Below, piece by piece: positions 1-64,000 of a stretch of 64,000 nucleotides of DNA; position 1 is the first letter of the stretch, and each line of letters begins with the position of its first letter. A program made the translations under genes and the position numbers. Under the pieces are notes generated by a model. The model was not told the DNA's origin and searched no databases. It was given only the letters and a program-made list of their open reading frames with translations. Source of the stretch: Phyllobates terribilis (lineage: Eukaryota); assembly GCF_046119375.1 (NCBI RefSeq), contig NW_027362763.1, forward strand, positions 541,074,001 through 541,138,000. The letters are read 5' to 3'.

Positions 1-177
1 TGTCAACTCCAGTTTGTACGCGCTGTCTATCCAGACTGTGTCCACCTCTAACCAAGAGGCCACGTTTTGGCGGTGATCCCGCTCTATGTTGGGGCTTCAT
101 CAACCATTGCACGCTACATTTCGAGCTCTTGGCTCATCAATTTGCTTCTGACCGGGCTAAAGTGGCATTTATCATGT
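1..177 (+). pseudogene. gag: 5' part of gag of decayed Ty3/Gypsy element G2, split by insertion of G1
   Basis: From 60 it translates as PRFGGDPALCWGFINHCTLHFELLAHQFASDRAKVAFIM. It continues in frame after the TSD at 5604 (SHLIREALAWLHP), a typical retrotransposon Gag motif. Confidence 0.85.
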
Positions 178-806
178 TGTCACGCTGTCTCTGTATACTG
201 GAGGTAGGGGGCCTAAGCTGACCCTAAGCTGGGGCCCTGACTAATCCCTCAACCTGGAGGTACTGTTAAAGGTACAGAGGTCCAGGCCGCCAGCGTAACC
301 CCTACCTCCTGAAGATCCCTGCACCTCAGTAATCTAGTCCTGAGAAGGACCCCGATCACAACCAAAGGGAACAAGAAATAATATGCCCAAACACAGTATT
401 TAGACGAACGAGACAGTACAAGGGAAAAACCAAAACCACCTTGCATACAAACAACTTCTCAACTACAACAGAGGGAAAACCAACGGGAAAGGAGATAAAT
501 GATAAAGCGAGGAAAGGGAAAAAACACTTCCAAATACACTTATCTCAGCAACTCCAAACACCACGATCCGCTCTGTCAGTCTGAATGAAATGCTTTCACC
601 GACACCTCCCAAACAGACCAGCAGGTATATGAAGGAGTCTCACTACAGAAGTATTGATTGCAGCTGGGCGAGGCTGGACCTCATCTAGCCCAGAGAGAGA
701 GAGAATTAACTCCCTCACTGCCGAGAAACACAAAGCACCAACAAGTCAGCTGCGAGAAGTCAGGCTGTGTACTCGTGACGATCTTCGTGGCAACACACCC
801 GTGACA
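178..806 (-). repeat. 3' LTR of G1 (629 bp)
   Basis: Direct repeat of 4992-5598, identical by eye except for a 22-bp indel; adjacent to the PPT. Confidence 0.95.
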
Positions 807-3800
807 GTACCCCCCCTTCTACGAGGGGCCTCCGGACCCTCAGGGCCAGGTTTATCCGGGTGAGTCGTGTGGAAGGCCCGAACTAATCGGTCTGCGTTAA
901 TATCCGACGCAGGAACCCACATCCTCTCCTCAGGACCATACCCCTTCCAATGAACCAGGTACTGAAGGGACCGGCGATTAAAGCGTGAATCAATGACCCT
1001 CGATACCTGGAACTCCAAGTTACCATTGACAACCACTGGAGGGGGAGGTAAAAGTGACGGTACCACCGGCGCCACATACCTCTTAAGCAATGATCTGTGA
1101 AACACGTTGTGAATTTTAAACGTAGGGGGGAGGTCAAGACGGAATGCCACCGGATTAATAATAGAACTGATTCTGTACGGCCCGATGAACCTGGGACCCA
1201 GTTTCCAGGAGGGAACCTTAAGTTTTATATTCCTGGTAGACAACCATACCCGATCGTTCACACTTAGGTCCGGACCAGACACTCTCCTCCTATCAGCCAT
1301 ACGTTTGTATCGGTTCCCCATAGTATTCAGATTCTTCAGCACCCCTCTCCATACTGAAGCGAGTGATGAGGAAAATCGTTCCTCCTCAGGAACCCCCGAA
1401 GAGCCCCCCCCACTGAAAGTACAAAACTGGGGGTGAAAACCATATGCCCCAAAAAACGGGGACTTACCAGTGGACTCGCTCCGCCTATTATTAAGAGCAA
1501 ACTCTGCCAGAGGTAAGAAAGAAGCCCAGTCCTCCTGGTTCTCTGACACAAAACACCGGAGATATGTCTCCAAGCTCTGGTTCATACGTTCCGTCTGACC
1601 ATTGGTCTGAGGATGAAAAGCCGATGAGAATGACAACTGCATCCCCCGCCGTGCACAAAACGCCTTCCAGAACTTAGACACAAACTGAGACCCCCGATCA
1701 GACACCACCTCGGAGGGTACCCCGTGAAGCCTCACAATCTCCCCAATGAACACCTGCGCAAGAGTTTTAGCATTAGGGAGAGCCGGAAGAGCGATAAAAT
1801 GTGCCATCTTGCTGAACCTGTCCACTACAACGAGTATGACCGTTTTACCCGAAGACGGAGGGAGGTCCGTAATAAAGTCCATAGACAGACGAGTCCAAGG
1901 ACGCTCCGGGATCTTCAAAGGTAAGAGGGCCCCAGACGGACGGGTATGTGAGGTCTTAGAGCGCGCACAAACCCCACAGGACGCGACAAAAGTTACCACC
2001 TCCTTATGTAAATTAGGCCACCAAAACCGACGCGAGAGGAGATCCACAGTAGCTTTACTCCCCGGGTGTCCTGCAAAAACTGAGTTATGGTGTGCCTCGA
2101 TCACCTTTTGTCGCAACTGATCTGGAACAAACAATCTCCCTGGAGGTCCAACAGGGGCGTCCCCCTGAGCCTCCAATACCTCCTCCTCCAGCTCAGAGCA
2201 TACTGCCGAAACCACCACCCCCTCCAGAAGGATAGGAATCGGGTCGTCCGTATTCCCGGCCCCCGGGAAACTACGAGATAAGGCATCCGCCTTTACATTT
2301 TTTGACCCAGGACGATATGTAACGACAAAATTAAACCTGGTAAAAAACAATGACCACCTAGCTTGTCTGGGATTCAGACGTTTCGCGGACTCCAGATATA
2401 GCAGGTTCTTGTGATCGGTGATGACGGTGACCGGATGAACAGCCCCCTCCAGAAAATGGCGCCACTCCTCAAAAGCTAACTTAATGGCCAAGAGTTCCCT
2501 ATTGCCGACATCGTAATTCCTCTCAGCGGACGACAATTTTTTAGAGAAAAAGGCGCATGGATGCCACTTACCAGGGGACGAACCCTGTGACAATACTGCT
2601 CCCACCCCTACCTCGGAAGCGTCTACCTCTACAATGAATGGCTGAGACGCATCAGGTTGAATGAGTATGGGCGCCGAGGCAAAACATTTTTTCAAAGAGG
2701 AGAATGCTTGACAAGCCTTGTCAGACCACCTAGAAAAATCCGTCCCCTTTTTAGTCATGTCAGTGAGAGGCTTAACCATGGACGAGAAATTACGAATGAA
2801 CTTCCGGTAATAATTAGCAAACCCCAGGAAACGTTGTAGTGCCTTAAGATTCTCTGGCCGATCCCACTCAAGAACTGCCCGCACTTTCCCAGGGTCCATA
2901 CGAAAACCGGACGCTGAAACCAGGAAGCCTAAAAACTGGAGTTCCTGTACGGCGAACACACACTTTTCCCACTTGGCATACAGTTTATTATCCCGCAAGA
3001 TCTGTAACACCTGCCTAACGTGCTCCTGATGAGACACCAGATCCGGCGAGTAAATTAGGATATCATCCAGATATATGACAACAAACTGTCCCACCAAGCG
3101 GCGAAAAATGTCATTAACAAAGTGTTGGAACACCGCCGGGGCATTAGTCAGACCGAATGGCATGACAAGGTTCTCATAATGCCCCTCCGGAGTGTTAAAC
3201 GCCGTCTTCCACTCATCCCCCTCCTTCATCCTAATCAGATTGTACGCCCCCCTGAGATCCAACTTAGAAAACCATTTGGCGCCCACGATCTGATTAAAGA
3301 GATCGGGAATAAGTGGGAGCGGATACGGATCTCGGACCGTAATCCGATTAAGTTCACGGAAATCCAGGCAAGGGCGTAGGCCTCCATCTTTCTTCTTAAC
3401 AAAGAAGAACCCCGCAGCCACCGGTGAAGATGAAGGTCTAATATGCCCCTTAGCCAGACTTTCTGAGATATAATCCTTCATGGCCTGCCTCTCAGGACCA
3501 GAAAGGTTATACAACCTAGCTTTAGGTAACTTGGCCTCAGGGAGCAGTTTTACAGCACAGTCATACACGCGATGAGGAGGTAGTTCCTGACACCCTTTCT
3601 CCGAGAATACATCCTCAAAGTCCGCCAGAAATGGAGGTAAGACCCAAGGAGTAACCGCACCAATGACCGTGTTCATGCAGTTTTTATTACAGAATTTACT
3701 CCATTGGCTTATCTCCCTGGTTTGCCAATTAATAACCGGGTTATGCTTAGCTAACCAAGGAAGGCCCAACACAATAGGAGTGGGAAGACCCTCCAACACG

Positions 3801-4120
3801 TAGCAAGACAACAGTTCTTTATGTATTGCCCCCACTTGAAGTTTTACGTCATGCACAACTTGCAAAAAACTTCCCTGCCCGAGAGGCCTGGCATCGATCG
3901 AGAATATGGGGATGGGTTTAGCCAACTCACTCAACCGCATACCTTGAACCCGGGCAAACCGAGCATCAACCAGATTAGCCCCGGCCCCACTATCCAGAAG
4001 AACAGATATCCTCTCAGTTCTCGTACCCACCACCACCTCCGCCGGTACGAGAAACTGAGACGAACCTAGGGACGAAATACCTACTCCCAGATTGCCGTCC
4101 ACCACACAACCTGGGATCAA
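746..4120 (-). CDS. pol: Pol polyprotein (protease, RT, RNase H, integrase, chromodomain), expressed by -1 frameshift from gag
   Basis: 1124-aa ORF with LLDSGA protease, YLDD RT, DAS..E..D RNase H, H-H-C-C zinc finger, DDE integrase, GPY/F motif and a C-terminal chromodomain (YLVHWKGYGPEERMW). Confidence 0.95.
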   Translation of the reverse strand: MIPGCVVDGNLGVGISSLGSSQFLVPAEVVVGTRTERISVLLDSGAGANLVDARFARVQGMRLSELAKPIPIFSIDARPLGQGSFLQVVHDVKLQVGAIHKELLSCYVLEGLPTPIVLGLPWLAKHNPVINWQTREISQWSKFCNKNCMNTVIGAVTPWVLPPFLADFEDVFSEKGCQELPPHRVYDCAVKLLPEAKLPKARLYNLSGPERQAMKDYISESLAKGHIRPSSSPVAAGFFFVKKKDGGLRPCLDFRELNRITVRDPYPLPLIPDLFNQIVGAKWFSKLDLRGAYNLIRMKEGDEWKTAFNTPEGHYENLVMPFGLTNAPAVFQHFVNDIFRRLVGQFVVIYLDDILIYSPDLVSHQEHVRQVLQILRDNKLYAKWEKCVFAVQELQFLGFLVSASGFRMDPGKVRAVLEWDRPENLKALQRFLGFANYYRKFIRNFSSMVKPLTDMTKKGTDFSRWSDKACQAFSSLKKCFASAPILIQPDASQPFIVEVDASEVGVGAVLSQGSSPGKWHPCAFFSKKLSSAERNYDVGNRELLAIKLAFEEWRHFLEGAVHPVTVITDHKNLLYLESAKRLNPRQARWSLFFTRFNFVVTYRPGSKNVKADALSRSFPGAGNTDDPIPILLEGVVVSAVCSELEEEVLEAQGDAPVGPPGRLFVPDQLRQKVIEAHHNSVFAGHPGSKATVDLLSRRFWWPNLHKEVVTFVASCGVCARSKTSHTRPSGALLPLKIPERPWTRLSMDFITDLPPSSGKTVILVVVDRFSKMAHFIALPALPNAKTLAQVFIGEIVRLHGVPSEVVSDRGSQFVSKFWKAFCARRGMQLSFSSAFHPQTNGQTERMNQSLETYLRCFVSENQEDWASFLPLAEFALNNRRSESTGKSPFFGAYGFHPQFCTFSGGGSSGVPEEERFSSSLASVWRGVLKNLNTMGNRYKRMADRRRVSGPDLSVNDRVWLSTRNIKLKVPSWKLGPRFIGPYRISSIINPVAFRLDLPPTFKIHNVFHRSLLKRYVAPVVPSLLPPPPVVVNGNLEFQVSRVIDSRFNRRSLQYLVHWKGYGPEERMWVPASDINADRLVRAFHTTHPDKPGPEGPEAPRRRGGTVTGVLPRRSSRVHSLTSRS
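807..820 (-). promoter_or_regulatory. Polypurine tract of G1
   Basis: AGAAGGGGGGGTAC on the minus strand directly before the 3' LTR. Confidence 0.9.
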
Positions 4121-4129
4121 CAGTTTTCC
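4070..4129 (-). promoter_or_regulatory. Predicted -1 ribosomal frameshift signal (G_GAA_AAC plus H-type pseudoknot)
   Basis: Heptamer at 4129-4123, 6-nt spacer, stem TCCCAGGTTG/CAATCTGGGA; loop GGACGG can pair with downstream TCGTCC; pol is in the -1 frame. Confidence 0.7.
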
Positions 4130-4956
4130 GACGACTCTTCACTCTGCAAGGGACGGGATGGACACCCCCCAATAAAATGTCCCTTTCTCCCGCAGAAGAA
4201 ACACCTTCCTGCCTTATGGCGCACCACCGGTCCCCTCCCCCGAAATGATGTCCCTCCTAATTGCATAGGCTCCTCTGGACTGACCAGGGGAACCACCATA
4301 TGAGGGGACCTTGTAGGAGGTGGAGTCATCACAGGGGGTAGAGTTATCCCGCACATCTCCCGAAGCCGTCTGTCCACGCGAATAGCGAGGGCCATAGCGG
4401 CTTCCAGAGACACGGGAGAGTCATACTGTGCCAACACATCCTGTAATTTGTCGGATAAACCATGACAAAACTGGCTCCTAAGAGCCGGGTCATTCCACTG
4501 GGTGTCCGTGGCCCACCTACGGAACTCCGAACAGAATTCCTCCGCCGGACGATCTCCCTGCTGGATCCTACGTAACTTAGACTCAGCAAGGGAGATCCGA
4601 TCTGGGTCATCATATACGAGTCCCAGGGCAGCGAAAAACCTATCCACTGACTGGAGAGCCGGGGAACCCGGGGGAAGAGAGAACGCCCAAGATTGTGGGT
4701 CCCCTTGTAGGAGCGAGATGACAATTCCCACCCTTTGTTCTTCACTCCCCGATGACCGAGGCCGCAGCCGAAAGTACAATTTACATGCCTCCCGGAAAAC
4801 AAAAAACTTGTCCCGCCCCCCAGTGAACCTATCAGGGAGAGCTACTTTAGGTTCTGGTCCGGCTTGCTCCTGAGGATGCCAAACCTTGGACCTAACGTCC
4901 GCCAGCTCCATGGACAAACTCTGCAATTGCCGAGCTAGACCGGCTACTGGATCCAT
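4117..4956 (-). CDS. gag: Gag of G1
   Basis: 279-aa ORF with LPDRFTG and capsid-like motifs and a CCHC knuckle CFFCGRKGHFIGGC. Confidence 0.93.
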   Translation of the reverse strand: MDPVAGLARQLQSLSMELADVRSKVWHPQEQAGPEPKVALPDRFTGGRDKFFVFREACKLYFRLRPRSSGSEEQRVGIVISLLQGDPQSWAFSLPPGSPALQSVDRFFAALGLVYDDPDRISLAESKLRRIQQGDRPAEEFCSEFRRWATDTQWNDPALRSQFCHGLSDKLQDVLAQYDSPVSLEAAMALAIRVDRRLREMCGITLPPVMTPPPTRSPHMVVPLVSPEEPMQLGGTSFRGRGPVVRHKAGRCFFCGRKGHFIGGCPSRPLQSEESSENC

Positions 4957-4980
4957 AGTAGCTGGAGAAAAACTAAGTTG

Positions 4981-4990
4981 GTCGGTGAAA
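4981..4990 (-). promoter_or_regulatory. Putative self-priming site (Tf1/sushi type) of G1
   Basis: TTTCACCGAC, 1 nt after the 5' LTR, is complementary to GTCGGTGAAA inside the LTR (5395-5386); no TGG tRNA-type PBS. Confidence 0.65.
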
Positions 4991-4991
4991 A

Positions 4992-5598
4992 TGTCACGCT
5001 GTCTCTGTATACTGGAGGTAGGGGGCCTAAGCTGACCCTAAGCTGGGGCCCTGACTAATCCCTCAACCTGGAGGTACTGTTAAAGCGTAACCCCTACCTC
5101 CTGAAGATCCCTGCACCTCAGTAATCTAGTCCTGAGAAGGACCCCGATCACAACCAAAGGGAACAAGAAATAATATGCCCAAACACAGTATTTAGACGAA
5201 CGAGACAGTACAAGGGAAAAACCAAAACCACCTTGCATACAAACAACTTCTCAACTACAACAGAGGGAAAACCAACGGGAAAGGAGATAAATGATAAAGC
5301 GAGGAAAGGGAAAAAACACTTCCAAATACACTTATCTCAGCAACTCCAAACACCACGATCCGCTCTGTCAGTCTGAATGAAATGCTTTCACCGACACCTC
5401 CCAAACAGACCAGCAGGTATATGAAGGAGTCTCACTACAGAAGTATTGATTGCAGCTGGGCGAGGCTGGACCTCATCTAGCCCAGAGAGAGAGAGAATTA
5501 ACTCCCTCACTGCCGAGAAACACAAAGCACCAACAAGTCAGCTGCGAGAAGTCAGGCTGTGTACTCGTGACGATCTTCGTGGCAACACACCCGTGACA
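4992..5598 (-). repeat. 5' LTR of G1 (607 bp)
   Basis: Direct repeat of 178-806 lacking 22 bp. Confidence 0.95.
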
Positions 5599-5603
5599 CA
5601 TGT

Positions 5604-8600
5604 CTCATCTCATCAGAGAGGCGTTGGCGTGGCTCCACCCCCTACGGGAGAGAGGGGATCCCATGGTGTCGAATCTTCAGGCTTTCCTTGTGACCTTCCA
5701 CAGGGTTTTTGATGAACCCAGCCGCACATCCTTGACTGCCTCTTCTCTTCTTCGTCTATGCCAAGGGAGTCTCACTCTGGGTCAGTACGTGGACCCTCGC
5801 GTCTGAACTGACCTGGAATAACGAGGCCCTGGTGTCTACCTTTTGGGAGGGCCTTTCTGGATGGATCTAGGATGAACAAGCCGGTCGTGAAATACCCTCC
5901 TTTCTGGACGACCTGGTGTCTTTGGCCACGTGGATCGACATCCAGTTCCAGGAGCATTCTAAGGAGGTGATCCGTGAGAAGAAATCTCTGTGCCTTACAC
6001 CATACTTCCAAAGGCCAGTCTTCCTACAGGCTTCTACCTCGGCATCTACTTCTGAAGCTATGCAGGTAGACCAGGTTAAGATGGGCAAGTCTCTCCAGGA
6101 GGTCCGCCACACTGAGGGCAGATGTTTCTACTGTGGCTGTTTGGAACATCTAATCCACTCCTGTCCAGAAAGACCGGGAAACTCCAGTGCCTAGGATTGC
6201 TTGGAAAGGACATCCTGGGCAAAAATTCTTCCTCTCCATCCCTGACTCTGTCGGTATCGATAACCTGCGGGAAGATTCACTTCTTCGAGACTGCCTGTCT
6301 GGATTCCGGTGCCGCTTGGAATCTCATCCAACAGGCCCTTGTGGAACAGTTTCAGATCCCCACTCAAAGTCTATCGGATTTGTTAGCAGTTTCCTCCATG
6401 GATGGGAAGCTTCTTTCAGAGTCCATCTTGTTCATCACCAAGCCTGTAGTTCTGTCCGGCCTCTCTCATCCTTTGCTGCTAGGATTTTCTTGGCTATAGA
6501 GACAGGAGCCTGTCTTGAATTGGAGCTCGGGTGAGGTGATCCGCTGGGGACAGCAGTGTCATAAGACCAGTTTATATTCCTATCCGTCCTGCTCGACCTC
6601 TGTCCACCCCAGCCAGCCTAACTGGCTTGCCGGCACCTTACTGGTCATATGTGGATGTCTTTGACAAGAAGGAGGCTGAGACACTACCTCCTCATAGGCC
6701 GTATGACTATCCCATCGACCTCATTCCTGGTGCTTCACCTCCTTGTGGTCGAATCTACCCTCTGTCACTGGCTGAGACCCGTGTCATGTCTGAGTACATT
6801 GAAGAGAATCTTGCTAGGGGATTAATCCAGAAATCCACCTCTCAGGCTGGAGCAGGATTCTTCTTCGTGAAGAAGAAGGACGGCTCTTTTCATCCTTGTA
6901 TCGACTATAGGGGCCTAAATCAGATTAAGATCAAAAATAAGTATCCCTTGCCTCTCATCTCGAAGTTGTTTGACTGCCTGAAAGGCGCGAAGCTCTTCAC
7001 TAAACTTGATCTTCGTAGTGCGTACAATGTGATCCGGATTCACCAGGGAGATGAGTGGAAGATGGCATTCAATACTCGAGATGGCCACTAAGAGTACCCC
7101 GTGATGCCCTTCGGACTCTTCAACGCGCCAGCAGTCTTTCAGGAGCTGGCGCACGACTTCTTCCGAGATCTCCTATACTCATGCGTGGTAGTGTATCTGG
7201 ACGATATCCTGGTGTTCTCCCCTGATTTGCCTTCTCATTGGAGAGATGTTCGACAGGTATTGCTGAGGCTCAGGAAGAATCGCCTGTATGCCAAGTTCGA
7301 GAAATGCGTCTTTGAACAGACTTCTCTTCCATTTTTGGGATACATAATTTCGGAGACAGGACTTAGGATGGATCCCGAGAAAGTGTATGCTGTCCTAAAA
7401 TGGCCCTGACCTGAGGGGCTGAAGGCTATTCAGCGGTTTTTGGGATTTGCTAGTTATTACTGCCTCTTCATTTCTCATTTCTCTTCCCAGACTGCTCCCA
7501 TCTCTGCCCTGACCGGCAAAGGTGCTAATCCCAAGGAATGAATTACAGAGGCGGAAAGTGCCTTTGTGTCCTTGAAACATGCTTTCTCTTCTGTTCCAGT
7601 GCAACATCATCCTGACTGTAACAAACAGTTTTTACTGGAGGTTGATGCCTCTTCCTCAGGGGCCGGAGCAGTGCTCACCCAGAAATCCTTGTCCGGGTGA
7701 ATAGTGATCTGCGGCTTCCTTTCTAAGCTCTTCTCCCCTTCTGAGCACAATTACTCCATTGGAGATCGGGAGCTGCTTGCCAACAAATTAGCACTGGAGG
7801 AGTGGCAGTTCTTACTAAAAGGGGCCCTGCATTCAGTGGTCATCTACACAGACCATAAGAATCTTGTCTACTTACAGTCTGCTCAAAGAGTAAATCCTTG
7901 TCAGGCCAGATGGTCTCTATTCTTTGCTCGCTTCAACTTCACTTTCCATTATCGCCTGGCAGACAAGAATATTAAGGCTGACGCACTCTCCCGCTCATTC
8001 CTGTCTACCAATCAAGAGTAGGAGCCTCTACATATCATTGACCCCTCCAGAATAATGACTGTTGCCTTGTTGAACCTGTCTCATCTTCCTCCTGGTAAGA
8101 CCTTTGTGGTGGCTCCGGAAAGGAGGAGGGTCTTACTCTGGGGTCATTAGTCCAAACTGGCTGGACATGCCGGTCAAAGGAAGACGCTTCTGCTACTTTC
8201 CCGACATTATTGGTGGCCGACTCTGCGCAAGGATGTTGCGGATTTTGTCTCCACTTGTTCTTCCTGTGCCCGTAATAAGACACGTAGGCAACTTCCGACT
8301 GGTCGACTTCTTCCTCTACTCGTGACTTCTGCTCCCTGGCAACAAATAGCTATGGATTTCATCACAGATCTTCTTGTATTGGTCGGTTTTACTGTCATAT
8401 GGGTGGTCGCTGACCGCTTCTCCAGGATGGCTCACTTCATTCCCCTGCCAGGTCTTCCCTCTGTGCCTGTACGGGCTAAAGACTTCATCCCTCACATCTT
8501 CGGTCTCCATGGCCTACCTCTTCATTTTGTCTCAGATAGAGGAGTTCAGTTTACTTCACGCATCTGGAGAGCCACGTGCAGGCTGCTGGATGTCACATTG

Positions 8601-9397
8601 GATTTCTCTTCGGCCTATCATCCTCAGTCCAATGGCCAGGTGGAACGTATCAATCTGATCCTCACTAGTTTCCTTCGGCACTTTGTCAATGCTCATCATA
8701 GCGATTGGGTAGAACTTCTGCCTTGGGCCGAATTTTCTTACAACAACCATGTGAGTGAGTCCTCAGCCAAGTCTCTGTTCTTTGTGGTGTACGGTCAGCA
8801 TCCCAATATTCTGTTTCCTGTTTCTACTTCTAAGGACAATCCGGCTGCGGAGTCTCTCATCAGAGACTTTTCGGTGATTTGGGACGACACTAAATCTGCA
8901 CTGCTACAGTCCTCGGAGTAGATGAAGAAGCATGCTGATAAGAGACATCTGGATCCGTCTCTATTTCATCTGGGAGACAAGATCTGGCTTTCCTCCAAAT
9001 ATATCCATCTCAAGATACCATCATACAAGTTAGGCCCACGCTTCATTAGTCCTTTCGAGATTCAGAGCCAAATAAATCCAGTGGCATACAAGCTGAAACT
9101 ACCTGCCTCCTTACGGTCCCCAATTCCTTTCATGTGTCTCTCCTCAAGCCTGTTGTCCTTAATCCTTTCTCTGACGATCCAGGTACCACTCCAGCTCTAG
9201 TCTCCGCTGAGGATGTCTTTGAGGTAGAAAACATTTTGGCCATCAAGAGGGTAAGAGGAAAGACTTTCTTTCTTGTGGATTGGAAGGGGTTTGGTCCTGG
9301 GGAGAGGTCATTGGAGCCCAGAGAGAACATTCATACTCCACTTCTTCTAGAAAAATTTCTTGCGGACTTGAAGATGAGGGGGCATAAAGGAGGATAC
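5604..9397 (+). pseudogene. Decayed gag-pol of chromovirus G2
   Basis: Broken ORFs with CFYCGCLEH knuckle, G_GGA_AAC slippery site at 6176-6182, LDSGA protease, VVYLDD RT, integrase core, chromodomain (FLVDWKGFGP); many stops and frameshifts; purine tract before 9398. Confidence 0.92.
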
Positions 9398-9530
9398 TGT
9401 AGCGTCGGCGTCTCTGCCTCCTGTCCGACAGAGATGCCGATCCCCTCACCGCCGCGGTCCTGGTCTGGCATCCTCCGACTCCCTCGCTGCACCTGCCTGG
9501 GTTGCGCGCACTGACCTCCAATGTACAAGG
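9398..9530 (+). repeat. Truncated 3' LTR remnant of G2
   Basis: TGTAGCG begins right after the PPT-like AAAGGAGGATAC; GC-rich sequence then gives way to AT-rich DNA. The end point is approximate. Confidence 0.55.
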
Positions 9531-10505
9531 TATGATATTCTATAACATCTCACAAATGCAGGGCACTATAGGGAAGCCCGCACGGCAATGCAAAATTACA
9601 TTTTCCTGCTCACTGATACTTCACCAGTGTGAGAAATGGTGTCGTTCAAGTTTTTTTTGAACTACGAATCAATCTCAAATTGTTTGAATTTACGTGAAAC
9701 CGTCAATTTTAGGAAATTTGACCCACACTTGATCCTCTCATCTCTACTGAAAAACACAAAAAGCCATGCTATAAATGTTAAGAAAATTAAAAAAAACTCA
9801 AAAAAATACATGTCAGAAGAGAAAAAGAACCTGAATGTTTTTTTTCAAAAGGATGTAAAAATGTTGAAAAATAGTATGAGTGTTAAAAATGTAACACAGT
9901 AGGAAATCTTTGTGGAAGCTTTTGATATAGTTTTAAGTGCCAAAGGCAGAAGTGGATGCAAAGAGAAGAAAAATAATGAAGGAATAACTGATTTTTTTCT
10001 CTCCTTTTTTTATCTATTCTGGCTTTGGCACTGAAAACTGCTTAGAAACTACTGCATGTGTGATACAAGCATAAGAACTTCACGCAAAATTCTATTTTGA
10101 AGCAAAGCATTTTATACACTTTAAAAAATACTTGAATTTTTGTGTTTTTAGTTTAATTTTTCTTCCATTTTTCAAATCCCTTTGACAAGCCTTTGGGAGA
10201 ACTCCAGAAATAAGTGTTATTCCCAGGACATACTACAGTTTGAAATAAGAAAGGTGTTTGTCCAAAAATAAATGCATCGATTGGGCCCAAATTAGACAGT
10301 ATTCTAATAACTAGTAACCTCTCAAAGTAAAGTAGACTTATTTATCAAGGGAGATAGAAATTTGTCAATTTTTGTTTCATCTAATAAAGTGAATCTTTTT
10401 TACATCTTGAACAGATTTTTCCCTTTGAAGAATATTATTGTTGAAAGTGCAAATTTACTGGTTTTGGATTGGGGTCTGACAAAGTATTAGCTAATTCTCA
10501 CTATA

Positions 10506-10721
10506 AGGCCACGACCCCACTATCAGTATTTGGTCAGTATTCGGCCAGTATTTTTTCTCAGGAGTGGGATCCAAAACCAGGAGTGGGTGATAAATGTAGA
10601 ATTGGTGACTTGTTTCTATTATACCTTTTTTCTGATTGTTTCTCACCTGGTTTTGGCTCCCACTCCTGAGAAAAAATACTGATGGAATATTGACCAAATA
10701 CTGATAGTCGGGCCATGGCCT
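10506..10721. mobile_element. MITE with long TIRs
   Basis: AGGCC..CTATCAGTATTTGGTCAGTATT is mirrored by AATATTGACCAAATACTGATAG..GGCCT; inner IR CAGGAGTGGGA..CCAAAACCAGG / CCTGGTTTTGG..CCCACTCCTG. Confidence 0.75.
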
Positions 10722-10909
10722 TTAGCTTTCCATCAGGGCATGAACATCACCAGAGACCTTAACCAAGTCACAATTTATTGACTAATTTCCAATATCACCA
10801 GCTGAATGGACTGAAAAGCAGAACCAACATATTCATTCATAATTAGTCATAACTAGATACATAAACATATATTATGTGTCAGCACCCTCTGATTAATAAC
10901 TACATGAAC

Positions 10910-11326
10910 TCCAACCATGTCAAGGTGTAAATGTTTTGTCCCTTTCACTAATGTTATACCCCTCCTTGTGCAAAACCTCATCTGAATGGGAAAGTGAAAT
11001 AAATCCAGGTTCATAGCTCACAATTAACATTGTCAGGGAAGGATGTGTACTATTTTGTAGTATTCTACTACAAAAACAAATTGTGGTGTAGTCCCCTCCA
11101 TGGCTCAGCAGCACCATATCAAGGGTACTGCTGAGCCATAGAGGGGACTACACCACCTAATTTTTCTTAGACACATTCTTCTTGGACAAAGTTTTAATTG
11201 TGAGCTATGTGACTTGTTTTCTTTCATTTCCCAATTCAGATGAAGTCTGGTTTGGCACATGGAGAGGTAGGACATTTAGTGGTTAGGGACCATCCATATT
11301 AAAAGGTACACCATGACGTGGTTGGA
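10910..11326. repeat. ~420-bp foldback palindrome with near-perfect core (11083-11156)
   Basis: Central 33-bp stem (31/33 matches, 8-nt loop); outer arms still align (CATAGCTCACAATTAA/TTAATTGTGAGCTATG, TCATCTGAAT/ATTCAGATGA, TCCAACCA/TGGTTGGA). Confidence 0.8.
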
Positions 11327-12867
11327 CCGCCTTTGCTCTATTTGATCAGAAAATGCTAACTGAGTACCTTAGATTCTTACCACAGCAATAATAGAGTTAA
11401 TATATTCATTAGTTACAGTGTGCTGACGCACCATGAAAATATATATTAGCACATTGGCCACATAGTGTCATCTTCATATTCCAGCTATGTAAATTTGTTT
11501 CTTGGCACAGAAGTAAAAATGGTTGACTAATTTGAGTTTTTTTGGTTTATGGGTTATTGCCTGCATTAACATCTGAGACATGTTTTGGGAAAAAAATGTC
11601 ACTGCAGCAATCATTCTATAACAATATTTTGTAACATTCGAGCAGAAACAATTGCTATTTTTTTGCTATTTGTCAGCACAAATCAAATTTGTTGGGAAAA
11701 TTTGAAGAACCTGATCATTTTTAAATTCAAAAGAATTGAGTGTCTCTACAAATCCGAAATATTATATTTACGTTTTTTTGGAGCAATGAGGCCTACAAAT
11801 GTCTTATAACATCTGCCAAATGTTGTGCTCTTGTCTCAACCATTCATTGGGTTTCTGTGCTCTTAAAATATAATTTTCTCGTTAACCAATATAGGCATCA
11901 TTCTTAATATACTTTTTGTAATTTTTGACATAAAAGTATTTACATCTATTTTCTGGCTAACACATTGCCTCAATATATTTTTTGTTGTAGATACCTAGAT
12001 TAGGGAATATTAGAAAGTAAAGGACAATCACTTATCATTTGAATCCATAAAGTGAAGACATCCTATCCTACAGCCAGTTGCTGTCCTCAATAGCCATATG
12101 CCATACATGCAAACATGACTGCTGATGCCAGTGATTGATTCCAGCAGTCAAATAGCATATGAATGAGGTGGAGCAGCAGGAGATTTATAGTGTAAATAAA
12201 TGTTATTTCTTTATTTTCTAAATTCTAGGGCAGATTTTGTAAAATCACAGAAAACACTTAAGTAAAGATCTAGCTTTGATTTATTTTGACTATGTAAAAA
12301 GTAAAGCATCTTTGGAAGATATTTTAATAGTTTTGCAGTTTTCATCTATACATGGTTACAAAAGCATAATTACTTGAGTATAATAAAAAAAAGCTTTTCT
12401 GCCCTCTAGGAAATTTAATTTCTTGACAATAAATGCACACCAATAATTTCTTTTGATTCAAAGGCTTAAAAAGATAATTGTATATATATAAATTAACATA
12501 CAAATGCAATTCAATAAATAACTTCCATCATATTCACGATAAATATGTTTTTATCTATAAAAGCGGCTTCCACTAACTCCACTAGAACATCTGAGGTAAT
12601 AAGCATCCAAGTCTTCACTATGCTGGGACACAACAAGATGTAAATTAGAGTGAGGGTCCCCACACCTGTGTGACAACAGTTAAGATCTTAAATATGCTTT
12701 TGTACAAATAGTATGTTAATAAAATGCTATAAACACTCAAAGTATAAGGCAAAAGACATATGAACAATTTTGAAAAATGTAAAAAACTTTTTCTAAAATA
12801 AATTCAATATTAACATACCACGGCTTACCATGTATATACAAGAATGAAAAAACTACAAAAATGCAGT

Positions 12868-13500
12868 GAAACTCCATGTTTCGATCAGACCTTTTGGACT
12901 GAATATATCCAATATATTAATCCAATATGTCTCAAGTTGAAGTAATTGAATACCTATCTGTTGTTCATCTCTACCAGATACTTCAAAGATCATCCACTCA
13001 GGATCGTATGTCATATGCCTGGTCTAGAAAAAATTTACTTTTCACAATGGTTTCCCCAAATTTCTTATATTGCTGTGCAAAATACTTATACCTGTTCAAA
13101 AAAGCAAATGACTCAATTATGTCTGGTCAGTCTGATTTTAATTTGACGTGATATCTGTCGAACATAAGCTTTCCCACAAAGGCATTTTAATACATAGATC
13201 AAATTACTGCCAATGGAGATAAAAACACCTTTAATCTGGAAAGTATGTCCTCTCCTATCTGGAATGTATGTCCTAGCGATGGATTTAAAATGTAATCTTC
13301 TCTAATTATTGCCAATTTTGACATCCAAAGTAGGGATGGGTACCATTTTGTTCTTGAACAGAAAAAATAATTATCAAGAAAATACGTTGGTTTGCCAATG
13401 TCATTGCATTTTTGTATACAAATTGATGGATCTCTGAACAAAACACCATACTTTTATTTTGCTGTACTGTCTCATACTTTAGGATAGTACTCTTAATTAA
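12868..13500 (-). pseudogene. Penelope-like retroelement remnant (GIY-YIG endonuclease region)
   Basis: Manual translation gives FQIKGVFISIGSNLIYVLKCLCGKAYVRQISRQIKIRLTRHN and QLLQLETYWINILDIFSPKGL, matching the Penelope GIY-YIG pattern (IY..KC.C...YVG.T.R.L..R..EH; WI..L....P.GLN). Confidence 0.7.
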
Positions 13501-13719
13501 CCTAACATGCTGTAATAGGTGGAAATAAATGTGGATGTCAAATTTCAAGAAAGAATTTGGATCAAAAGAAATTTGTACTTGCATCTATTGTGAAGACAAT
13601 ATGATTTAGAGGATTGGTAAGTCCTTATGTGCACATTTTGTGGATCACCATTTTAAGTTTTATATCTCTTATTAAACCTCATTTCTCCTATAGGGACTTA
13701 AGGAATGAATAACCCTTCA

Positions 13720-14301
13720 GGGGTATGTTCAAGCTAAATTTTTTACAGCAGTCAAAAACAACTGTTTTTCAAGCGGAAGATGCTTCAGAACGAACTCATT
13801 GTCTCTGGCGTTTTCTTCTGCTGATCTGTATTTTTGTTAATAGTTTTAGTTGTTTCATGAAGTGCTTTATTAATGTTTTTTTACATTCACATTTTTTGAT
13901 ATTATTTTTTCAGCATTTTTGGGTGTCTTTTTATTGGCGTTTGTTTCATTTATTTAAATCCATTAAGCAGCAAATATAATGCTAGCATTTTTTTTAGCTA
14001 GAATGCTTACAAAATGCTCAAAAGGATGCATGGACCTCATTTTTTTTCATTCCATTTGACTTCTATTGTAAAGTATGCGGTGTGTACCAAGCAAAAAAAT
14101 GCAGAAAAAAGGTTGCTACTTCTTTGAAATGCTTGCCATTTTTAAACACCTGAGGCACTTAAAAGACGCTAAAATGTCTGAATATATGAACACAAGTTAA
14201 TTTCTCATAGACATAAATTGGAAGATTTTTCTTAGCATTTTGTGAGTTATTTTTTCTACCCGCTCCAAACACACTAGAAGAAATGTAGGGTGAACATACC
14301 C
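13720..14301. mobile_element. T2/TTAA-type MITE, decayed
   Basis: Termini GGGTATGTTCA...TGAACATACCC with TTAA-like flanks (TTCA/TTAG). Confidence 0.6.
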
Positions 14302-15374
14302 TTAGATTCTGCTTACTTGCCAAATTTAAATTTACCGGGTCCACCTTTTGTCTGCTGGCTGTCATGACAGTATTGAAAATATTCAGATTGGTGTGTGTCA
14401 GACTGTTGGCGCCACAAAAAAAGTGAACAGATTCAAATTTGGCTTCTTTTATACATTTATCACAAATTGCAAACTCAGTAGCTCAGTGCTCAATGAGGCT
14501 TGGAAATTCACTGATTTCTTTTTTAGTTTTATACTATTGCAATAAAGAAATATATGAGTGCATAATAATATACTGCTGTTAATGCCCTGTGGGTCTTACT
14601 GGCTTAATGACACTGAGTACTTAATATACGATTTCAGCTTTCATTTATTCATTCATTTTCAACTAATTCAATGTTTATTTGTCTGAGCTGCGTGTTCTGT
14701 GAAAAATAGAGAAGTCATAATTATACTAAATATAAAAACAATAAACTGCCACACAGATAAGTGAAATTACCCAATTATCCCATATCAAGATACCAGTTTA
14801 CAGACTGCAGTATCTGATTCTTCTATTTGTAATTGGGCATTTGCACCACAAGATAGTCGTGAATGAGCAAATGATCGAGGGAAATGATCTCTTGTGTAGC
14901 ATAAAATATCATCGTTCTCGGTGGTGCATCTTCCTGTGTAAACAAAACTCACACTGCTGAGAACAAAACAATGGCAGCCTATGCACCCAGAACGATCTAG
15001 TATAGATTGCTAAGTGTGCATATTTTACTTTATTCTGCTTATGTAAAAAGGCCTTCAAATGACTGTCCATCTGTAAATGTTTACCGATCAGCAGTTGTAT
15101 CATGCCGCCAGTTGGTCCATGTAAACGGACCATACTAAGACCATGCTAAGACTCCCTGTTGGCCTACTGAATTGGAGTAGCCAAGGTTGCATGAATTGTG
15201 GGAATGAAAATTTACTTACAAACCACAACAGAAATAATTCAAATTTTAAGGTTGTTGTGGGTCCATGACTCTTATAGTAAAGGCTATCAATTTGGGTTTC
15301 AGACCTTTTAAGACACCTCAGAGAGCAATAATTCACTTCCTATCATCATAAAGCTTTCTTATATCATGTAGAGC

Positions 15375-15560
15375 CAGTGTTCCCCAACTCCAGTCGTCAA
15401 GGCCCACCAACAGATCATATTTTCAAGATTTAATAACTATTACACAGGTGATGGAATTATTACCTGTGCAGGTGATGTAATTATCACCTGGGCAATACTA
15501 AGGAAATCCTGAATACATGACCTGCTGGTGGGCCTTGAGGACTGGAGTTGGGGAACCATG
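15375..15560. mobile_element. hAT-type MITE
   Basis: TIRs CAGTGTTCCCCAACTCCAGTC.TCAAGGCCCACCA / TGGTGGGCCTTGAGGACTGGAGTTGGGGAAC; flanks ATGTAGAG/ATGTAGAC resemble an 8-bp TSD. Confidence 0.75.
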
Positions 15561-15939
15561 ATGTAGACTGCTTGATTTGAAGGCATTAACAACCATTCCC
15601 CTCCTTGCGTTTAAAAAATTTTGGTGGGCCATGATAGCAGTTAATATAGACATATTTTAAGCCATAAAAGACTGGAAAACTTGGGAAGTAACAGTTCCAT
15701 TTTCCACTTCATCTTCCAAAAGTTATCTTCATATCTCTGCCTTAGGAAAAGATAAGTACGTAAGCTTTAAATCTAGGATTAAAGAATATGAAACATCTTT
15801 GGATGTATTGTTTTTCATAAATTCAAGTATTTTTGGCTAAAAGGCTATTTTGAAATAGCATCTGGATCAACATGTTATGTTATAGGATGAACTTGTGTCT
15901 TCTCAACCTTAAAAATATGAAACTATATCTAATGCTATG

Positions 15940-16285
15940 TAATCTGAGGAGAGCATGATGTAGCAGCTGAGGTACAGATTTCAGCGATGTGTCACTCATT
16001 ACTTATTAGGCTGCGTTCTGCTGTTTGCTTACAATAAAGGTTTTATCACCAGGAGACGATCACTGTATTTACCACCATTCACGTGAGCCCTGGTCTGACC
16101 ACACCCTCCTCAGATAAGCAGCTCACTGTCAATAGACAATGTGCGCAGAAATCTGTGGTGTGGGCAGGGATAGCTTTCTGCGCTCAGCTACATGTAAAAA
16201 CTCAGATTGTGTTTACTCCAGTAAAGTAAGTGACACATCATTGGAATCAGGGTCTCTTTTCCTACATTATGCTGCTCTCAGATGA
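15940..16285. mobile_element. Decayed MITE with subterminal inverted repeats
   Basis: TAATCTGAGGAGAGCATGATGTAG vs CTACATTATGCTGCTCTCAGATGA, and ATGTGTCACT vs AGTGACACAT. Confidence 0.5.
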
Positions 16286-16350
16286 AACTTAAGATAAAAA
16301 CAAACTGAGCAAATTCCCTGCTGTGAATAAAAAAATAGTAATAGTGCATC

Positions 16351-16615
16351 AAAATAACATAGGGCACTTAGTTAACATAATTTTGATAAATAAATGTAAA
16401 AGCCATCCCATCATGTCAAGGTCATCCCATTTGAGACGGTTCTAACCTCTAGTATTAAAACCTTACCATATGTCAAATGACATAAATGTGAATACAGGCC
16501 GAACAGGACCGAGACCCCAACTAATAGACACCTAGCCATGGAAAGCAATATAAATGTAATGTCCAGCTCAAATTTTTTATCAAAATTATGTTAACTAAGT
16601 ATCCTATGTTATTTT
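16351..16615. repeat. 265-bp segment bounded by 40-bp inverted repeats
   Basis: AAAATAACATAGGGCACTTAGTTAACATAATTTTGATAAA vs its reverse complement at 16576-16615, with 2 mismatches. Confidence 0.7.
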
Positions 16616-16805
16616 CCAAATTTTCCAATTATAATTGCATCATAATAACTCTGGAACAATTCAATGTATCCCTGTGATTCTGAGAAGACCGCGACACATT
16701 GACCTTCTTGTCAAATTTAGGTTGATATTTTCACAAATAAATGCAAAAACCATCAGAATTTTGGTGAAAATTTAGCATTTAATATTTTTGCCCTTAAACC
16801 ATATA

Positions 16806-18428
16806 CTGTATTTTTCGGACTATATGACGCACCGGACCATAAGACGCACCTAGGTTTTAGAGGAGGAAAATAAAAAATAAAAATTTAAGCAAAAAATTTG
16901 GTCATGATCCACTTTTAAGGGGGAGGGGGTCTTCTGCTGAGACTGGTATAGGGGTAATGTCCCCCAATTCTGACAATATCCCCCCTCCTGGTATATATGC
17001 CGCACCCTTCCTTTGATATGTGGTCCCCATCCCCATCCTAGTATACCTGGCATCCCTCCATCCTGGTATGCATGGCACCCCTCATCCTTATCCTGATATG
17101 CATGGCACCCCTCATACCTATCCTGATATGCATGGCACCCCTCATCCCTGTCCTAGTATGCATGGTACCCCTCAACCCCATCCTGGTATGCATGGCACCC
17201 CTCATCCCTGTCCAGGTATGCATGGCACCCCTCATCCCTGTCCTGGTATGCATGGCACCCCTCATCCCTGTCCTGGTATGCATGGCACCCCTCATGCCTA
17301 TCCTGGTATGCATGGCACCCCTAATCCCTATCCTGGTATGCATGGCACCCCTAATCCCTATCCTAGTATGCATGGCACCCATCATCCCTGTCCAGGTATG
17401 CATGGCACCCCTCATCCCTGTCTTGGTATGCATGGCACCCCTCATCCCTGTCCAGGTATGCATGGCACCCCTAATCCCTATCCTGGTATGCATGGAACCC
17501 CTAATCCCTATCCTGGTATGCATGCACCCCTAATCCCTATCCTGGTATGCATGGCACCCATCATCCCTGTCCTGATATGCATGGCACCCATCATCCCTGT
17601 CCTGGTATGCATGGCACCCCAAATCTCTATCCTGGTATGCATGGCACCCCTAATCCCTGTCCTGGTATGCTTGGCACCCCTAATCCCTGTCCTGGTATGC
17701 ATGGCACCCTTAATCCCTGTCCTAGTATGCATGGTCCCCCTAATCACCATCATGCTGCACATTAAAAAAAAATAAACACTCCTACTCACCTTTCTTCTCT
17801 CCTCCAGCGCTGCGTCCGGTCTGCCCGTACTGATCTCTCCATGTGAGCAGCGCATGACGTCACTGCCATGCGCTGCTCACAAGGAGAGATCAGCTGCCGG
17901 AAGTCACTGCTCCCCACGCCGAGTCTGTCTGCGCGGGGAGCAGTGACTTCACTCTCCTTCATAGCAAGCACACAGCGGAGCCGCGCTGCGGCTCCTGCTG
18001 CTGCCGGCTGTCTCCTGTGCCCGCTCAATAAAGGGCATAAATATTCACCCCCTACCCACGCCCATGGGCGTGGAGAGAGGTTGATTATTCATGCCCTTTA
18101 ACAGCGGGCACAGGAGATAGCCGGCAGCAGCAGGAGCCGCAGTGCGGCTACACTGTATACCGCTATTAAGGAGCATGAATATTCAGTGCTTCCCACGCCT
18201 CATGGGCGTGAGGAGCAATGAATATTCATTTTCTTTAGCAGCGGGGACAGTGTAGGCTGCAGTAGGCGGCTGCTGCCTCCTGTGCCCAGCTCCTCCACGG
18301 ATACCGCCCCCCCCCCACACCACACATAAATATGCACCCCCTGCAACATTCGGACTATAAGACGCACCCCCCATTTTCGTCCAAAATTTTGGAGGAAAAA
18401 AGTGTGTCTTATAGTCCGAAAAATATGG
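16806..18428. mobile_element. Non-autonomous Tc1/mariner (Tc2/pogo-like) element
   Basis: TIRs CTGTATTTTTCGGACTATATGACGCAC / GTGTGTCTTATAGTCCGAAAAATATGG, TA on both sides, internal repeats of GGAC.ATAAGACGCACC; no transposase. Confidence 0.8.
17035..17745. repeat. 30-bp minisatellite, about 23-24 copies
   Basis: Unit GGTATGCATGGCACCCCTCATCCCTGTCCT; 1-bp deletion near 17522. Confidence 0.95.
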
Positions 18429-19917
18429 TAGTTATATCAAACAGCATCATTTTTAAACATAATTTTTTTTGTTAAAAAGTTAGAAGGGTTAAAATTTCTC
18501 AATTGTCCAACAAAACCTATTTTTTTTAAGGACCACATCACATTTGAAGTGACTTTGAGGGGCCTATATGACAGAAAATACCCAAAAGTGGCACCATTTT
18601 AAAAACTGCACCCCTCAATGTGCTCAAAACCATATTCAATAAGTTTATTACCCCTTTAGGTGCTTCAAAGGGATTCAAGCAATGTGAAAGGAAAAAAATG
18701 AAAATTCTTCCCACAAAAATGTTGATTTAGCCCCAAATTTTTTATTTCACAAGGGTAACAGGAGAACATGGACCTTACAATTTGTTGTGCTATTTTTCCT
18801 AAGTACGCTTATACCTCTATATGTGGTGGAAAACTACTGTTTGGATACACAACAAGGCTTGGAAGGTTAGGATCGCCAACTGAGCTCAATTTTGGCTGGA
18901 ATAGATTGCGGATGCCATGTCACATTTGAAGAGCCAACACAGCATCTGATATGCCAACACAGCAGAAACCCCCACAAGTGACCCCATTTTGGAAACTACA
19001 TCTCTTGAGGAATTCATCCAGGGGTACAGTGAGCATTTTTAACCTTCAGATGATTCACAGAATTGTATAACATTAGGCTGAGTAAATGGAAAATTATTTT
19101 TTTTTCCCAATAAATTATTGCTTTGGCCCCAAGTTTTTAATTTTAAAAAAGTATAATAGGAGAAAATGAATGGTACAATTTGTTACGCAATTTCTCAAGA
19201 GTATTTCAATACCCCATATGTGGTCTAAACTACTGTCTGAGGCACATTGCAAAACTCAGAAGGGAAGAAGTGCCATATTGGAGTTCAAATTTTGTTGGAA
19301 GAGTTTGAGGGTACCATGTCACATTGGCAGAGCCCCTGAGGTGCCAGAACAGCAGAACCCCTCCATAAGTGACCCCATTTTAGAAAATACACTCTAAAAT
19401 TAATTCATCTAGGGGTACAGTGAGCATATTGACCCCAGATGTGCCTCACAGAATTATATAGAAAGTCAAAGAATAATTACATTTTTAACACTAAAATATT
19501 GTTTTAGCCCCAAGTTTTTAATTTTTATAAGGGCTAATAGAAAAAAAAATGAACCTCATAGTTTTTTAAGTAAAAACAGTATTCTTTTATTTAAGTCTTG
19601 TAAAAACACATTGCAGCATCAGGGAAAGCGGGGATAGATAAAGTGCAGCAAACAGACGATGGCCATTTCACGCCTCTCTGTGCTTCTCAGGCTCATTGAA
19701 GTGCAGTGAGGCGCGAAACGGCCCTTATACCGCATATGTGGCTGTACAGTACTGCTTAACCACAGACTTGGGAGGGAAGGAGGGCTATTTGACTATTGGA
19801 GAACAAATTATCTAAGAGTAGTTTGTAGACTACATATACAGAGCCTTTAAGTGCCAGAAGAGCAGGATTCCCTCTCAAGTGACCCAATTTTGGAAATTAC
19901 ACCTCTTTGGGAAATTA

Positions 19918-21532
<1,615 letters not shown>

Positions 21533-22271
21533 TATCTGCCGGTGTAGTGACGATTTTGACTCCATGGGTATTTTCCAGAAACAAACAGCAGTGGATGTTG
21601 CCGAGTGAAAATTGCAAATCTGCCATTGTAGTGCCCATTACATTGTAGTGTTCAGTGCATTTTAGTGCTCATATATTATGCCCAACTTGTGCTTCAGGAG
21701 ACATGCACCCATTAATTAAGTGAGCTTTCGTCGCTCCAGAAATGCCAACATGTGGAGGCTAACATTTTTTGGGTACTGTCACTGGTTTGTCAGAGGTGAC
21801 AGACAGACGCATTGCAGTTGTTTGCGGGAGATCTCTACGTTTGGCATTGCAGACATCTTCTTAGAGGCTGGCTGTCTTTAGGACCCAGCGGCTACCTCCC
21901 TCTGGCTAATTAGCTATTTTTTGTATTGACATATTTTGAAAGCTTTAATTTTTCTGTATTGCTGCTGACAGAATCATTTGAGGGCTTGTTTTTTGCAAAA
22001 TGAGTTGATTGTTTACAGGTACCATTTTAGGGTACATAACACTTTTTGATAACTTTGTATCCCATTTTTGTGTTAATTCTGCCTCAAAAAACAGCAAATT
22101 AGGAAATGTTTTTTTTATATGCCGTTCACCATATGGTAAAAGTGATAGGACAGCTTTATTCTTTGGGTCAGTACGATTACAGCAATACCATATTTACCAT
22201 ATTTTTTTATGTTTTGCCGCTTTTACATAATAAAAACTTTATTCTATACTCTTTACACCATATTCTGAGAG

Positions 22272-22299
22272 ATATATATGTATATATATATATATATAT
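22272..22299. repeat. (TA)n microsatellite
   Basis: Direct reading of the sequence. Confidence 0.9.
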
Positions 22300-22305
22300 T
22301 TTCTC

Positions 22306-22451
22306 CTAGACTGTAAGCTTGCGAGCAGGGCCCTCACTCCTTTCGATATGAGATATGCTTATTCTGTATTGTCTGTATATGTCCCCCCGAAAATTTGTAA
22401 AGTGCTGCGGAATATGTTGGCGCTATAAAAATAAAAACTATTATTATTATT
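22306..22451 (+). mobile_element. 3' tail of an L2/CR1-type LINE or partner SINE
   Basis: CTAGACTGTAAGC...TGTAAAGTGCTGCGGAATATGTTGGCGCTATAAAAATAAA followed by a (TTA)n tail. Confidence 0.6.
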
Positions 22452-24000
22452 TTTTTATTTTTCTGCTGGCGGAGCTATATGTTGGCTTGTTTTTTTGCAG
22501 GACAATATGAAGTTTTCAGCAATACCATTTTATTTACATTCAACTTTTTGATTGTGTTTTACTCCTTTTTTTGTTTGGCATTATGATGAAAAATCATAGT
22601 TTTTTTGCCGCATTTATTATTTTTTTTTACTGAGTTCACTGAAGGGATTAAATAGTGTGAAAGTTTTATAGGTGAGGTCTTTCTGAAAACGGTGATGCCA
22701 GCTATGTGTTGTTGTTGTTTTTACATAAATATACCAATATTTATTGATTTAATATTTTTTTCTCATTTTTTTATGATTTTTTAAAAATATTTTTATAATT
22801 TTTTTTAACTTTTTCTTAACTTTAGTATTTAGCCCCTCTATGGGACTTTAATTTTTATTACTCTGGTATAATGCATTGCAATGCACCAGCACTGAAATGC
22901 GTTATACCAGTCAGTGTTGCACTGACAGATCGCCTTTCAGACCATGCTATGGCATGGTCTAAACAGGCCTCCATAGCTGGCAGACCAGGAGGTCATCATG
23001 ATGACAATGATTGTGCCCTCGTTATAATATCTAAATGCTGTGATCGCTATCAATTGCGACATTTAGGGGGTTAAATGGCCCAGGTCGGTACGGTCCCTGC
23101 TCCTGACTGTGACAGTTGGAGCTTGGCTATAACTTACACCGAGCTCCCTGGGGTGATCATACGTTCACAGCTCCTGTGCCTTTATGATTGCCATGACATA
23201 AATTCATGTCATTTTGGGGGAACCCCTTTCCGACCATGATGTAAACTTAAGTCAGTTGTCATGAAGGGGTTAAGAGCAGTACTTACACGCTCTATTGGAA
23301 GAACTTGCAAGCACTGTCCATGTTTGGTAATCTAGTCAGCGGGGATATAAACACTGAAATTAAAAATCACTAAATTCTAGAGAAATTAGAGGATGTTTTT
23401 AATAACAGGTAACTTGCAAAGTTTCTTGTTTTTACAAGCACTTTGCTATTTTACCTACAAAAGAACAAGGAAAACAAATCCTTCAAATGCCTTTTTAAGT
23501 TCTAAAACGGCATGGAGATAACACTAATTACAGATCATAAATATCAAAACTATTTCTCAGTATATACAATTAAGCAAGAACTAATTTTGCAAGTAAGAAA
23601 GTGCATGCCATGATTTCTAGTTAGGTCTATAACTAGCTCTATTAGTAGAGCTTGAAGATATTTCAGCATTTCATATTTGTTAACACTCATTTCTACAATG
23701 TATTGACCAGTTACTTTGACAATCTCCTTTTAATTAAAGACATTTGTTATTGTGTAGTTAAAGTAACTTGAAGAGAATTAATTTTTGGCAGTGAATTGAC
23801 ATTCCAGACGAGACAGCTGAGAAAGGCATTTTCCATAGTGCAATAGCCATCTGAAGAACCATAAAAAGTATAAAGAGTACTTTAGTTTAGTTTGCTTCAA
23901 AACTGAGTTGGAACTTACATACAATAAAGGATTTAATAAACAAAAGTATAAACAGTACAAATATTTTGAGACTAAATTAAATAATAGCCATACTAGCTTT

Positions 24001-24140
24001 TAGTGATGGGCGAGCACTAAAATGATCGGGTGCTCGATGCTCGGGTCGAGCAAATTGGAATGCTCGGGTGCTCGACCCGAGCAACGAGCCCAATGTAAGT
24101 CTCGAGCATTTTTCAGGTGGCTCCCCCTGGCGGTCTGTAG
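24001..24140 (+). mobile_element. Left end of outer decayed hAT element (D); right end not found in the window
   Basis: TAGTGATGGGCGAG terminus resembles the other hAT TIRs here; clustered TGCTCGG/CCGAGCA subterminal motifs; transposase-derived DNA follows from about 24770. Confidence 0.65.
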
Positions 24141-24769
24141 CGGGCCTTAACATTGCCCAAATCGATGGGAACAGTACTCAAAAGACATAGGAACAGTATG
24201 GGGAAGACCCCTGGAAGCATTTCTGACTCCCAGTCACTGCTGTCAACAATGTTGTCAGAGGTATTACGCCACTTTTACGGACTCACAATAAAACATACAA
24301 AAAAGAAACCAAAATGGATTTTTCTGGCAAATATGTTAAGGAACATCCTTTCCAGGGTAAGGCAAAATAAATATGCAAAAACAAAAATGCTCCTCCACAC
24401 CTTGGGCTATGTTCACACGTAGCGTTTTTGATGCATTTTGCACTTTTGCATTGCTTTCAACCAAGACAAATGCATTCACTGGGAAATGTCATTTTAACAT
24501 TTTACAAACTTATCTGGCCATGTGGTGTGTGACACATCATCAGACACATGCACACAGTGCTGAAAAGACATGGGAACTGCATGGGGAAGACCCCTGGAAG
24601 CATCTCTGACTCCCAGGTCACAGCCTAAAAGTGTGCCCATCATAAGTGATCCTCGGAGCATGTGAAGATGCCTCCCGCCATGCACCTGTCATTGCAGACT
24701 TGCAGCAATCACCGCCCATGTCCTTGTCCCAGTACAGTGTTCAGTTGTCCCTACCCCATTCCTTGGAAT

Positions 24770-26640
24770 GCAAGCGCAAGTATGCAGCCAGACACCCACC
24801 CACTCACAGGCTGCAATACTATACTGACAAATTTTTGACAGCTGCTTACACTTGAAATGTGGCCTTTTAGGCTCGTGGAGGCGGAAGCAGTCCACAACCT
24901 TATGGCGGCGGCGACCGGATGTCCATACTCGATCCCCAGCCGCCACTATTTGTCCCGGTGTCGTCTCCGCCTTCCACAAGCATGGGTCCTACAACATTAC
25001 CCGTGCCATCCCCAGTGCACTCACTGGGAAGGACCGCCTAACCACATACACATGGACAAGTGAATGTGGCTAGGGTCGGTACAGAGCCAGTCCACAGCTT
25101 GTCGGTGAGTTGTATTTCACCACTGCCGTATTTTTTAGCTTGGTGAAAGGACTGACTTTTATGAAACCGTATCTACTCCAGCTGTCATTTCTCCCAGGAA
25201 GTCCTCTAAAGCTGCTTGCACTTGAAATGTGGCCTTTTAGGCTTGTGGAGGCAGAAGCTTTTTACAACCTCATGGCGGTGGCGGCCACGTGTCCATTCAT
25301 CGGTCCCCAGCCACCACCATTTCTTCCGGTATCGTCTACGCCTTCCACAAGCACGGGTCCCACAACATTACCCGTGCCCACCCCAGTGCACTTACTGGGA
25401 CTGACCACCTAACTACAAACATGTGGTCAAGTGAATGTGGCCAGGGAAGGTACGGGGCCAGTCCACAGCTTGTCGGTGAGTTGTATTTCACCACAGCCAT
25501 ATGTTTTAGCTCGATGAAGGGACTGACTTTTGGGATACAGTATCTACTCCAGCTGTCATTTCTCCCAGGAAGTCCTCTAAAGCTGCTTGCACTTGAAATG
25601 TGGCCTTTTAGGCTCGTGGAGGCGGAAGCAGTCCACAACCTTATGGCGGCGGCGACCGGATGTCCATACTCGATCCCCAGCCGTCACTATTTGTCCCGGT
25701 GTCGTCTCCGCCTTCCACAAGCACGGGTCCTACAACATTACCCGTGCCATCCCCAGTGCACTCACTGGGAAGGACCGCCTAACCACATACACATGGACAA
25801 GTGAATGTGGCTAGGGTTGGTACAGAGCCAGTCCACAGCTTGTCGGTGAGTTGTATTTTACCACAGCCGTATTTTTTAGCTTGGTGAAAGGACTGACTTT
25901 TATGAAACCGTATCTACTCCAGCTGTCATTTCTCCCAGGAAGTCCTCTAAAGCTGCTTGCACTTGAAATGTGGCCTTTTAGGCTTGTGGAGGCGGAAGCT
26001 TTTTACAACCTCATGGCGGTGACGGCCGCGTGTCCATTCATCGGTCCCCAGGCACCACCATTTCTTCCGGTATCGTCTACGCCTTCCACAAGCACGGGTC
26101 CCACAACATTACCTGTGCCCACCCCAGTGCACTTACTGGGACTGACCGCCTAACTACAAACATGTGGTCAAGTGAATGTGACCAGGGAAGGTAGGGGCCA
26201 GTCCACAGCTTGTCGGTGAGTTGTATTTCACCACAGCCGTATTTTTTAGCTTGGTGAAAGGACTGACTTTTATGAAACCGTATCTACTCCAGCTGTCATT
26301 TCTCCCAGGAAGTCCTCTAAAGCTGCTTGCACTTGAAATGTGGCCTTTTAGGCTCGTGGAGGCGGAAGCTTTTCACAACCTCTTTCCGGAGGCAGCCGGG
26401 TGTCCATACTCGGTCCCCAGCGGCCACTATTTCTCCCGGTATTGTCTCTGCCTTCCACAAGCACGGGTCCCACAACATTACACTTGCCCTCCACAGTGCA
26501 CTTACTAGGAAGGACCGCCTAAACACAAACACGTGGACAGGTGAATGTGGCCAGGGATGGTACGGAGCAAGTCCACAACTTTTTTTGCTGAGAGCTGTAT
26601 TTCACCACAGCCATATTCTTTATTCGGTGAAAGAACTGGC
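24770..26640 (+). repeat. 370-bp tandem repeat derived from hAT transposase coding sequence
   Basis: Units start at 24841, 25211, 25582, 25952 and 26322. They translate to KLLALEMWPFRLVEAEAF...SRHY..R...NITRA...LTT.TWTSECGQGRY, homologous to KLLATEMLPFRLVDTEDF...HFTTDTWTSRHAQGRY in the ORF at 45018. Confidence 0.88.
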
Positions 26641-27039
26641 ATAGGGGGAAACTCCCAGTAAGTCCTCTAAGGCAGCTTGCTGCAAAGGCAATGGCAGCCC
26701 ATCCAACATCAGCTAGCACTTGTCGGTGGTGCTTGGACACACAAACATCTTTCCTTGCGCCTTTAATTTCATGACTACAGAGTTGGGCAATGGCCTGATC
26801 TGCAATGCAGTTTGAGAAATAACATGCATGTCCAATCCACATTAAAAATGCAGCCATAAAGTGCCTGGGAACCTACCCAAACACTTTTCGTAGCCAGGGC
26901 TGCTTTTCGGCAGGGTTGGACGGGCCCACCAGAGAACCGGAGACTCCTCTGGTGGGCCCTGGCTTCTCCTTCAGGAGAGTTCATAGTGCCGAGGTGAAGC
27001 CATGATGATAATAGAGGCCACCATCTGCTTAGTTTTCTG

Positions 27040-27224
27040 TTACTTGGAATGCAAGCGCAAGTATGCAGCTAGCCACCCACCCACAGGCCGCAATATTAAA
27101 AAGCCAGATTTCTGGGCAGCTGCTTGCACTTGAAATGTGGCCTTTTAGGCTTGTGGAGGCGAAAGCTTTTCACAACCTCATGCCAGCGGCGGCTGGGTGT
27201 CCATACTCGATTCCCAGCCGCTAC
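27040..27224 (+). repeat. Further transposase-derived repeat unit, interrupted by hAT C
   Basis: Same LERKRKY/LLALEMWPFRLVEA sequence; resumes at 35036. Confidence 0.8.
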
Positions 27225-27445
27225 TAGTGTTGAGCATTCCGATACTGAAATATTGGGTATCGGCCGATATTCGCAGTATCGGAATTCCGATACTTAATTC
27301 CGATACTTTTGCAATATCGTATACCGGAATCGGAAGTTCCCATAATGCAATGAGCCATTTTCATTTTATTCAGCCAATGAGGATCCTAAGAAGTGTGGGC
27401 ACATCCTGTTAGGCATGTAGGCATCTTAACTAATGGCATGGCTGT

Positions 27446-27500
27446 GATTGGCTGCTGAAATGATGTCATGATGCACTATAAAAGCCGCCGCCGCCATTTT
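27446..27500 (+). promoter_or_regulatory. Putative Pol II promoter of the hAT C transposase
   Basis: GATTGG (reverse CCAAT), TATAAAAG at 27477 and YY1-like CGCCATTTT; candidate 3' splice site TCTTTATCAG at 28213, just before the ATG at 28223. Confidence 0.45.
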
Positions 27501-28222
27501 GAGCTCACTCTGCTGTGAATTCAGTTAGGGATAGGACGCTGTTGTTCTGAGGGGCAGTTTTAGCTACCTATTTGGTCTATTCTGCTTTACCCAAGCTACT
27601 TTATAAATCGCTGTGCCTTGCAGTGCTAGTGCACAGTTCTCTGTGCTGTTCACCGCTTTCTGCAAGATCTCTGTGTGTGAGTGCAGCTCACCCTGTAGTG
27701 TGTGCTTCAACCACGTCTGGTTGTAGTGCACTCAGTGTGTGTCACTGCCTCATACATTGTCCTTTTTTGCCAATTCATAATTTTTCCTGATATCTCCTAT
27801 TAGTGTGGTGGTTCCATCCGTATTCAGCTAAATTGGTTCCAAACACACTATATAGGAGTAGATAGAGGAGTCTTTCTGCAGCATTGGGCCCTGCAGCCCC
27901 AGCCAGATTAGTATTAGCCTATTTTTTGCAGCCTCATCTATTGCATTGTAGGTTACCTTCCTACATTGTAATAGCTACAAAAAGTTTGTGATACTATCGT
28001 TATTACATCTTTAGGCACATCCAGTGTCTTTTTGTGACAAAAAAAACCTAAATAAAGTTCACCAAACACTTTACTTTACAGTTGTGTAGGCCACATTAGC
28101 TCATATTAAAGTCTAGTCCACACTTTATAAAATTAGTGTTTCTTATACCTGTTAGCAGCTGTTCAGGAATAAGCACACTAAGCCCTTAGTACTTTTCTGC
28201 CTATCTTTATCAGTCTACCAAG

Positions 28223-31200
28223 ATGAAGAAGGCAGGGAGTAAGGCATGTGGTCGTGGGCGTGGGCGTGGGCGTGGAGTTTCTGCAGGGAGAGGACGTGAG
28301 GATTCTGTGCCTGCAGGGAGAGGACATGGGGATTCTGTGCCTGCTGCGGGCACCAGTGACTCAGCATCCCCCAGTTTTACCAGGGAACAGTCCTTTATGT
28401 GCAGCTTTGTAGGAGCTAGCCGTACCCCACTGCTGCGCGAGGACCAAATTGAAGCCATTGTCGGATGGATGGCAGCTAACGCATCGACTTCAATTAGTTC
28501 CAGATCCTCTCAGGTCCTGAGCACTGAAGAGCACCCATCTGTCTCTTCACCACCTGCCAAATTGCCCAGGCAGTCAGAGAGCCCTGGACAGGAGCCATCT
28601 CTACTTCTGTTCTCTGAATCTCTTGGCTTGGAAAGAGGGGGCCAGCCAAGCAGAATTCTAGAATTTGAAGAAGAGGTAGTATGCAGTGATGCGCAACCGT
28701 TTTGTCTCTCTGAATCTGAAGAGGCTGGTGGGCCAGTGCCTATGGTCAGCAGCACACCTCAGTACGCATCTGATGATGAGACTCAGGTGCCACTTTCTGG
28801 TGCGTACTGTGCTGTCGAGACTACCCAGGAGAAGCAGTTGTTTGAAGAGGGTGGTGTAGATGATGAGGTCCTTGACCCATCATGGCGTGAGGGACAGGAA
28901 GGTGGTGGGAGCAGCTCTGAGGAAGAGATTCCCCGAACGGCCCAAAAAGGAGGGAGAGGGAGGGGGCAGACTTGGTTGCCTGTAGCCTCCACTTCGGCAC
29001 CCATTAGGAGCATGGCTCTTCCAAAATCCAAAGCGGGCGCTCCCAAGACTTGCAGTGCCTGGTCCTTTTTTGACACAGTTGCAGATGACATTTGCTTTGT
29101 CAAATGCAAGCTGTGTAATCAGAAGGTGAAAAGAGGGAAAAGTGTCAGCAACCTCAATACCACAAATATGTGGAAACATGTGCGGACCAAGCACGTGGTG
29201 GAGTTACAAAAACACACTGAAGACCTAGGCCAACCTACAGCGCCACCTACCACCTCTTCAGCTCGTGTTGTAGCCTCTTCCTCCAGCTCACACACAGCTG
29301 GTTCTGCTTCCTCACAGGATCGCCATGGAAGAATCTCTGGCACTGTTGTACAGAGACACAGTGTAATTCCACCCACAGCACCACTTTCCCAGTCATCCTC
29401 ACACTCCCAGGCCAGTCTACAGCCATCGTTAGCACAGGCATGGGAGAAAAGGCGCCCATACTCGGCAAACCACCCCCGAGCACAGGCTCTGAATGCTGGC
29501 ATTGCTAAACTACTGGTCCTTGAAATGCTATCATTCAGGCTGGTGGAGACTGACACATTCCGTAACTTTATGGCATTGGCAGTCCCACAATACAACGTGC
29601 CCAGCCGCTTTTATTTCAGCAGGCAAGCCGTCCCTTCCCTGCAACATCATGTGGAGGGAAAAATTAAACATACGCTACAAAACGCCGTCAGTAGCAATGT
29701 CCACCTGACCACCGATGCGTGGACCAGTAAGCATGGACAAGGACGATACCTTTCCCTCACTGCCCATTGGGTAAATGTTGTGGAGCCGGGTACAAATCTT
29801 GAGAGTGGCGCTGTACGTGTTCTGCCAACTCCAAGGATTGCAGGAATCCAGTCTGTACACATTGACTCCTCCTCATACTCCAGTTCCTCTGAATCAGCGC
29901 TGCAGGAGCCGTCACGGTCTACCTCCACATCGACCCGTGAACGGTTACCTGTTATGATGACCGATATGAGCACAGCCGTGGCCAAACGTCAACAGGCCGT
30001 ATTAAAATTAATTTCTTTGGGGAATCGAAGCCACACAGCGCAGGAGCTCTGGAATGCCATCAAGCAGCAGAGCGACGTGTGGTTTGTGCCAGCGAATCTC
30101 CAGCCAGGCATGGTAGTGTGTGACAATGGCCGAAATCTGGTGGCAGCTCTGGGCCTAGGCAACCTCACTCACATCCCATGTCTGGCACATGTGCTCAACT
30201 TGGTCGTGCAGAGTTTTTTGAGGGACTATCCGGATCTTGATGCACTGCTTCACAAGGTCCGCATAGAGTGCGCTCACTTGCGGCGTTCCAGCAATGCAAG
30301 ATCACGCATTGCAGCTCTGCAGCGCCGATTACGTCTTCCGGAACATCGCATCATATATGACCTACCCACCAAATGGAATTCAACGTTACATATGTTGGAG
30401 AGGTTGTGTGAGCAGCAGGCAGCAGTAATGGAGTACCAGCTGCAGCGGGCGCAAACAAGTCGCAGTGCGCGCCGTTCACACTTCACCACCACTGAGTGGG
30501 CCTCTATGAAGGACATTTGCCACGTTTTGCGTGCCTTCGATTATTCCACGCGGATGGCGAGTGCAGATGATGCACTAGTCAGCATGACTATCCCCCTTAT
30601 CTGCCTGCTTGAAAAAACACTGCAAGCACTAAGGGACGAGGTTTTGGAAGAGGTGGAGGATGAGGAGTCACAAATGCCATCTGCTTCTCTACAGTCTGCG
30701 CAACATGGTTCCTCACAAAGGCCTAGGCAGGGGACACTTTGTGAGGAGGATGAGGAGGAGTCAATGGATGAGGAAGACATCTGTCCAGAGGAGGGAGGTA
30801 CACAATGCTCTAGTAGTCAGTATCTAGAGCGAGGGTGGGGTGATGCAGAGCAGGCAGAGATCACGCCTCAAGCAGGGAACAGTGTTTCTTGGCCAGTTGG
30901 CAGTCTGCAGCACATGGTTGATTTCATGCTGCAGTGCCTGAGAAACGACCGCCGCATCGCCCACATTCTCAACACGGCTGATTATTGGGTGTCCACCCTC
31001 CTAGATCCTCGCTACCGGGACAACTTACAAAGCCTCATAACACCGTTGAACCGGGAGCGTAAAATGTGGGAGTACCAAGACGCACTGGTGCATTCCATCA
31101 TGTTCTCCATTCCAACCGAGAGCAGTGCTGCTAGTGCTTTACAAAGCAGCTCAGTGCGTCGAGGCAGTGGAGGAAGCTCTGCACAAAGAGGGAGCAGAAG

Positions 31201-31575
31201 CAGCGCCTCAGCACAAGGCAAGACCAGTATGGCCGAAATGTGGCAAAGTTTTGTGTCCCCGCCGCCACAAATGTCTACACCATCACAGACGGCTCCAGTC
31301 AGTCTTGCCCTCTTAGTGTACTCCCAGACGGCTCTTCTCCCTTCAAGTTTTGGGTCTGTAAGCTGGATACATGGCCAGAGCTTAGTCAGTATGCATTGGA
31401 GGTACTAGCTTGCCCTGCTGCTAGTGTATTATCGGAACGCGTCTTTAGTGCCGCAGGTGGTGTACTAACAGACCGTCGCATGCGACTATCCTCCGATAAA
31501 GTTGACCGGCTTACTTTTCTCAAAATGAACAAGGCCTGGATCTCTCATGAATTTGCCAGTCCTCTTCCAGAATAA
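28223..31575 (+). pseudogene. hAT transposase with BED zinc finger; frameshift near 31300 separates the C-terminal dimerisation domain
   Basis: 1061-aa ORF with W.FF..C..C...H...H BED finger, LTTDAW, VCDN, CLAH, TKWNS. The domain FWVCKLDTWPEL...CPAASVLSERVFS lies in a different frame (31240-31575). Confidence 0.9.
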
Positions 31576-31640
31576 ATAATTGGTTGGCAACAGTATCCAG
31601 GTCTCCTGTTCTGTTCTTGTTTCTACCACCTGAACTGTAA

Positions 31641-32870
31641 TCCCTGAGCTCCAACACCGCCAGTTGGCGCTCGGAAGTGCCGTCTGCACAGTCAACACTT
31701 GCTGCCGTGTTATTGGGGTTCAGTAACGTCAGCTGTTCCCCTGCTGTGCGGACGGCAATTTCTCCTGCTCTGTCCACATTCTCACTACTACAGATTTGAA
31801 AGTTTCTCCAATTACACCTCTGGCTCCTCTGTTTTCAGTATTATCCCTGAGCTCCAACACCGCCAGTTGGCGCTCGGAAGTGCCGTCTGCACAGTCAACA
31901 CTTGCTGCCGTGTTATTGGGGTTCAGTAAAGTCAGCTGATCCCCAGCTGTGTGTCTGGCAAATTCTCCTGCTTTGTCCACATCCACTGTACTACGGATTT
32001 AAAACCTCCTCCAAATATACCTCTGGCTCCTCCGTTTTTAGTATTTACCCTGGGCTCCAATACCGCTAGTTGCTGCTCAGAAGTGCCGTCTGCACAGTCA
32101 ATGCTTGCTCCAGTGTTATTGGGGTTCAGTAACGTCAGCTGATCCCCAGCTGTGTGTCCGGCAAATTCTCCTGCTTTGTCCACATCCACTGTACTACGGA
32201 TTTAAAACCTCCTCCAAATACACCTCTGGCTCCTCCGTTTTTAGCATTTACCCTGGGCTCCAATACCACTAGTTGCTGCTCAGAAGTGCCGTCTGCACAG
32301 TCAACGCTTGCTCCAGTGTTATTGGGGTTCAGTAACGTCAGCTGATCCCCTGCTGTGTGTCCGGCAAATTCTCCTGCTTTGTCCACATCCATTGTACTAC
32401 GGATTTAAAACCTCCTCCAAATACACCTCTGGCTCCTCCGTTTTTAGTATTTACCCTGGGCTCCAATACCGCTAGTTGCTGCTCAGAAGTGCCGTCTGCA
32501 CAGTCAACGCTTGCTCCAGTGTTATTGGGGTTCAGTAACGTCAGCTGATCCCCAGCTGTGTGTCCGGCAAATTCTCCTGCTTTGTCCACATCCACTGTAC
32601 TACGGATTTAAAACCTCCTCCAAATACACCTCTGGCTCCTCCGTTTTTAGTATTTACCCTGGGCTCCAATACCGCTAGTTGCTGCTCAGAAGTGCCGTCT
32701 GCACAGTCAACGCTTGCTCCAGTGTTATTGGGGTTCAGTAACGTCAGCTGATCCCCAGCTGTGTGTCCGGCAAATTCTCCTGCTTTGTCCACATCCACCG
32801 TACTACGGATTTAAAACTTGCTCCAATTACACCTCTGGCTCCTCCGTTTTTAGTATTTACCCTGGGTTCC
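31641..32870. repeat. 203-bp tandem repeat, about 6 copies, inside hAT C
   Basis: Periodic ORFs at 31932, 32135, 32338 and 32541; unit starts at 31641, 31844 ... 32858. Confidence 0.93.
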
Positions 32871-33780
32871 AGCTGGTTCTCGGCAGTTCCATTTGCTCTT
32901 GTACCTTCTACTACCCATCCGGGTTCCAGTATCGTCAGCTGGTTCTCGGCAGTGCCTTTGGATTAGGTGCCTCCTTCTCGGTATCCAAGTTCCACCAACG
33001 TCTGCTGGTCCTTGGTAGTGCTTTCTGGCACAGGTACCTCCTGCTTAGTAACCGAGTTCCAGTACCGTCAGCTGGTGTTCGGCAGTTCCATTGGCTCTTG
33101 TACCTTCTGCTACCCATCCGGGTTCCAGTACCGTCAGCTGGTCCTCGGTAGTTCCATTTGCTCTTGTACCTTCTACTACCCATCCGGGTTCCAGTACCGT
33201 CAGCTGGTTCTCGGCAGTGACTTTGGCACGGGTACTCCCTCCTGCCCAGCCTGGTTCCAGCACGCCAGCTGTTTCCGGGTAGTGTCAACGTCACTTTGCC
33301 TCCAATGCGTTGTCCTGTCGTGTTGCGGTCGGGTTAGCCGACTCTATGGTGCCTGCAGTTTAGGTGACTCCTATGTGGGCTGCGGGATCTGGCAATGAAG
33401 GCTGGTTCCATAGTGCCAATAGGACAAGCACCCCCTGTAGGACTGTGGGTTTTGGTAACTGCGGCTGGCTCGCGGCCTTGAACTTTTTTTTACATGGGTA
33501 CCTTCTGCTACCCATCCGGGTTCCAGTACCGTCAGCTGGTTCTCGGCAGTGCCTTTGGAATAGGTGCCTCCTTCTCGGTATCCAAGTTCCACCAACGTCT
33601 GCTGGTCCTTGGTAGTGCTTTCTGACACAGGTACCTCCTGCTTAGTAACCGAGTTCCAGTACCGTCAGCTGGTCTTCGGCAGTTCCATTGGCTCTTGTAC
33701 CTTCTGCTACCCATCCGGGTTCCAGTACCGTCAGCTGGTCCTCGGTAGTTCCTCAGCTTTCTTGTACCTTCTGCTACATT
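32870..33780. repeat. 66-bp repeats in a duplicated block (offset about 600 bp) inside hAT C
   Basis: AGTACCGTCAGCTGG recurs at 33061, 33127 and 33193; the block at 32901 recurs near 33498. Confidence 0.85.
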
Positions 33781-33825
33781 TCCAAGTTCAAGCATTTTGA
33801 AATGGTTCTTGGTAATCACTCTAGA

Positions 33826-34690
33826 TCTCCCTGACGAGGACCCTGAAGACGAGGACCCTGAAGACCAACCCTAAGAAGACGAGGACCTCGAAGACGACGA
33901 CCCTGAAGACGAGGACCCTGAAGACCACCCCGAAGAAGACGAGGACCCTGAAGACCACCCTGAAGAAGACGAGGACCCTGAAGACCACCCCGAAGAAGAC
34001 GAGGACCCCGAAGACGAGGACCCAGAAGACCAACCTGAAGAAGACGAGGACCCCGAAGACAAGGACCCCCGAAGACGACGACCCTGAAGACCACCCCGAA
34101 GAAGACCAAGAAGATGACCCTGAAGAAGTTGACCAAGAGGACAAAGAAGAGAAGACAAGCACCAAGATGCAGAAGAACAAGAGACAGAAAACCAAGAAGC
34201 AGAAATACAAGAAGCTGCAGAACAAAAAGCGGAAAAACATTAAGCATAAGACTAAAAATCAGAGCAAAAGATAATATCTAAATTATAAGCAGAAGATGAC
34301 TAAGCAGTGTATGGGGGTGAGTCCGTTCCTCCTCGTGGTGCCCCTGGAAAAGACCTGCTGCTGCAGGCCAAACTGAACGCGGACAAATCCTGTTGTAAAT
34401 CTTTTGTGACTGGCAGAACGAAAGGTGTAATGTCCAACCTTTTAGAGATAACAACTACAGGAATGCCTGCCACAAATAAGAATATGATGAAGAAGAAGAA
34501 GATGAAGAAGATGGAGAAGTAGAATATGAAGAATGTAAAAAAAAAGAATAATACGAAGAAGGTGAAGAAGAAGATGAAGAAGAAGTGGATGAAAAAGATG
34601 CTGATGCTGAGGATGATGAAGGAGAAAGTGTGGGAGAAGTAAAAAAGAAGGTGAAGAGCATGGAAGTAGTGAAACATAAATATCTGACAA
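33826..34690. repeat. Purine-rich GAN low-complexity tracts (15-bp unit, then GAA-rich)
   Basis: GACGAGGACCCTGAA / GACCACCCCGAAGAA repeats at 33826-34130; GAAGAAGATGAA tract at 34485-34680. Confidence 0.85.
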
Positions 34691-35027
34691 AATATAAAAA
34701 TACTTAACATAGTCAATATTTCCGTAACTCAGAACGTCTTAAAAAAAATATTAATTCCTGCTATTCCGTTTGATTGGGCTAAACCTCTATGCCTTTATTG
34801 TCTTCCCCACCTCCCCCAATACATTCTACATTATTGTTAGTTGTTTTCCTTCATGTAGAATTAACCTACAAGGAAAGAAAGGGTTTATTTTCATTCCGAT
34901 ATTTCTGTCCCATTGACTTGCATTGGTTTCCGGTATCGGAATCGGCGATATCCGATACTTTTTCGGTATCGGTCCGATCCAATCCGATCCGATATTTCCC
35001 GATATCGGAAGGTATCGCTCAACACTA

Positions 35028-35760
35028 GCCGCTACCATTTTTCCCGGTGCAGTCTCCACCTTCCGCAAGCACGGGTCACACAACATTACCCGTGCCATCC
35101 CCAGTGCACTCACTGGGAAGGACCGCCTAACCACAAACACATGGTCAAGTGAATGTGGCTAGGGACGGTACAGAGCAAGTCCACAGCTTTTCAGTGAGTT
35201 GTATTTCACCAGAGAAAGATTTTTAGCTCGGTGAAAGGACTAACTTTTGGGAAACCGTATCTACTCCAGCTGTCATTTCTCCTAGGAAGTCCTCTAAAGC
35301 TTCTTGCTCTTGAAATGTGGTCTTTTAGGCTCGTGGAGGCGGAAGCGTTTCACAACCTCATGCCGACGGCGGCCGGGTCTCCATACTCGGTCCCCAGCCG
35401 CTACTATTTCTCTCGGTGTTGGCTCCGCCTTCCACAAGCACGGGTCCCACAACATTACCCGTGGCCATGGTCGGTACGGAGCCAGTCCACAGCTTGTCGG
35501 TGAGTAGTATTTCATCACAGCCATATGTTTTAGCTTGATGAAAGGACTGACTTTTGGGAACCCGTATCTACTACAGCTGTCATTTCTCCCAGGAAGTCCT
35601 CTAAAGCTGCTTGCACTTAAAATGTGGCATTTTTGGCTCGTGGAGGCATAAGCTTTTCACAACCTCATGGCGGCGGCTGAGTGTCCATACTCGGTCCGCC
35701 ACTGCCACTATTTCTCCCGGTATCGTCTCCGCCTTCCACAAGCAAGGGTCCCCGAACATT
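35028..35760 (+). repeat. Continuation of the transposase-derived 370-bp repeat
   Basis: Same unit sequence resumes after the TSD; about 2.5 units. Confidence 0.85.
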
Positions 35761-35764
35761 ACTG

Positions 35765-36005
35765 CTGGTACTTTTCTGTGGGAATCTGCTTGCCTCCTAC
35801 CAGCCTGTAATATTTCCAGTGAGCTATGGTACGATGCCATTGTATTAGCACTGCCCCCAGTACCAGTAGCGAAGCCATCCCAAATTTCCTCAGGAATTCT
35901 ATTTGGTAGACAGAGTGGCTGCCCAAATACATTAGTTTCTCACAAAGGAGCTGAAGATAGAGTGGCAGTAGGTGTAAGTTTCTCCATCCTGTTAGATATC
36001 AGAGG
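35765..36005 (-). pseudogene. Possible Rex1/Babar-like LINE RT remnant
   Basis: Manual translation LPLYLQLLCEKLMYLG...FLRKFGM loosely matches the YLG and FLR.L.KFG motifs; heavily decayed. Confidence 0.3.
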
Positions 36006-36011
36006 ATGAAT

Positions 36012-36140
36012 GGCAGCACATTGGCTCAGTGGATAGCACTGAAGCCTTGCAGCGCTGGGTTCCTGGGTTCAAATCCCAGCAAGGACAACATCTTCAAGTA
36101 TATTGTATGTTCTTCCCGTGTTTGTGTGGGTTTCTACCTC
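36012..36140 (+). mobile_element. tRNA-derived SINE head (V-SINE-like), truncated
   Basis: A box TGGCTCAGTGG, B box GGTTCAAATCC, followed by a TGTATGTTCT.CCCGTGTTTG core. Confidence 0.7.
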
Positions 36141-37047
36141 AGTAAAAAAAGAACCATAGTGTGTCCGGGAACTTTCCCATACACTTTTCTTAGCCAGGAC
36201 TGCTTTCTGGCAGGGTTGGACAGTCCCACCAGGGAATACTCGGATGGGCCCTGGCTTCTCCATCAGGAGAGTTCATGATAGCGCAAACTTTGCAGCAGCT
36301 ATGGGGCTCTTGAGTAGAGATGAGCGTTGTTCTACTCGAACTGTTCGCCAATCTCAAATTCGAGCTGTTTTGGGCGGTGTTCGAGCCGTTCGGCAAACAC
36401 GAACGATTTGAGAAAAATTCGGCTGTTCGAGGTTATGTTCGATAACTGTTTGTGCACCAAAATCATAACTGGATTTTTTCTCAGTAATGATGAAAATTAA
36501 TGTTAATACGCAGTTTGAGTGTACAGCATGGTGGGGGGAGGGGCGGGGGATGGATCTCTGCATGGAATAATGAAGATCTCCATTTTTTTTTCTCTTTCCC
36601 GCATTTACAGTGGGGAGGTGCAATCTGTCAGCCTATCAGCAGCGCACACACGGAGCGAAGTGCTTTTTTTCACACAAGCAAGGGCATGTGTCATTGGCAG
36701 TGTATGTCACATGTCCTTGCCCTATAAGACCAAGCCATTTTCCCCGTCGCCACCATTTTCTCACTGCTGCAGCTGCGTGTTAGACGGCACCGCTGTTGCT
36801 GTGTGCGCTATACCTTGTTAATTTCAAGCCAATTTTCGCACAAATGTACAGATAGCTTGGGAGTAGGGAATAGTTGTGATTGCAGTCCTTTTAAGGACTA
36901 GGTTACAGCATTTCCTACGACTTTTATCAGGCAGGTCTGTGCTCTTAAATAGATAGGTTGTGGGAGTAAAGACTAATTGTAATTGGAGTCCTTTTCAGGA
37001 CTAGGTTACATCAGTTCCTATCAGTTTTTGCCAGGCAGGTCTGTGCC

Positions 37048-37470
37048 TGTTAGAACCTTGCTGTTAGGTTTTTTTTTCCTTTGCTGGTCACATGACCTTG
37101 TTGGCCTATTTAATCCTGCTCCGCCCTTCTGGCTTTGCTGGACTTCATTGTATATCTACTTTCTAGCTAGCCTGTGCTCTGTATCTAACTCTGTTAGTTT
37201 GCTTGGTCTACGGACCTCTAGGTTCTATCTATTTTGTTTGTTCGTCTGTCTGCTACTATTTCTGTTAGGAGGTGTCCCATATTCCTCCCAGTCCTTAGTA
37301 CTTGTAAGGATTCCCTCCCCAAATCTATAGGTCTCCGTACAGACTAGATTAGGACTTTAGCAGGTCTGATCGCAGGATCAGGTTCCCTGTTACATCGTAG
37401 GGATTCAGCTGAGTCTTATAGTAGGGACAGATCTCCTCTCTTTCCTTAGCTTTGGTAGCAGAACATAACA
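37048..37470 (+). repeat. 5' LTR of G3
   Basis: TGTTAG...CATAACA; TATA-like TATTTAA at 37107. Confidence 0.95.
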
Positions 37471-37472
37471 GT

Positions 37473-37481
37473 AAGTCCAGC
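37473..37481 (+). promoter_or_regulatory. Putative self-priming site of G3
   Basis: AAGTCCAGC is complementary to GCTGGACTT at 37137-37145, 30 nt downstream of the TATA-like box. Confidence 0.6.
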
Positions 37482-37520
37482 CTGTAAATTCTCTAAGGAA
37501 AGATTTTTTTTTGTTCCATC

Positions 37521-40500
37521 ATGGTGTCGGTTCAGGATTTGGCTAAACACCTGCAGGGACTCTCTCTGGAAGTGGCCGAGCTCCGTCAGCACGTGAGTAA
37601 CTGTCCTGGAGCATATTTCTTGGAGCCTAAGGTATGTTTGCCGGATTTATTTTTTGGTGAACATCGAGAATTTTTTTCATTTAAAAATGCTTGCTTATTG
37701 TATTTTCGTTTGAGACCCAAGTCCTCTGGGGATGAATCCCAGCGCGTAGGGTTCATAATGTCACTTTTGCGCAAAGAGCCTCAGGAGTGGGCCTTTTCTT
37801 TGCAACCTAGTGATACATGCTTCAGATCAGTGGATAGTTTTTTTTCTGCTTTAGGACTTTTATATGATGATCCTGACCGTGTGGCATCAGCTGAGACTGA
37901 GTTGAGACGTTTAAAACAAGGATCAGGTAATATGGAAAAATATTGTACACATTTTCGTCGTTGGTCCACTCAAACAGGGTGGAACGATTCTGCTCTGAAA
38001 AGTCTATTTCTTGCTGGGCTCAGTGAAAAGGTTAAAGACCTGCTAATTGCTTATCCTACACCTGAGGATTTGCAACAGGCTATGCAATTAGCTATACGGG
38101 TGGACAGAAGACTGCGTGCTAGGGTTAATGAGAGCAAATCCTCTGCTATGTCAGTTTCTGGTTATGATAATGTGTGTACTAACAGTGGTGAACCGATGGA
38201 GATTGGATCGGTGGCACCTCGCTCTCAAGAAAAACACCGTCGTTTTTCAGAAGGCTTGTGTTTCTATTGCGGGAAATCTGGTCATTTGATTAAAGGCTGT
38301 GAGCTTCGTATGAAGAAAGAAAAAAAAATGGTCAGTCACGCCCGTATTGCCTGTTTAAATTCCAAGGGTATATTTTTAGCTGCTTCCACGATTGCTCAGG
38401 AAAAATTAATGGAATTTCGGGTGTTTGTTGATTGCGGGTCTACACTGAATGTTATTGATGGGGGATTCGTGGAAAAACTCAATTTAAAACCTGAACCTTT
38501 ATCATCCCCCATTGCTGTGGTTTCTGTGGATGGCTCCCCTTTGAAGAATATTACTCTCAAGGTCAGTGAATTTCCTCTCACTATTAATGGTGTTCACCAT
38601 GAGAAATTGGATTTGGTAGTGTTGAATAACTTGCCTTCTCCAGTAATATTGGGTTTGCCCTGGTTAAAATTTCACAATCCTGTACTGGATTGGTCTACCA
38701 GTGAAATTAAATCCTGGAGCCATAAATGTTATGACAAGTGTTGTAACGGGCGTATTGCAGCTTTGGATAGGGGAGAATTACCTGTACCTATTCAGGATTT
38801 TTGGAGAGTTTTTTCTGAGAAAGAATCGCAGGTTTTGCCTCCCCATAGAGACTATGATTGTTCTATTGAATTTGTCCCTGGAGCGACTCTTCCTAAAAGT
38901 CGTTTATTTAACCTTACTATTCCTGAGAGGAAGGCTTTGGAGGAATACATACAGACAAGTTTGGCCGCCGGTCACATTAGGCCCTCTAAGTCTCCTGTGG
39001 CGGTTGGATTTTTTTTTGTAAAAAAAAAGGACGGCGGTTTACGTCCTTGTCTGGATTTTCGTGAGATTAACAAAATTACGGTACGCAATCCTTACCCACT
39101 GCCATTGATTCCTGATCTGTTTAACCAGTTATTGGGGGCCAAGTGGTTCTCTAAAATTGACCTTAAGGGGGCATACAATCTGTTGCGCATGAAGGAGGGT
39201 GATGAATGGAAGACTGCTTTTAACACTCCTGTGGGTCATTTTGAGAATCTGGTTATGCCTTTTGGTCTTACTAATGCTCCTGCATTTTTTCAGAATCTGA
39301 TTAATGACATCCTTAGACCTTTGATCGGTAAAAATGTGGTTGTGTATTTGGATGACATTTTGATTTATTCGCCAGATCTGGAGTCTCATTGGCGGAGCGT
39401 GCGTGAGGTATTACAGTTATTAATGGACAATTCGCTTTTTGCTAAGCTGGAGAAATGTGAGTTCGCTGTACAGAGAATTAGTTTTTTGGGCTACATTATC
39501 TCCAGCAAAGGTTTTGAGATGGATCCGGTTAAGGTTCAGGCTGTGCAGGAATGGCCTAGGCCTATTGGTTTGAAATCAATACAGAGGTTTTTGGGTTTCG
39601 CCAATTACTATAGAAAATTCATAAAAAATTTTTCTAGTATTGTCAAACCTCTGACTGATCTCACCAGGAAAGGTGCTGATGCGGTTCAGTGGTCTTCTGA
39701 GGCCATTGAAGCTTTTGTGTATCTCAAGGAGAGGTTCACCTCTGCTCCCATCCTTATGCAGCCTGATGTTACTAGGCCGTTTTTGGTTGAGGTTGATGCT
39801 TCCTCTGTGGGGGTTGGCGCAGTATTGTCTCAGGATAACGGGGATGGATTACATCCCTGTGCATTTTTTTCAAAAAAATTTTCGGAGACTGAATTGAATT
39901 ACGATATTGGTAATCGGGAATTATTGGCTATTAAACTCGCATTTGAACACTGGCGCCACTTCTTGGAAGGTGCGGAATTTCCCGTTCAGGTTCTTACGGA
40001 TCATAAAAATCTGATATATCTTGACGCTGCCAAGCGCCTGAATGCCCGTCAGGCTAGGTGGGCACTGTTTTTCTCGCGGTTTAATTTCTCCGTTACTTAC
40101 ATCCCTGGTACTAAGAATGTTAAGGCGGATGCCTTGTCTCGCAGTTTTTCTCCCATAGTCGGTGCTGAGAAAGAGGAAAACATTTTACAAGAAGGTGTTG
40201 TGATAGCTGCTTTAGACTCCGTTTTGGAAGATGAGATTCTTAAAGCTCAGGAGAATGCCCCATCTAACACTCCTCATGGGAGGTTGTTTGTGCCTGGGAC
40301 CTTTAGGAGAGATTTGTTTGTTGAGTGTCACGAATCTCGGTTGGCAGGTCATCCCGGAATCTCTGAGACCAAGAGACTGGTGGGTCGCAGTTTTTGGTGG
40401 CCTGGATGGCAGAAGGAAGTCATTAAGTGGGTGCGCCAATGTACTATATGTGCTAGATCTAAGTCCTCACATACTCCTGCTGCGGGGTTGCTTTGTCCTT

Positions 40501-41588
40501 TGGAGGTCCCCAGTGCTCCTTGGACACATTTGGCTATGGACTTTATAACTGACCTTCCCCCCTCTGAGGGTTTTACTGTCATCTGGGTGGTCGTGGACCG
40601 TTTTAGCAAGATGTGTCACTTGGTTCCCTTCGTCAAACTGCCCTGCGCTAAAACTCTCGCTAAGGCCTTTGTCAAGGAAATTGTCAGACTTCATGGCGTT
40701 CCTACTGACATTGTTTCTGATAGGGGTCCTCAGTTCGTGGCTCGTTTTTGGCGTGCCTTTTGTGACAGGTTGGGAATTCATTTGTCGTTTTCGTCCGGAT
40801 ATCATCCTGAATCTAATGGCCAGACAGAAAGGAAAAACCAGGATGTTGAGCAGTTCTTGCGTTGTTTTGTGGCAGACAATCAAGAGGGGTGGTCTGAGTT
40901 TCTGCCACTTGCTGAATTTGCTCTGAACAATCATACATCTTCTTCTGCTGGTTGTTCGCCTTTTTTTTGTTGTTCTGGGAGACATCCGTCGTTTGGGTCG
41001 TTCTCCAAGTTGGGATCTGCCGTGCCTGAGGAGGAGAATTTTTCCGGTGATTTGGAAAGAGTTTGGACGGATGTGCGTGGTAATCTTCAGGAGGCCAACA
41101 GAAAATCTAAAGACTACTTTGATAGGAAACGACAGGAGGTTTTGTTCGCTGTTGGTGACATGGTTTGGTTGTCCTCTAGGAATCTGCGGTTGAGGATTCC
41201 TTCTAAGAAATTGGGTCCCAAGTTTGTAGGGCCCTTTAAGGTGCTTCAGGTTGTCAACCAATCTGCTGTTAGGTTGGAGGTTCCTACCTCCTGGAGAATT
41301 AATCCGGTCTTTCATGTCTCTCTGTTAAAAAAAGCTGTTGTGTCGGATGGTGACGCCTCTGCCTCTGTTCCTCCGGTGGTGGAGGACGGGGAATATGAAA
41401 TTTCTCGCATCCTTGACTCTAGACGGTATAGAGGTAGTTTGCAGTATCTTGTGGCCTGGAAAGGTTTCGGACCCGAGGATAACTCTTGGGTGTGGTCAGA
41501 TGATGTTTCCGCGTCCAGACTTATCAGAGCGTTTCACAGGAGATTTCCTGATAAGCCTGGTCCTAGGGGATCCGGAGGATCCTCTTAG
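37521..41588 (+). CDS. gag-pol: Single-ORF Gag-Pol polyprotein (capsid, CCHC, protease, RT, RNase H, integrase, chromodomain)
   Basis: 1355-aa ORF with CFYCGKSGHLIKGC, FVDCGS, YLDD, HHCC, DDE and chromodomain YLVAWKGFGPEDNSW. Confidence 0.95.
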   Translation: MVSVQDLAKHLQGLSLEVAELRQHVSNCPGAYFLEPKVCLPDLFFGEHREFFSFKNACLLYFRLRPKSSGDESQRVGFIMSLLRKEPQEWAFSLQPSDTCFRSVDSFFSALGLLYDDPDRVASAETELRRLKQGSGNMEKYCTHFRRWSTQTGWNDSALKSLFLAGLSEKVKDLLIAYPTPEDLQQAMQLAIRVDRRLRARVNESKSSAMSVSGYDNVCTNSGEPMEIGSVAPRSQEKHRRFSEGLCFYCGKSGHLIKGCELRMKKEKKMVSHARIACLNSKGIFLAASTIAQEKLMEFRVFVDCGSTLNVIDGGFVEKLNLKPEPLSSPIAVVSVDGSPLKNITLKVSEFPLTINGVHHEKLDLVVLNNLPSPVILGLPWLKFHNPVLDWSTSEIKSWSHKCYDKCCNGRIAALDRGELPVPIQDFWRVFSEKESQVLPPHRDYDCSIEFVPGATLPKSRLFNLTIPERKALEEYIQTSLAAGHIRPSKSPVAVGFFFVKKKDGGLRPCLDFREINKITVRNPYPLPLIPDLFNQLLGAKWFSKIDLKGAYNLLRMKEGDEWKTAFNTPVGHFENLVMPFGLTNAPAFFQNLINDILRPLIGKNVVVYLDDILIYSPDLESHWRSVREVLQLLMDNSLFAKLEKCEFAVQRISFLGYIISSKGFEMDPVKVQAVQEWPRPIGLKSIQRFLGFANYYRKFIKNFSSIVKPLTDLTRKGADAVQWSSEAIEAFVYLKERFTSAPILMQPDVTRPFLVEVDASSVGVGAVLSQDNGDGLHPCAFFSKKFSETELNYDIGNRELLAIKLAFEHWRHFLEGAEFPVQVLTDHKNLIYLDAAKRLNARQARWALFFSRFNFSVTYIPGTKNVKADALSRSFSPIVGAEKEENILQEGVVIAALDSVLEDEILKAQENAPSNTPHGRLFVPGTFRRDLFVECHESRLAGHPGISETKRLVGRSFWWPGWQKEVIKWVRQCTICARSKSSHTPAAGLLCPLEVPSAPWTHLAMDFITDLPPSEGFTVIWVVVDRFSKMCHLVPFVKLPCAKTLAKAFVKEIVRLHGVPTDIVSDRGPQFVARFWRAFCDRLGIHLSFSSGYHPESNGQTERKNQDVEQFLRCFVADNQEGWSEFLPLAEFALNNHTSSSAGCSPFFCCSGRHPSFGSFSKLGSAVPEEENFSGDLERVWTDVRGNLQEANRKSKDYFDRKRQEVLFAVGDMVWLSSRNLRLRIPSKKLGPKFVGPFKVLQVVNQSAVRLEVPTSWRINPVFHVSLLKKAVVSDGDASASVPPVVEDGEYEISRILDSRRYRGSLQYLVAWKGFGPEDNSWVWSDDVSASRLIRAFHRRFPDKPGPRGSGGSS

Positions 41589-41600
41589 AAGGGGGGGTAC
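41587..41600 (+). promoter_or_regulatory. Polypurine tract of G3
   Basis: AGAAGGGGGGGTAC before the 3' LTR, identical to the G1 PPT. Confidence 0.9.
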
Positions 41601-42023
41601 TGTTAGAACCTTGCTGTTAGGTTTTTTTTTCCTTTGCTGGTCACATGACCTTGTTGGCCTATTTAATCCTGCTCCGCCCTTCTGGCTTTGCTGGACTTCA
41701 TTGTATATCTACTTTCTAGCTAGCCTGTGCTCTGTATCTAACTCTGTTAGTTTGCTTGGTCTACGGACCTCTAGGTTCTATCTATTTTGTTTGTTCGTCT
41801 GTCTGCTACTATTTCTGTTAGGAGGTGTCCCATATTCCTCCCAGTCCTTAGTACTTGTAAGGATTCCCTCCCCAAATCTATAGGTCTCCGTACAGACTAG
41901 ATTAGGACTTTAGCAGGTCTGATCGCAGGATCAGGTTCCCTGTTACATCGTAGGGATTCAGCTGAGTCTTATAGTAGGGACAGATCTCCTCTCTTTCCTT
42001 AGCTTTGGTAGCAGAACATAACA
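41601..42023 (+). repeat. 3' LTR of G3
   Basis: Direct repeat of 37048-37470. Confidence 0.95.
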
Positions 42024-42214
42024 GTGCCAGTGCTGTGCAAGTTTTTTTCACAGCATTTGGCTGAATCTAGCAAAGCTAATCCTTTTTGGACTATTGCAGA
42101 GTGCGTTAGTCAGTGGAGTAGCCTATCTGTGTTGCAAGATATACCACCTGTGTATAGAATACCAATTTTTTTACTGCACCTAGTGAAGTAAAATCTTTTG
42201 GGCATAGCATCATT

Positions 42215-44901
42215 CTATTAGTCCATCTATACTGACCTCCATCAGGTTGCAAATTGAATATAATTTTTTTCTGCATCTAGCTCTGAAAAAATATTTGGCC
42301 TTCTAGCAGTGTGTGGGACTTTCTCTATTAGTCCATCTATACTGACCTCCATCAGGTTGCAAACTGAATATAATTTTTTTCTGCATCTAGCTCTGAAAAT
42401 ATATTTGGGCTTCTAGCTGTGTGTGGGACTTGTTCTATTACTCCATCTATACTGACCTCCATCAGGTTGCAAATTGAATATAATTTTTTTTCTGCATTTA
42501 GCTCTGAAAAAATATTGGGCTTCTAGCTGTGTGTGGGACTTGTTGTATTAGTCCATCTATACTGACCTCCATCAGGTTGCAAACTGAATATATTTTTTTC
42601 TGCATCTACCTCTGAAAAAATATTGGGCTTCTAGCTGTGTGTGGGACTTGTTCTATTAATCCATCTATACAGACTTCCATCAGGTTGCAAACTGAATATA
42701 ATTTTTTTCTGCATCTAGCTCTGAAAAAATATTTGGCCTTCTAGCAGTGTGTGGGACTTTCTCTATTAGTCCATCTATACTGACCTCCATCAGGTTGCAA
42801 ACTGAATATATTTTTTTCTGCATCTACCTCTGAAAAAATATTGGGCTTCTAGCTGTGTGTGGGACTTGTACTATTAATCCATCTATACAGACCTCCATCA
42901 GGTTGCAAATTGAATATAATTTTTTTTCTGCATTTAGCTCTGAAAAAATATTGGGCTTCTAGCTGTGTGTGGGACTTGTTGTATTAGACCATCTATACTG
43001 ACCTCCATCAGGTTGCAAACTGAATATATTTTTTTCTGCATCGACCTCTGAAAAAATATTGGGCTTCTAGCTGTGTGTGGGACTTGTACTATTAATCCAT
43101 CTATACAGACCTCCATCAGGTTGCAAATTGAATATAATTTTTTTTCTGCATTTAGCTCTGAAAAAATATTGGGCTTCTAGCTGTGTGTGGGACTTGTTGT
43201 ATTAGTCCATCTATACTGACCTCCATCAGGTTGCAAACTGAATATATTTTTTTCTGCATCTACCTCTGAAAAAATATTGGGCTTCTAGCTGTGTGTGGGA
43301 CTTGTTCTATTAATCCATCTATACAGACTTCCATCAGGTTGCAAACTGAATATAATTTTTTTCTGCATCTAGCTCTGAAAAAATATTTGGCCTTCTAGCA
43401 GTGTGTGGGACTTTCTCTATTAGTCCATCTATACTGACCTCCATCAGGTTGCAAACTGAATATAATTTTTTTCTGCATCTAGCTCTGAAAATATATTTGG
43501 CCTTCTAGCAGTGTGTGGGACTTTCTCTATTAGTCCATCTATACTGACCTCCATCAGGTTGCAAATTGAATATAATTTTTTTCTGCATCTAGCCCTGAAA
43601 AAATATTGGGCTTCTAGCTGTGTGTGGGACTTGTTGTATTAGTCCATCTATACTGACCTCCATCAGGTTGCAAACTGAATATATTTTTTTCTGCATCTAC
43701 CTCTGAAAAAATATTGGGCTTCTAGCTGTGTGTGGGACTTGTACTATTAATCCATCTATACAGACCTCCATCAGGTTGCAAACTGAATATAATTTTTTTC
43801 TGCATCTAGCTCTGAAAAAATATTTGGCCTTCTAGCAGTGTGTGGGACTTTCTCGATTAGTCCATCTATACTGACCTCCATCACGTTGCAAACTGAATAT
43901 AATTTTTTTCTGCATCTAGCTCTGAAAAAATATTTGGCCTTCTAGCAGTGTGTGGGACTTTCTCTATTAGTCCATCTATACTGACCTCCATCAGGTTGCA
44001 AACTGAATATAATTTTTTTCTGCATCTAGCTCTGAAAAAATGTTTGGCCTTCTAGCAGTGTGTGGGACTTTCTCTATTAGTCCATCTATACTGACCTCCA
44101 TCAGGTTGCAAATTAAAAATAATTTTTATCTGCATCTAGCTCTGAAAAAATATTTGGGCTTCTAGCTGTGTGTGGGACTAGTTCTATTACTCCATCTATA
44201 CTGACCTCCATCAGGTTGCAAATTGAATATAATTTTGTCTGCATCTAGCTCTGAAAAAATATTGGGCTTCTAGCTGTGTGTGGGACTTGTTGTATTAGTC
44301 CATCTATACTGACCTCCATCAGGTTGCAAACTGAATATATTTTTTTCTGCATCTACCTCTGAAAAAATATTGGGCTTCTAGCTGTGTGTGGGACTTGTTC
44401 TATTAATCCATCTATACAGACCTCCATCAGGTTGCAAACTGAATATAATTTTTTTCTGCATCTAGCTCTGAAAAAATATTTGGCCTTCTAGCAGTGTGTG
44501 GGACTTTCTCTATTAGTCCATCTATACTGACCTCCATCAGGTTGCAAATTAAAAATAATTTTTATCTGCATCTACCTCTGAAAAAATATTTGGGCTTCTA
44601 GCTGTGTGTGGGACTTGTTCTATTACTCCATCTATACTGACCTCCATCAGGTTGCAAATTGAATATAATTTTTTTCTGCATCTAGCTCTGAAAAAATATT
44701 GGGCTCCTAGCTGTGTGTGGGACTTGTTGTATTAGTCCATCTATACTGACCTCCATCAGGTTGCAAACTGAATATATTTTTTTCTGCATCTACCTCTGAA
44801 AAAATATTGGACTTCTAGCTGTGTGTGGGACTTGTTCTATTAGTCCATCTATACTGACCTCCATCAGGTTGCAAATTGAATATAATTTTTTTCTGCATCT
44901 A
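42215..44901. repeat. 108-110-bp satellite array in hAT A (about 24.6 units)
   Basis: Unit starts at 42215, 42325, 42435, 42545, 42653...; consensus CTATTAGTCCATCTATACTGACCTCCATCAGGTTGCAAA...CTGCATCTAGCTCTGAAAAAATATT...GTGTGTGGGACTT. Confidence 0.95.
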
Positions 44902-45017
44902 ACCCAGCCAATAGTTTTGGCCTAATACCACAGTTTGGCCACTCAGCTCTGCTCGGTTCCCATCCATTGTTTTTTTGTGCAAACAACTCCAGAGTTGTGA
45001 ATTAGTTAACCACCAAA

Positions 45018-47903
45018 ATGAGTGGAAAAAGGCCTGCTGCTGGTGGAAAGGGGAATAGGCGTGTTGGGAAGGGGAAAAAAGGTTGTGTCCGTGGGGTAGG
45101 TGTTAAAGCAACAGTAACATCTGCAGAAGAAAGACCATCTTCCAGCCAAACTAAAATGTCTTCTTCTTTTAGCGGACAATGTGATAAGATCCCTTTCTTA
45201 CGGCCACGCCAATCGCTACAAATTCCAGATGAGGCACAAAAACAGCAGGTGCTTCAACGGATATCAAGTGCTCCTTTAAGTGGGCTCTCCTCCACATCAA
45301 CTTCAACATCACAAATACTCCAGTCCTCAAAGGTGTCACCCCAATCGCACTTGCTTCCTCACAGCTCCCAAATCTCCAGCTGCCCGTCTGAGTATGAGGT
45401 AGAACAGATGGTTGAGTCTGCAGAGCTGTTTACTCATACTATAGCCTGGGAATCAGAGGTCGACTCCAGCGCTTCTGTGAATCCAGACGAGCAAATGATC
45501 TTCACTGATGCCCAGAATCTTTATGAGTCGGATCCAGGACCAGACGCAGAAGGTTCTGACCATAATGTAGACCCTCATTCCCAAACTGTAACTCCTGTTG
45601 GTGGAGACAATGAGGAAGACGATGATGAGACTCAAATACCTGATTGGAGCGACAACTTTAGTTTTTTGTCAGGGCAGGAACAGGTTGGCTCTGAGGACGA
45701 CGGGTGTGATAACGCACAGGGTGATGATGATGAGGTTGGAGATCCCACTTACTGTCAACCCACAGTCAGCCAAGAGATGAGGTCAGCAGAGGAGGTGGAG
45801 GAAGATGCTAGTGACGACGAGGTCAGGTTGCGCCTTCCTGGACAGAGACGTAGTACTGGAAGCACGACAACAACTGCATCCTCAAACACAACTCTGCCTC
45901 TCACCACAAGTCGTGGTGGCTCTTCATGTCGCATGGGTGCTAAGCCTTGCATAGCCTGGGCATTTTTTCAGATCGATAAAGATGACCCAACTCGTGTTAT
46001 CTGTAACATTTGTCAGCAAAAGCTAAGTAGAGGCCAAAATATACATAGTTTGAGTACTTCATGCATGAATCGGCACATGGACATGAAGCATAAGTTGCAG
46101 TGGGAAGCTCAGTGTGCTACAATGCGGCCTAGCCGGCCGGGCCAACCACCGTCTGCCATATCTTGTGCATCCGCGGCCTCTTCATCCTCTGTGACTGGGG
46201 GGACAGCAGTCACACCTGTTTTGGGGCGCAGACCTGCCACCTCTTTACCCGCAACAGCCAGCGTGATTGGCAGGTCATCATTTTCTTTGGAGGTGGTAAC
46301 ACCAGCTGGTGTTGAGCGCTGTCCGACATCGATAGCACCACCTTTGGATCAAGGCAACCTAACATGTCCGCCTGCATCTTCCTCACAGACCGGCAGTTTG
46401 CCGGGGACACCCTTATCAACCCCGTCTAAGCACAATAGCCAGCCCTCGGTCCCTCAGATGTGGACAAGTAAAAGACCATTTCCTCCTAGCCATGAGAAAG
46501 CTAAGAGGTTGAATTTCACCATCTGCAAGCTCTTGGCTACAGAAATGCTGCCTTTCCGCCTGGTGGACACAGAGGATTTTCGAGACCTTATGTCTGTCGC
46601 AGTGCCCCAGTTCCAGATGCCCAGTCGGCACTACTTCTCAAAGAAAGGTGTGCCTGCGCTCCACCAGCATGTCGCACACAACATCACCGCTTCTTTGAGA
46701 AACTCTGTGTGTGACAGGGTGCATTTCACCACAGACACTTGGACGAGTAGGCATGCACAGGGGCGTTACATGTCGCTGACTGGGCACTGGGTAACTATGG
46801 TGACAGCAGGACAAGGGGCTGCTGTCCAAGTCTTGCCGTCCCCACGAGTTGTGCGTCAATCCTCTTTATGTCAAAGTTCCTCCACTGCTTCTGCCTCCTC
46901 AACCTCCTCTCGGTCTTCCACCTGCACCCAAAGCCTGTCTGGTCATGCCACAAGCTTTCTAACTGCGCAGAAGGGATCCTGCACACCTCCTTACTATGCT
47001 GGCAGTAGGGCTCAACGTCATCAGGCGGTTTTTACTTTGAAATGTCTGGGAAATGTGAGTCACACAGCTGAGAAGTTGTGGTCAGCTCTGGAGAACCAAT
47101 TTCATGAATGGTTGTCTCCACTGGACCTGAAACCAGGGAAGGCCGTGTGCGACAATGCTGCAAACCTGGGTGCGGCCCTTCGCCGGGGCAATGTCACACA
47201 CGTGCCTTGTATGGCTCACGTGTTGAACCTGGTTGTCCAGCAATTTTTAGCCCACTATCCCAGACTAGATGGCCTTCTGCAGAGGGCACGGTTGCTGTGT
47301 GCTCACTTCCGCCGTTCGCATCCCGCAGCTCAGCGACTTACATCTCTACAGAAGTCGTTGGGCCTGCCACTTCACCGGCTAAAATGCGATGTGCCTACCC
47401 GGTGGAATTCAACTCTGCACATTTTGCAGCGACTGTGGCAGCACCGACAAGCCCTGGTGCAAAACGTTCTGACGTATAGCCTGGGCCAACTAGATCCAGA
47501 CGTGGGGCAAATCACGCTGGAGGAGTGGTCTCAGATCAGGGACCTATGCACCCTTCTGCACAGTTTTGAAATGGCGATGAAGATGTTTAGTGCTGACGAT
47601 GCCATTATCAGCATGACTATTCCGGTGATTTACATGCTGGAGCACATGTTAAACAGAATTCGGAGTCAGGTGGTGGCATAAGAGGAGGTGGAGGAAGTAG
47701 AGGAGGAGGAGTTGTATGCGGAAGGGCTAACATCTGCAAGGTCCAGACGGTCGGCAGCACCAAGGCGGCAGGCATGTGAGGGTGGGGGAGATGGTTTTAC
47801 CAGGGCGCATGGTAGCAGCCAAACTAGTGAGGAAGGTGCAGGAGCCCAGGAAGAAGTGGAGGACGAACTGATGGAAGACTCATCAGATGAGGGAGACCTT
47901 GAT
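45018..47903 (+). pseudogene. hAT A transposase, 5' part (887 codons open, then TAA at 47679-81, then split by copy B)
   Basis: BED finger WAFF..C..C..H...H, FTTDTW, VCDN, CMAH, TRWNS; CAA in copy B corresponds to TAA here. Confidence 0.93.
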
Positions 47904-48821
47904 TAGAGATGAGCGTTGTTCTACTCGAACTGTTCGCCAATCTCAAATTCGAGCTGTTTTGGGCGGTGTTCGAGCCGTTCGGCGAACACGAACAATTTGA
48001 GAAAAATTCGGCTGTTCGAGGTTATGTTCGATAACTGTTCGTGCACCAAAATCATAACTGGATGTTTTCTCAGTAATGATGAAAATTAATGTTAATACGC
48101 AGTTTGAGTGTACAGCGGGGTGGGGGGAGGGGCAGGGGATGGATCTCTGCAGGAACAATGAAGATCTCCATTTTTTTTTCTCTTTCCCGCATTTGCAGTG
48201 GGGAGGTGCAATCTGTCAGCCTATCAGCAGCGCACACACGGAGCGAAGTGCTTTTTTTCACACAAGCAAGGGCATGTGTCATTGGCAGTGTATGTCACAT
48301 GTCCTTGAACTATAAGACCAAGCCATTTTCCCCGTCGCCACCATTTTCTCACTGCTGCAGCAGCGTGTTAGACGGCACCGCTGTTGCTGTGTACGCTATA
48401 CCTTGTTAATTTCAAGCCAATTTTCGCACAAATCTACAGACAGCTTGGGAGTAGGGAATAGTTGTGATTGCAGTCCTTTTAAGGACTAGGTTACAGCATT
48501 TCCTACGACTTTTATCAGGCAGGTCTGTGCTCTTAAATAGATAGGTTGTGGGAGTAAAGACTAATTGTAATTGGAGTCCTTTTCAGGACTAGGTTACATC
48601 AGTTCCTATCAGTTTTTGCCAGGCAGGTCTGTGCCAGTGCTGTGCAAGTTTTTTTCACAGCATTTGGCTGAATCTAGCAAAGCTAATCCTTTTTGGCCTA
48701 TTGCAGAGTGTGTTAGTCAGTGGAGTAGCCTATCTGTGTTGCAAGATATACCACCTGTGTATAGAATACCAATTTTTTTACTGCACCTAGTGAAGTAAAA
48801 TCTTTTGGGCATAGCATCATC

Positions 48822-50077
48822 CTATTAGTCCATCTATACTGACCTCCATCAGGTTGCAAATTGAATATAATTTTTTTCTGCATCTAGCTCTGAAAAAATA
48901 TTGGGCTTCTAGCTGTGTGTGGGACTTGTTCTATTAATCCATCTATACAGACCTCCATCAGGTTGCAAACTGAATATATTTTTTTCTGCATCTACCTCTG
49001 AAAAAATATTGGGCTTCTAGCTGTGTGTGGGACTTGTTCTATTAATCCATCTATACAGACCTCCATCAGGTTGCAAACTGAATATATTTTTTTCTGCATC
49101 TACCTCTGAAAAAATATTGGGCTTCTAGCTGTGTGTGGGACTTGTTCTATTAATCCATCTATACAGACCTCCATCAGGTTGCAAACTGAATATATTTTTT
49201 TCTGCATCTAGCTCTGAAAAAATATTGGGCTTCTAGATGTGTGTGGGACTTGTTCTATTAATCCATCTATACAGACCTCCATCAGGTTGCAAACTGAATA
49301 TATTTTTTTCTGCATCTACCTCTGAAAAAATATTGGGCTTCTAGCTGTGTGTGGGACTTGTTCTATTAATCCATCTATACAGACCTCCATCAGGTTGCAA
49401 ACTGAATATATTTTTTTCTGCATCTAGCTCTGAAAAAATATTGGGCTTCTAGCTGTGTGTGGGACTTGTTCTATTAATCCATCTATACAGACCTCCATCA
49501 GGTTGCAAACTGAATATATTTTTTTTCTGCATCTACCTCTGAAAAAATATTGGGCTTCTAGCTGTGTGTGGGACTTGTTGTATTCGTCCATCTATACTGA
49601 CCTCCATCAGGTTGCAAACTGAATATATTTTTTTCTGCATCTACCTCTGAAAAAATATTGGGCTTCTAGCTGTGTGTGGGACTTGTTCTATTAATCCATC
49701 TATACAGACCTCCATCAGGTTGCAAACTGAATATATTTTTTTCTGCATCTAGCTCTGAAAAAATATTGGGCTTCTAGCTGTGTGTGGGACTTGTTCTATT
49801 AATCCATCTATACAGACCTCCATCAGGTTGCAAACTGAATATATTTTTTTTCTGCACCTACCTCTGAAAAAATATTGGGCTTCTAGCTGTGTGTGGGACT
49901 TGTTGTATTAGTCCATCTATACTGACCTCCATCAGGTTGCAAACTGAATATATTTTTTTCTGCATCTACCTCTGAAAAAATATTGGGCTTCTAGCTGTGT
50001 GTGGGACTTGTTCTATTAATCCATCTATACAGACCTCCATCAGGTTGCAAATTGAATATAATTTTTTTCTGCATCTA
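48822..50077. repeat. 108-110-bp satellite array in hAT B (about 11.6 units)
   Basis: Same unit as 42215-44901, shorter and more homogeneous. Confidence 0.95.
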
Positions 50078-50193
50078 ACCCAGCCAATAGTTTTGGCCTA
50101 TTACCACAGTTTGGCCACTCAGCTCTGCTCGGTTCCCATCCATTGTTTTTTTGTGCAAACAACTCCAGAGTTGTGAATTAGTTAACCACCAAA

Positions 50194-53100
50194 ATGAGTG
50201 GAAAAAGGCCTGCTGCTGGTGGAAAGGGGAATAGGCGTGTTGGGAAGGGAAAAAAGGTTGTGTCCGTGGGGTAGGTGTTAAAGCAACAGTAACATCTGCA
50301 GAAGAAAGACCATCTTCCAGCCAAACTAAAATGTCTACTTCTTTTAGCGGACAATGTGAAAAGATCCCTTTCTTACGGCCACGCCAATCGCTACAAATTC
50401 CAGATGAGGCACAAAAACAGCAGGTGCTTCAATGGATATCAAGTGCTCCTTTAAGTGGGCTCTCCTCCACATCAACTTCAACATCACAAATACTCCAGTC
50501 CTCAAAGGTGTCACCCCAATCGCACTTGCTTCCTCACAGCTCCCAAATCTCCAGCTGCCCGTCTGAGTATGAGGTAGACAGATGGTTGAGTCTGCAGAGC
50601 TGTTTACTCATACTATAGCCTGGGAATCAGAGGTCGACTCCAGCGCTTCTGTGAATCCAGACGAGGAAATGAACTGCACTGATGCCCAGAATCTTTATGA
50701 GTCGGATCCAGGACCAGACGCAGAAGGTTCTGACCATAATGTAGACCCTCATTCCCAAACTGTAACTCCTGTTGGTGGAGACAATGAGGAAGACGATGAT
50801 AAGACTCAAATACCTGATTGGAGCGACAACTTTAGTTTTTTGTCAGGGCAGGAACAGGTTGGCTCTGAGGACGACGGGTGTGATAACGCACAGGGTGATG
50901 ATGATGAGGTCGGAGATCCCACTTACTGTCAACCCACAGTCAGCCAAGAGATGAGGTCAGCAGAGGAGGTGGAGGAAGATGCTAGTGACGACGAGGTCAG
51001 GTTGCGCCTTCCTGGACAGAGACGTAGTACTGGAAGCACGTCAACAACTGCATCCTCAAACACAACTCTGCCTCTCACCACAAGTCGTGGTGGCTCTTCA
51101 GGTCGCATGGGTGCTAAGCCTTGCATAGCCTGGGCATTTTTTCAGATCGATAAAGATGATGCAACTCGTGTTATCTGTAACATTTGTCAGCAAAAGCTAA
51201 GTAGAGGCCAAAAAATACATAGTTTGAGTACTTCATGCATGAACCGGCACATGGACATGATGCATAAGTTGCAGTGGGAAGCTCAGTGTGCTACAATGCG
51301 GCCTAGCCGGCCAGGCCAACCACCGTCTGCCATATCTTGTGCATCCGCGGCCTCTTCATCCTCTGTGACTGGGGGGACAGCAGTCACACCTGTTTTGGGG
51401 CGCAGACCTGCCACCTCTTTACCCGCAACAGCCAGCGTGATTGGCAGGTCATCATTTTCTTTGGAGGTGGTAACACCAGCTGGTGTTGAGCGCTGTCCGA
51501 CATCGATAGCACCACCTTTGGATCAAGGCAACCTAACATGTCCGCCTGCATCTTCCTCACAGACCGGCAGTTTGCCGGGGACACCCTTATCAACCCCGTC
51601 TAAGCACAATAGCCAGCCCTCGGTCCCTCAGATGTGGACAAGTAAAAGACCATTTCCTCCTAGCCATGAGAAAGCTAAGAGGTTGAATTTCACCATCTGC
51701 AAGCTCTTGGCTACAGAAATGCTGCCTTTCCGCCTGGTGGACACAGAGGATTTTTGAGACCTTATGTCCGTCGCAGTGCCCCAGTACCAGATAGCCCAGT
51801 TGGCACTACTTCTCAAAGAAAGGTGTGCCTGCGCTCCACCAGCATGTCGCACACAACATCACAGCTTCTTGAGAAACTCTGTGTGTGACAGGGTGCATTT
51901 CACCACAGACACTTGGACGAGTAGGCATGGACAGGGGCGTTACATGTCGCTGACTGGGCACTGGGTAACTATGGTGACAGCAGGACAAGGGGCTGCTGTC
52001 CAAGTCTTGCCGTCCCCACGAGTTGTGCGTCAATCCTCTTTATGTCAAAGTTCCTCCACTGCTTCTGCCTCCTCAACCTCCTCTCGGTCTTCCACCTGCA
52101 CCCAAAGCCTGTCTGGTCATGCCACAAGCTTTCTAACTGCGCAGAAGGGATCCTGCACACCTCCTTACTATGCTGGCAGTAGAGCTCAACGTCATCAGGC
52201 GGTTTTTACATTGAAATGTCTGGGAAATGTGAGTCACACAGCTGAGGAGTTGTGGTCAGCTCTGGAGAACCAATTTCATGAATGGTTGTCTCCACTGGAC
52301 CTGAAACCAGGGAAGGCCGTGTGCGACAATGCTGCAAACCTGGGTGCGGCCCTTCGCCGGGGCAATGTCACACACGTGCCTTGTATGGCTCACGTGTTGA
52401 ACCTGGTTGTCCAGCAATTTTTAGCCCACTATCCCAGACTAGATGGCCTTCTGCAGAGGGCACGGTCGCTGTGTGCTCACTTCCGCCGTTCGCATCCCGC
52501 AGCTCAGCGACTTACATCTCTACAGAAGTCGTTGGGCCTGCCACTTCACCGGCTAAAATGCGATGTGCCTACCCGGTGGAATTCAACTCTGCACATGTTG
52601 CAGCGACTGTGGCAGCACCGACAAGCCCTGGTGCAATACGTTCTGACGTATAGCCTGGGCCAACGAGATTCAGAGGTGGGGCAAATCACGCTGGAGGAGT
52701 GGTCTCAGATCAGGGACCTATGCACCCTTCTGCACAGTTTTGAAATGGCGACGAAGATGTTTAGTGCTGACGATGCCATTATCAGCATGACTATTCCGGT
52801 GATTTACATGCTGGAGCACATGTTAAACAGAATTCGGAGTCAGGTGGTGGCACAAGTGGAGGTGGAGGAAGTAGAGGAGGAGGAGTTGTATGCGGAAGGG
52901 CTAACATCTGCAAGGTCCAGACGGTCGGCAGCACCAAGGCGGCAGGCATGTGAGGGTGGGGGAGATGGTTTTACCAGGGCGCATGGTAGCAGCCAAACTA
53001 GTGAGGAAGGTGCAGGAGCCCAGGAAGAAGTGGAGGACGAACTGATGGAAGACTCATCAGATGAGGGAGACCTTGATCACATTTCTGTTGTGCGAGGTTG

Positions 53101-53893
53101 GGGGGAGAGGACAGAGGAAGGAAGCATGATTGTTACCTCGCCACCAACACAACAGGGACTTGGTGCTCCTGGATGCGCAACACACATGAGTGCCTTCTTG
53201 CTGCACTACCTGCAACATGACCCTCGAATTGTGAGAATTGGAAATAATCCTGACTACTGGGTTGCCACACTGTTAGATCCCCGGTACAAAAGTAAATTTG
53301 CAGAAATTATTCCTGCCATAGAAAGGGATGCACGCATGCAGGAGTATCAGCAGAGACTGTTGCAGAATCTTACATGTGCTTTTCCACAAAATACCAGTGG
53401 TGCACGTAGTGAATCTCACAGTTCCAACTTGCCAACCGTGGGACCGTCAAGTGTTCAGCACTCAAACCGTAACAGAACCACAGTATCTGCTGGTAACATA
53501 AATTTTGCGGAATCATTTCACCACTTTTTTAGCCCATCCTTTGCAAGGCCACAGGAGACAAGAAGTCTGACACATAGTCAACGCCTAGATACGATGGTAC
53601 AGGAGTATCTCCAAGTAAACATTGAAGCCACGACTGTGTCACTGGACCCTTGCTCTTTTTGGGCTTCCAATCTGGATAAATGGCCGGAGCTAGCCACTTA
53701 CGCCTTGGAGATCTTGTCATGCCCCGCAGCCAGCGTTCTGTCTGAACGTTTGTTCAGCGCTGCTGGTGGTGTGCTGACAGATAAGCGCACGCGGCTCTCC
53801 ACTGATAATGTAGACAGACTCACGTTCATAAAGATGAACAAATCATGGATCCGAAACGACTTTTCTACCCCTGTGTCATCCTGGGGAGAGTAA
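50194..53893 (+). pseudogene. hAT B transposase (frameshifts and a stop in the 5' half, open from about 51870 to the end)
   Basis: ORF pieces at 50331, 50582 and 51764; TGA at 51755-57 where A has CGA; C-terminal WPELA...CPAASVLSERLFSAAG dimerisation domain. Confidence 0.93.
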
Positions 53894-53934
53894 AAGCTTG
53901 ATGATTGGTTAAAATCACCCTACCAACCGTTTTA

Positions 53935-54205
53935 AGCTTTCAAATTACTAATCATGTTTATCTGTATCTTGGCTGGAAAATAATTTGGGCTTTGTAGCAG
54001 TGTGCAGCACTGAATCTATTAGGCCATCTATAATAAGCTCCACCAGATTTAAAATTACTAATCATGTTTATCTGTATCTTGACTGGAAAATAATTTGGGC
54101 TTTGTAGCAGTGTGCAGCACTGATCCTATTAGGCCATCTATACTAAAGCTTCACCAGATGTAAAATTAATAATAATTTTTAGCTGCATCTAGCCCGGAAA
54201 ATAAT
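53935..54205. repeat. Diverged 110-bp units downstream of the transposase (copy B)
   Basis: Period of 110 (53941/54051); shares CTATTAG.CCATCTATA and TAGCAGTGTG with the upstream satellite. Also at 59347-59617 in A. Confidence 0.8.
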
Positions 54206-54329
54206 TTTGGGGCTCCGAGATGCGCAAGACACATAAGTGCCTTCTTGCTGCACTACCTGCAGCATGACCCTCATATTGTCAGAATTCGAAGTCATCATGA
54301 CTACTGGGTTGCCACACTCTTAGATCCCC

Positions 54330-55703
54330 CAAACTTTTCGATCAACCTTTTCATTTTAATAAAGACCAAAAAAATGGTCATTTTTGAAATTATAAGCATT
54401 AGCAGGTTGTTAGAAACTGAAATCAAACAGTTTTCAACTCAAAACTTTATTCTAGGTGATGTTACATTTTCACATAGGACCCCTTGTTCGAAAGGAGCTT
54501 CTGAACTCTCTCGTCCATTGAATTTGTCAGGTTTTGGATGGTTTCTGCTTCAATTGTTTTGCATGAGGACAGAATACCCTCCCAGAGCTGTTGCTTAAAT
54601 GTGAACTGCCTCCCGCCATCATAGACACTTCTTTTAATGATGCTCCAAAGGTTCTGAATGGGGTACAGGTCAGGGGAGCATGGGGGTCACACCATAAGTT
54701 TGTCCCCTTTTATGCCCATATCAGCCAGAGATGCAGATGTTTTATGTGCAGCATGAGATGGTGCATTATCATGCAGAAAAATGATCTTGCTGTGAAATAC
54801 ACGGTTCTTCTTCTTGAACCATGGCAGGAAGTGCTGTTTGAGAAAATCCACATACATTATGGAGTTCATCTTTAGCGCCTTCAGGGATCCTAAAGGGGCC
54901 GACAATCTCTCTCCCCATGATTCCAGCCCAAAACATTACTCCACCTCCTCCTTGTTGGCGCTGTAGCCGTGTTTGCGTGGGGTGTCCATCAACCAGCCAT
55001 CCTCCACTCCATCCATCTGGACCATCGAGCGCTGCACGGCACTCATCCGTGAACAAAACAGTTTTGAAATCAGTCTTCATGTAATGTTTGGCCCACTGGA
55101 GCCGTATCTGCTTGTGTGAAGTGGATAGAGGAGGTCGACAGGATGGCGTATGCACAGCTGCAAACCTCTGAAGGACCCTGCATCTTGTTGTTCGGGGGAC
55201 GTTGGAGGCACAAGCAGCTTCAAAAACTTGTCTGCTGCTATGACAAGGCTTTTTTGCCGCTGCTCTTTCAACCTGACGTAATTGCCTGTAGGAAAGAGTC
55301 CTCAATTTGCCCTTATCAGCACGCACACGTGTGTACAGTGAATCAGCTACATACTTCTTGATTGCCAAGACACTTCATCCTGATCATCGCACAATGTTGA
55401 TTGTAGTCATGCCTTGACCTAAACACTCCACAATTTTTTGCTTCTCAGCAGCCGACACATCCTTTTTCTTTCCCATTTTGGCAGAAAATGTAGGCTGCTT
55501 AATAATGTGAGACAACCTTCTTAAGTAGTCTTGCCTTTCATTGGACACACCTGCCAAACTAATTAGCACAGGTGTCTGCAATTGCTTACAGTGATATAAA
55601 GAGCCCTGACACACATCACCATCAATGAGTTTAACTGACAAACAAACAAATTCTTCCCTTATCACTCCTAAACACTTTTTGCATAATAATTTGGAACGCA
55701 GTG
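54330..55703 (-). mobile_element. Tc1 element carried in hAT B (3' TIR lost; transposase pseudogene 54462-55476)
   Basis: 5' TIR CACTGCGTTCCAAATTATTATGC at a TA (55704-05); MGKKKDVSAAEK, FTDECR, LHDNAPSH, PCSPDL.PI.NLW; flanked by pieces of a partial hAT transposase duplicate (54209-54329, 55704-55774). Confidence 0.9.
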
Positions 55704-55774
55704 TACATGTGCTTTTCCACAAAACACCAGTGGTTCACGTAGTGAATCTTACAGTTCTAACTTGCCAACCGTGG

Positions 55775-57600
55775 TCTGTATGGAGTTGTTCAATAAAGGG
55801 CCCAAAATTAAGATAACATAGATGGGAGAGGTCTCTATGAATAGGAATTCCTAAGTATTTGATACCCTGTGAGGGCCAGGCAAAGGGAAAGTTGGACTGG
55901 ATGGAATCCTATATGGATTTGGGGAGGGAGACATCAAGGGCCTCAGACTTCGCTGCATTGATTTTAAAATTTGACCATGTAACAAAGTGATCTATTTCAG
56001 CCATAACAGAATGGATGGATATATGTGATTGAGTGATATATACTAGGACATCATCAGCAAATAGAGAGCACTTGTACTCGGTGCCTCCCACCTCAATCCA
56101 CCTAATATTGGGGTTATGGCGAATTGATGAGAGCAGGTGCTCCATCACTAGGATGTATAAGAGAGGGGACAGAGGACATCCCTGCCTTGTCCCATTGGTG
56201 ATTGTGAAAGGTGATAAAAATGTTCTGATGCACCCCCTGGGCCTTGGGACACCCGGAGCCGGACCCTTTTTGGTGGATGCTGGTGGTTGTAGTCTTCGTG
56301 GCGGCGACCCGGTTCCGTGGCTCAGGGTGGTCAAACCAGTGGCGGAACTATTTATGTGGTTTTGATGTTTAAATGTCCGACTACGCCACCCGTGGATTGT
56401 GGTCAGAGTGAACCGCCGATGCAGGGCAGACCGCTGAGGCTGGTGTTGTGGGTGCAGCAGAGCGCAGCATAACTCCCCAAGGGAGGAGTATAGCCTCAGG
56501 GCAGTGTATGCGGAGGATGGGGGTGATGGTGCAGGGCAGCAGCAGTAACGACACGGAGTCAGTGATGCAGTCCAGGGCCTTTACTCACAGTTCTTATTAC
56601 CCAGACCACGTCTGCAGGTAACGGCTGCCCACGTCGTACTGTGCTCACCAGGTGAGGGGCTCAGACAACTCCCAGATAACTTTGGAGCGCTTCACAGGAC
56701 CCCCTTTGTGTGTCCTTTGTCTGGCCTTTCTTACCAACCCTTCTGTCCGGCTGCCTCGGGCCTCCTCTTGGTAAACTTGGCGCCAGTTTCCCTGACCCTA
56801 TGTGGTGCCTTCCTAGCGGGTGTAGCGAGGGGCTGCGCCACATAAAATGTCACAGCCTCCGGTTTCTAGCTGAGGGTCATTTCCTGCCTCCACTAGTTTC
56901 GGGGACCGGTCTCCCCCTTTGGCCTGACCCCTCCACGCAGGTGGATTCGGGCGTGCGGTGGCGACTCGCCCGTCCTCACCCCTGGGATCCCTTCATTCCT
57001 CGTTCCTGGAGCCTTCTCCGCTCCTCTTCCTTCCTTCTCCCTCTTCCAGGCCTGGGCCTCTGTTACTAGGCCTGCCTCCGGAGCAGAGCTCATGCAGAGC
57101 CCCTGCTCCCTGCCACTTCTGCTCAGACTTCTCTGCACTGAACTAAGATGGTGCCCACCTTTTTTACTCCCTTCTCAATGCACCCAGGAACTGCTTCCTC
57201 CCTGCTCCTGCACTACAGGGTTCCCCTTCCTCAGTGTTCCCTCCCCCCACTCCAGCCAGGGACAGGGACTGTCGTGCCCATCTCAGAGGCATATTGGTCG
57301 CCCTGCCCCACGGCAATGTGGTGTAATGCATGCAGGTGTCGGGTCCTGATCCACACTCCATCCTTACCTGAGAGTGAGATATCACACCTCTGGGTGAGGT
57401 GCAATACCTCTGTAGCAACTGAGCCCTCAGGGTGCTACAGCTCCATTTATCTTCAGCCTAGGTGACGTATTGTGATACAGGGCCGTGATTTTGGCTATAA
57501 AAGGGTCCCCTAGACCCCTACCCCAAGCTTTTTAAGAGAATCATATATGGCGTGCCAGGAGACTCTATGGAATGCTTTCTCAGCATCCAACGAGAGTATC
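55775..57600 (-). pseudogene. Internal L1 ORF2 RT fragment (about 610 bp) split by a solo LTR (copy B)
   Basis: ILSLDAEKAF.RVSW at 57599-57555; after removing the LTR it reads INGT..SPFTITNGTRQGCPLSPLLY, LFADD, KYLGI. Confidence 0.88.
56226..57439. mobile_element. Solo LTR (1214 bp) within the L1 fragment (copy B)
   Basis: TG...CA ends (TGATGCACCC...GGGTGCTACA); 4-bp TSD GTTC/GCTC (perfect GTTC in copy A). Confidence 0.8.
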
Positions 57601-57710
57601 TAATTACAAATTTTTAACTGCATCTAGCCCAGGAAATACTTTGTGCCTAGTAGCAGTGTCTGCTAGTCAGCGGATTATCCCGGCTGTTAAGCAAGCTACA
57701 CCACCTGTAG

Positions 57711-57976
57711 TTTAGACACTTAATTTTTTCAAAGGAAATGCTTCGGGACCATGGGATACTCAGTGAAGAGCATCAGGAGGCACCCCAAGGCATAGGGGCT
57801 GGGACTGGCAGTAGGATGCCTTGCGGTGGACAGCCGAGCTCGATCCTTATAAAAGCTTTTTAACTGTAGCAGCTTTAGTGGACGCTACTGGAGCTGGAAT
57901 TACGCGGCTGCTGGCATGAGACTTGCCCTCCAATAGATCCTTGTAAATGGATTTAAAGTGTATTCATTCAAATTAG
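57711..57976 (-). rRNA. Diverged internal 18S rRNA fragment (non-functional) carried in hAT B
   Basis: Minus strand reads TTGGAGGGCAAGTCT..TGCCAGCAGCCGCG-TAATTCCAGCTCCA...AAAG.TGCT.CAGTTAAAAAGCT...TTTGAAAAAATTA, collinear with the universal SSU 530-loop and downstream V4 region (compared from recalled vertebrate 18S). Confidence 0.88.
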
Positions 57977-58489
57977 AGAGACAATTTAAATTAAAAAGCT
58001 TAGAGCTGCCTCCACCACAGGGGGGCTCGCTCGACCCACCAGCGGACAGGCACCAGTATTGGGAGAGGGGGGCTGGCCATCAGGGTTCACCGCGGCTCTG
58101 ACACAAACCCGGCGACACGGAGGTGGCACGGGCAGGAGCGGACTGGCCGTGTCGGCTTCTCACTTTTTGGATTTTAGAAGGGCATGACATGCCTATATCT
58201 GTGTCTCCCCCTCCTTTTACTCCTCCACCTCTTTTATTTTCGCATGACTATATGTACTTGTCACTTTTCCATGTGTTAGTTATGTCTTCTGAGCAGTTTG
58301 TCAGCTTTTGGACACCTTTGAAGGTGTTTTCTATGTGTTTCTATGTGTTTTTGTTTGCCTGCCATTGGTTTTAACGGTGTTCGAAGGTGTTCGACGAACA
58401 GTTCGACGAACAGTTCGGCGAACACACGGGTGTTCGACGAACCGAACCAAACTCGAACACAACGGGGGTGGCTCAACACTAACCTTGAT

Positions 58490-59305
58490 CACATTTCTAT
58501 TGTGTGAGGTTGGGGGGAGAGGACAGAGGAAGGAAGCATGATTGTTACCTCGCCACCAACACAACAGGGACTTGGTGCTCCTGGATGCGCAACACACATG
58601 AGTGCCTTCTTGCTGCACTACCTGCAACATGACCCTCGAATTGGGAGAATTAGAAATAATCCTGACTACTGGGTTGCCACACTGTTAGATCCCCGGTACA
58701 AAAGTAAATTTGCAGAAATTATTCCTGACATAGAAAGGGATGCACGCATGCAGGAGTATCAGCAGAGACTGTTGCAGAATCTTACATGTGCTTTTCCACA
58801 AAACACCAGTGGTGCACGTAGTGAATCTCACAGTTCCAACTTGCCAACCGTGGGACCGTCAAGTGTTCAGCACTCAAACCATAACAGAACCACAGTATCT
58901 GCTGGTAACATCAATTTTGCGCAATCATTTCACCACTTTTTTAGCCCATCCTTTGCAAGGCCACAGGAGACAAGAAGTCTGACACATAGTCAACGCCTAG
59001 AGACGATGGTACAGGAGTATCTCCAAGTAAACATTGAAGCCATGACTGTGTCACTGGACCCTTGCTCTTTTTGGGCTTCCAATCTGGATAAATGGCCGGA
59101 GCTAGCCACTTACGCCTTGGAGATCTTGTCATGCCCCGCAGCCAGCGTTCTGTCTGAACGTGTGTTCATCACTGCTGGTGGTGTGCTGACAGATAAGCGC
59201 ACGCGGCTCTCCACTGATAATGTAGACAGACTCACGTTCATAAAGATGAACAAATCATGGATACGAAACGACTTTTCTACCCATGTGTCATCCTGGGGAG
59301 AGTAA
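58490..59305 (+). pseudogene. hAT A transposase, 3' part
   Basis: 255-aa ORF nearly identical to the B C-terminus; 2886+816 bp = 1234 codons, so the ancestral protein was 1233 aa. Confidence 0.92.
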
Positions 59306-59740
59306 AAGATGGATGATTGGTTAAAATCACCCTACCAACCATTTTAAGCTTTCAAATTACTAATCATGTTTATCTGTATCTTGGCTGGAAAATAATTTGG
59401 GCTTTGTAGCAGTGTGCAGCACTGATTCTATTAGGCCATCTATAATAAGCTCCACCAGATTTAAAATTACTAATCATGTTTATCTGTATCTTGGCTGGAA
59501 AATAATTTGGGCTTTGTAGCAGTGTGCAGCACTGATCCTATTAGGCCATCTATACTAAGCTCCACCAGATTTAAAATTAATAATAATTTTTAGCTGCATC
59601 TAGCCCGGAAAATAATTTTGGGGCTCCGAGATGCGCAAGACACATAAGTGCCTTCTTGCTGCACTACCTGCAACATGACCCTCATATTGTCAGAATTCGA
59701 AGTAATCATGACTACTGGGTTGCCACACTCTTAGGTCCGC

Positions 59741-61114
59741 CAAACTTTTCGATCAACCTTTTCATTTTAATAAAGACCAAAAAAATGGTCATTTTTGAAA
59801 TTATAAGCATTAGCAGGTTATTAGAAACTGAAATCAAACAGTTTTCAACTCAAAACTTTATTCTAGGTGATGTTACATTTTCACATAGGACCCCTTGTTC
59901 GAAAGGAGCTTCTGAACTCTCTCGTCCATTGAATTTGTCAGGTTTTGGATGGTTTCTGCTTCAATTGTTTTGCATGAGGACAGAATACCCTCCCAGAGCT
60001 GTTGCTTAGATGTGAACTGCCTCCCGCCATCATAGACACTCCTTTTGATGATGCTCCAGAGGTTCTGAATGGGGTAGAGGTCAGGGGAGCATGGGGGTCA
60101 CACCATAAGTTTGTCCCCTTTTATGCCCATATCAGCCAGAGATGCAGATGTTTTATGTGCAGCATGAGATGGTGCATTATCATGCAAAAAAATGATCTTG
60201 CTGTGAAATACACGTTTCTTCTTCTTGAACCATGGCAGGAAGTGCTGTTTGAGAAAATCCACATACATTATGTAGTTCATCTTTAGCGCCTTCAGGGATC
60301 CTAAAGGGGCCGACAATCTCTCTCCCCATTATTCCAGTCCAAAACATTACTCCACCTCCTCCTTGTTGGCGCTGTAGCCGTGTTTGCGTGGGGTGTCCAT
60401 CAACCAGCCATCCTCCACTCCATGCATCTGGACCATCGAGCGCTGCACGGCACTCATCCGTGAACAAAACAGTTTTGAAATCAGTCTTCATGTAATGTTT
60501 GGCCCACTGGAGCCGTTTCTGCTTGTGTGAAGTGGATAGAGGAGGTTGACAGGATGGCGTATGCACAGCTGCAAACCTCTGAAGGACCCTGCATCTTGTT
60601 GTTCGGGGGACGTTGGAGGCACCAGCAGCTTCAAAAACTTGTCTGCTGCTATGACAAGGCTTTTTTGCCGCTGCTCTTTTAACCTGACGTAATTGCTTGT
60701 AGGAAAGAGTCCTCAATTTGCCCTTATCAGCACGCACACGTGTGTACTGTGAATCAGCTACATACTTCTTGATTTCCAAGACACTTCATCCTGATCATCG
60801 CACAATGTTGATTGTAGTCATGCCTTGACCTAAACACTCCACAATTTGTTGCTTCTCAGCAGCCGACACATCCTTTTTCTTTCCCATTTTGGCAGAAAAT
60901 GTAGGCTGCTTAATAATGTGAGACAGCCTTCTTAAGTAGTCTTGCCTTTCATTGGACACACCTGCCAAACTAATTAGCACAGGTGTCTGCAATTGCTTAC
61001 AGTGATATAAAGAGCCCTGACACACATCACCATCAATGAGTTTAACTGACAAACAAACAAATTCTTCTCTTATCACTCCTAAACACTTTTTGCATAATAA
61101 TTTGGAACACAGTG
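59741..61114 (-). mobile_element. Tc1 element carried in hAT A (transposase pseudogene 59873-60887)
   Basis: Copy of 54330-55703 at offset 5411. Confidence 0.9.
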
Positions 61115-61185
61115 TACATGTGCTTTTCCACAAAACACCAGTGGTTCACGTAGTGAATCTTACAGTTCTAACTTGCCAACCGTGG

Positions 61186-63011
61186 TCTGTATGGAGTTGT
61201 TCAATAAAGGGCCCAAAATTAAGATAACATAGATGGGAGAGGTCTCTATGAATAGGAATTCCTAAGTATTTGATACCCTGTGAGGGCCAGGCAAAGGGAA
61301 AGTTGGACTGGATGGAATCCTGTATGGATTTGGGGAGGGAGACATCGAGGGCCTCAGACTTCGCTGCATTGATTTTAAAATTTGACCATGTAACAAAGGG
61401 ATCTATTTCAGCCATAACAGCATGGATGGATATATGTGATTGAGTGATATATACTAGGACATCATCAGCAAATAGAGAGCAATTGTACTCGGTGCCTCCC
61501 ACCTCAATCCACCTAATATTGGGGTTATGGCGAATTGATGAGAGCAGGTGCTCCGTCACTAGGATGTATAAGAGAGGGGACAGAGAACATCCCTGCCTTG
61601 TCCCATTGGTGATTGTGAAAGGTGATGAAAATGTTCTGACGTGCCCCCTGGGCCTTGGGACACCCGGAGCCGGACCCTTTTTGGTGGATGCTGGTGGTTG
61701 TAGTCTTCGTGGCGGCAACCTGGTTCCGTGGCTCAGGGCGGTCAAACCAGTGGCGGAACTATTTATGTGGTTTTGATGTTTAAATGTCTGACTACGCCAC
61801 CCGTGGATTGCGGTCAGAGTGAACCGCCGCTCCAGGGCAGACCGCTGAGGCTGGTGTTGTGGGTGCAGCAGAGCGTAGCATAACTCCCCACGGGAGGAGT
61901 ATAGCCTCAGGGCAGTGTATGCGGAGGATGGGGGTGATGGTGCAGGGCAGCAGCAGTAACGACACGGAGTCAGTGATGCAGTCCAGGGCCTTTACTCACA
62001 GTTCTTATTATCCAGACCACGTCTGCAGGTAACGGCTGCCCACGTCGTACTGTGCTCACCAGGTGAGTGGCTCAGACAACTCCCAGATAACTTTGGAGCG
62101 CTTCACAGGACCCCCTTTGTGTGTCCTTTGTCTGGCCTTTCTTACCAACCCTTCTGTCCGGCTGCCTCGGGCCTCCTCTTGGTAAACTTGGCGCCAGTTT
62201 CCCTGACCCTATGTGGTGCCTTCCTAGCGGGTGTAGCGAGGGGCTGCGCCACATAAAATGTCACAGCCTCCGGTTTCTAGCTGAGGGTCGTTTCCTGCCT
62301 CCACTAGTTTCGGGGACCGGTCTCCCCCTTTGGCCTGACCCCTCCACGCAGGTGGATTCGGGCGTGCGGTGGCGACTCGCCCGTCCGCACCCCTGGGATC
62401 CCTTCATTCCTCGTTCCTGGAGCCTTCTCCGCTCCTCTTCCTTCCTTCTCCCTCTTCCAGGCCTGGGCCTCTGTTACTAGGCCCGCCTCCGGAGCAGAGC
62501 TCATGCAGAGCCCCTGCTCCCTGCCACTTCTGCTCAGACTTCTCTGCACTGAACTTAGATGGTGCCCACGTTTTATACTCCCTTCTCAATGCACCCAGGA
62601 ACTGCTTCCTCCCTGCTCCTGCACTACAGGGTTCCCCTTCCTCAGTGTTCCCTCCCCCCACTCCAGCCAGGGACAGGGACTGTCGTGCCCATCTCAGGGG
62701 CATATTGGTCGCCCTGCCCCACGGCAATGTGGTGTAATGCATGCAGGTGTCGGGTCCTGATCCACACTCCATTCTTACCTGAGAGTGAGATATCACACCT
62801 CTGGGTGAGGTGCAATACCTCTGTAGCAACCGAGCCCTCAGGGTAATACAGTTCCATTTATCTTCAGCCTAGGTGAAGTATTGCGATACAGGGCCGTGAT
62901 TTTGGCTATAAAAGGGTCCCCTAGACCCCTACCCCAAGCTTTTTAAGAGAATCATATATGGCGTGCCAGGAGACTCTATGGAATGCTTTATCAGCATCCA
63001 ACGAGAGTATC
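61186..63011 (-). pseudogene. L1 RT fragment split by a solo LTR (copy A)
   Basis: ORF 61146-61745 contains GTRQGC.LSPLLY, LFADD, KYLGI. Confidence 0.88.
61637..62850. mobile_element. Solo LTR (1214 bp), copy A
   Basis: TG...CA ends; perfect 4-bp TSD GTTC at 61633-36 and 62851-54. Confidence 0.82.
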
Positions 63012-63121
63012 TAATTACAAATTTTAAACTGCATCTAGCCCAGGAAATACTTTGTGCCTAGTAGCAGTGTCTGCTAGTCAGCGGATTATCCCGGCTGTTA
63101 AGCAAGCTACACCACCTGTAG

Positions 63122-63386
63122 TTTTGACACTTAATTTTTTCAAAGGAAATAATTCGGGACCACGGGATACTCACTGAAGAGCATCAGGAGGCACCCCAAG
63201 GCATAGGGGCTGGGACTGGCAGTAGGATGCCTTGCGGTGGACAGCCGAGCTCGATCCTTATAAAAGCTTTTTAACTGCAGCAGCTTTAGTGGACGCTACT
63301 GGAGCTGGAATTACGCGGCTGCTGGCATGAGACTTGCCCTCCAATAGATCCTTGTAAATGGATTTAAAGTGTATTCATTCAAATTA
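63122..63386 (-). rRNA. Diverged internal 18S rRNA fragment (non-functional) carried in hAT A
   Basis: Copy of 57711-57976 with the same SSU signature motifs. Confidence 0.88.
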
Positions 63387-64000
63387 GAGAGACAATTTAA
63401 ATTAAAAAGTTTAGAGCTGCCTCCACCACAGGGGGGCTCGCTCGACCCACCAGCGGACAGGCACCAGTATTGGGAGAGGGGGGTTGGCCGTCAGGGTTCA
63501 CCACGGCTCTGGCACAAACCCGGCGACGCGGAGGTGGCACGGCCAGGAGCGGACTGAACGTGTCGGCTTCTCACTTTTTGGATTTTAGAAGGGCATGACA
63601 TGCCTATATCTGTGTCTCCCCCTCCTTTTACTCCTCCACCTCTTTTCTTTTCGCATGACTATATGTACTTGTCACTTTTACATGTGTTAGTTGTGTCTTC
63701 AGAGCAGTTTGTCAGCTTTTGGATACCTTTTGAAGGTGTTTTCTATGTGTTTCTATGTGTTTTTGTTTGCCTGCCATTGGTTTTAACGGTGTTCAAAGGT
63801 GTTCGACGAACAGTTCGACGAACAGTTCGGCGAACACATGGGTGTTCGATGAACCGAACCGAACTCGAACACTACGGGGGTGGCTCAACACTACTCTTGA
63901 GCAGGGGAGAAAGGTGAGCCCTTAGAATTAAATCCTCTGGTGGGCCCAATGTTTTTCAGTTTGAAACTGCTTCTCAGTGGGAGTTGGATTTCGTCACAGC

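What the first reader, a model, noticed from the sequence alone, without database searches (positions are those of the whole stretch)
36315..63893. Giant cargo-carrying hAT transposon that inserted into its own transposase gene
Seen: A (12,012 bp net) and B (10,578 bp) each have their own TIRs and 8-bp TSD. They are collinear and differ by only a few percent by eye, and the 1,434-bp length difference matches the 13 extra satellite units in A. B transposed as a whole, carrying Tc1, L1, solo-LTR and 18S cargo. Known: autonomous hATs are usually a few kb. Inference: a Pack-type giant hAT family mobilising >10-kb mosaics.
Basis: partly seen in the sequence, partly recalled or inferred. Interest (0 to 1): 0.8.

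Follow-up and report, generated by a model that had tools for sequence, protein, structure and literature searches.

The report
Giant hAT transposon, 57,000 copies
An 11-kb cut-and-paste transposon that carries dead scraps of other mobile elements has at least 57,000 near-identical copies, about 5-7% of this 10.6-Gb genome; one copy sitting inside another here is just a by-product of that abundance.

Summary
The structure is real. Element B (47904-58481) sits in the transposase gene of element A (36315-63893). Each has short TIRs and its own 8-bp target duplication. Exact probes give 49,409 left ends, 62,391 right ends and 57,207 copies of one solo-LTR junction in a 10.57-Gb assembly, about 4.5-7% of it. 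28 of 29 close copies have both ends and matching duplications. Intact 1233-aa transposases exist (9 of 21; 2 of 20 in a position-ordered sample). The cargo is transposon debris plus an 18S fragment. The LTR was gained while the element was mobile: about 3,900 older LTR-free copies survive, and the LTR-bearing copies form one young clade. A second 10.7-kb mosaic with the same ends (2,319 copies) moved in trans. No pair of ends under 7.8 kb was seen (0 of 63). So this is an autonomous, oversized hAT, not a Pack element. B is not A's daughter, and nesting is expected over a thousand times by chance. Reads did not test the nesting junctions or expression. I found no description of the family in nine literature searches.

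The parts
36307..36314 (.). Left 8-bp target duplication of element A (repeated at 63894-63901)
36315..47903 (+). Element A, left part: 11-bp TIR, subterminal region, gypsy insert, satellite, 5' part of transposase
37048..42023 (+). Ty3/gypsy chromodomain LTR retrotransposon inserted in A only; identical LTRs, 5-bp duplication, 1363-aa open frame
42213..44901 (+). A: 5' internal satellite, ~110-bp unit, 24.6 copies
45018..47903 (+). A: transposase codons 1 to ~960 (BED finger, first two catalytic Asp); stop at codon 888; cut by B
47896..47903 (.). Left 8-bp target duplication of element B (repeated at 58482-58489)
47904..58481 (+). Element B, complete 10,578-bp copy; TIRs 47904-47914 and 58471-58481; a short pentamer is clustered in both subterminal regions (9 and 11 hits in 140-160 bp against 0.075 per 150 bp inside)
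48822..50077 (+). B: 5' internal satellite, 11.6 units
50192..53893 (+). B: hAT transposase gene (start approximate), broken by private 1-bp indels and a stop at codon 522; holds the empty target site at 53070-53077
53938..54207 (+). B: 3' diverged satellite, 2.4 units
54197..54328 (+). Remnant of a sibling hAT transposase (aa 987-1030), 89% DNA identity to B's gene, 93% to the S2 lineage
54329..55703 (-). Tc1-type element, one end intact and flanked by TA, other end lost
55705..55773 (+). Second piece of the sibling transposase remnant (aa 1061-1083)
55775..56225 (-). Non-LTR (L1-like) reverse transcriptase fragment, 3' piece
   Evidence: L1 label from recalled motifs
56226..57439 (-). Solo LTR (~1.2 kb) inserted in the RT fragment, 4-bp duplication; absent from ~3,900 older copies
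57440..57597 (-). Non-LTR RT fragment, 5' piece
57599..57729 (+). Single degenerate satellite unit
57671..58034 (-). Decayed 18S rRNA fragment (Rfam envelope)
58490..63893 (+). Element A, right part: transposase C-terminus (to 59305), 3' satellite 59350-59618, same cargo (solo LTR 61637-62850, 18S core 63295-63417), right TIR 63883-63893

Best explanation
A and B are two copies of a young, autonomous hAT DNA transposon family, about 10-13 kb long, in a frog-type genome. A 1233-aa BED/DDE/dimerisation transposase cuts at the 11-bp TIRs and inserts with an 8-bp duplication (shown: ends, duplications, intact ORFs, catalytic residues; inferred: activity of the enzyme). Copy number rose by the usual hAT route, excision in S phase or repair of the donor site from the sister chromatid (from established knowledge, not tested). 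The extra length is a variable satellite plus passive debris (sibling-transposase remnant, Tc1, L1-like piece, solo LTR, 18S fragment) that entered successive master copies. The LTR step is shown by surviving LTR-free older copies; the order of the earlier steps is inferred. The last, LTR-bearing master reached 57,000-69,000 copies, about 4.5-7% of the assembly. At that density a new copy often lands in a sibling, which is what B did in A.
For: Genome-wide exact probes: left end 49,409, right end 62,391, Tc1 junction 14,392 + 29,276, LTR junction 57,207; reversed controls 0. 28 of 29 close copies have both ends and equal 8-bp flanks. Position-ordered sample: 17 of 20 same cargo, 17 of 20 equal flanks. 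End pairs in the first 25.9 Mb of C1: 63 of 73 pair, median 11.15 kb, shortest 7.8 kb. Intact ORF in 9 of 21 and 2 of 20; it aligns to Hermes at E 4e-19 with the second Asp, CxxH, W and Glu motifs in register. LTR-empty site 3,896 times; such copies have their own ends and duplications, are older (2.9% against 0.74% pairwise) and fall outside the LTR-bearing clade (support 1.0). Private changes in the ORF are neutral (pN/pS 1.09); differences between lineages are not (0.43 and 0.58). DNA run X1 shows flat depth over transposase and cargo. A-B 1.76% against 0.64% to B's nearest.
Against: No read was shown to bridge the nesting junctions. Counts come from one assembly and could include duplicated haplotype pieces (the C7 and C221 junctions look like one insertion twice). 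Size and pairing figures come from 25.9 Mb of one contig. 1 of 29 and 3 of 20 copies have unequal flanks. 29 of the 49 aligned copies were chosen for likeness to B, which lowers the mean divergence. The pN/pS counts are small (25 against 18 for the LTR-free comparison), uncorrected for transition bias and not tested for significance. Passivity of the cargo rests on absence of open frames and similar private-mutation density (1.8-2.5 per kb per copy), not on a functional test.
Confidence: 0.85

Rival explanations
1. Part of the extra DNA is functional. The internal satellite, or total length, is needed in cis for mobilisation, or the captured solo LTR acts as a germline enhancer that triggered the last burst.
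For: LTR-bearing copies outnumber LTR-free ones about 15 to 1. All 41 copies counted keep at least 7 satellite units. Degenerate units lie near both ends. A trans-mobilised mosaic exists (2,319 copies) and is also 10.7 kb, yet no short derivative was seen in 63 pairs, although short derivatives often outnumber autonomous copies (PMC3942097, passages).
Against: One lucky master explains a lopsided count equally well. Private mutations fall on cargo about as often as on the ORF. One copy lost the Tc1 block and keeps its duplication (L084; whether it moved after the loss is unknown). The sample of pairs is small.
Confidence: 0.15
2. Pack-type element: the cargo was captured from the host genome as one block and is moved in trans.
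For: The remnant-Tc1-remnant block has ragged ends and is closer to another hAT lineage (93-96%) than to the element's own gene (89-94%), as one-step capture by template switching would give. The 18S piece is host-derived. The S2 mosaic is non-autonomous.
Against: The main family carries an intact transposase. No host coding fragment in 28 frames. The LTR came later, by insertion. Other variants join a longer L1 piece straight to the transposase stop (L109-L111).
Confidence: 0.08
3. The nesting reflects directed self-targeting or a local hop, or is a mis-assembly of repeats.
For: The same junction occurs at 3 other places. Other copies sit in family members (L012 in an S2 copy; L115). Junctions were not verified by reads.
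Against: B is not A's closest relative. Both elements have clean duplications, which a collapse would not create. Only 1 of 29 right flanks lies in a young family member, in line with a 4.5-7% genome share. 450-700 hits in the transposase ORF are expected at random.
Confidence: 0.07

Closest known systems
hAT superfamily (Ac/hobo/Hermes/Tol2 type)
   Same: Short TIRs, 8-bp duplications, BED finger, catalytic core aligned to Hermes, C-terminal dimerisation domain.
   Different: 10-13 kb against the 2.5-5 kb given for hATs (PMC3942097, passages); single-exon 1233-aa transposase against 612 aa for Hermes; tens of thousands of full-length copies, no short derivatives seen.
Frog hAT transposases annotated as 'ZBED4/ZBED6-like'
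   Same: Same domain order; 44 best hits at E<=1e-78 are from frogs where named, 30-49% identity.
   Different: No hit above about 49% among the full-length-type matches, so this family itself was not found among the 7,999 candidates scored; the element structure of those relatives was not examined.
Pack-MULEs
   Same: Foreign DNA carried between TIRs by cut-and-paste; the S2 mosaic is moved in trans.
   Different: Pack-MULEs carry host gene fragments, lack transposase and are mostly 1-2 kb (PMC6431247, section 5). Here the main family is autonomous and the cargo is transposon debris plus an rRNA piece.
FEDoR of Rana temporaria
   Same: Dispersed frog element with inverted ends, target duplications and internal tandem arrays; short hAT and mariner likenesses (PMC12054243, section 21).
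   Different: FEDoR is about 3.5 kb, has no ORF and 43 full copies were described; sequence relationship not tested.
Coding MULEs with nested insertions (maize, rice)
   Same: Autonomous DNA transposons that collect nested retroelements (PMC3903597, abstract).
   Different: There nesting goes with lower abundance; here the copy bearing an LTR remnant is the one that amplified most.

Membership tests
hAT superfamily | 8-bp target-site duplication | tested here: met
   A, B and 28 of 29 plus 17 of 20 other copies
hAT superfamily | Short terminal inverted repeats (10-25 bp) | tested here: met
   11-bp ends, 9 of 11 matching, with clustered subterminal pentamers
hAT superfamily | BED finger, DDE core with CxxH and W, dimerisation domain | tested here: met
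   zf-BED E 4e-10, Dimer_Tnp_hAT E 2e-14; Hermes alignment E 4e-19; first Asp located by motif only
hAT superfamily | Typical length 2.5-5 kb | tested here: not met
   Median 11.15 kb, shortest 7.8 kb of 63 pairs; a typical rather than a defining trait
hAT superfamily | Transposase excises and inserts via hairpin intermediate | not testable with these tools
   No biochemical or excision data
Ac family of hAT | Target consensus with T at position 2 and A at position 7 (recalled) | tested here: met
   22 of 24 duplications read by eye; the consensus itself is recalled
Ac family of hAT | Transposase groups with the Ac clade, not Buster or Tip | not tested
   No tree with reference transposases was built
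Pack-type TIR elements | Non-autonomous | tested here: not met
   Intact 1233-aa ORF in 9 of 21 and 2 of 20 copies; met only by the S2 mosaic
Pack-type TIR elements | Carries host gene fragments | tested here: inconclusive
   An 18S piece is present; no Pfam sign of host coding DNA in 28 frames; no search against host genes was possible
Solo LTR | TG...CA ends, short duplication, empty site elsewhere | tested here: met
   66%-related paired LTRs in L070

The most novel reading that the evidence does not exclude
A hAT lineage in which bigger is better: mobilisation needs the internal satellite or a length of 8 kb or more, so no MITEs arise, and a captured solo LTR switched on the burst that added about 0.6-0.7 Gb. 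One composite cut-and-paste element would then be a main recent driver of genome gigantism, and part of what repeat annotation scores as recent LTR, LINE and Tc1 activity in frogs would be its passenger load.
Probability: 0.15. Interest if true: 0.85.

Novelty: new variant of a known kind. Interest (0 to 1): 0.62.

Why it matters
One DNA transposon family at 4.5-7% of a 10.6-Gb genome, in full-length 11-kb copies under 1% apart, runs against two views in print: that cut-and-paste efficiency drops above about 6 kb of cargo (PMC6431247, section 5) and that hobo-Activator elements add to frog genomes through many small insertions (PMC12822217, passages). Each copy also brings 1.2 kb of LTR, 0.6 kb of L1-like and 1.4 kb of Tc1 DNA, so fragment-based annotation would probably book about 180 Mb as bursts of elements that never moved on their own (inference). 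Thousands of intact transposase genes are implied (2 of 20 to 9 of 21 copies). The enzyme is a candidate large-cargo vector. The nesting itself is ordinary.

Tried and rejected
Expression: no RNA holder listed; the one raw RNA run laid (X21) gave 0 reads, which is no test. Nesting junction: no listed piece bridged it. The LTR-junction probe taken from B gave only 47 hits because B has a private base there; it was replaced by A's version. At the second site with the same junction (C2) the guest's far end with a matching duplication was not found in the 9 kb fetched, so only one junction is shown there; a whole-composite move of A+B is unlikely because that host is 98.4% to A and 98.7% to B. Short-derivative (MITE) class: none in 63 pairs; 10 left and 37 right ends had no exact partner. 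A longer or fused transposase form: 2 distant hits only. Earlier scan notes: none. Literature: nine searches gave no description of this family; Repbase and Dfam could not be searched and no supplements were read, so a library entry for it may exist. No structure prediction was run. A scripted tally of target-site letters was left out; the 22 of 24 is a count by eye.
Full report
Observation. Self-comparison and junction read-out show element A at 36315-63893, split by element B at 47904-58481. Each has 11-bp inverted ends and its own 8-bp duplication (A: 36307-36314 and 63894-63901; B: 47896-47903 and 58482-58489). B's own transposase holds the empty site at 53070-53077. A also carries a gypsy element with identical LTRs at 37048-42023. 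Net lengths are 12,012 and 10,578 bp, and the 1,434-bp difference equals 13 satellite units. The structure is checked in the assembly only; no read piece bridged a junction.

The family. The window lies in a 10.57-Gb assembly; named relatives of the transposase are frog proteins, so the host is an anuran by inference. The cargo half of B found 6,925 candidates, of which 36 were scored, all at 99% or more over nearly the full 4.1 kb. I followed 29 of the 35 other hits: 28 have both ends and equal 8-bp flanks, one has unequal flanks. Exact probes gave 49,409 left ends, 62,391 right ends, 14,392 + 29,276 Tc1 junctions (two alleles) and 57,207 LTR junctions; reversed controls gave 0. In the first 25.9 Mb of C1, 63 of 73 left ends pair with a right end, at 7.8-38.6 kb, median 11.15 kb, and 74 of 92 LTR junctions have an exact right end about 1 kb away. 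To escape the bias towards B, I took 20 paired copies in coordinate order that lacked B's junction allele, skipping the first two because they exceed 19 kb: 17 carry the same cargo, one has an internal deletion, two belong to another mosaic; 17 of 20 have equal flanks. The family's share is 4.5% counting only copies with both ends exact, 5.7-6.0% from the raw LTR-junction count, and 6.6-7.2% after correcting for probe mismatches. A DNA run of the same organism shows flat summed depth over transposase and cargo; it may be the source sample, and the tool warns that this depth is no copy number.

Autonomy. An open 1233-aa frame stands in 9 of 21 B-like copies and 2 of 20 position-ordered ones, with 3 more at 1226-1227 aa. 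It has a BED finger and hAT dimerisation domain and aligns to Hermes at E 4e-19 with the second Asp, CxxH, Trp and Glu motifs in register. Stops and frameshifts are nearly all private; private non-CpG changes give pN/pS 1.09, while differences between lineages give 0.43 and 0.58 (small counts, uncorrected). This is what one expects if only working masters propagate the gene and copies decay after insertion. A and B are both broken. Mean pairwise distance in the ORF is 0.74% (29 of 49 copies chosen for likeness to B). At a recalled rate of 1-2 changes per billion sites per year this would be a few million years; no calibration was run.

Cargo and its history. After the stop codon come a short diverged satellite, a remnant of a sibling hAT transposase interrupted by a one-ended Tc1 element, an L1-like RT fragment interrupted by a solo LTR, one satellite unit, a decayed 18S fragment and the right end. 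All foreign pieces lie antisense to the transposase. No host coding fragment showed in 28 frames. The LTR-empty site occurs 3,896 times. Of ten such places fetched at length, five show both ends (four with equal flanks, one with one mismatch), at 8.7-9.7 kb. Seven of them are 2.9% apart and fall outside the LTR-bearing clade, which has support 1.0. So the LTR entered a mobile element, and that one event was then copied at least 57,207 times. Other variants join a longer L1 piece directly to the transposase stop (L109-L111), which suggests that L1 and 18S came before the Tc1 block (inference). A second mosaic, S2, has the same ends and satellite but holds a tyrosine-recombinase fragment (label from a recalled motif), an inverted broken sibling transposase and another solo LTR; it is 10.7 kb and its junction occurs 2,319 times. 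It must have moved in trans.

Nesting. B is 1.76% from A and 0.64% from its nearest sampled copy, so it is a sibling, not a daughter. With 60,000 insertions and random targets, 1,350-2,100 should land in family members, 450-700 of them in the transposase ORF. The same junction occurs at three other places: one in a different host copy, and two that may be one insertion assembled twice. 1 of 29 sampled right flanks lies in a young family member. The headline feature of the finding is therefore ordinary.

Mechanism. Shown: unit of movement, duplications, intact genes, stepwise gain of the LTR, trans-mobilisation of S2. Inferred from general hAT biology: cut-and-paste with gain of copies by S-phase transposition or sister-chromatid repair; template switching as the source of the ragged remnant block; slippage or unequal exchange as the cause of 7-40 satellite units. 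Unexplained: trans-mobilisation works, yet no pair under 7.8 kb was seen. That, with the 15-fold excess of the LTR-bearing form, keeps open a cis role for the satellite, the length or the LTR (15%).

Comparison. It is a hAT by duplication, ends and protein. The target pattern fits the Ac family (22 of 24 by eye; consensus recalled; no tree). It is twice the upper length given for hATs (PMC3942097, passages). It is not a Pack element as described in PMC6431247 (abstract and section 5 read; the term 'hAT' has no occurrence there). hAT abundance in frogs is known in bulk: 255 Mb in Oophaga pumilio, whose largest single families were 52-86 Mb (PMC6278860, passages), 3.91% in Dendrobates tinctorius (PMC11152451, passages), 1.1 Gb cited for Ranitomeya imitator, read there as many small insertions (PMC12822217, passages). 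FEDoR is a smaller, non-coding analogue (PMC12054243, section 21). PMC3903597 (abstract) links nested insertions to lower abundance in MULEs. Passages of PMC3517528, PMC8232201 and PMC10794172 added nothing specific. Nine searches found no description of this family; Repbase, Dfam and supplements were not seen.

Verdict. A new variant of a known kind. The nesting scores low; the scale, size and traceable build-up of the family score well. Interest 0.62.

Noticed in passing
window 27225-35027: A second, 7.8-kb hAT with its own 8-bp duplication; its ends equal this family's right TIR, its transposase is 40% identical, and it holds 203-, 66- and 30-bp tandem arrays. Large satellite-bearing hATs may be general in this genome.
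   Followed up: partly
window 24840-26638 and 35027-35762: A 370-bp satellite built from hAT transposase coding sequence (matches aa 504-584), interrupted by the 7.8-kb hAT.
   Followed up: partly
window 37048-42023: Very young gypsy chromodomain element with identical LTRs and a single 1363-aa open frame, inside A.
   Followed up: partly
window 178-5598 and 6540-9514: A related gypsy element on the minus strand (LTRs 96.5% alike, 1130-aa frame) and a broken one on the plus strand.
   Followed up: no
L087 (G000:C1:16005324-16016022), L083, host of L012: S2 mosaic: same ends, tyrosine-recombinase fragment, inverted sibling transposase, solo LTR; 2,319 junction matches.
   Followed up: partly
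L084 (G000:C1:14325703-14333498): 2.3-kb deletion exactly between the transposase and its remnant in the cargo, as homologous recombination would give; similar joints appear at low depth in run X1.
   Followed up: partly
L003: 2.6-kb internal tandem duplication of the transposase end and cargo, with equal outer flanks.
   Followed up: no
window 54329-58034: Tc1, L1-like, LTR and 18S pieces all lie antisense to the transposase; read-through would make antisense RNA to all four.
   Followed up: no
L109, L110, L111: Further mosaics that share the L1 piece, 18S fragment and right end but have different left parts.
   Followed up: partly
window 17061-17745; 10505-10722, 15379-15556, 17904-18221: A 30-bp minisatellite of 23 units and several short palindromic (MITE-like) elements.
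   Followed up: no
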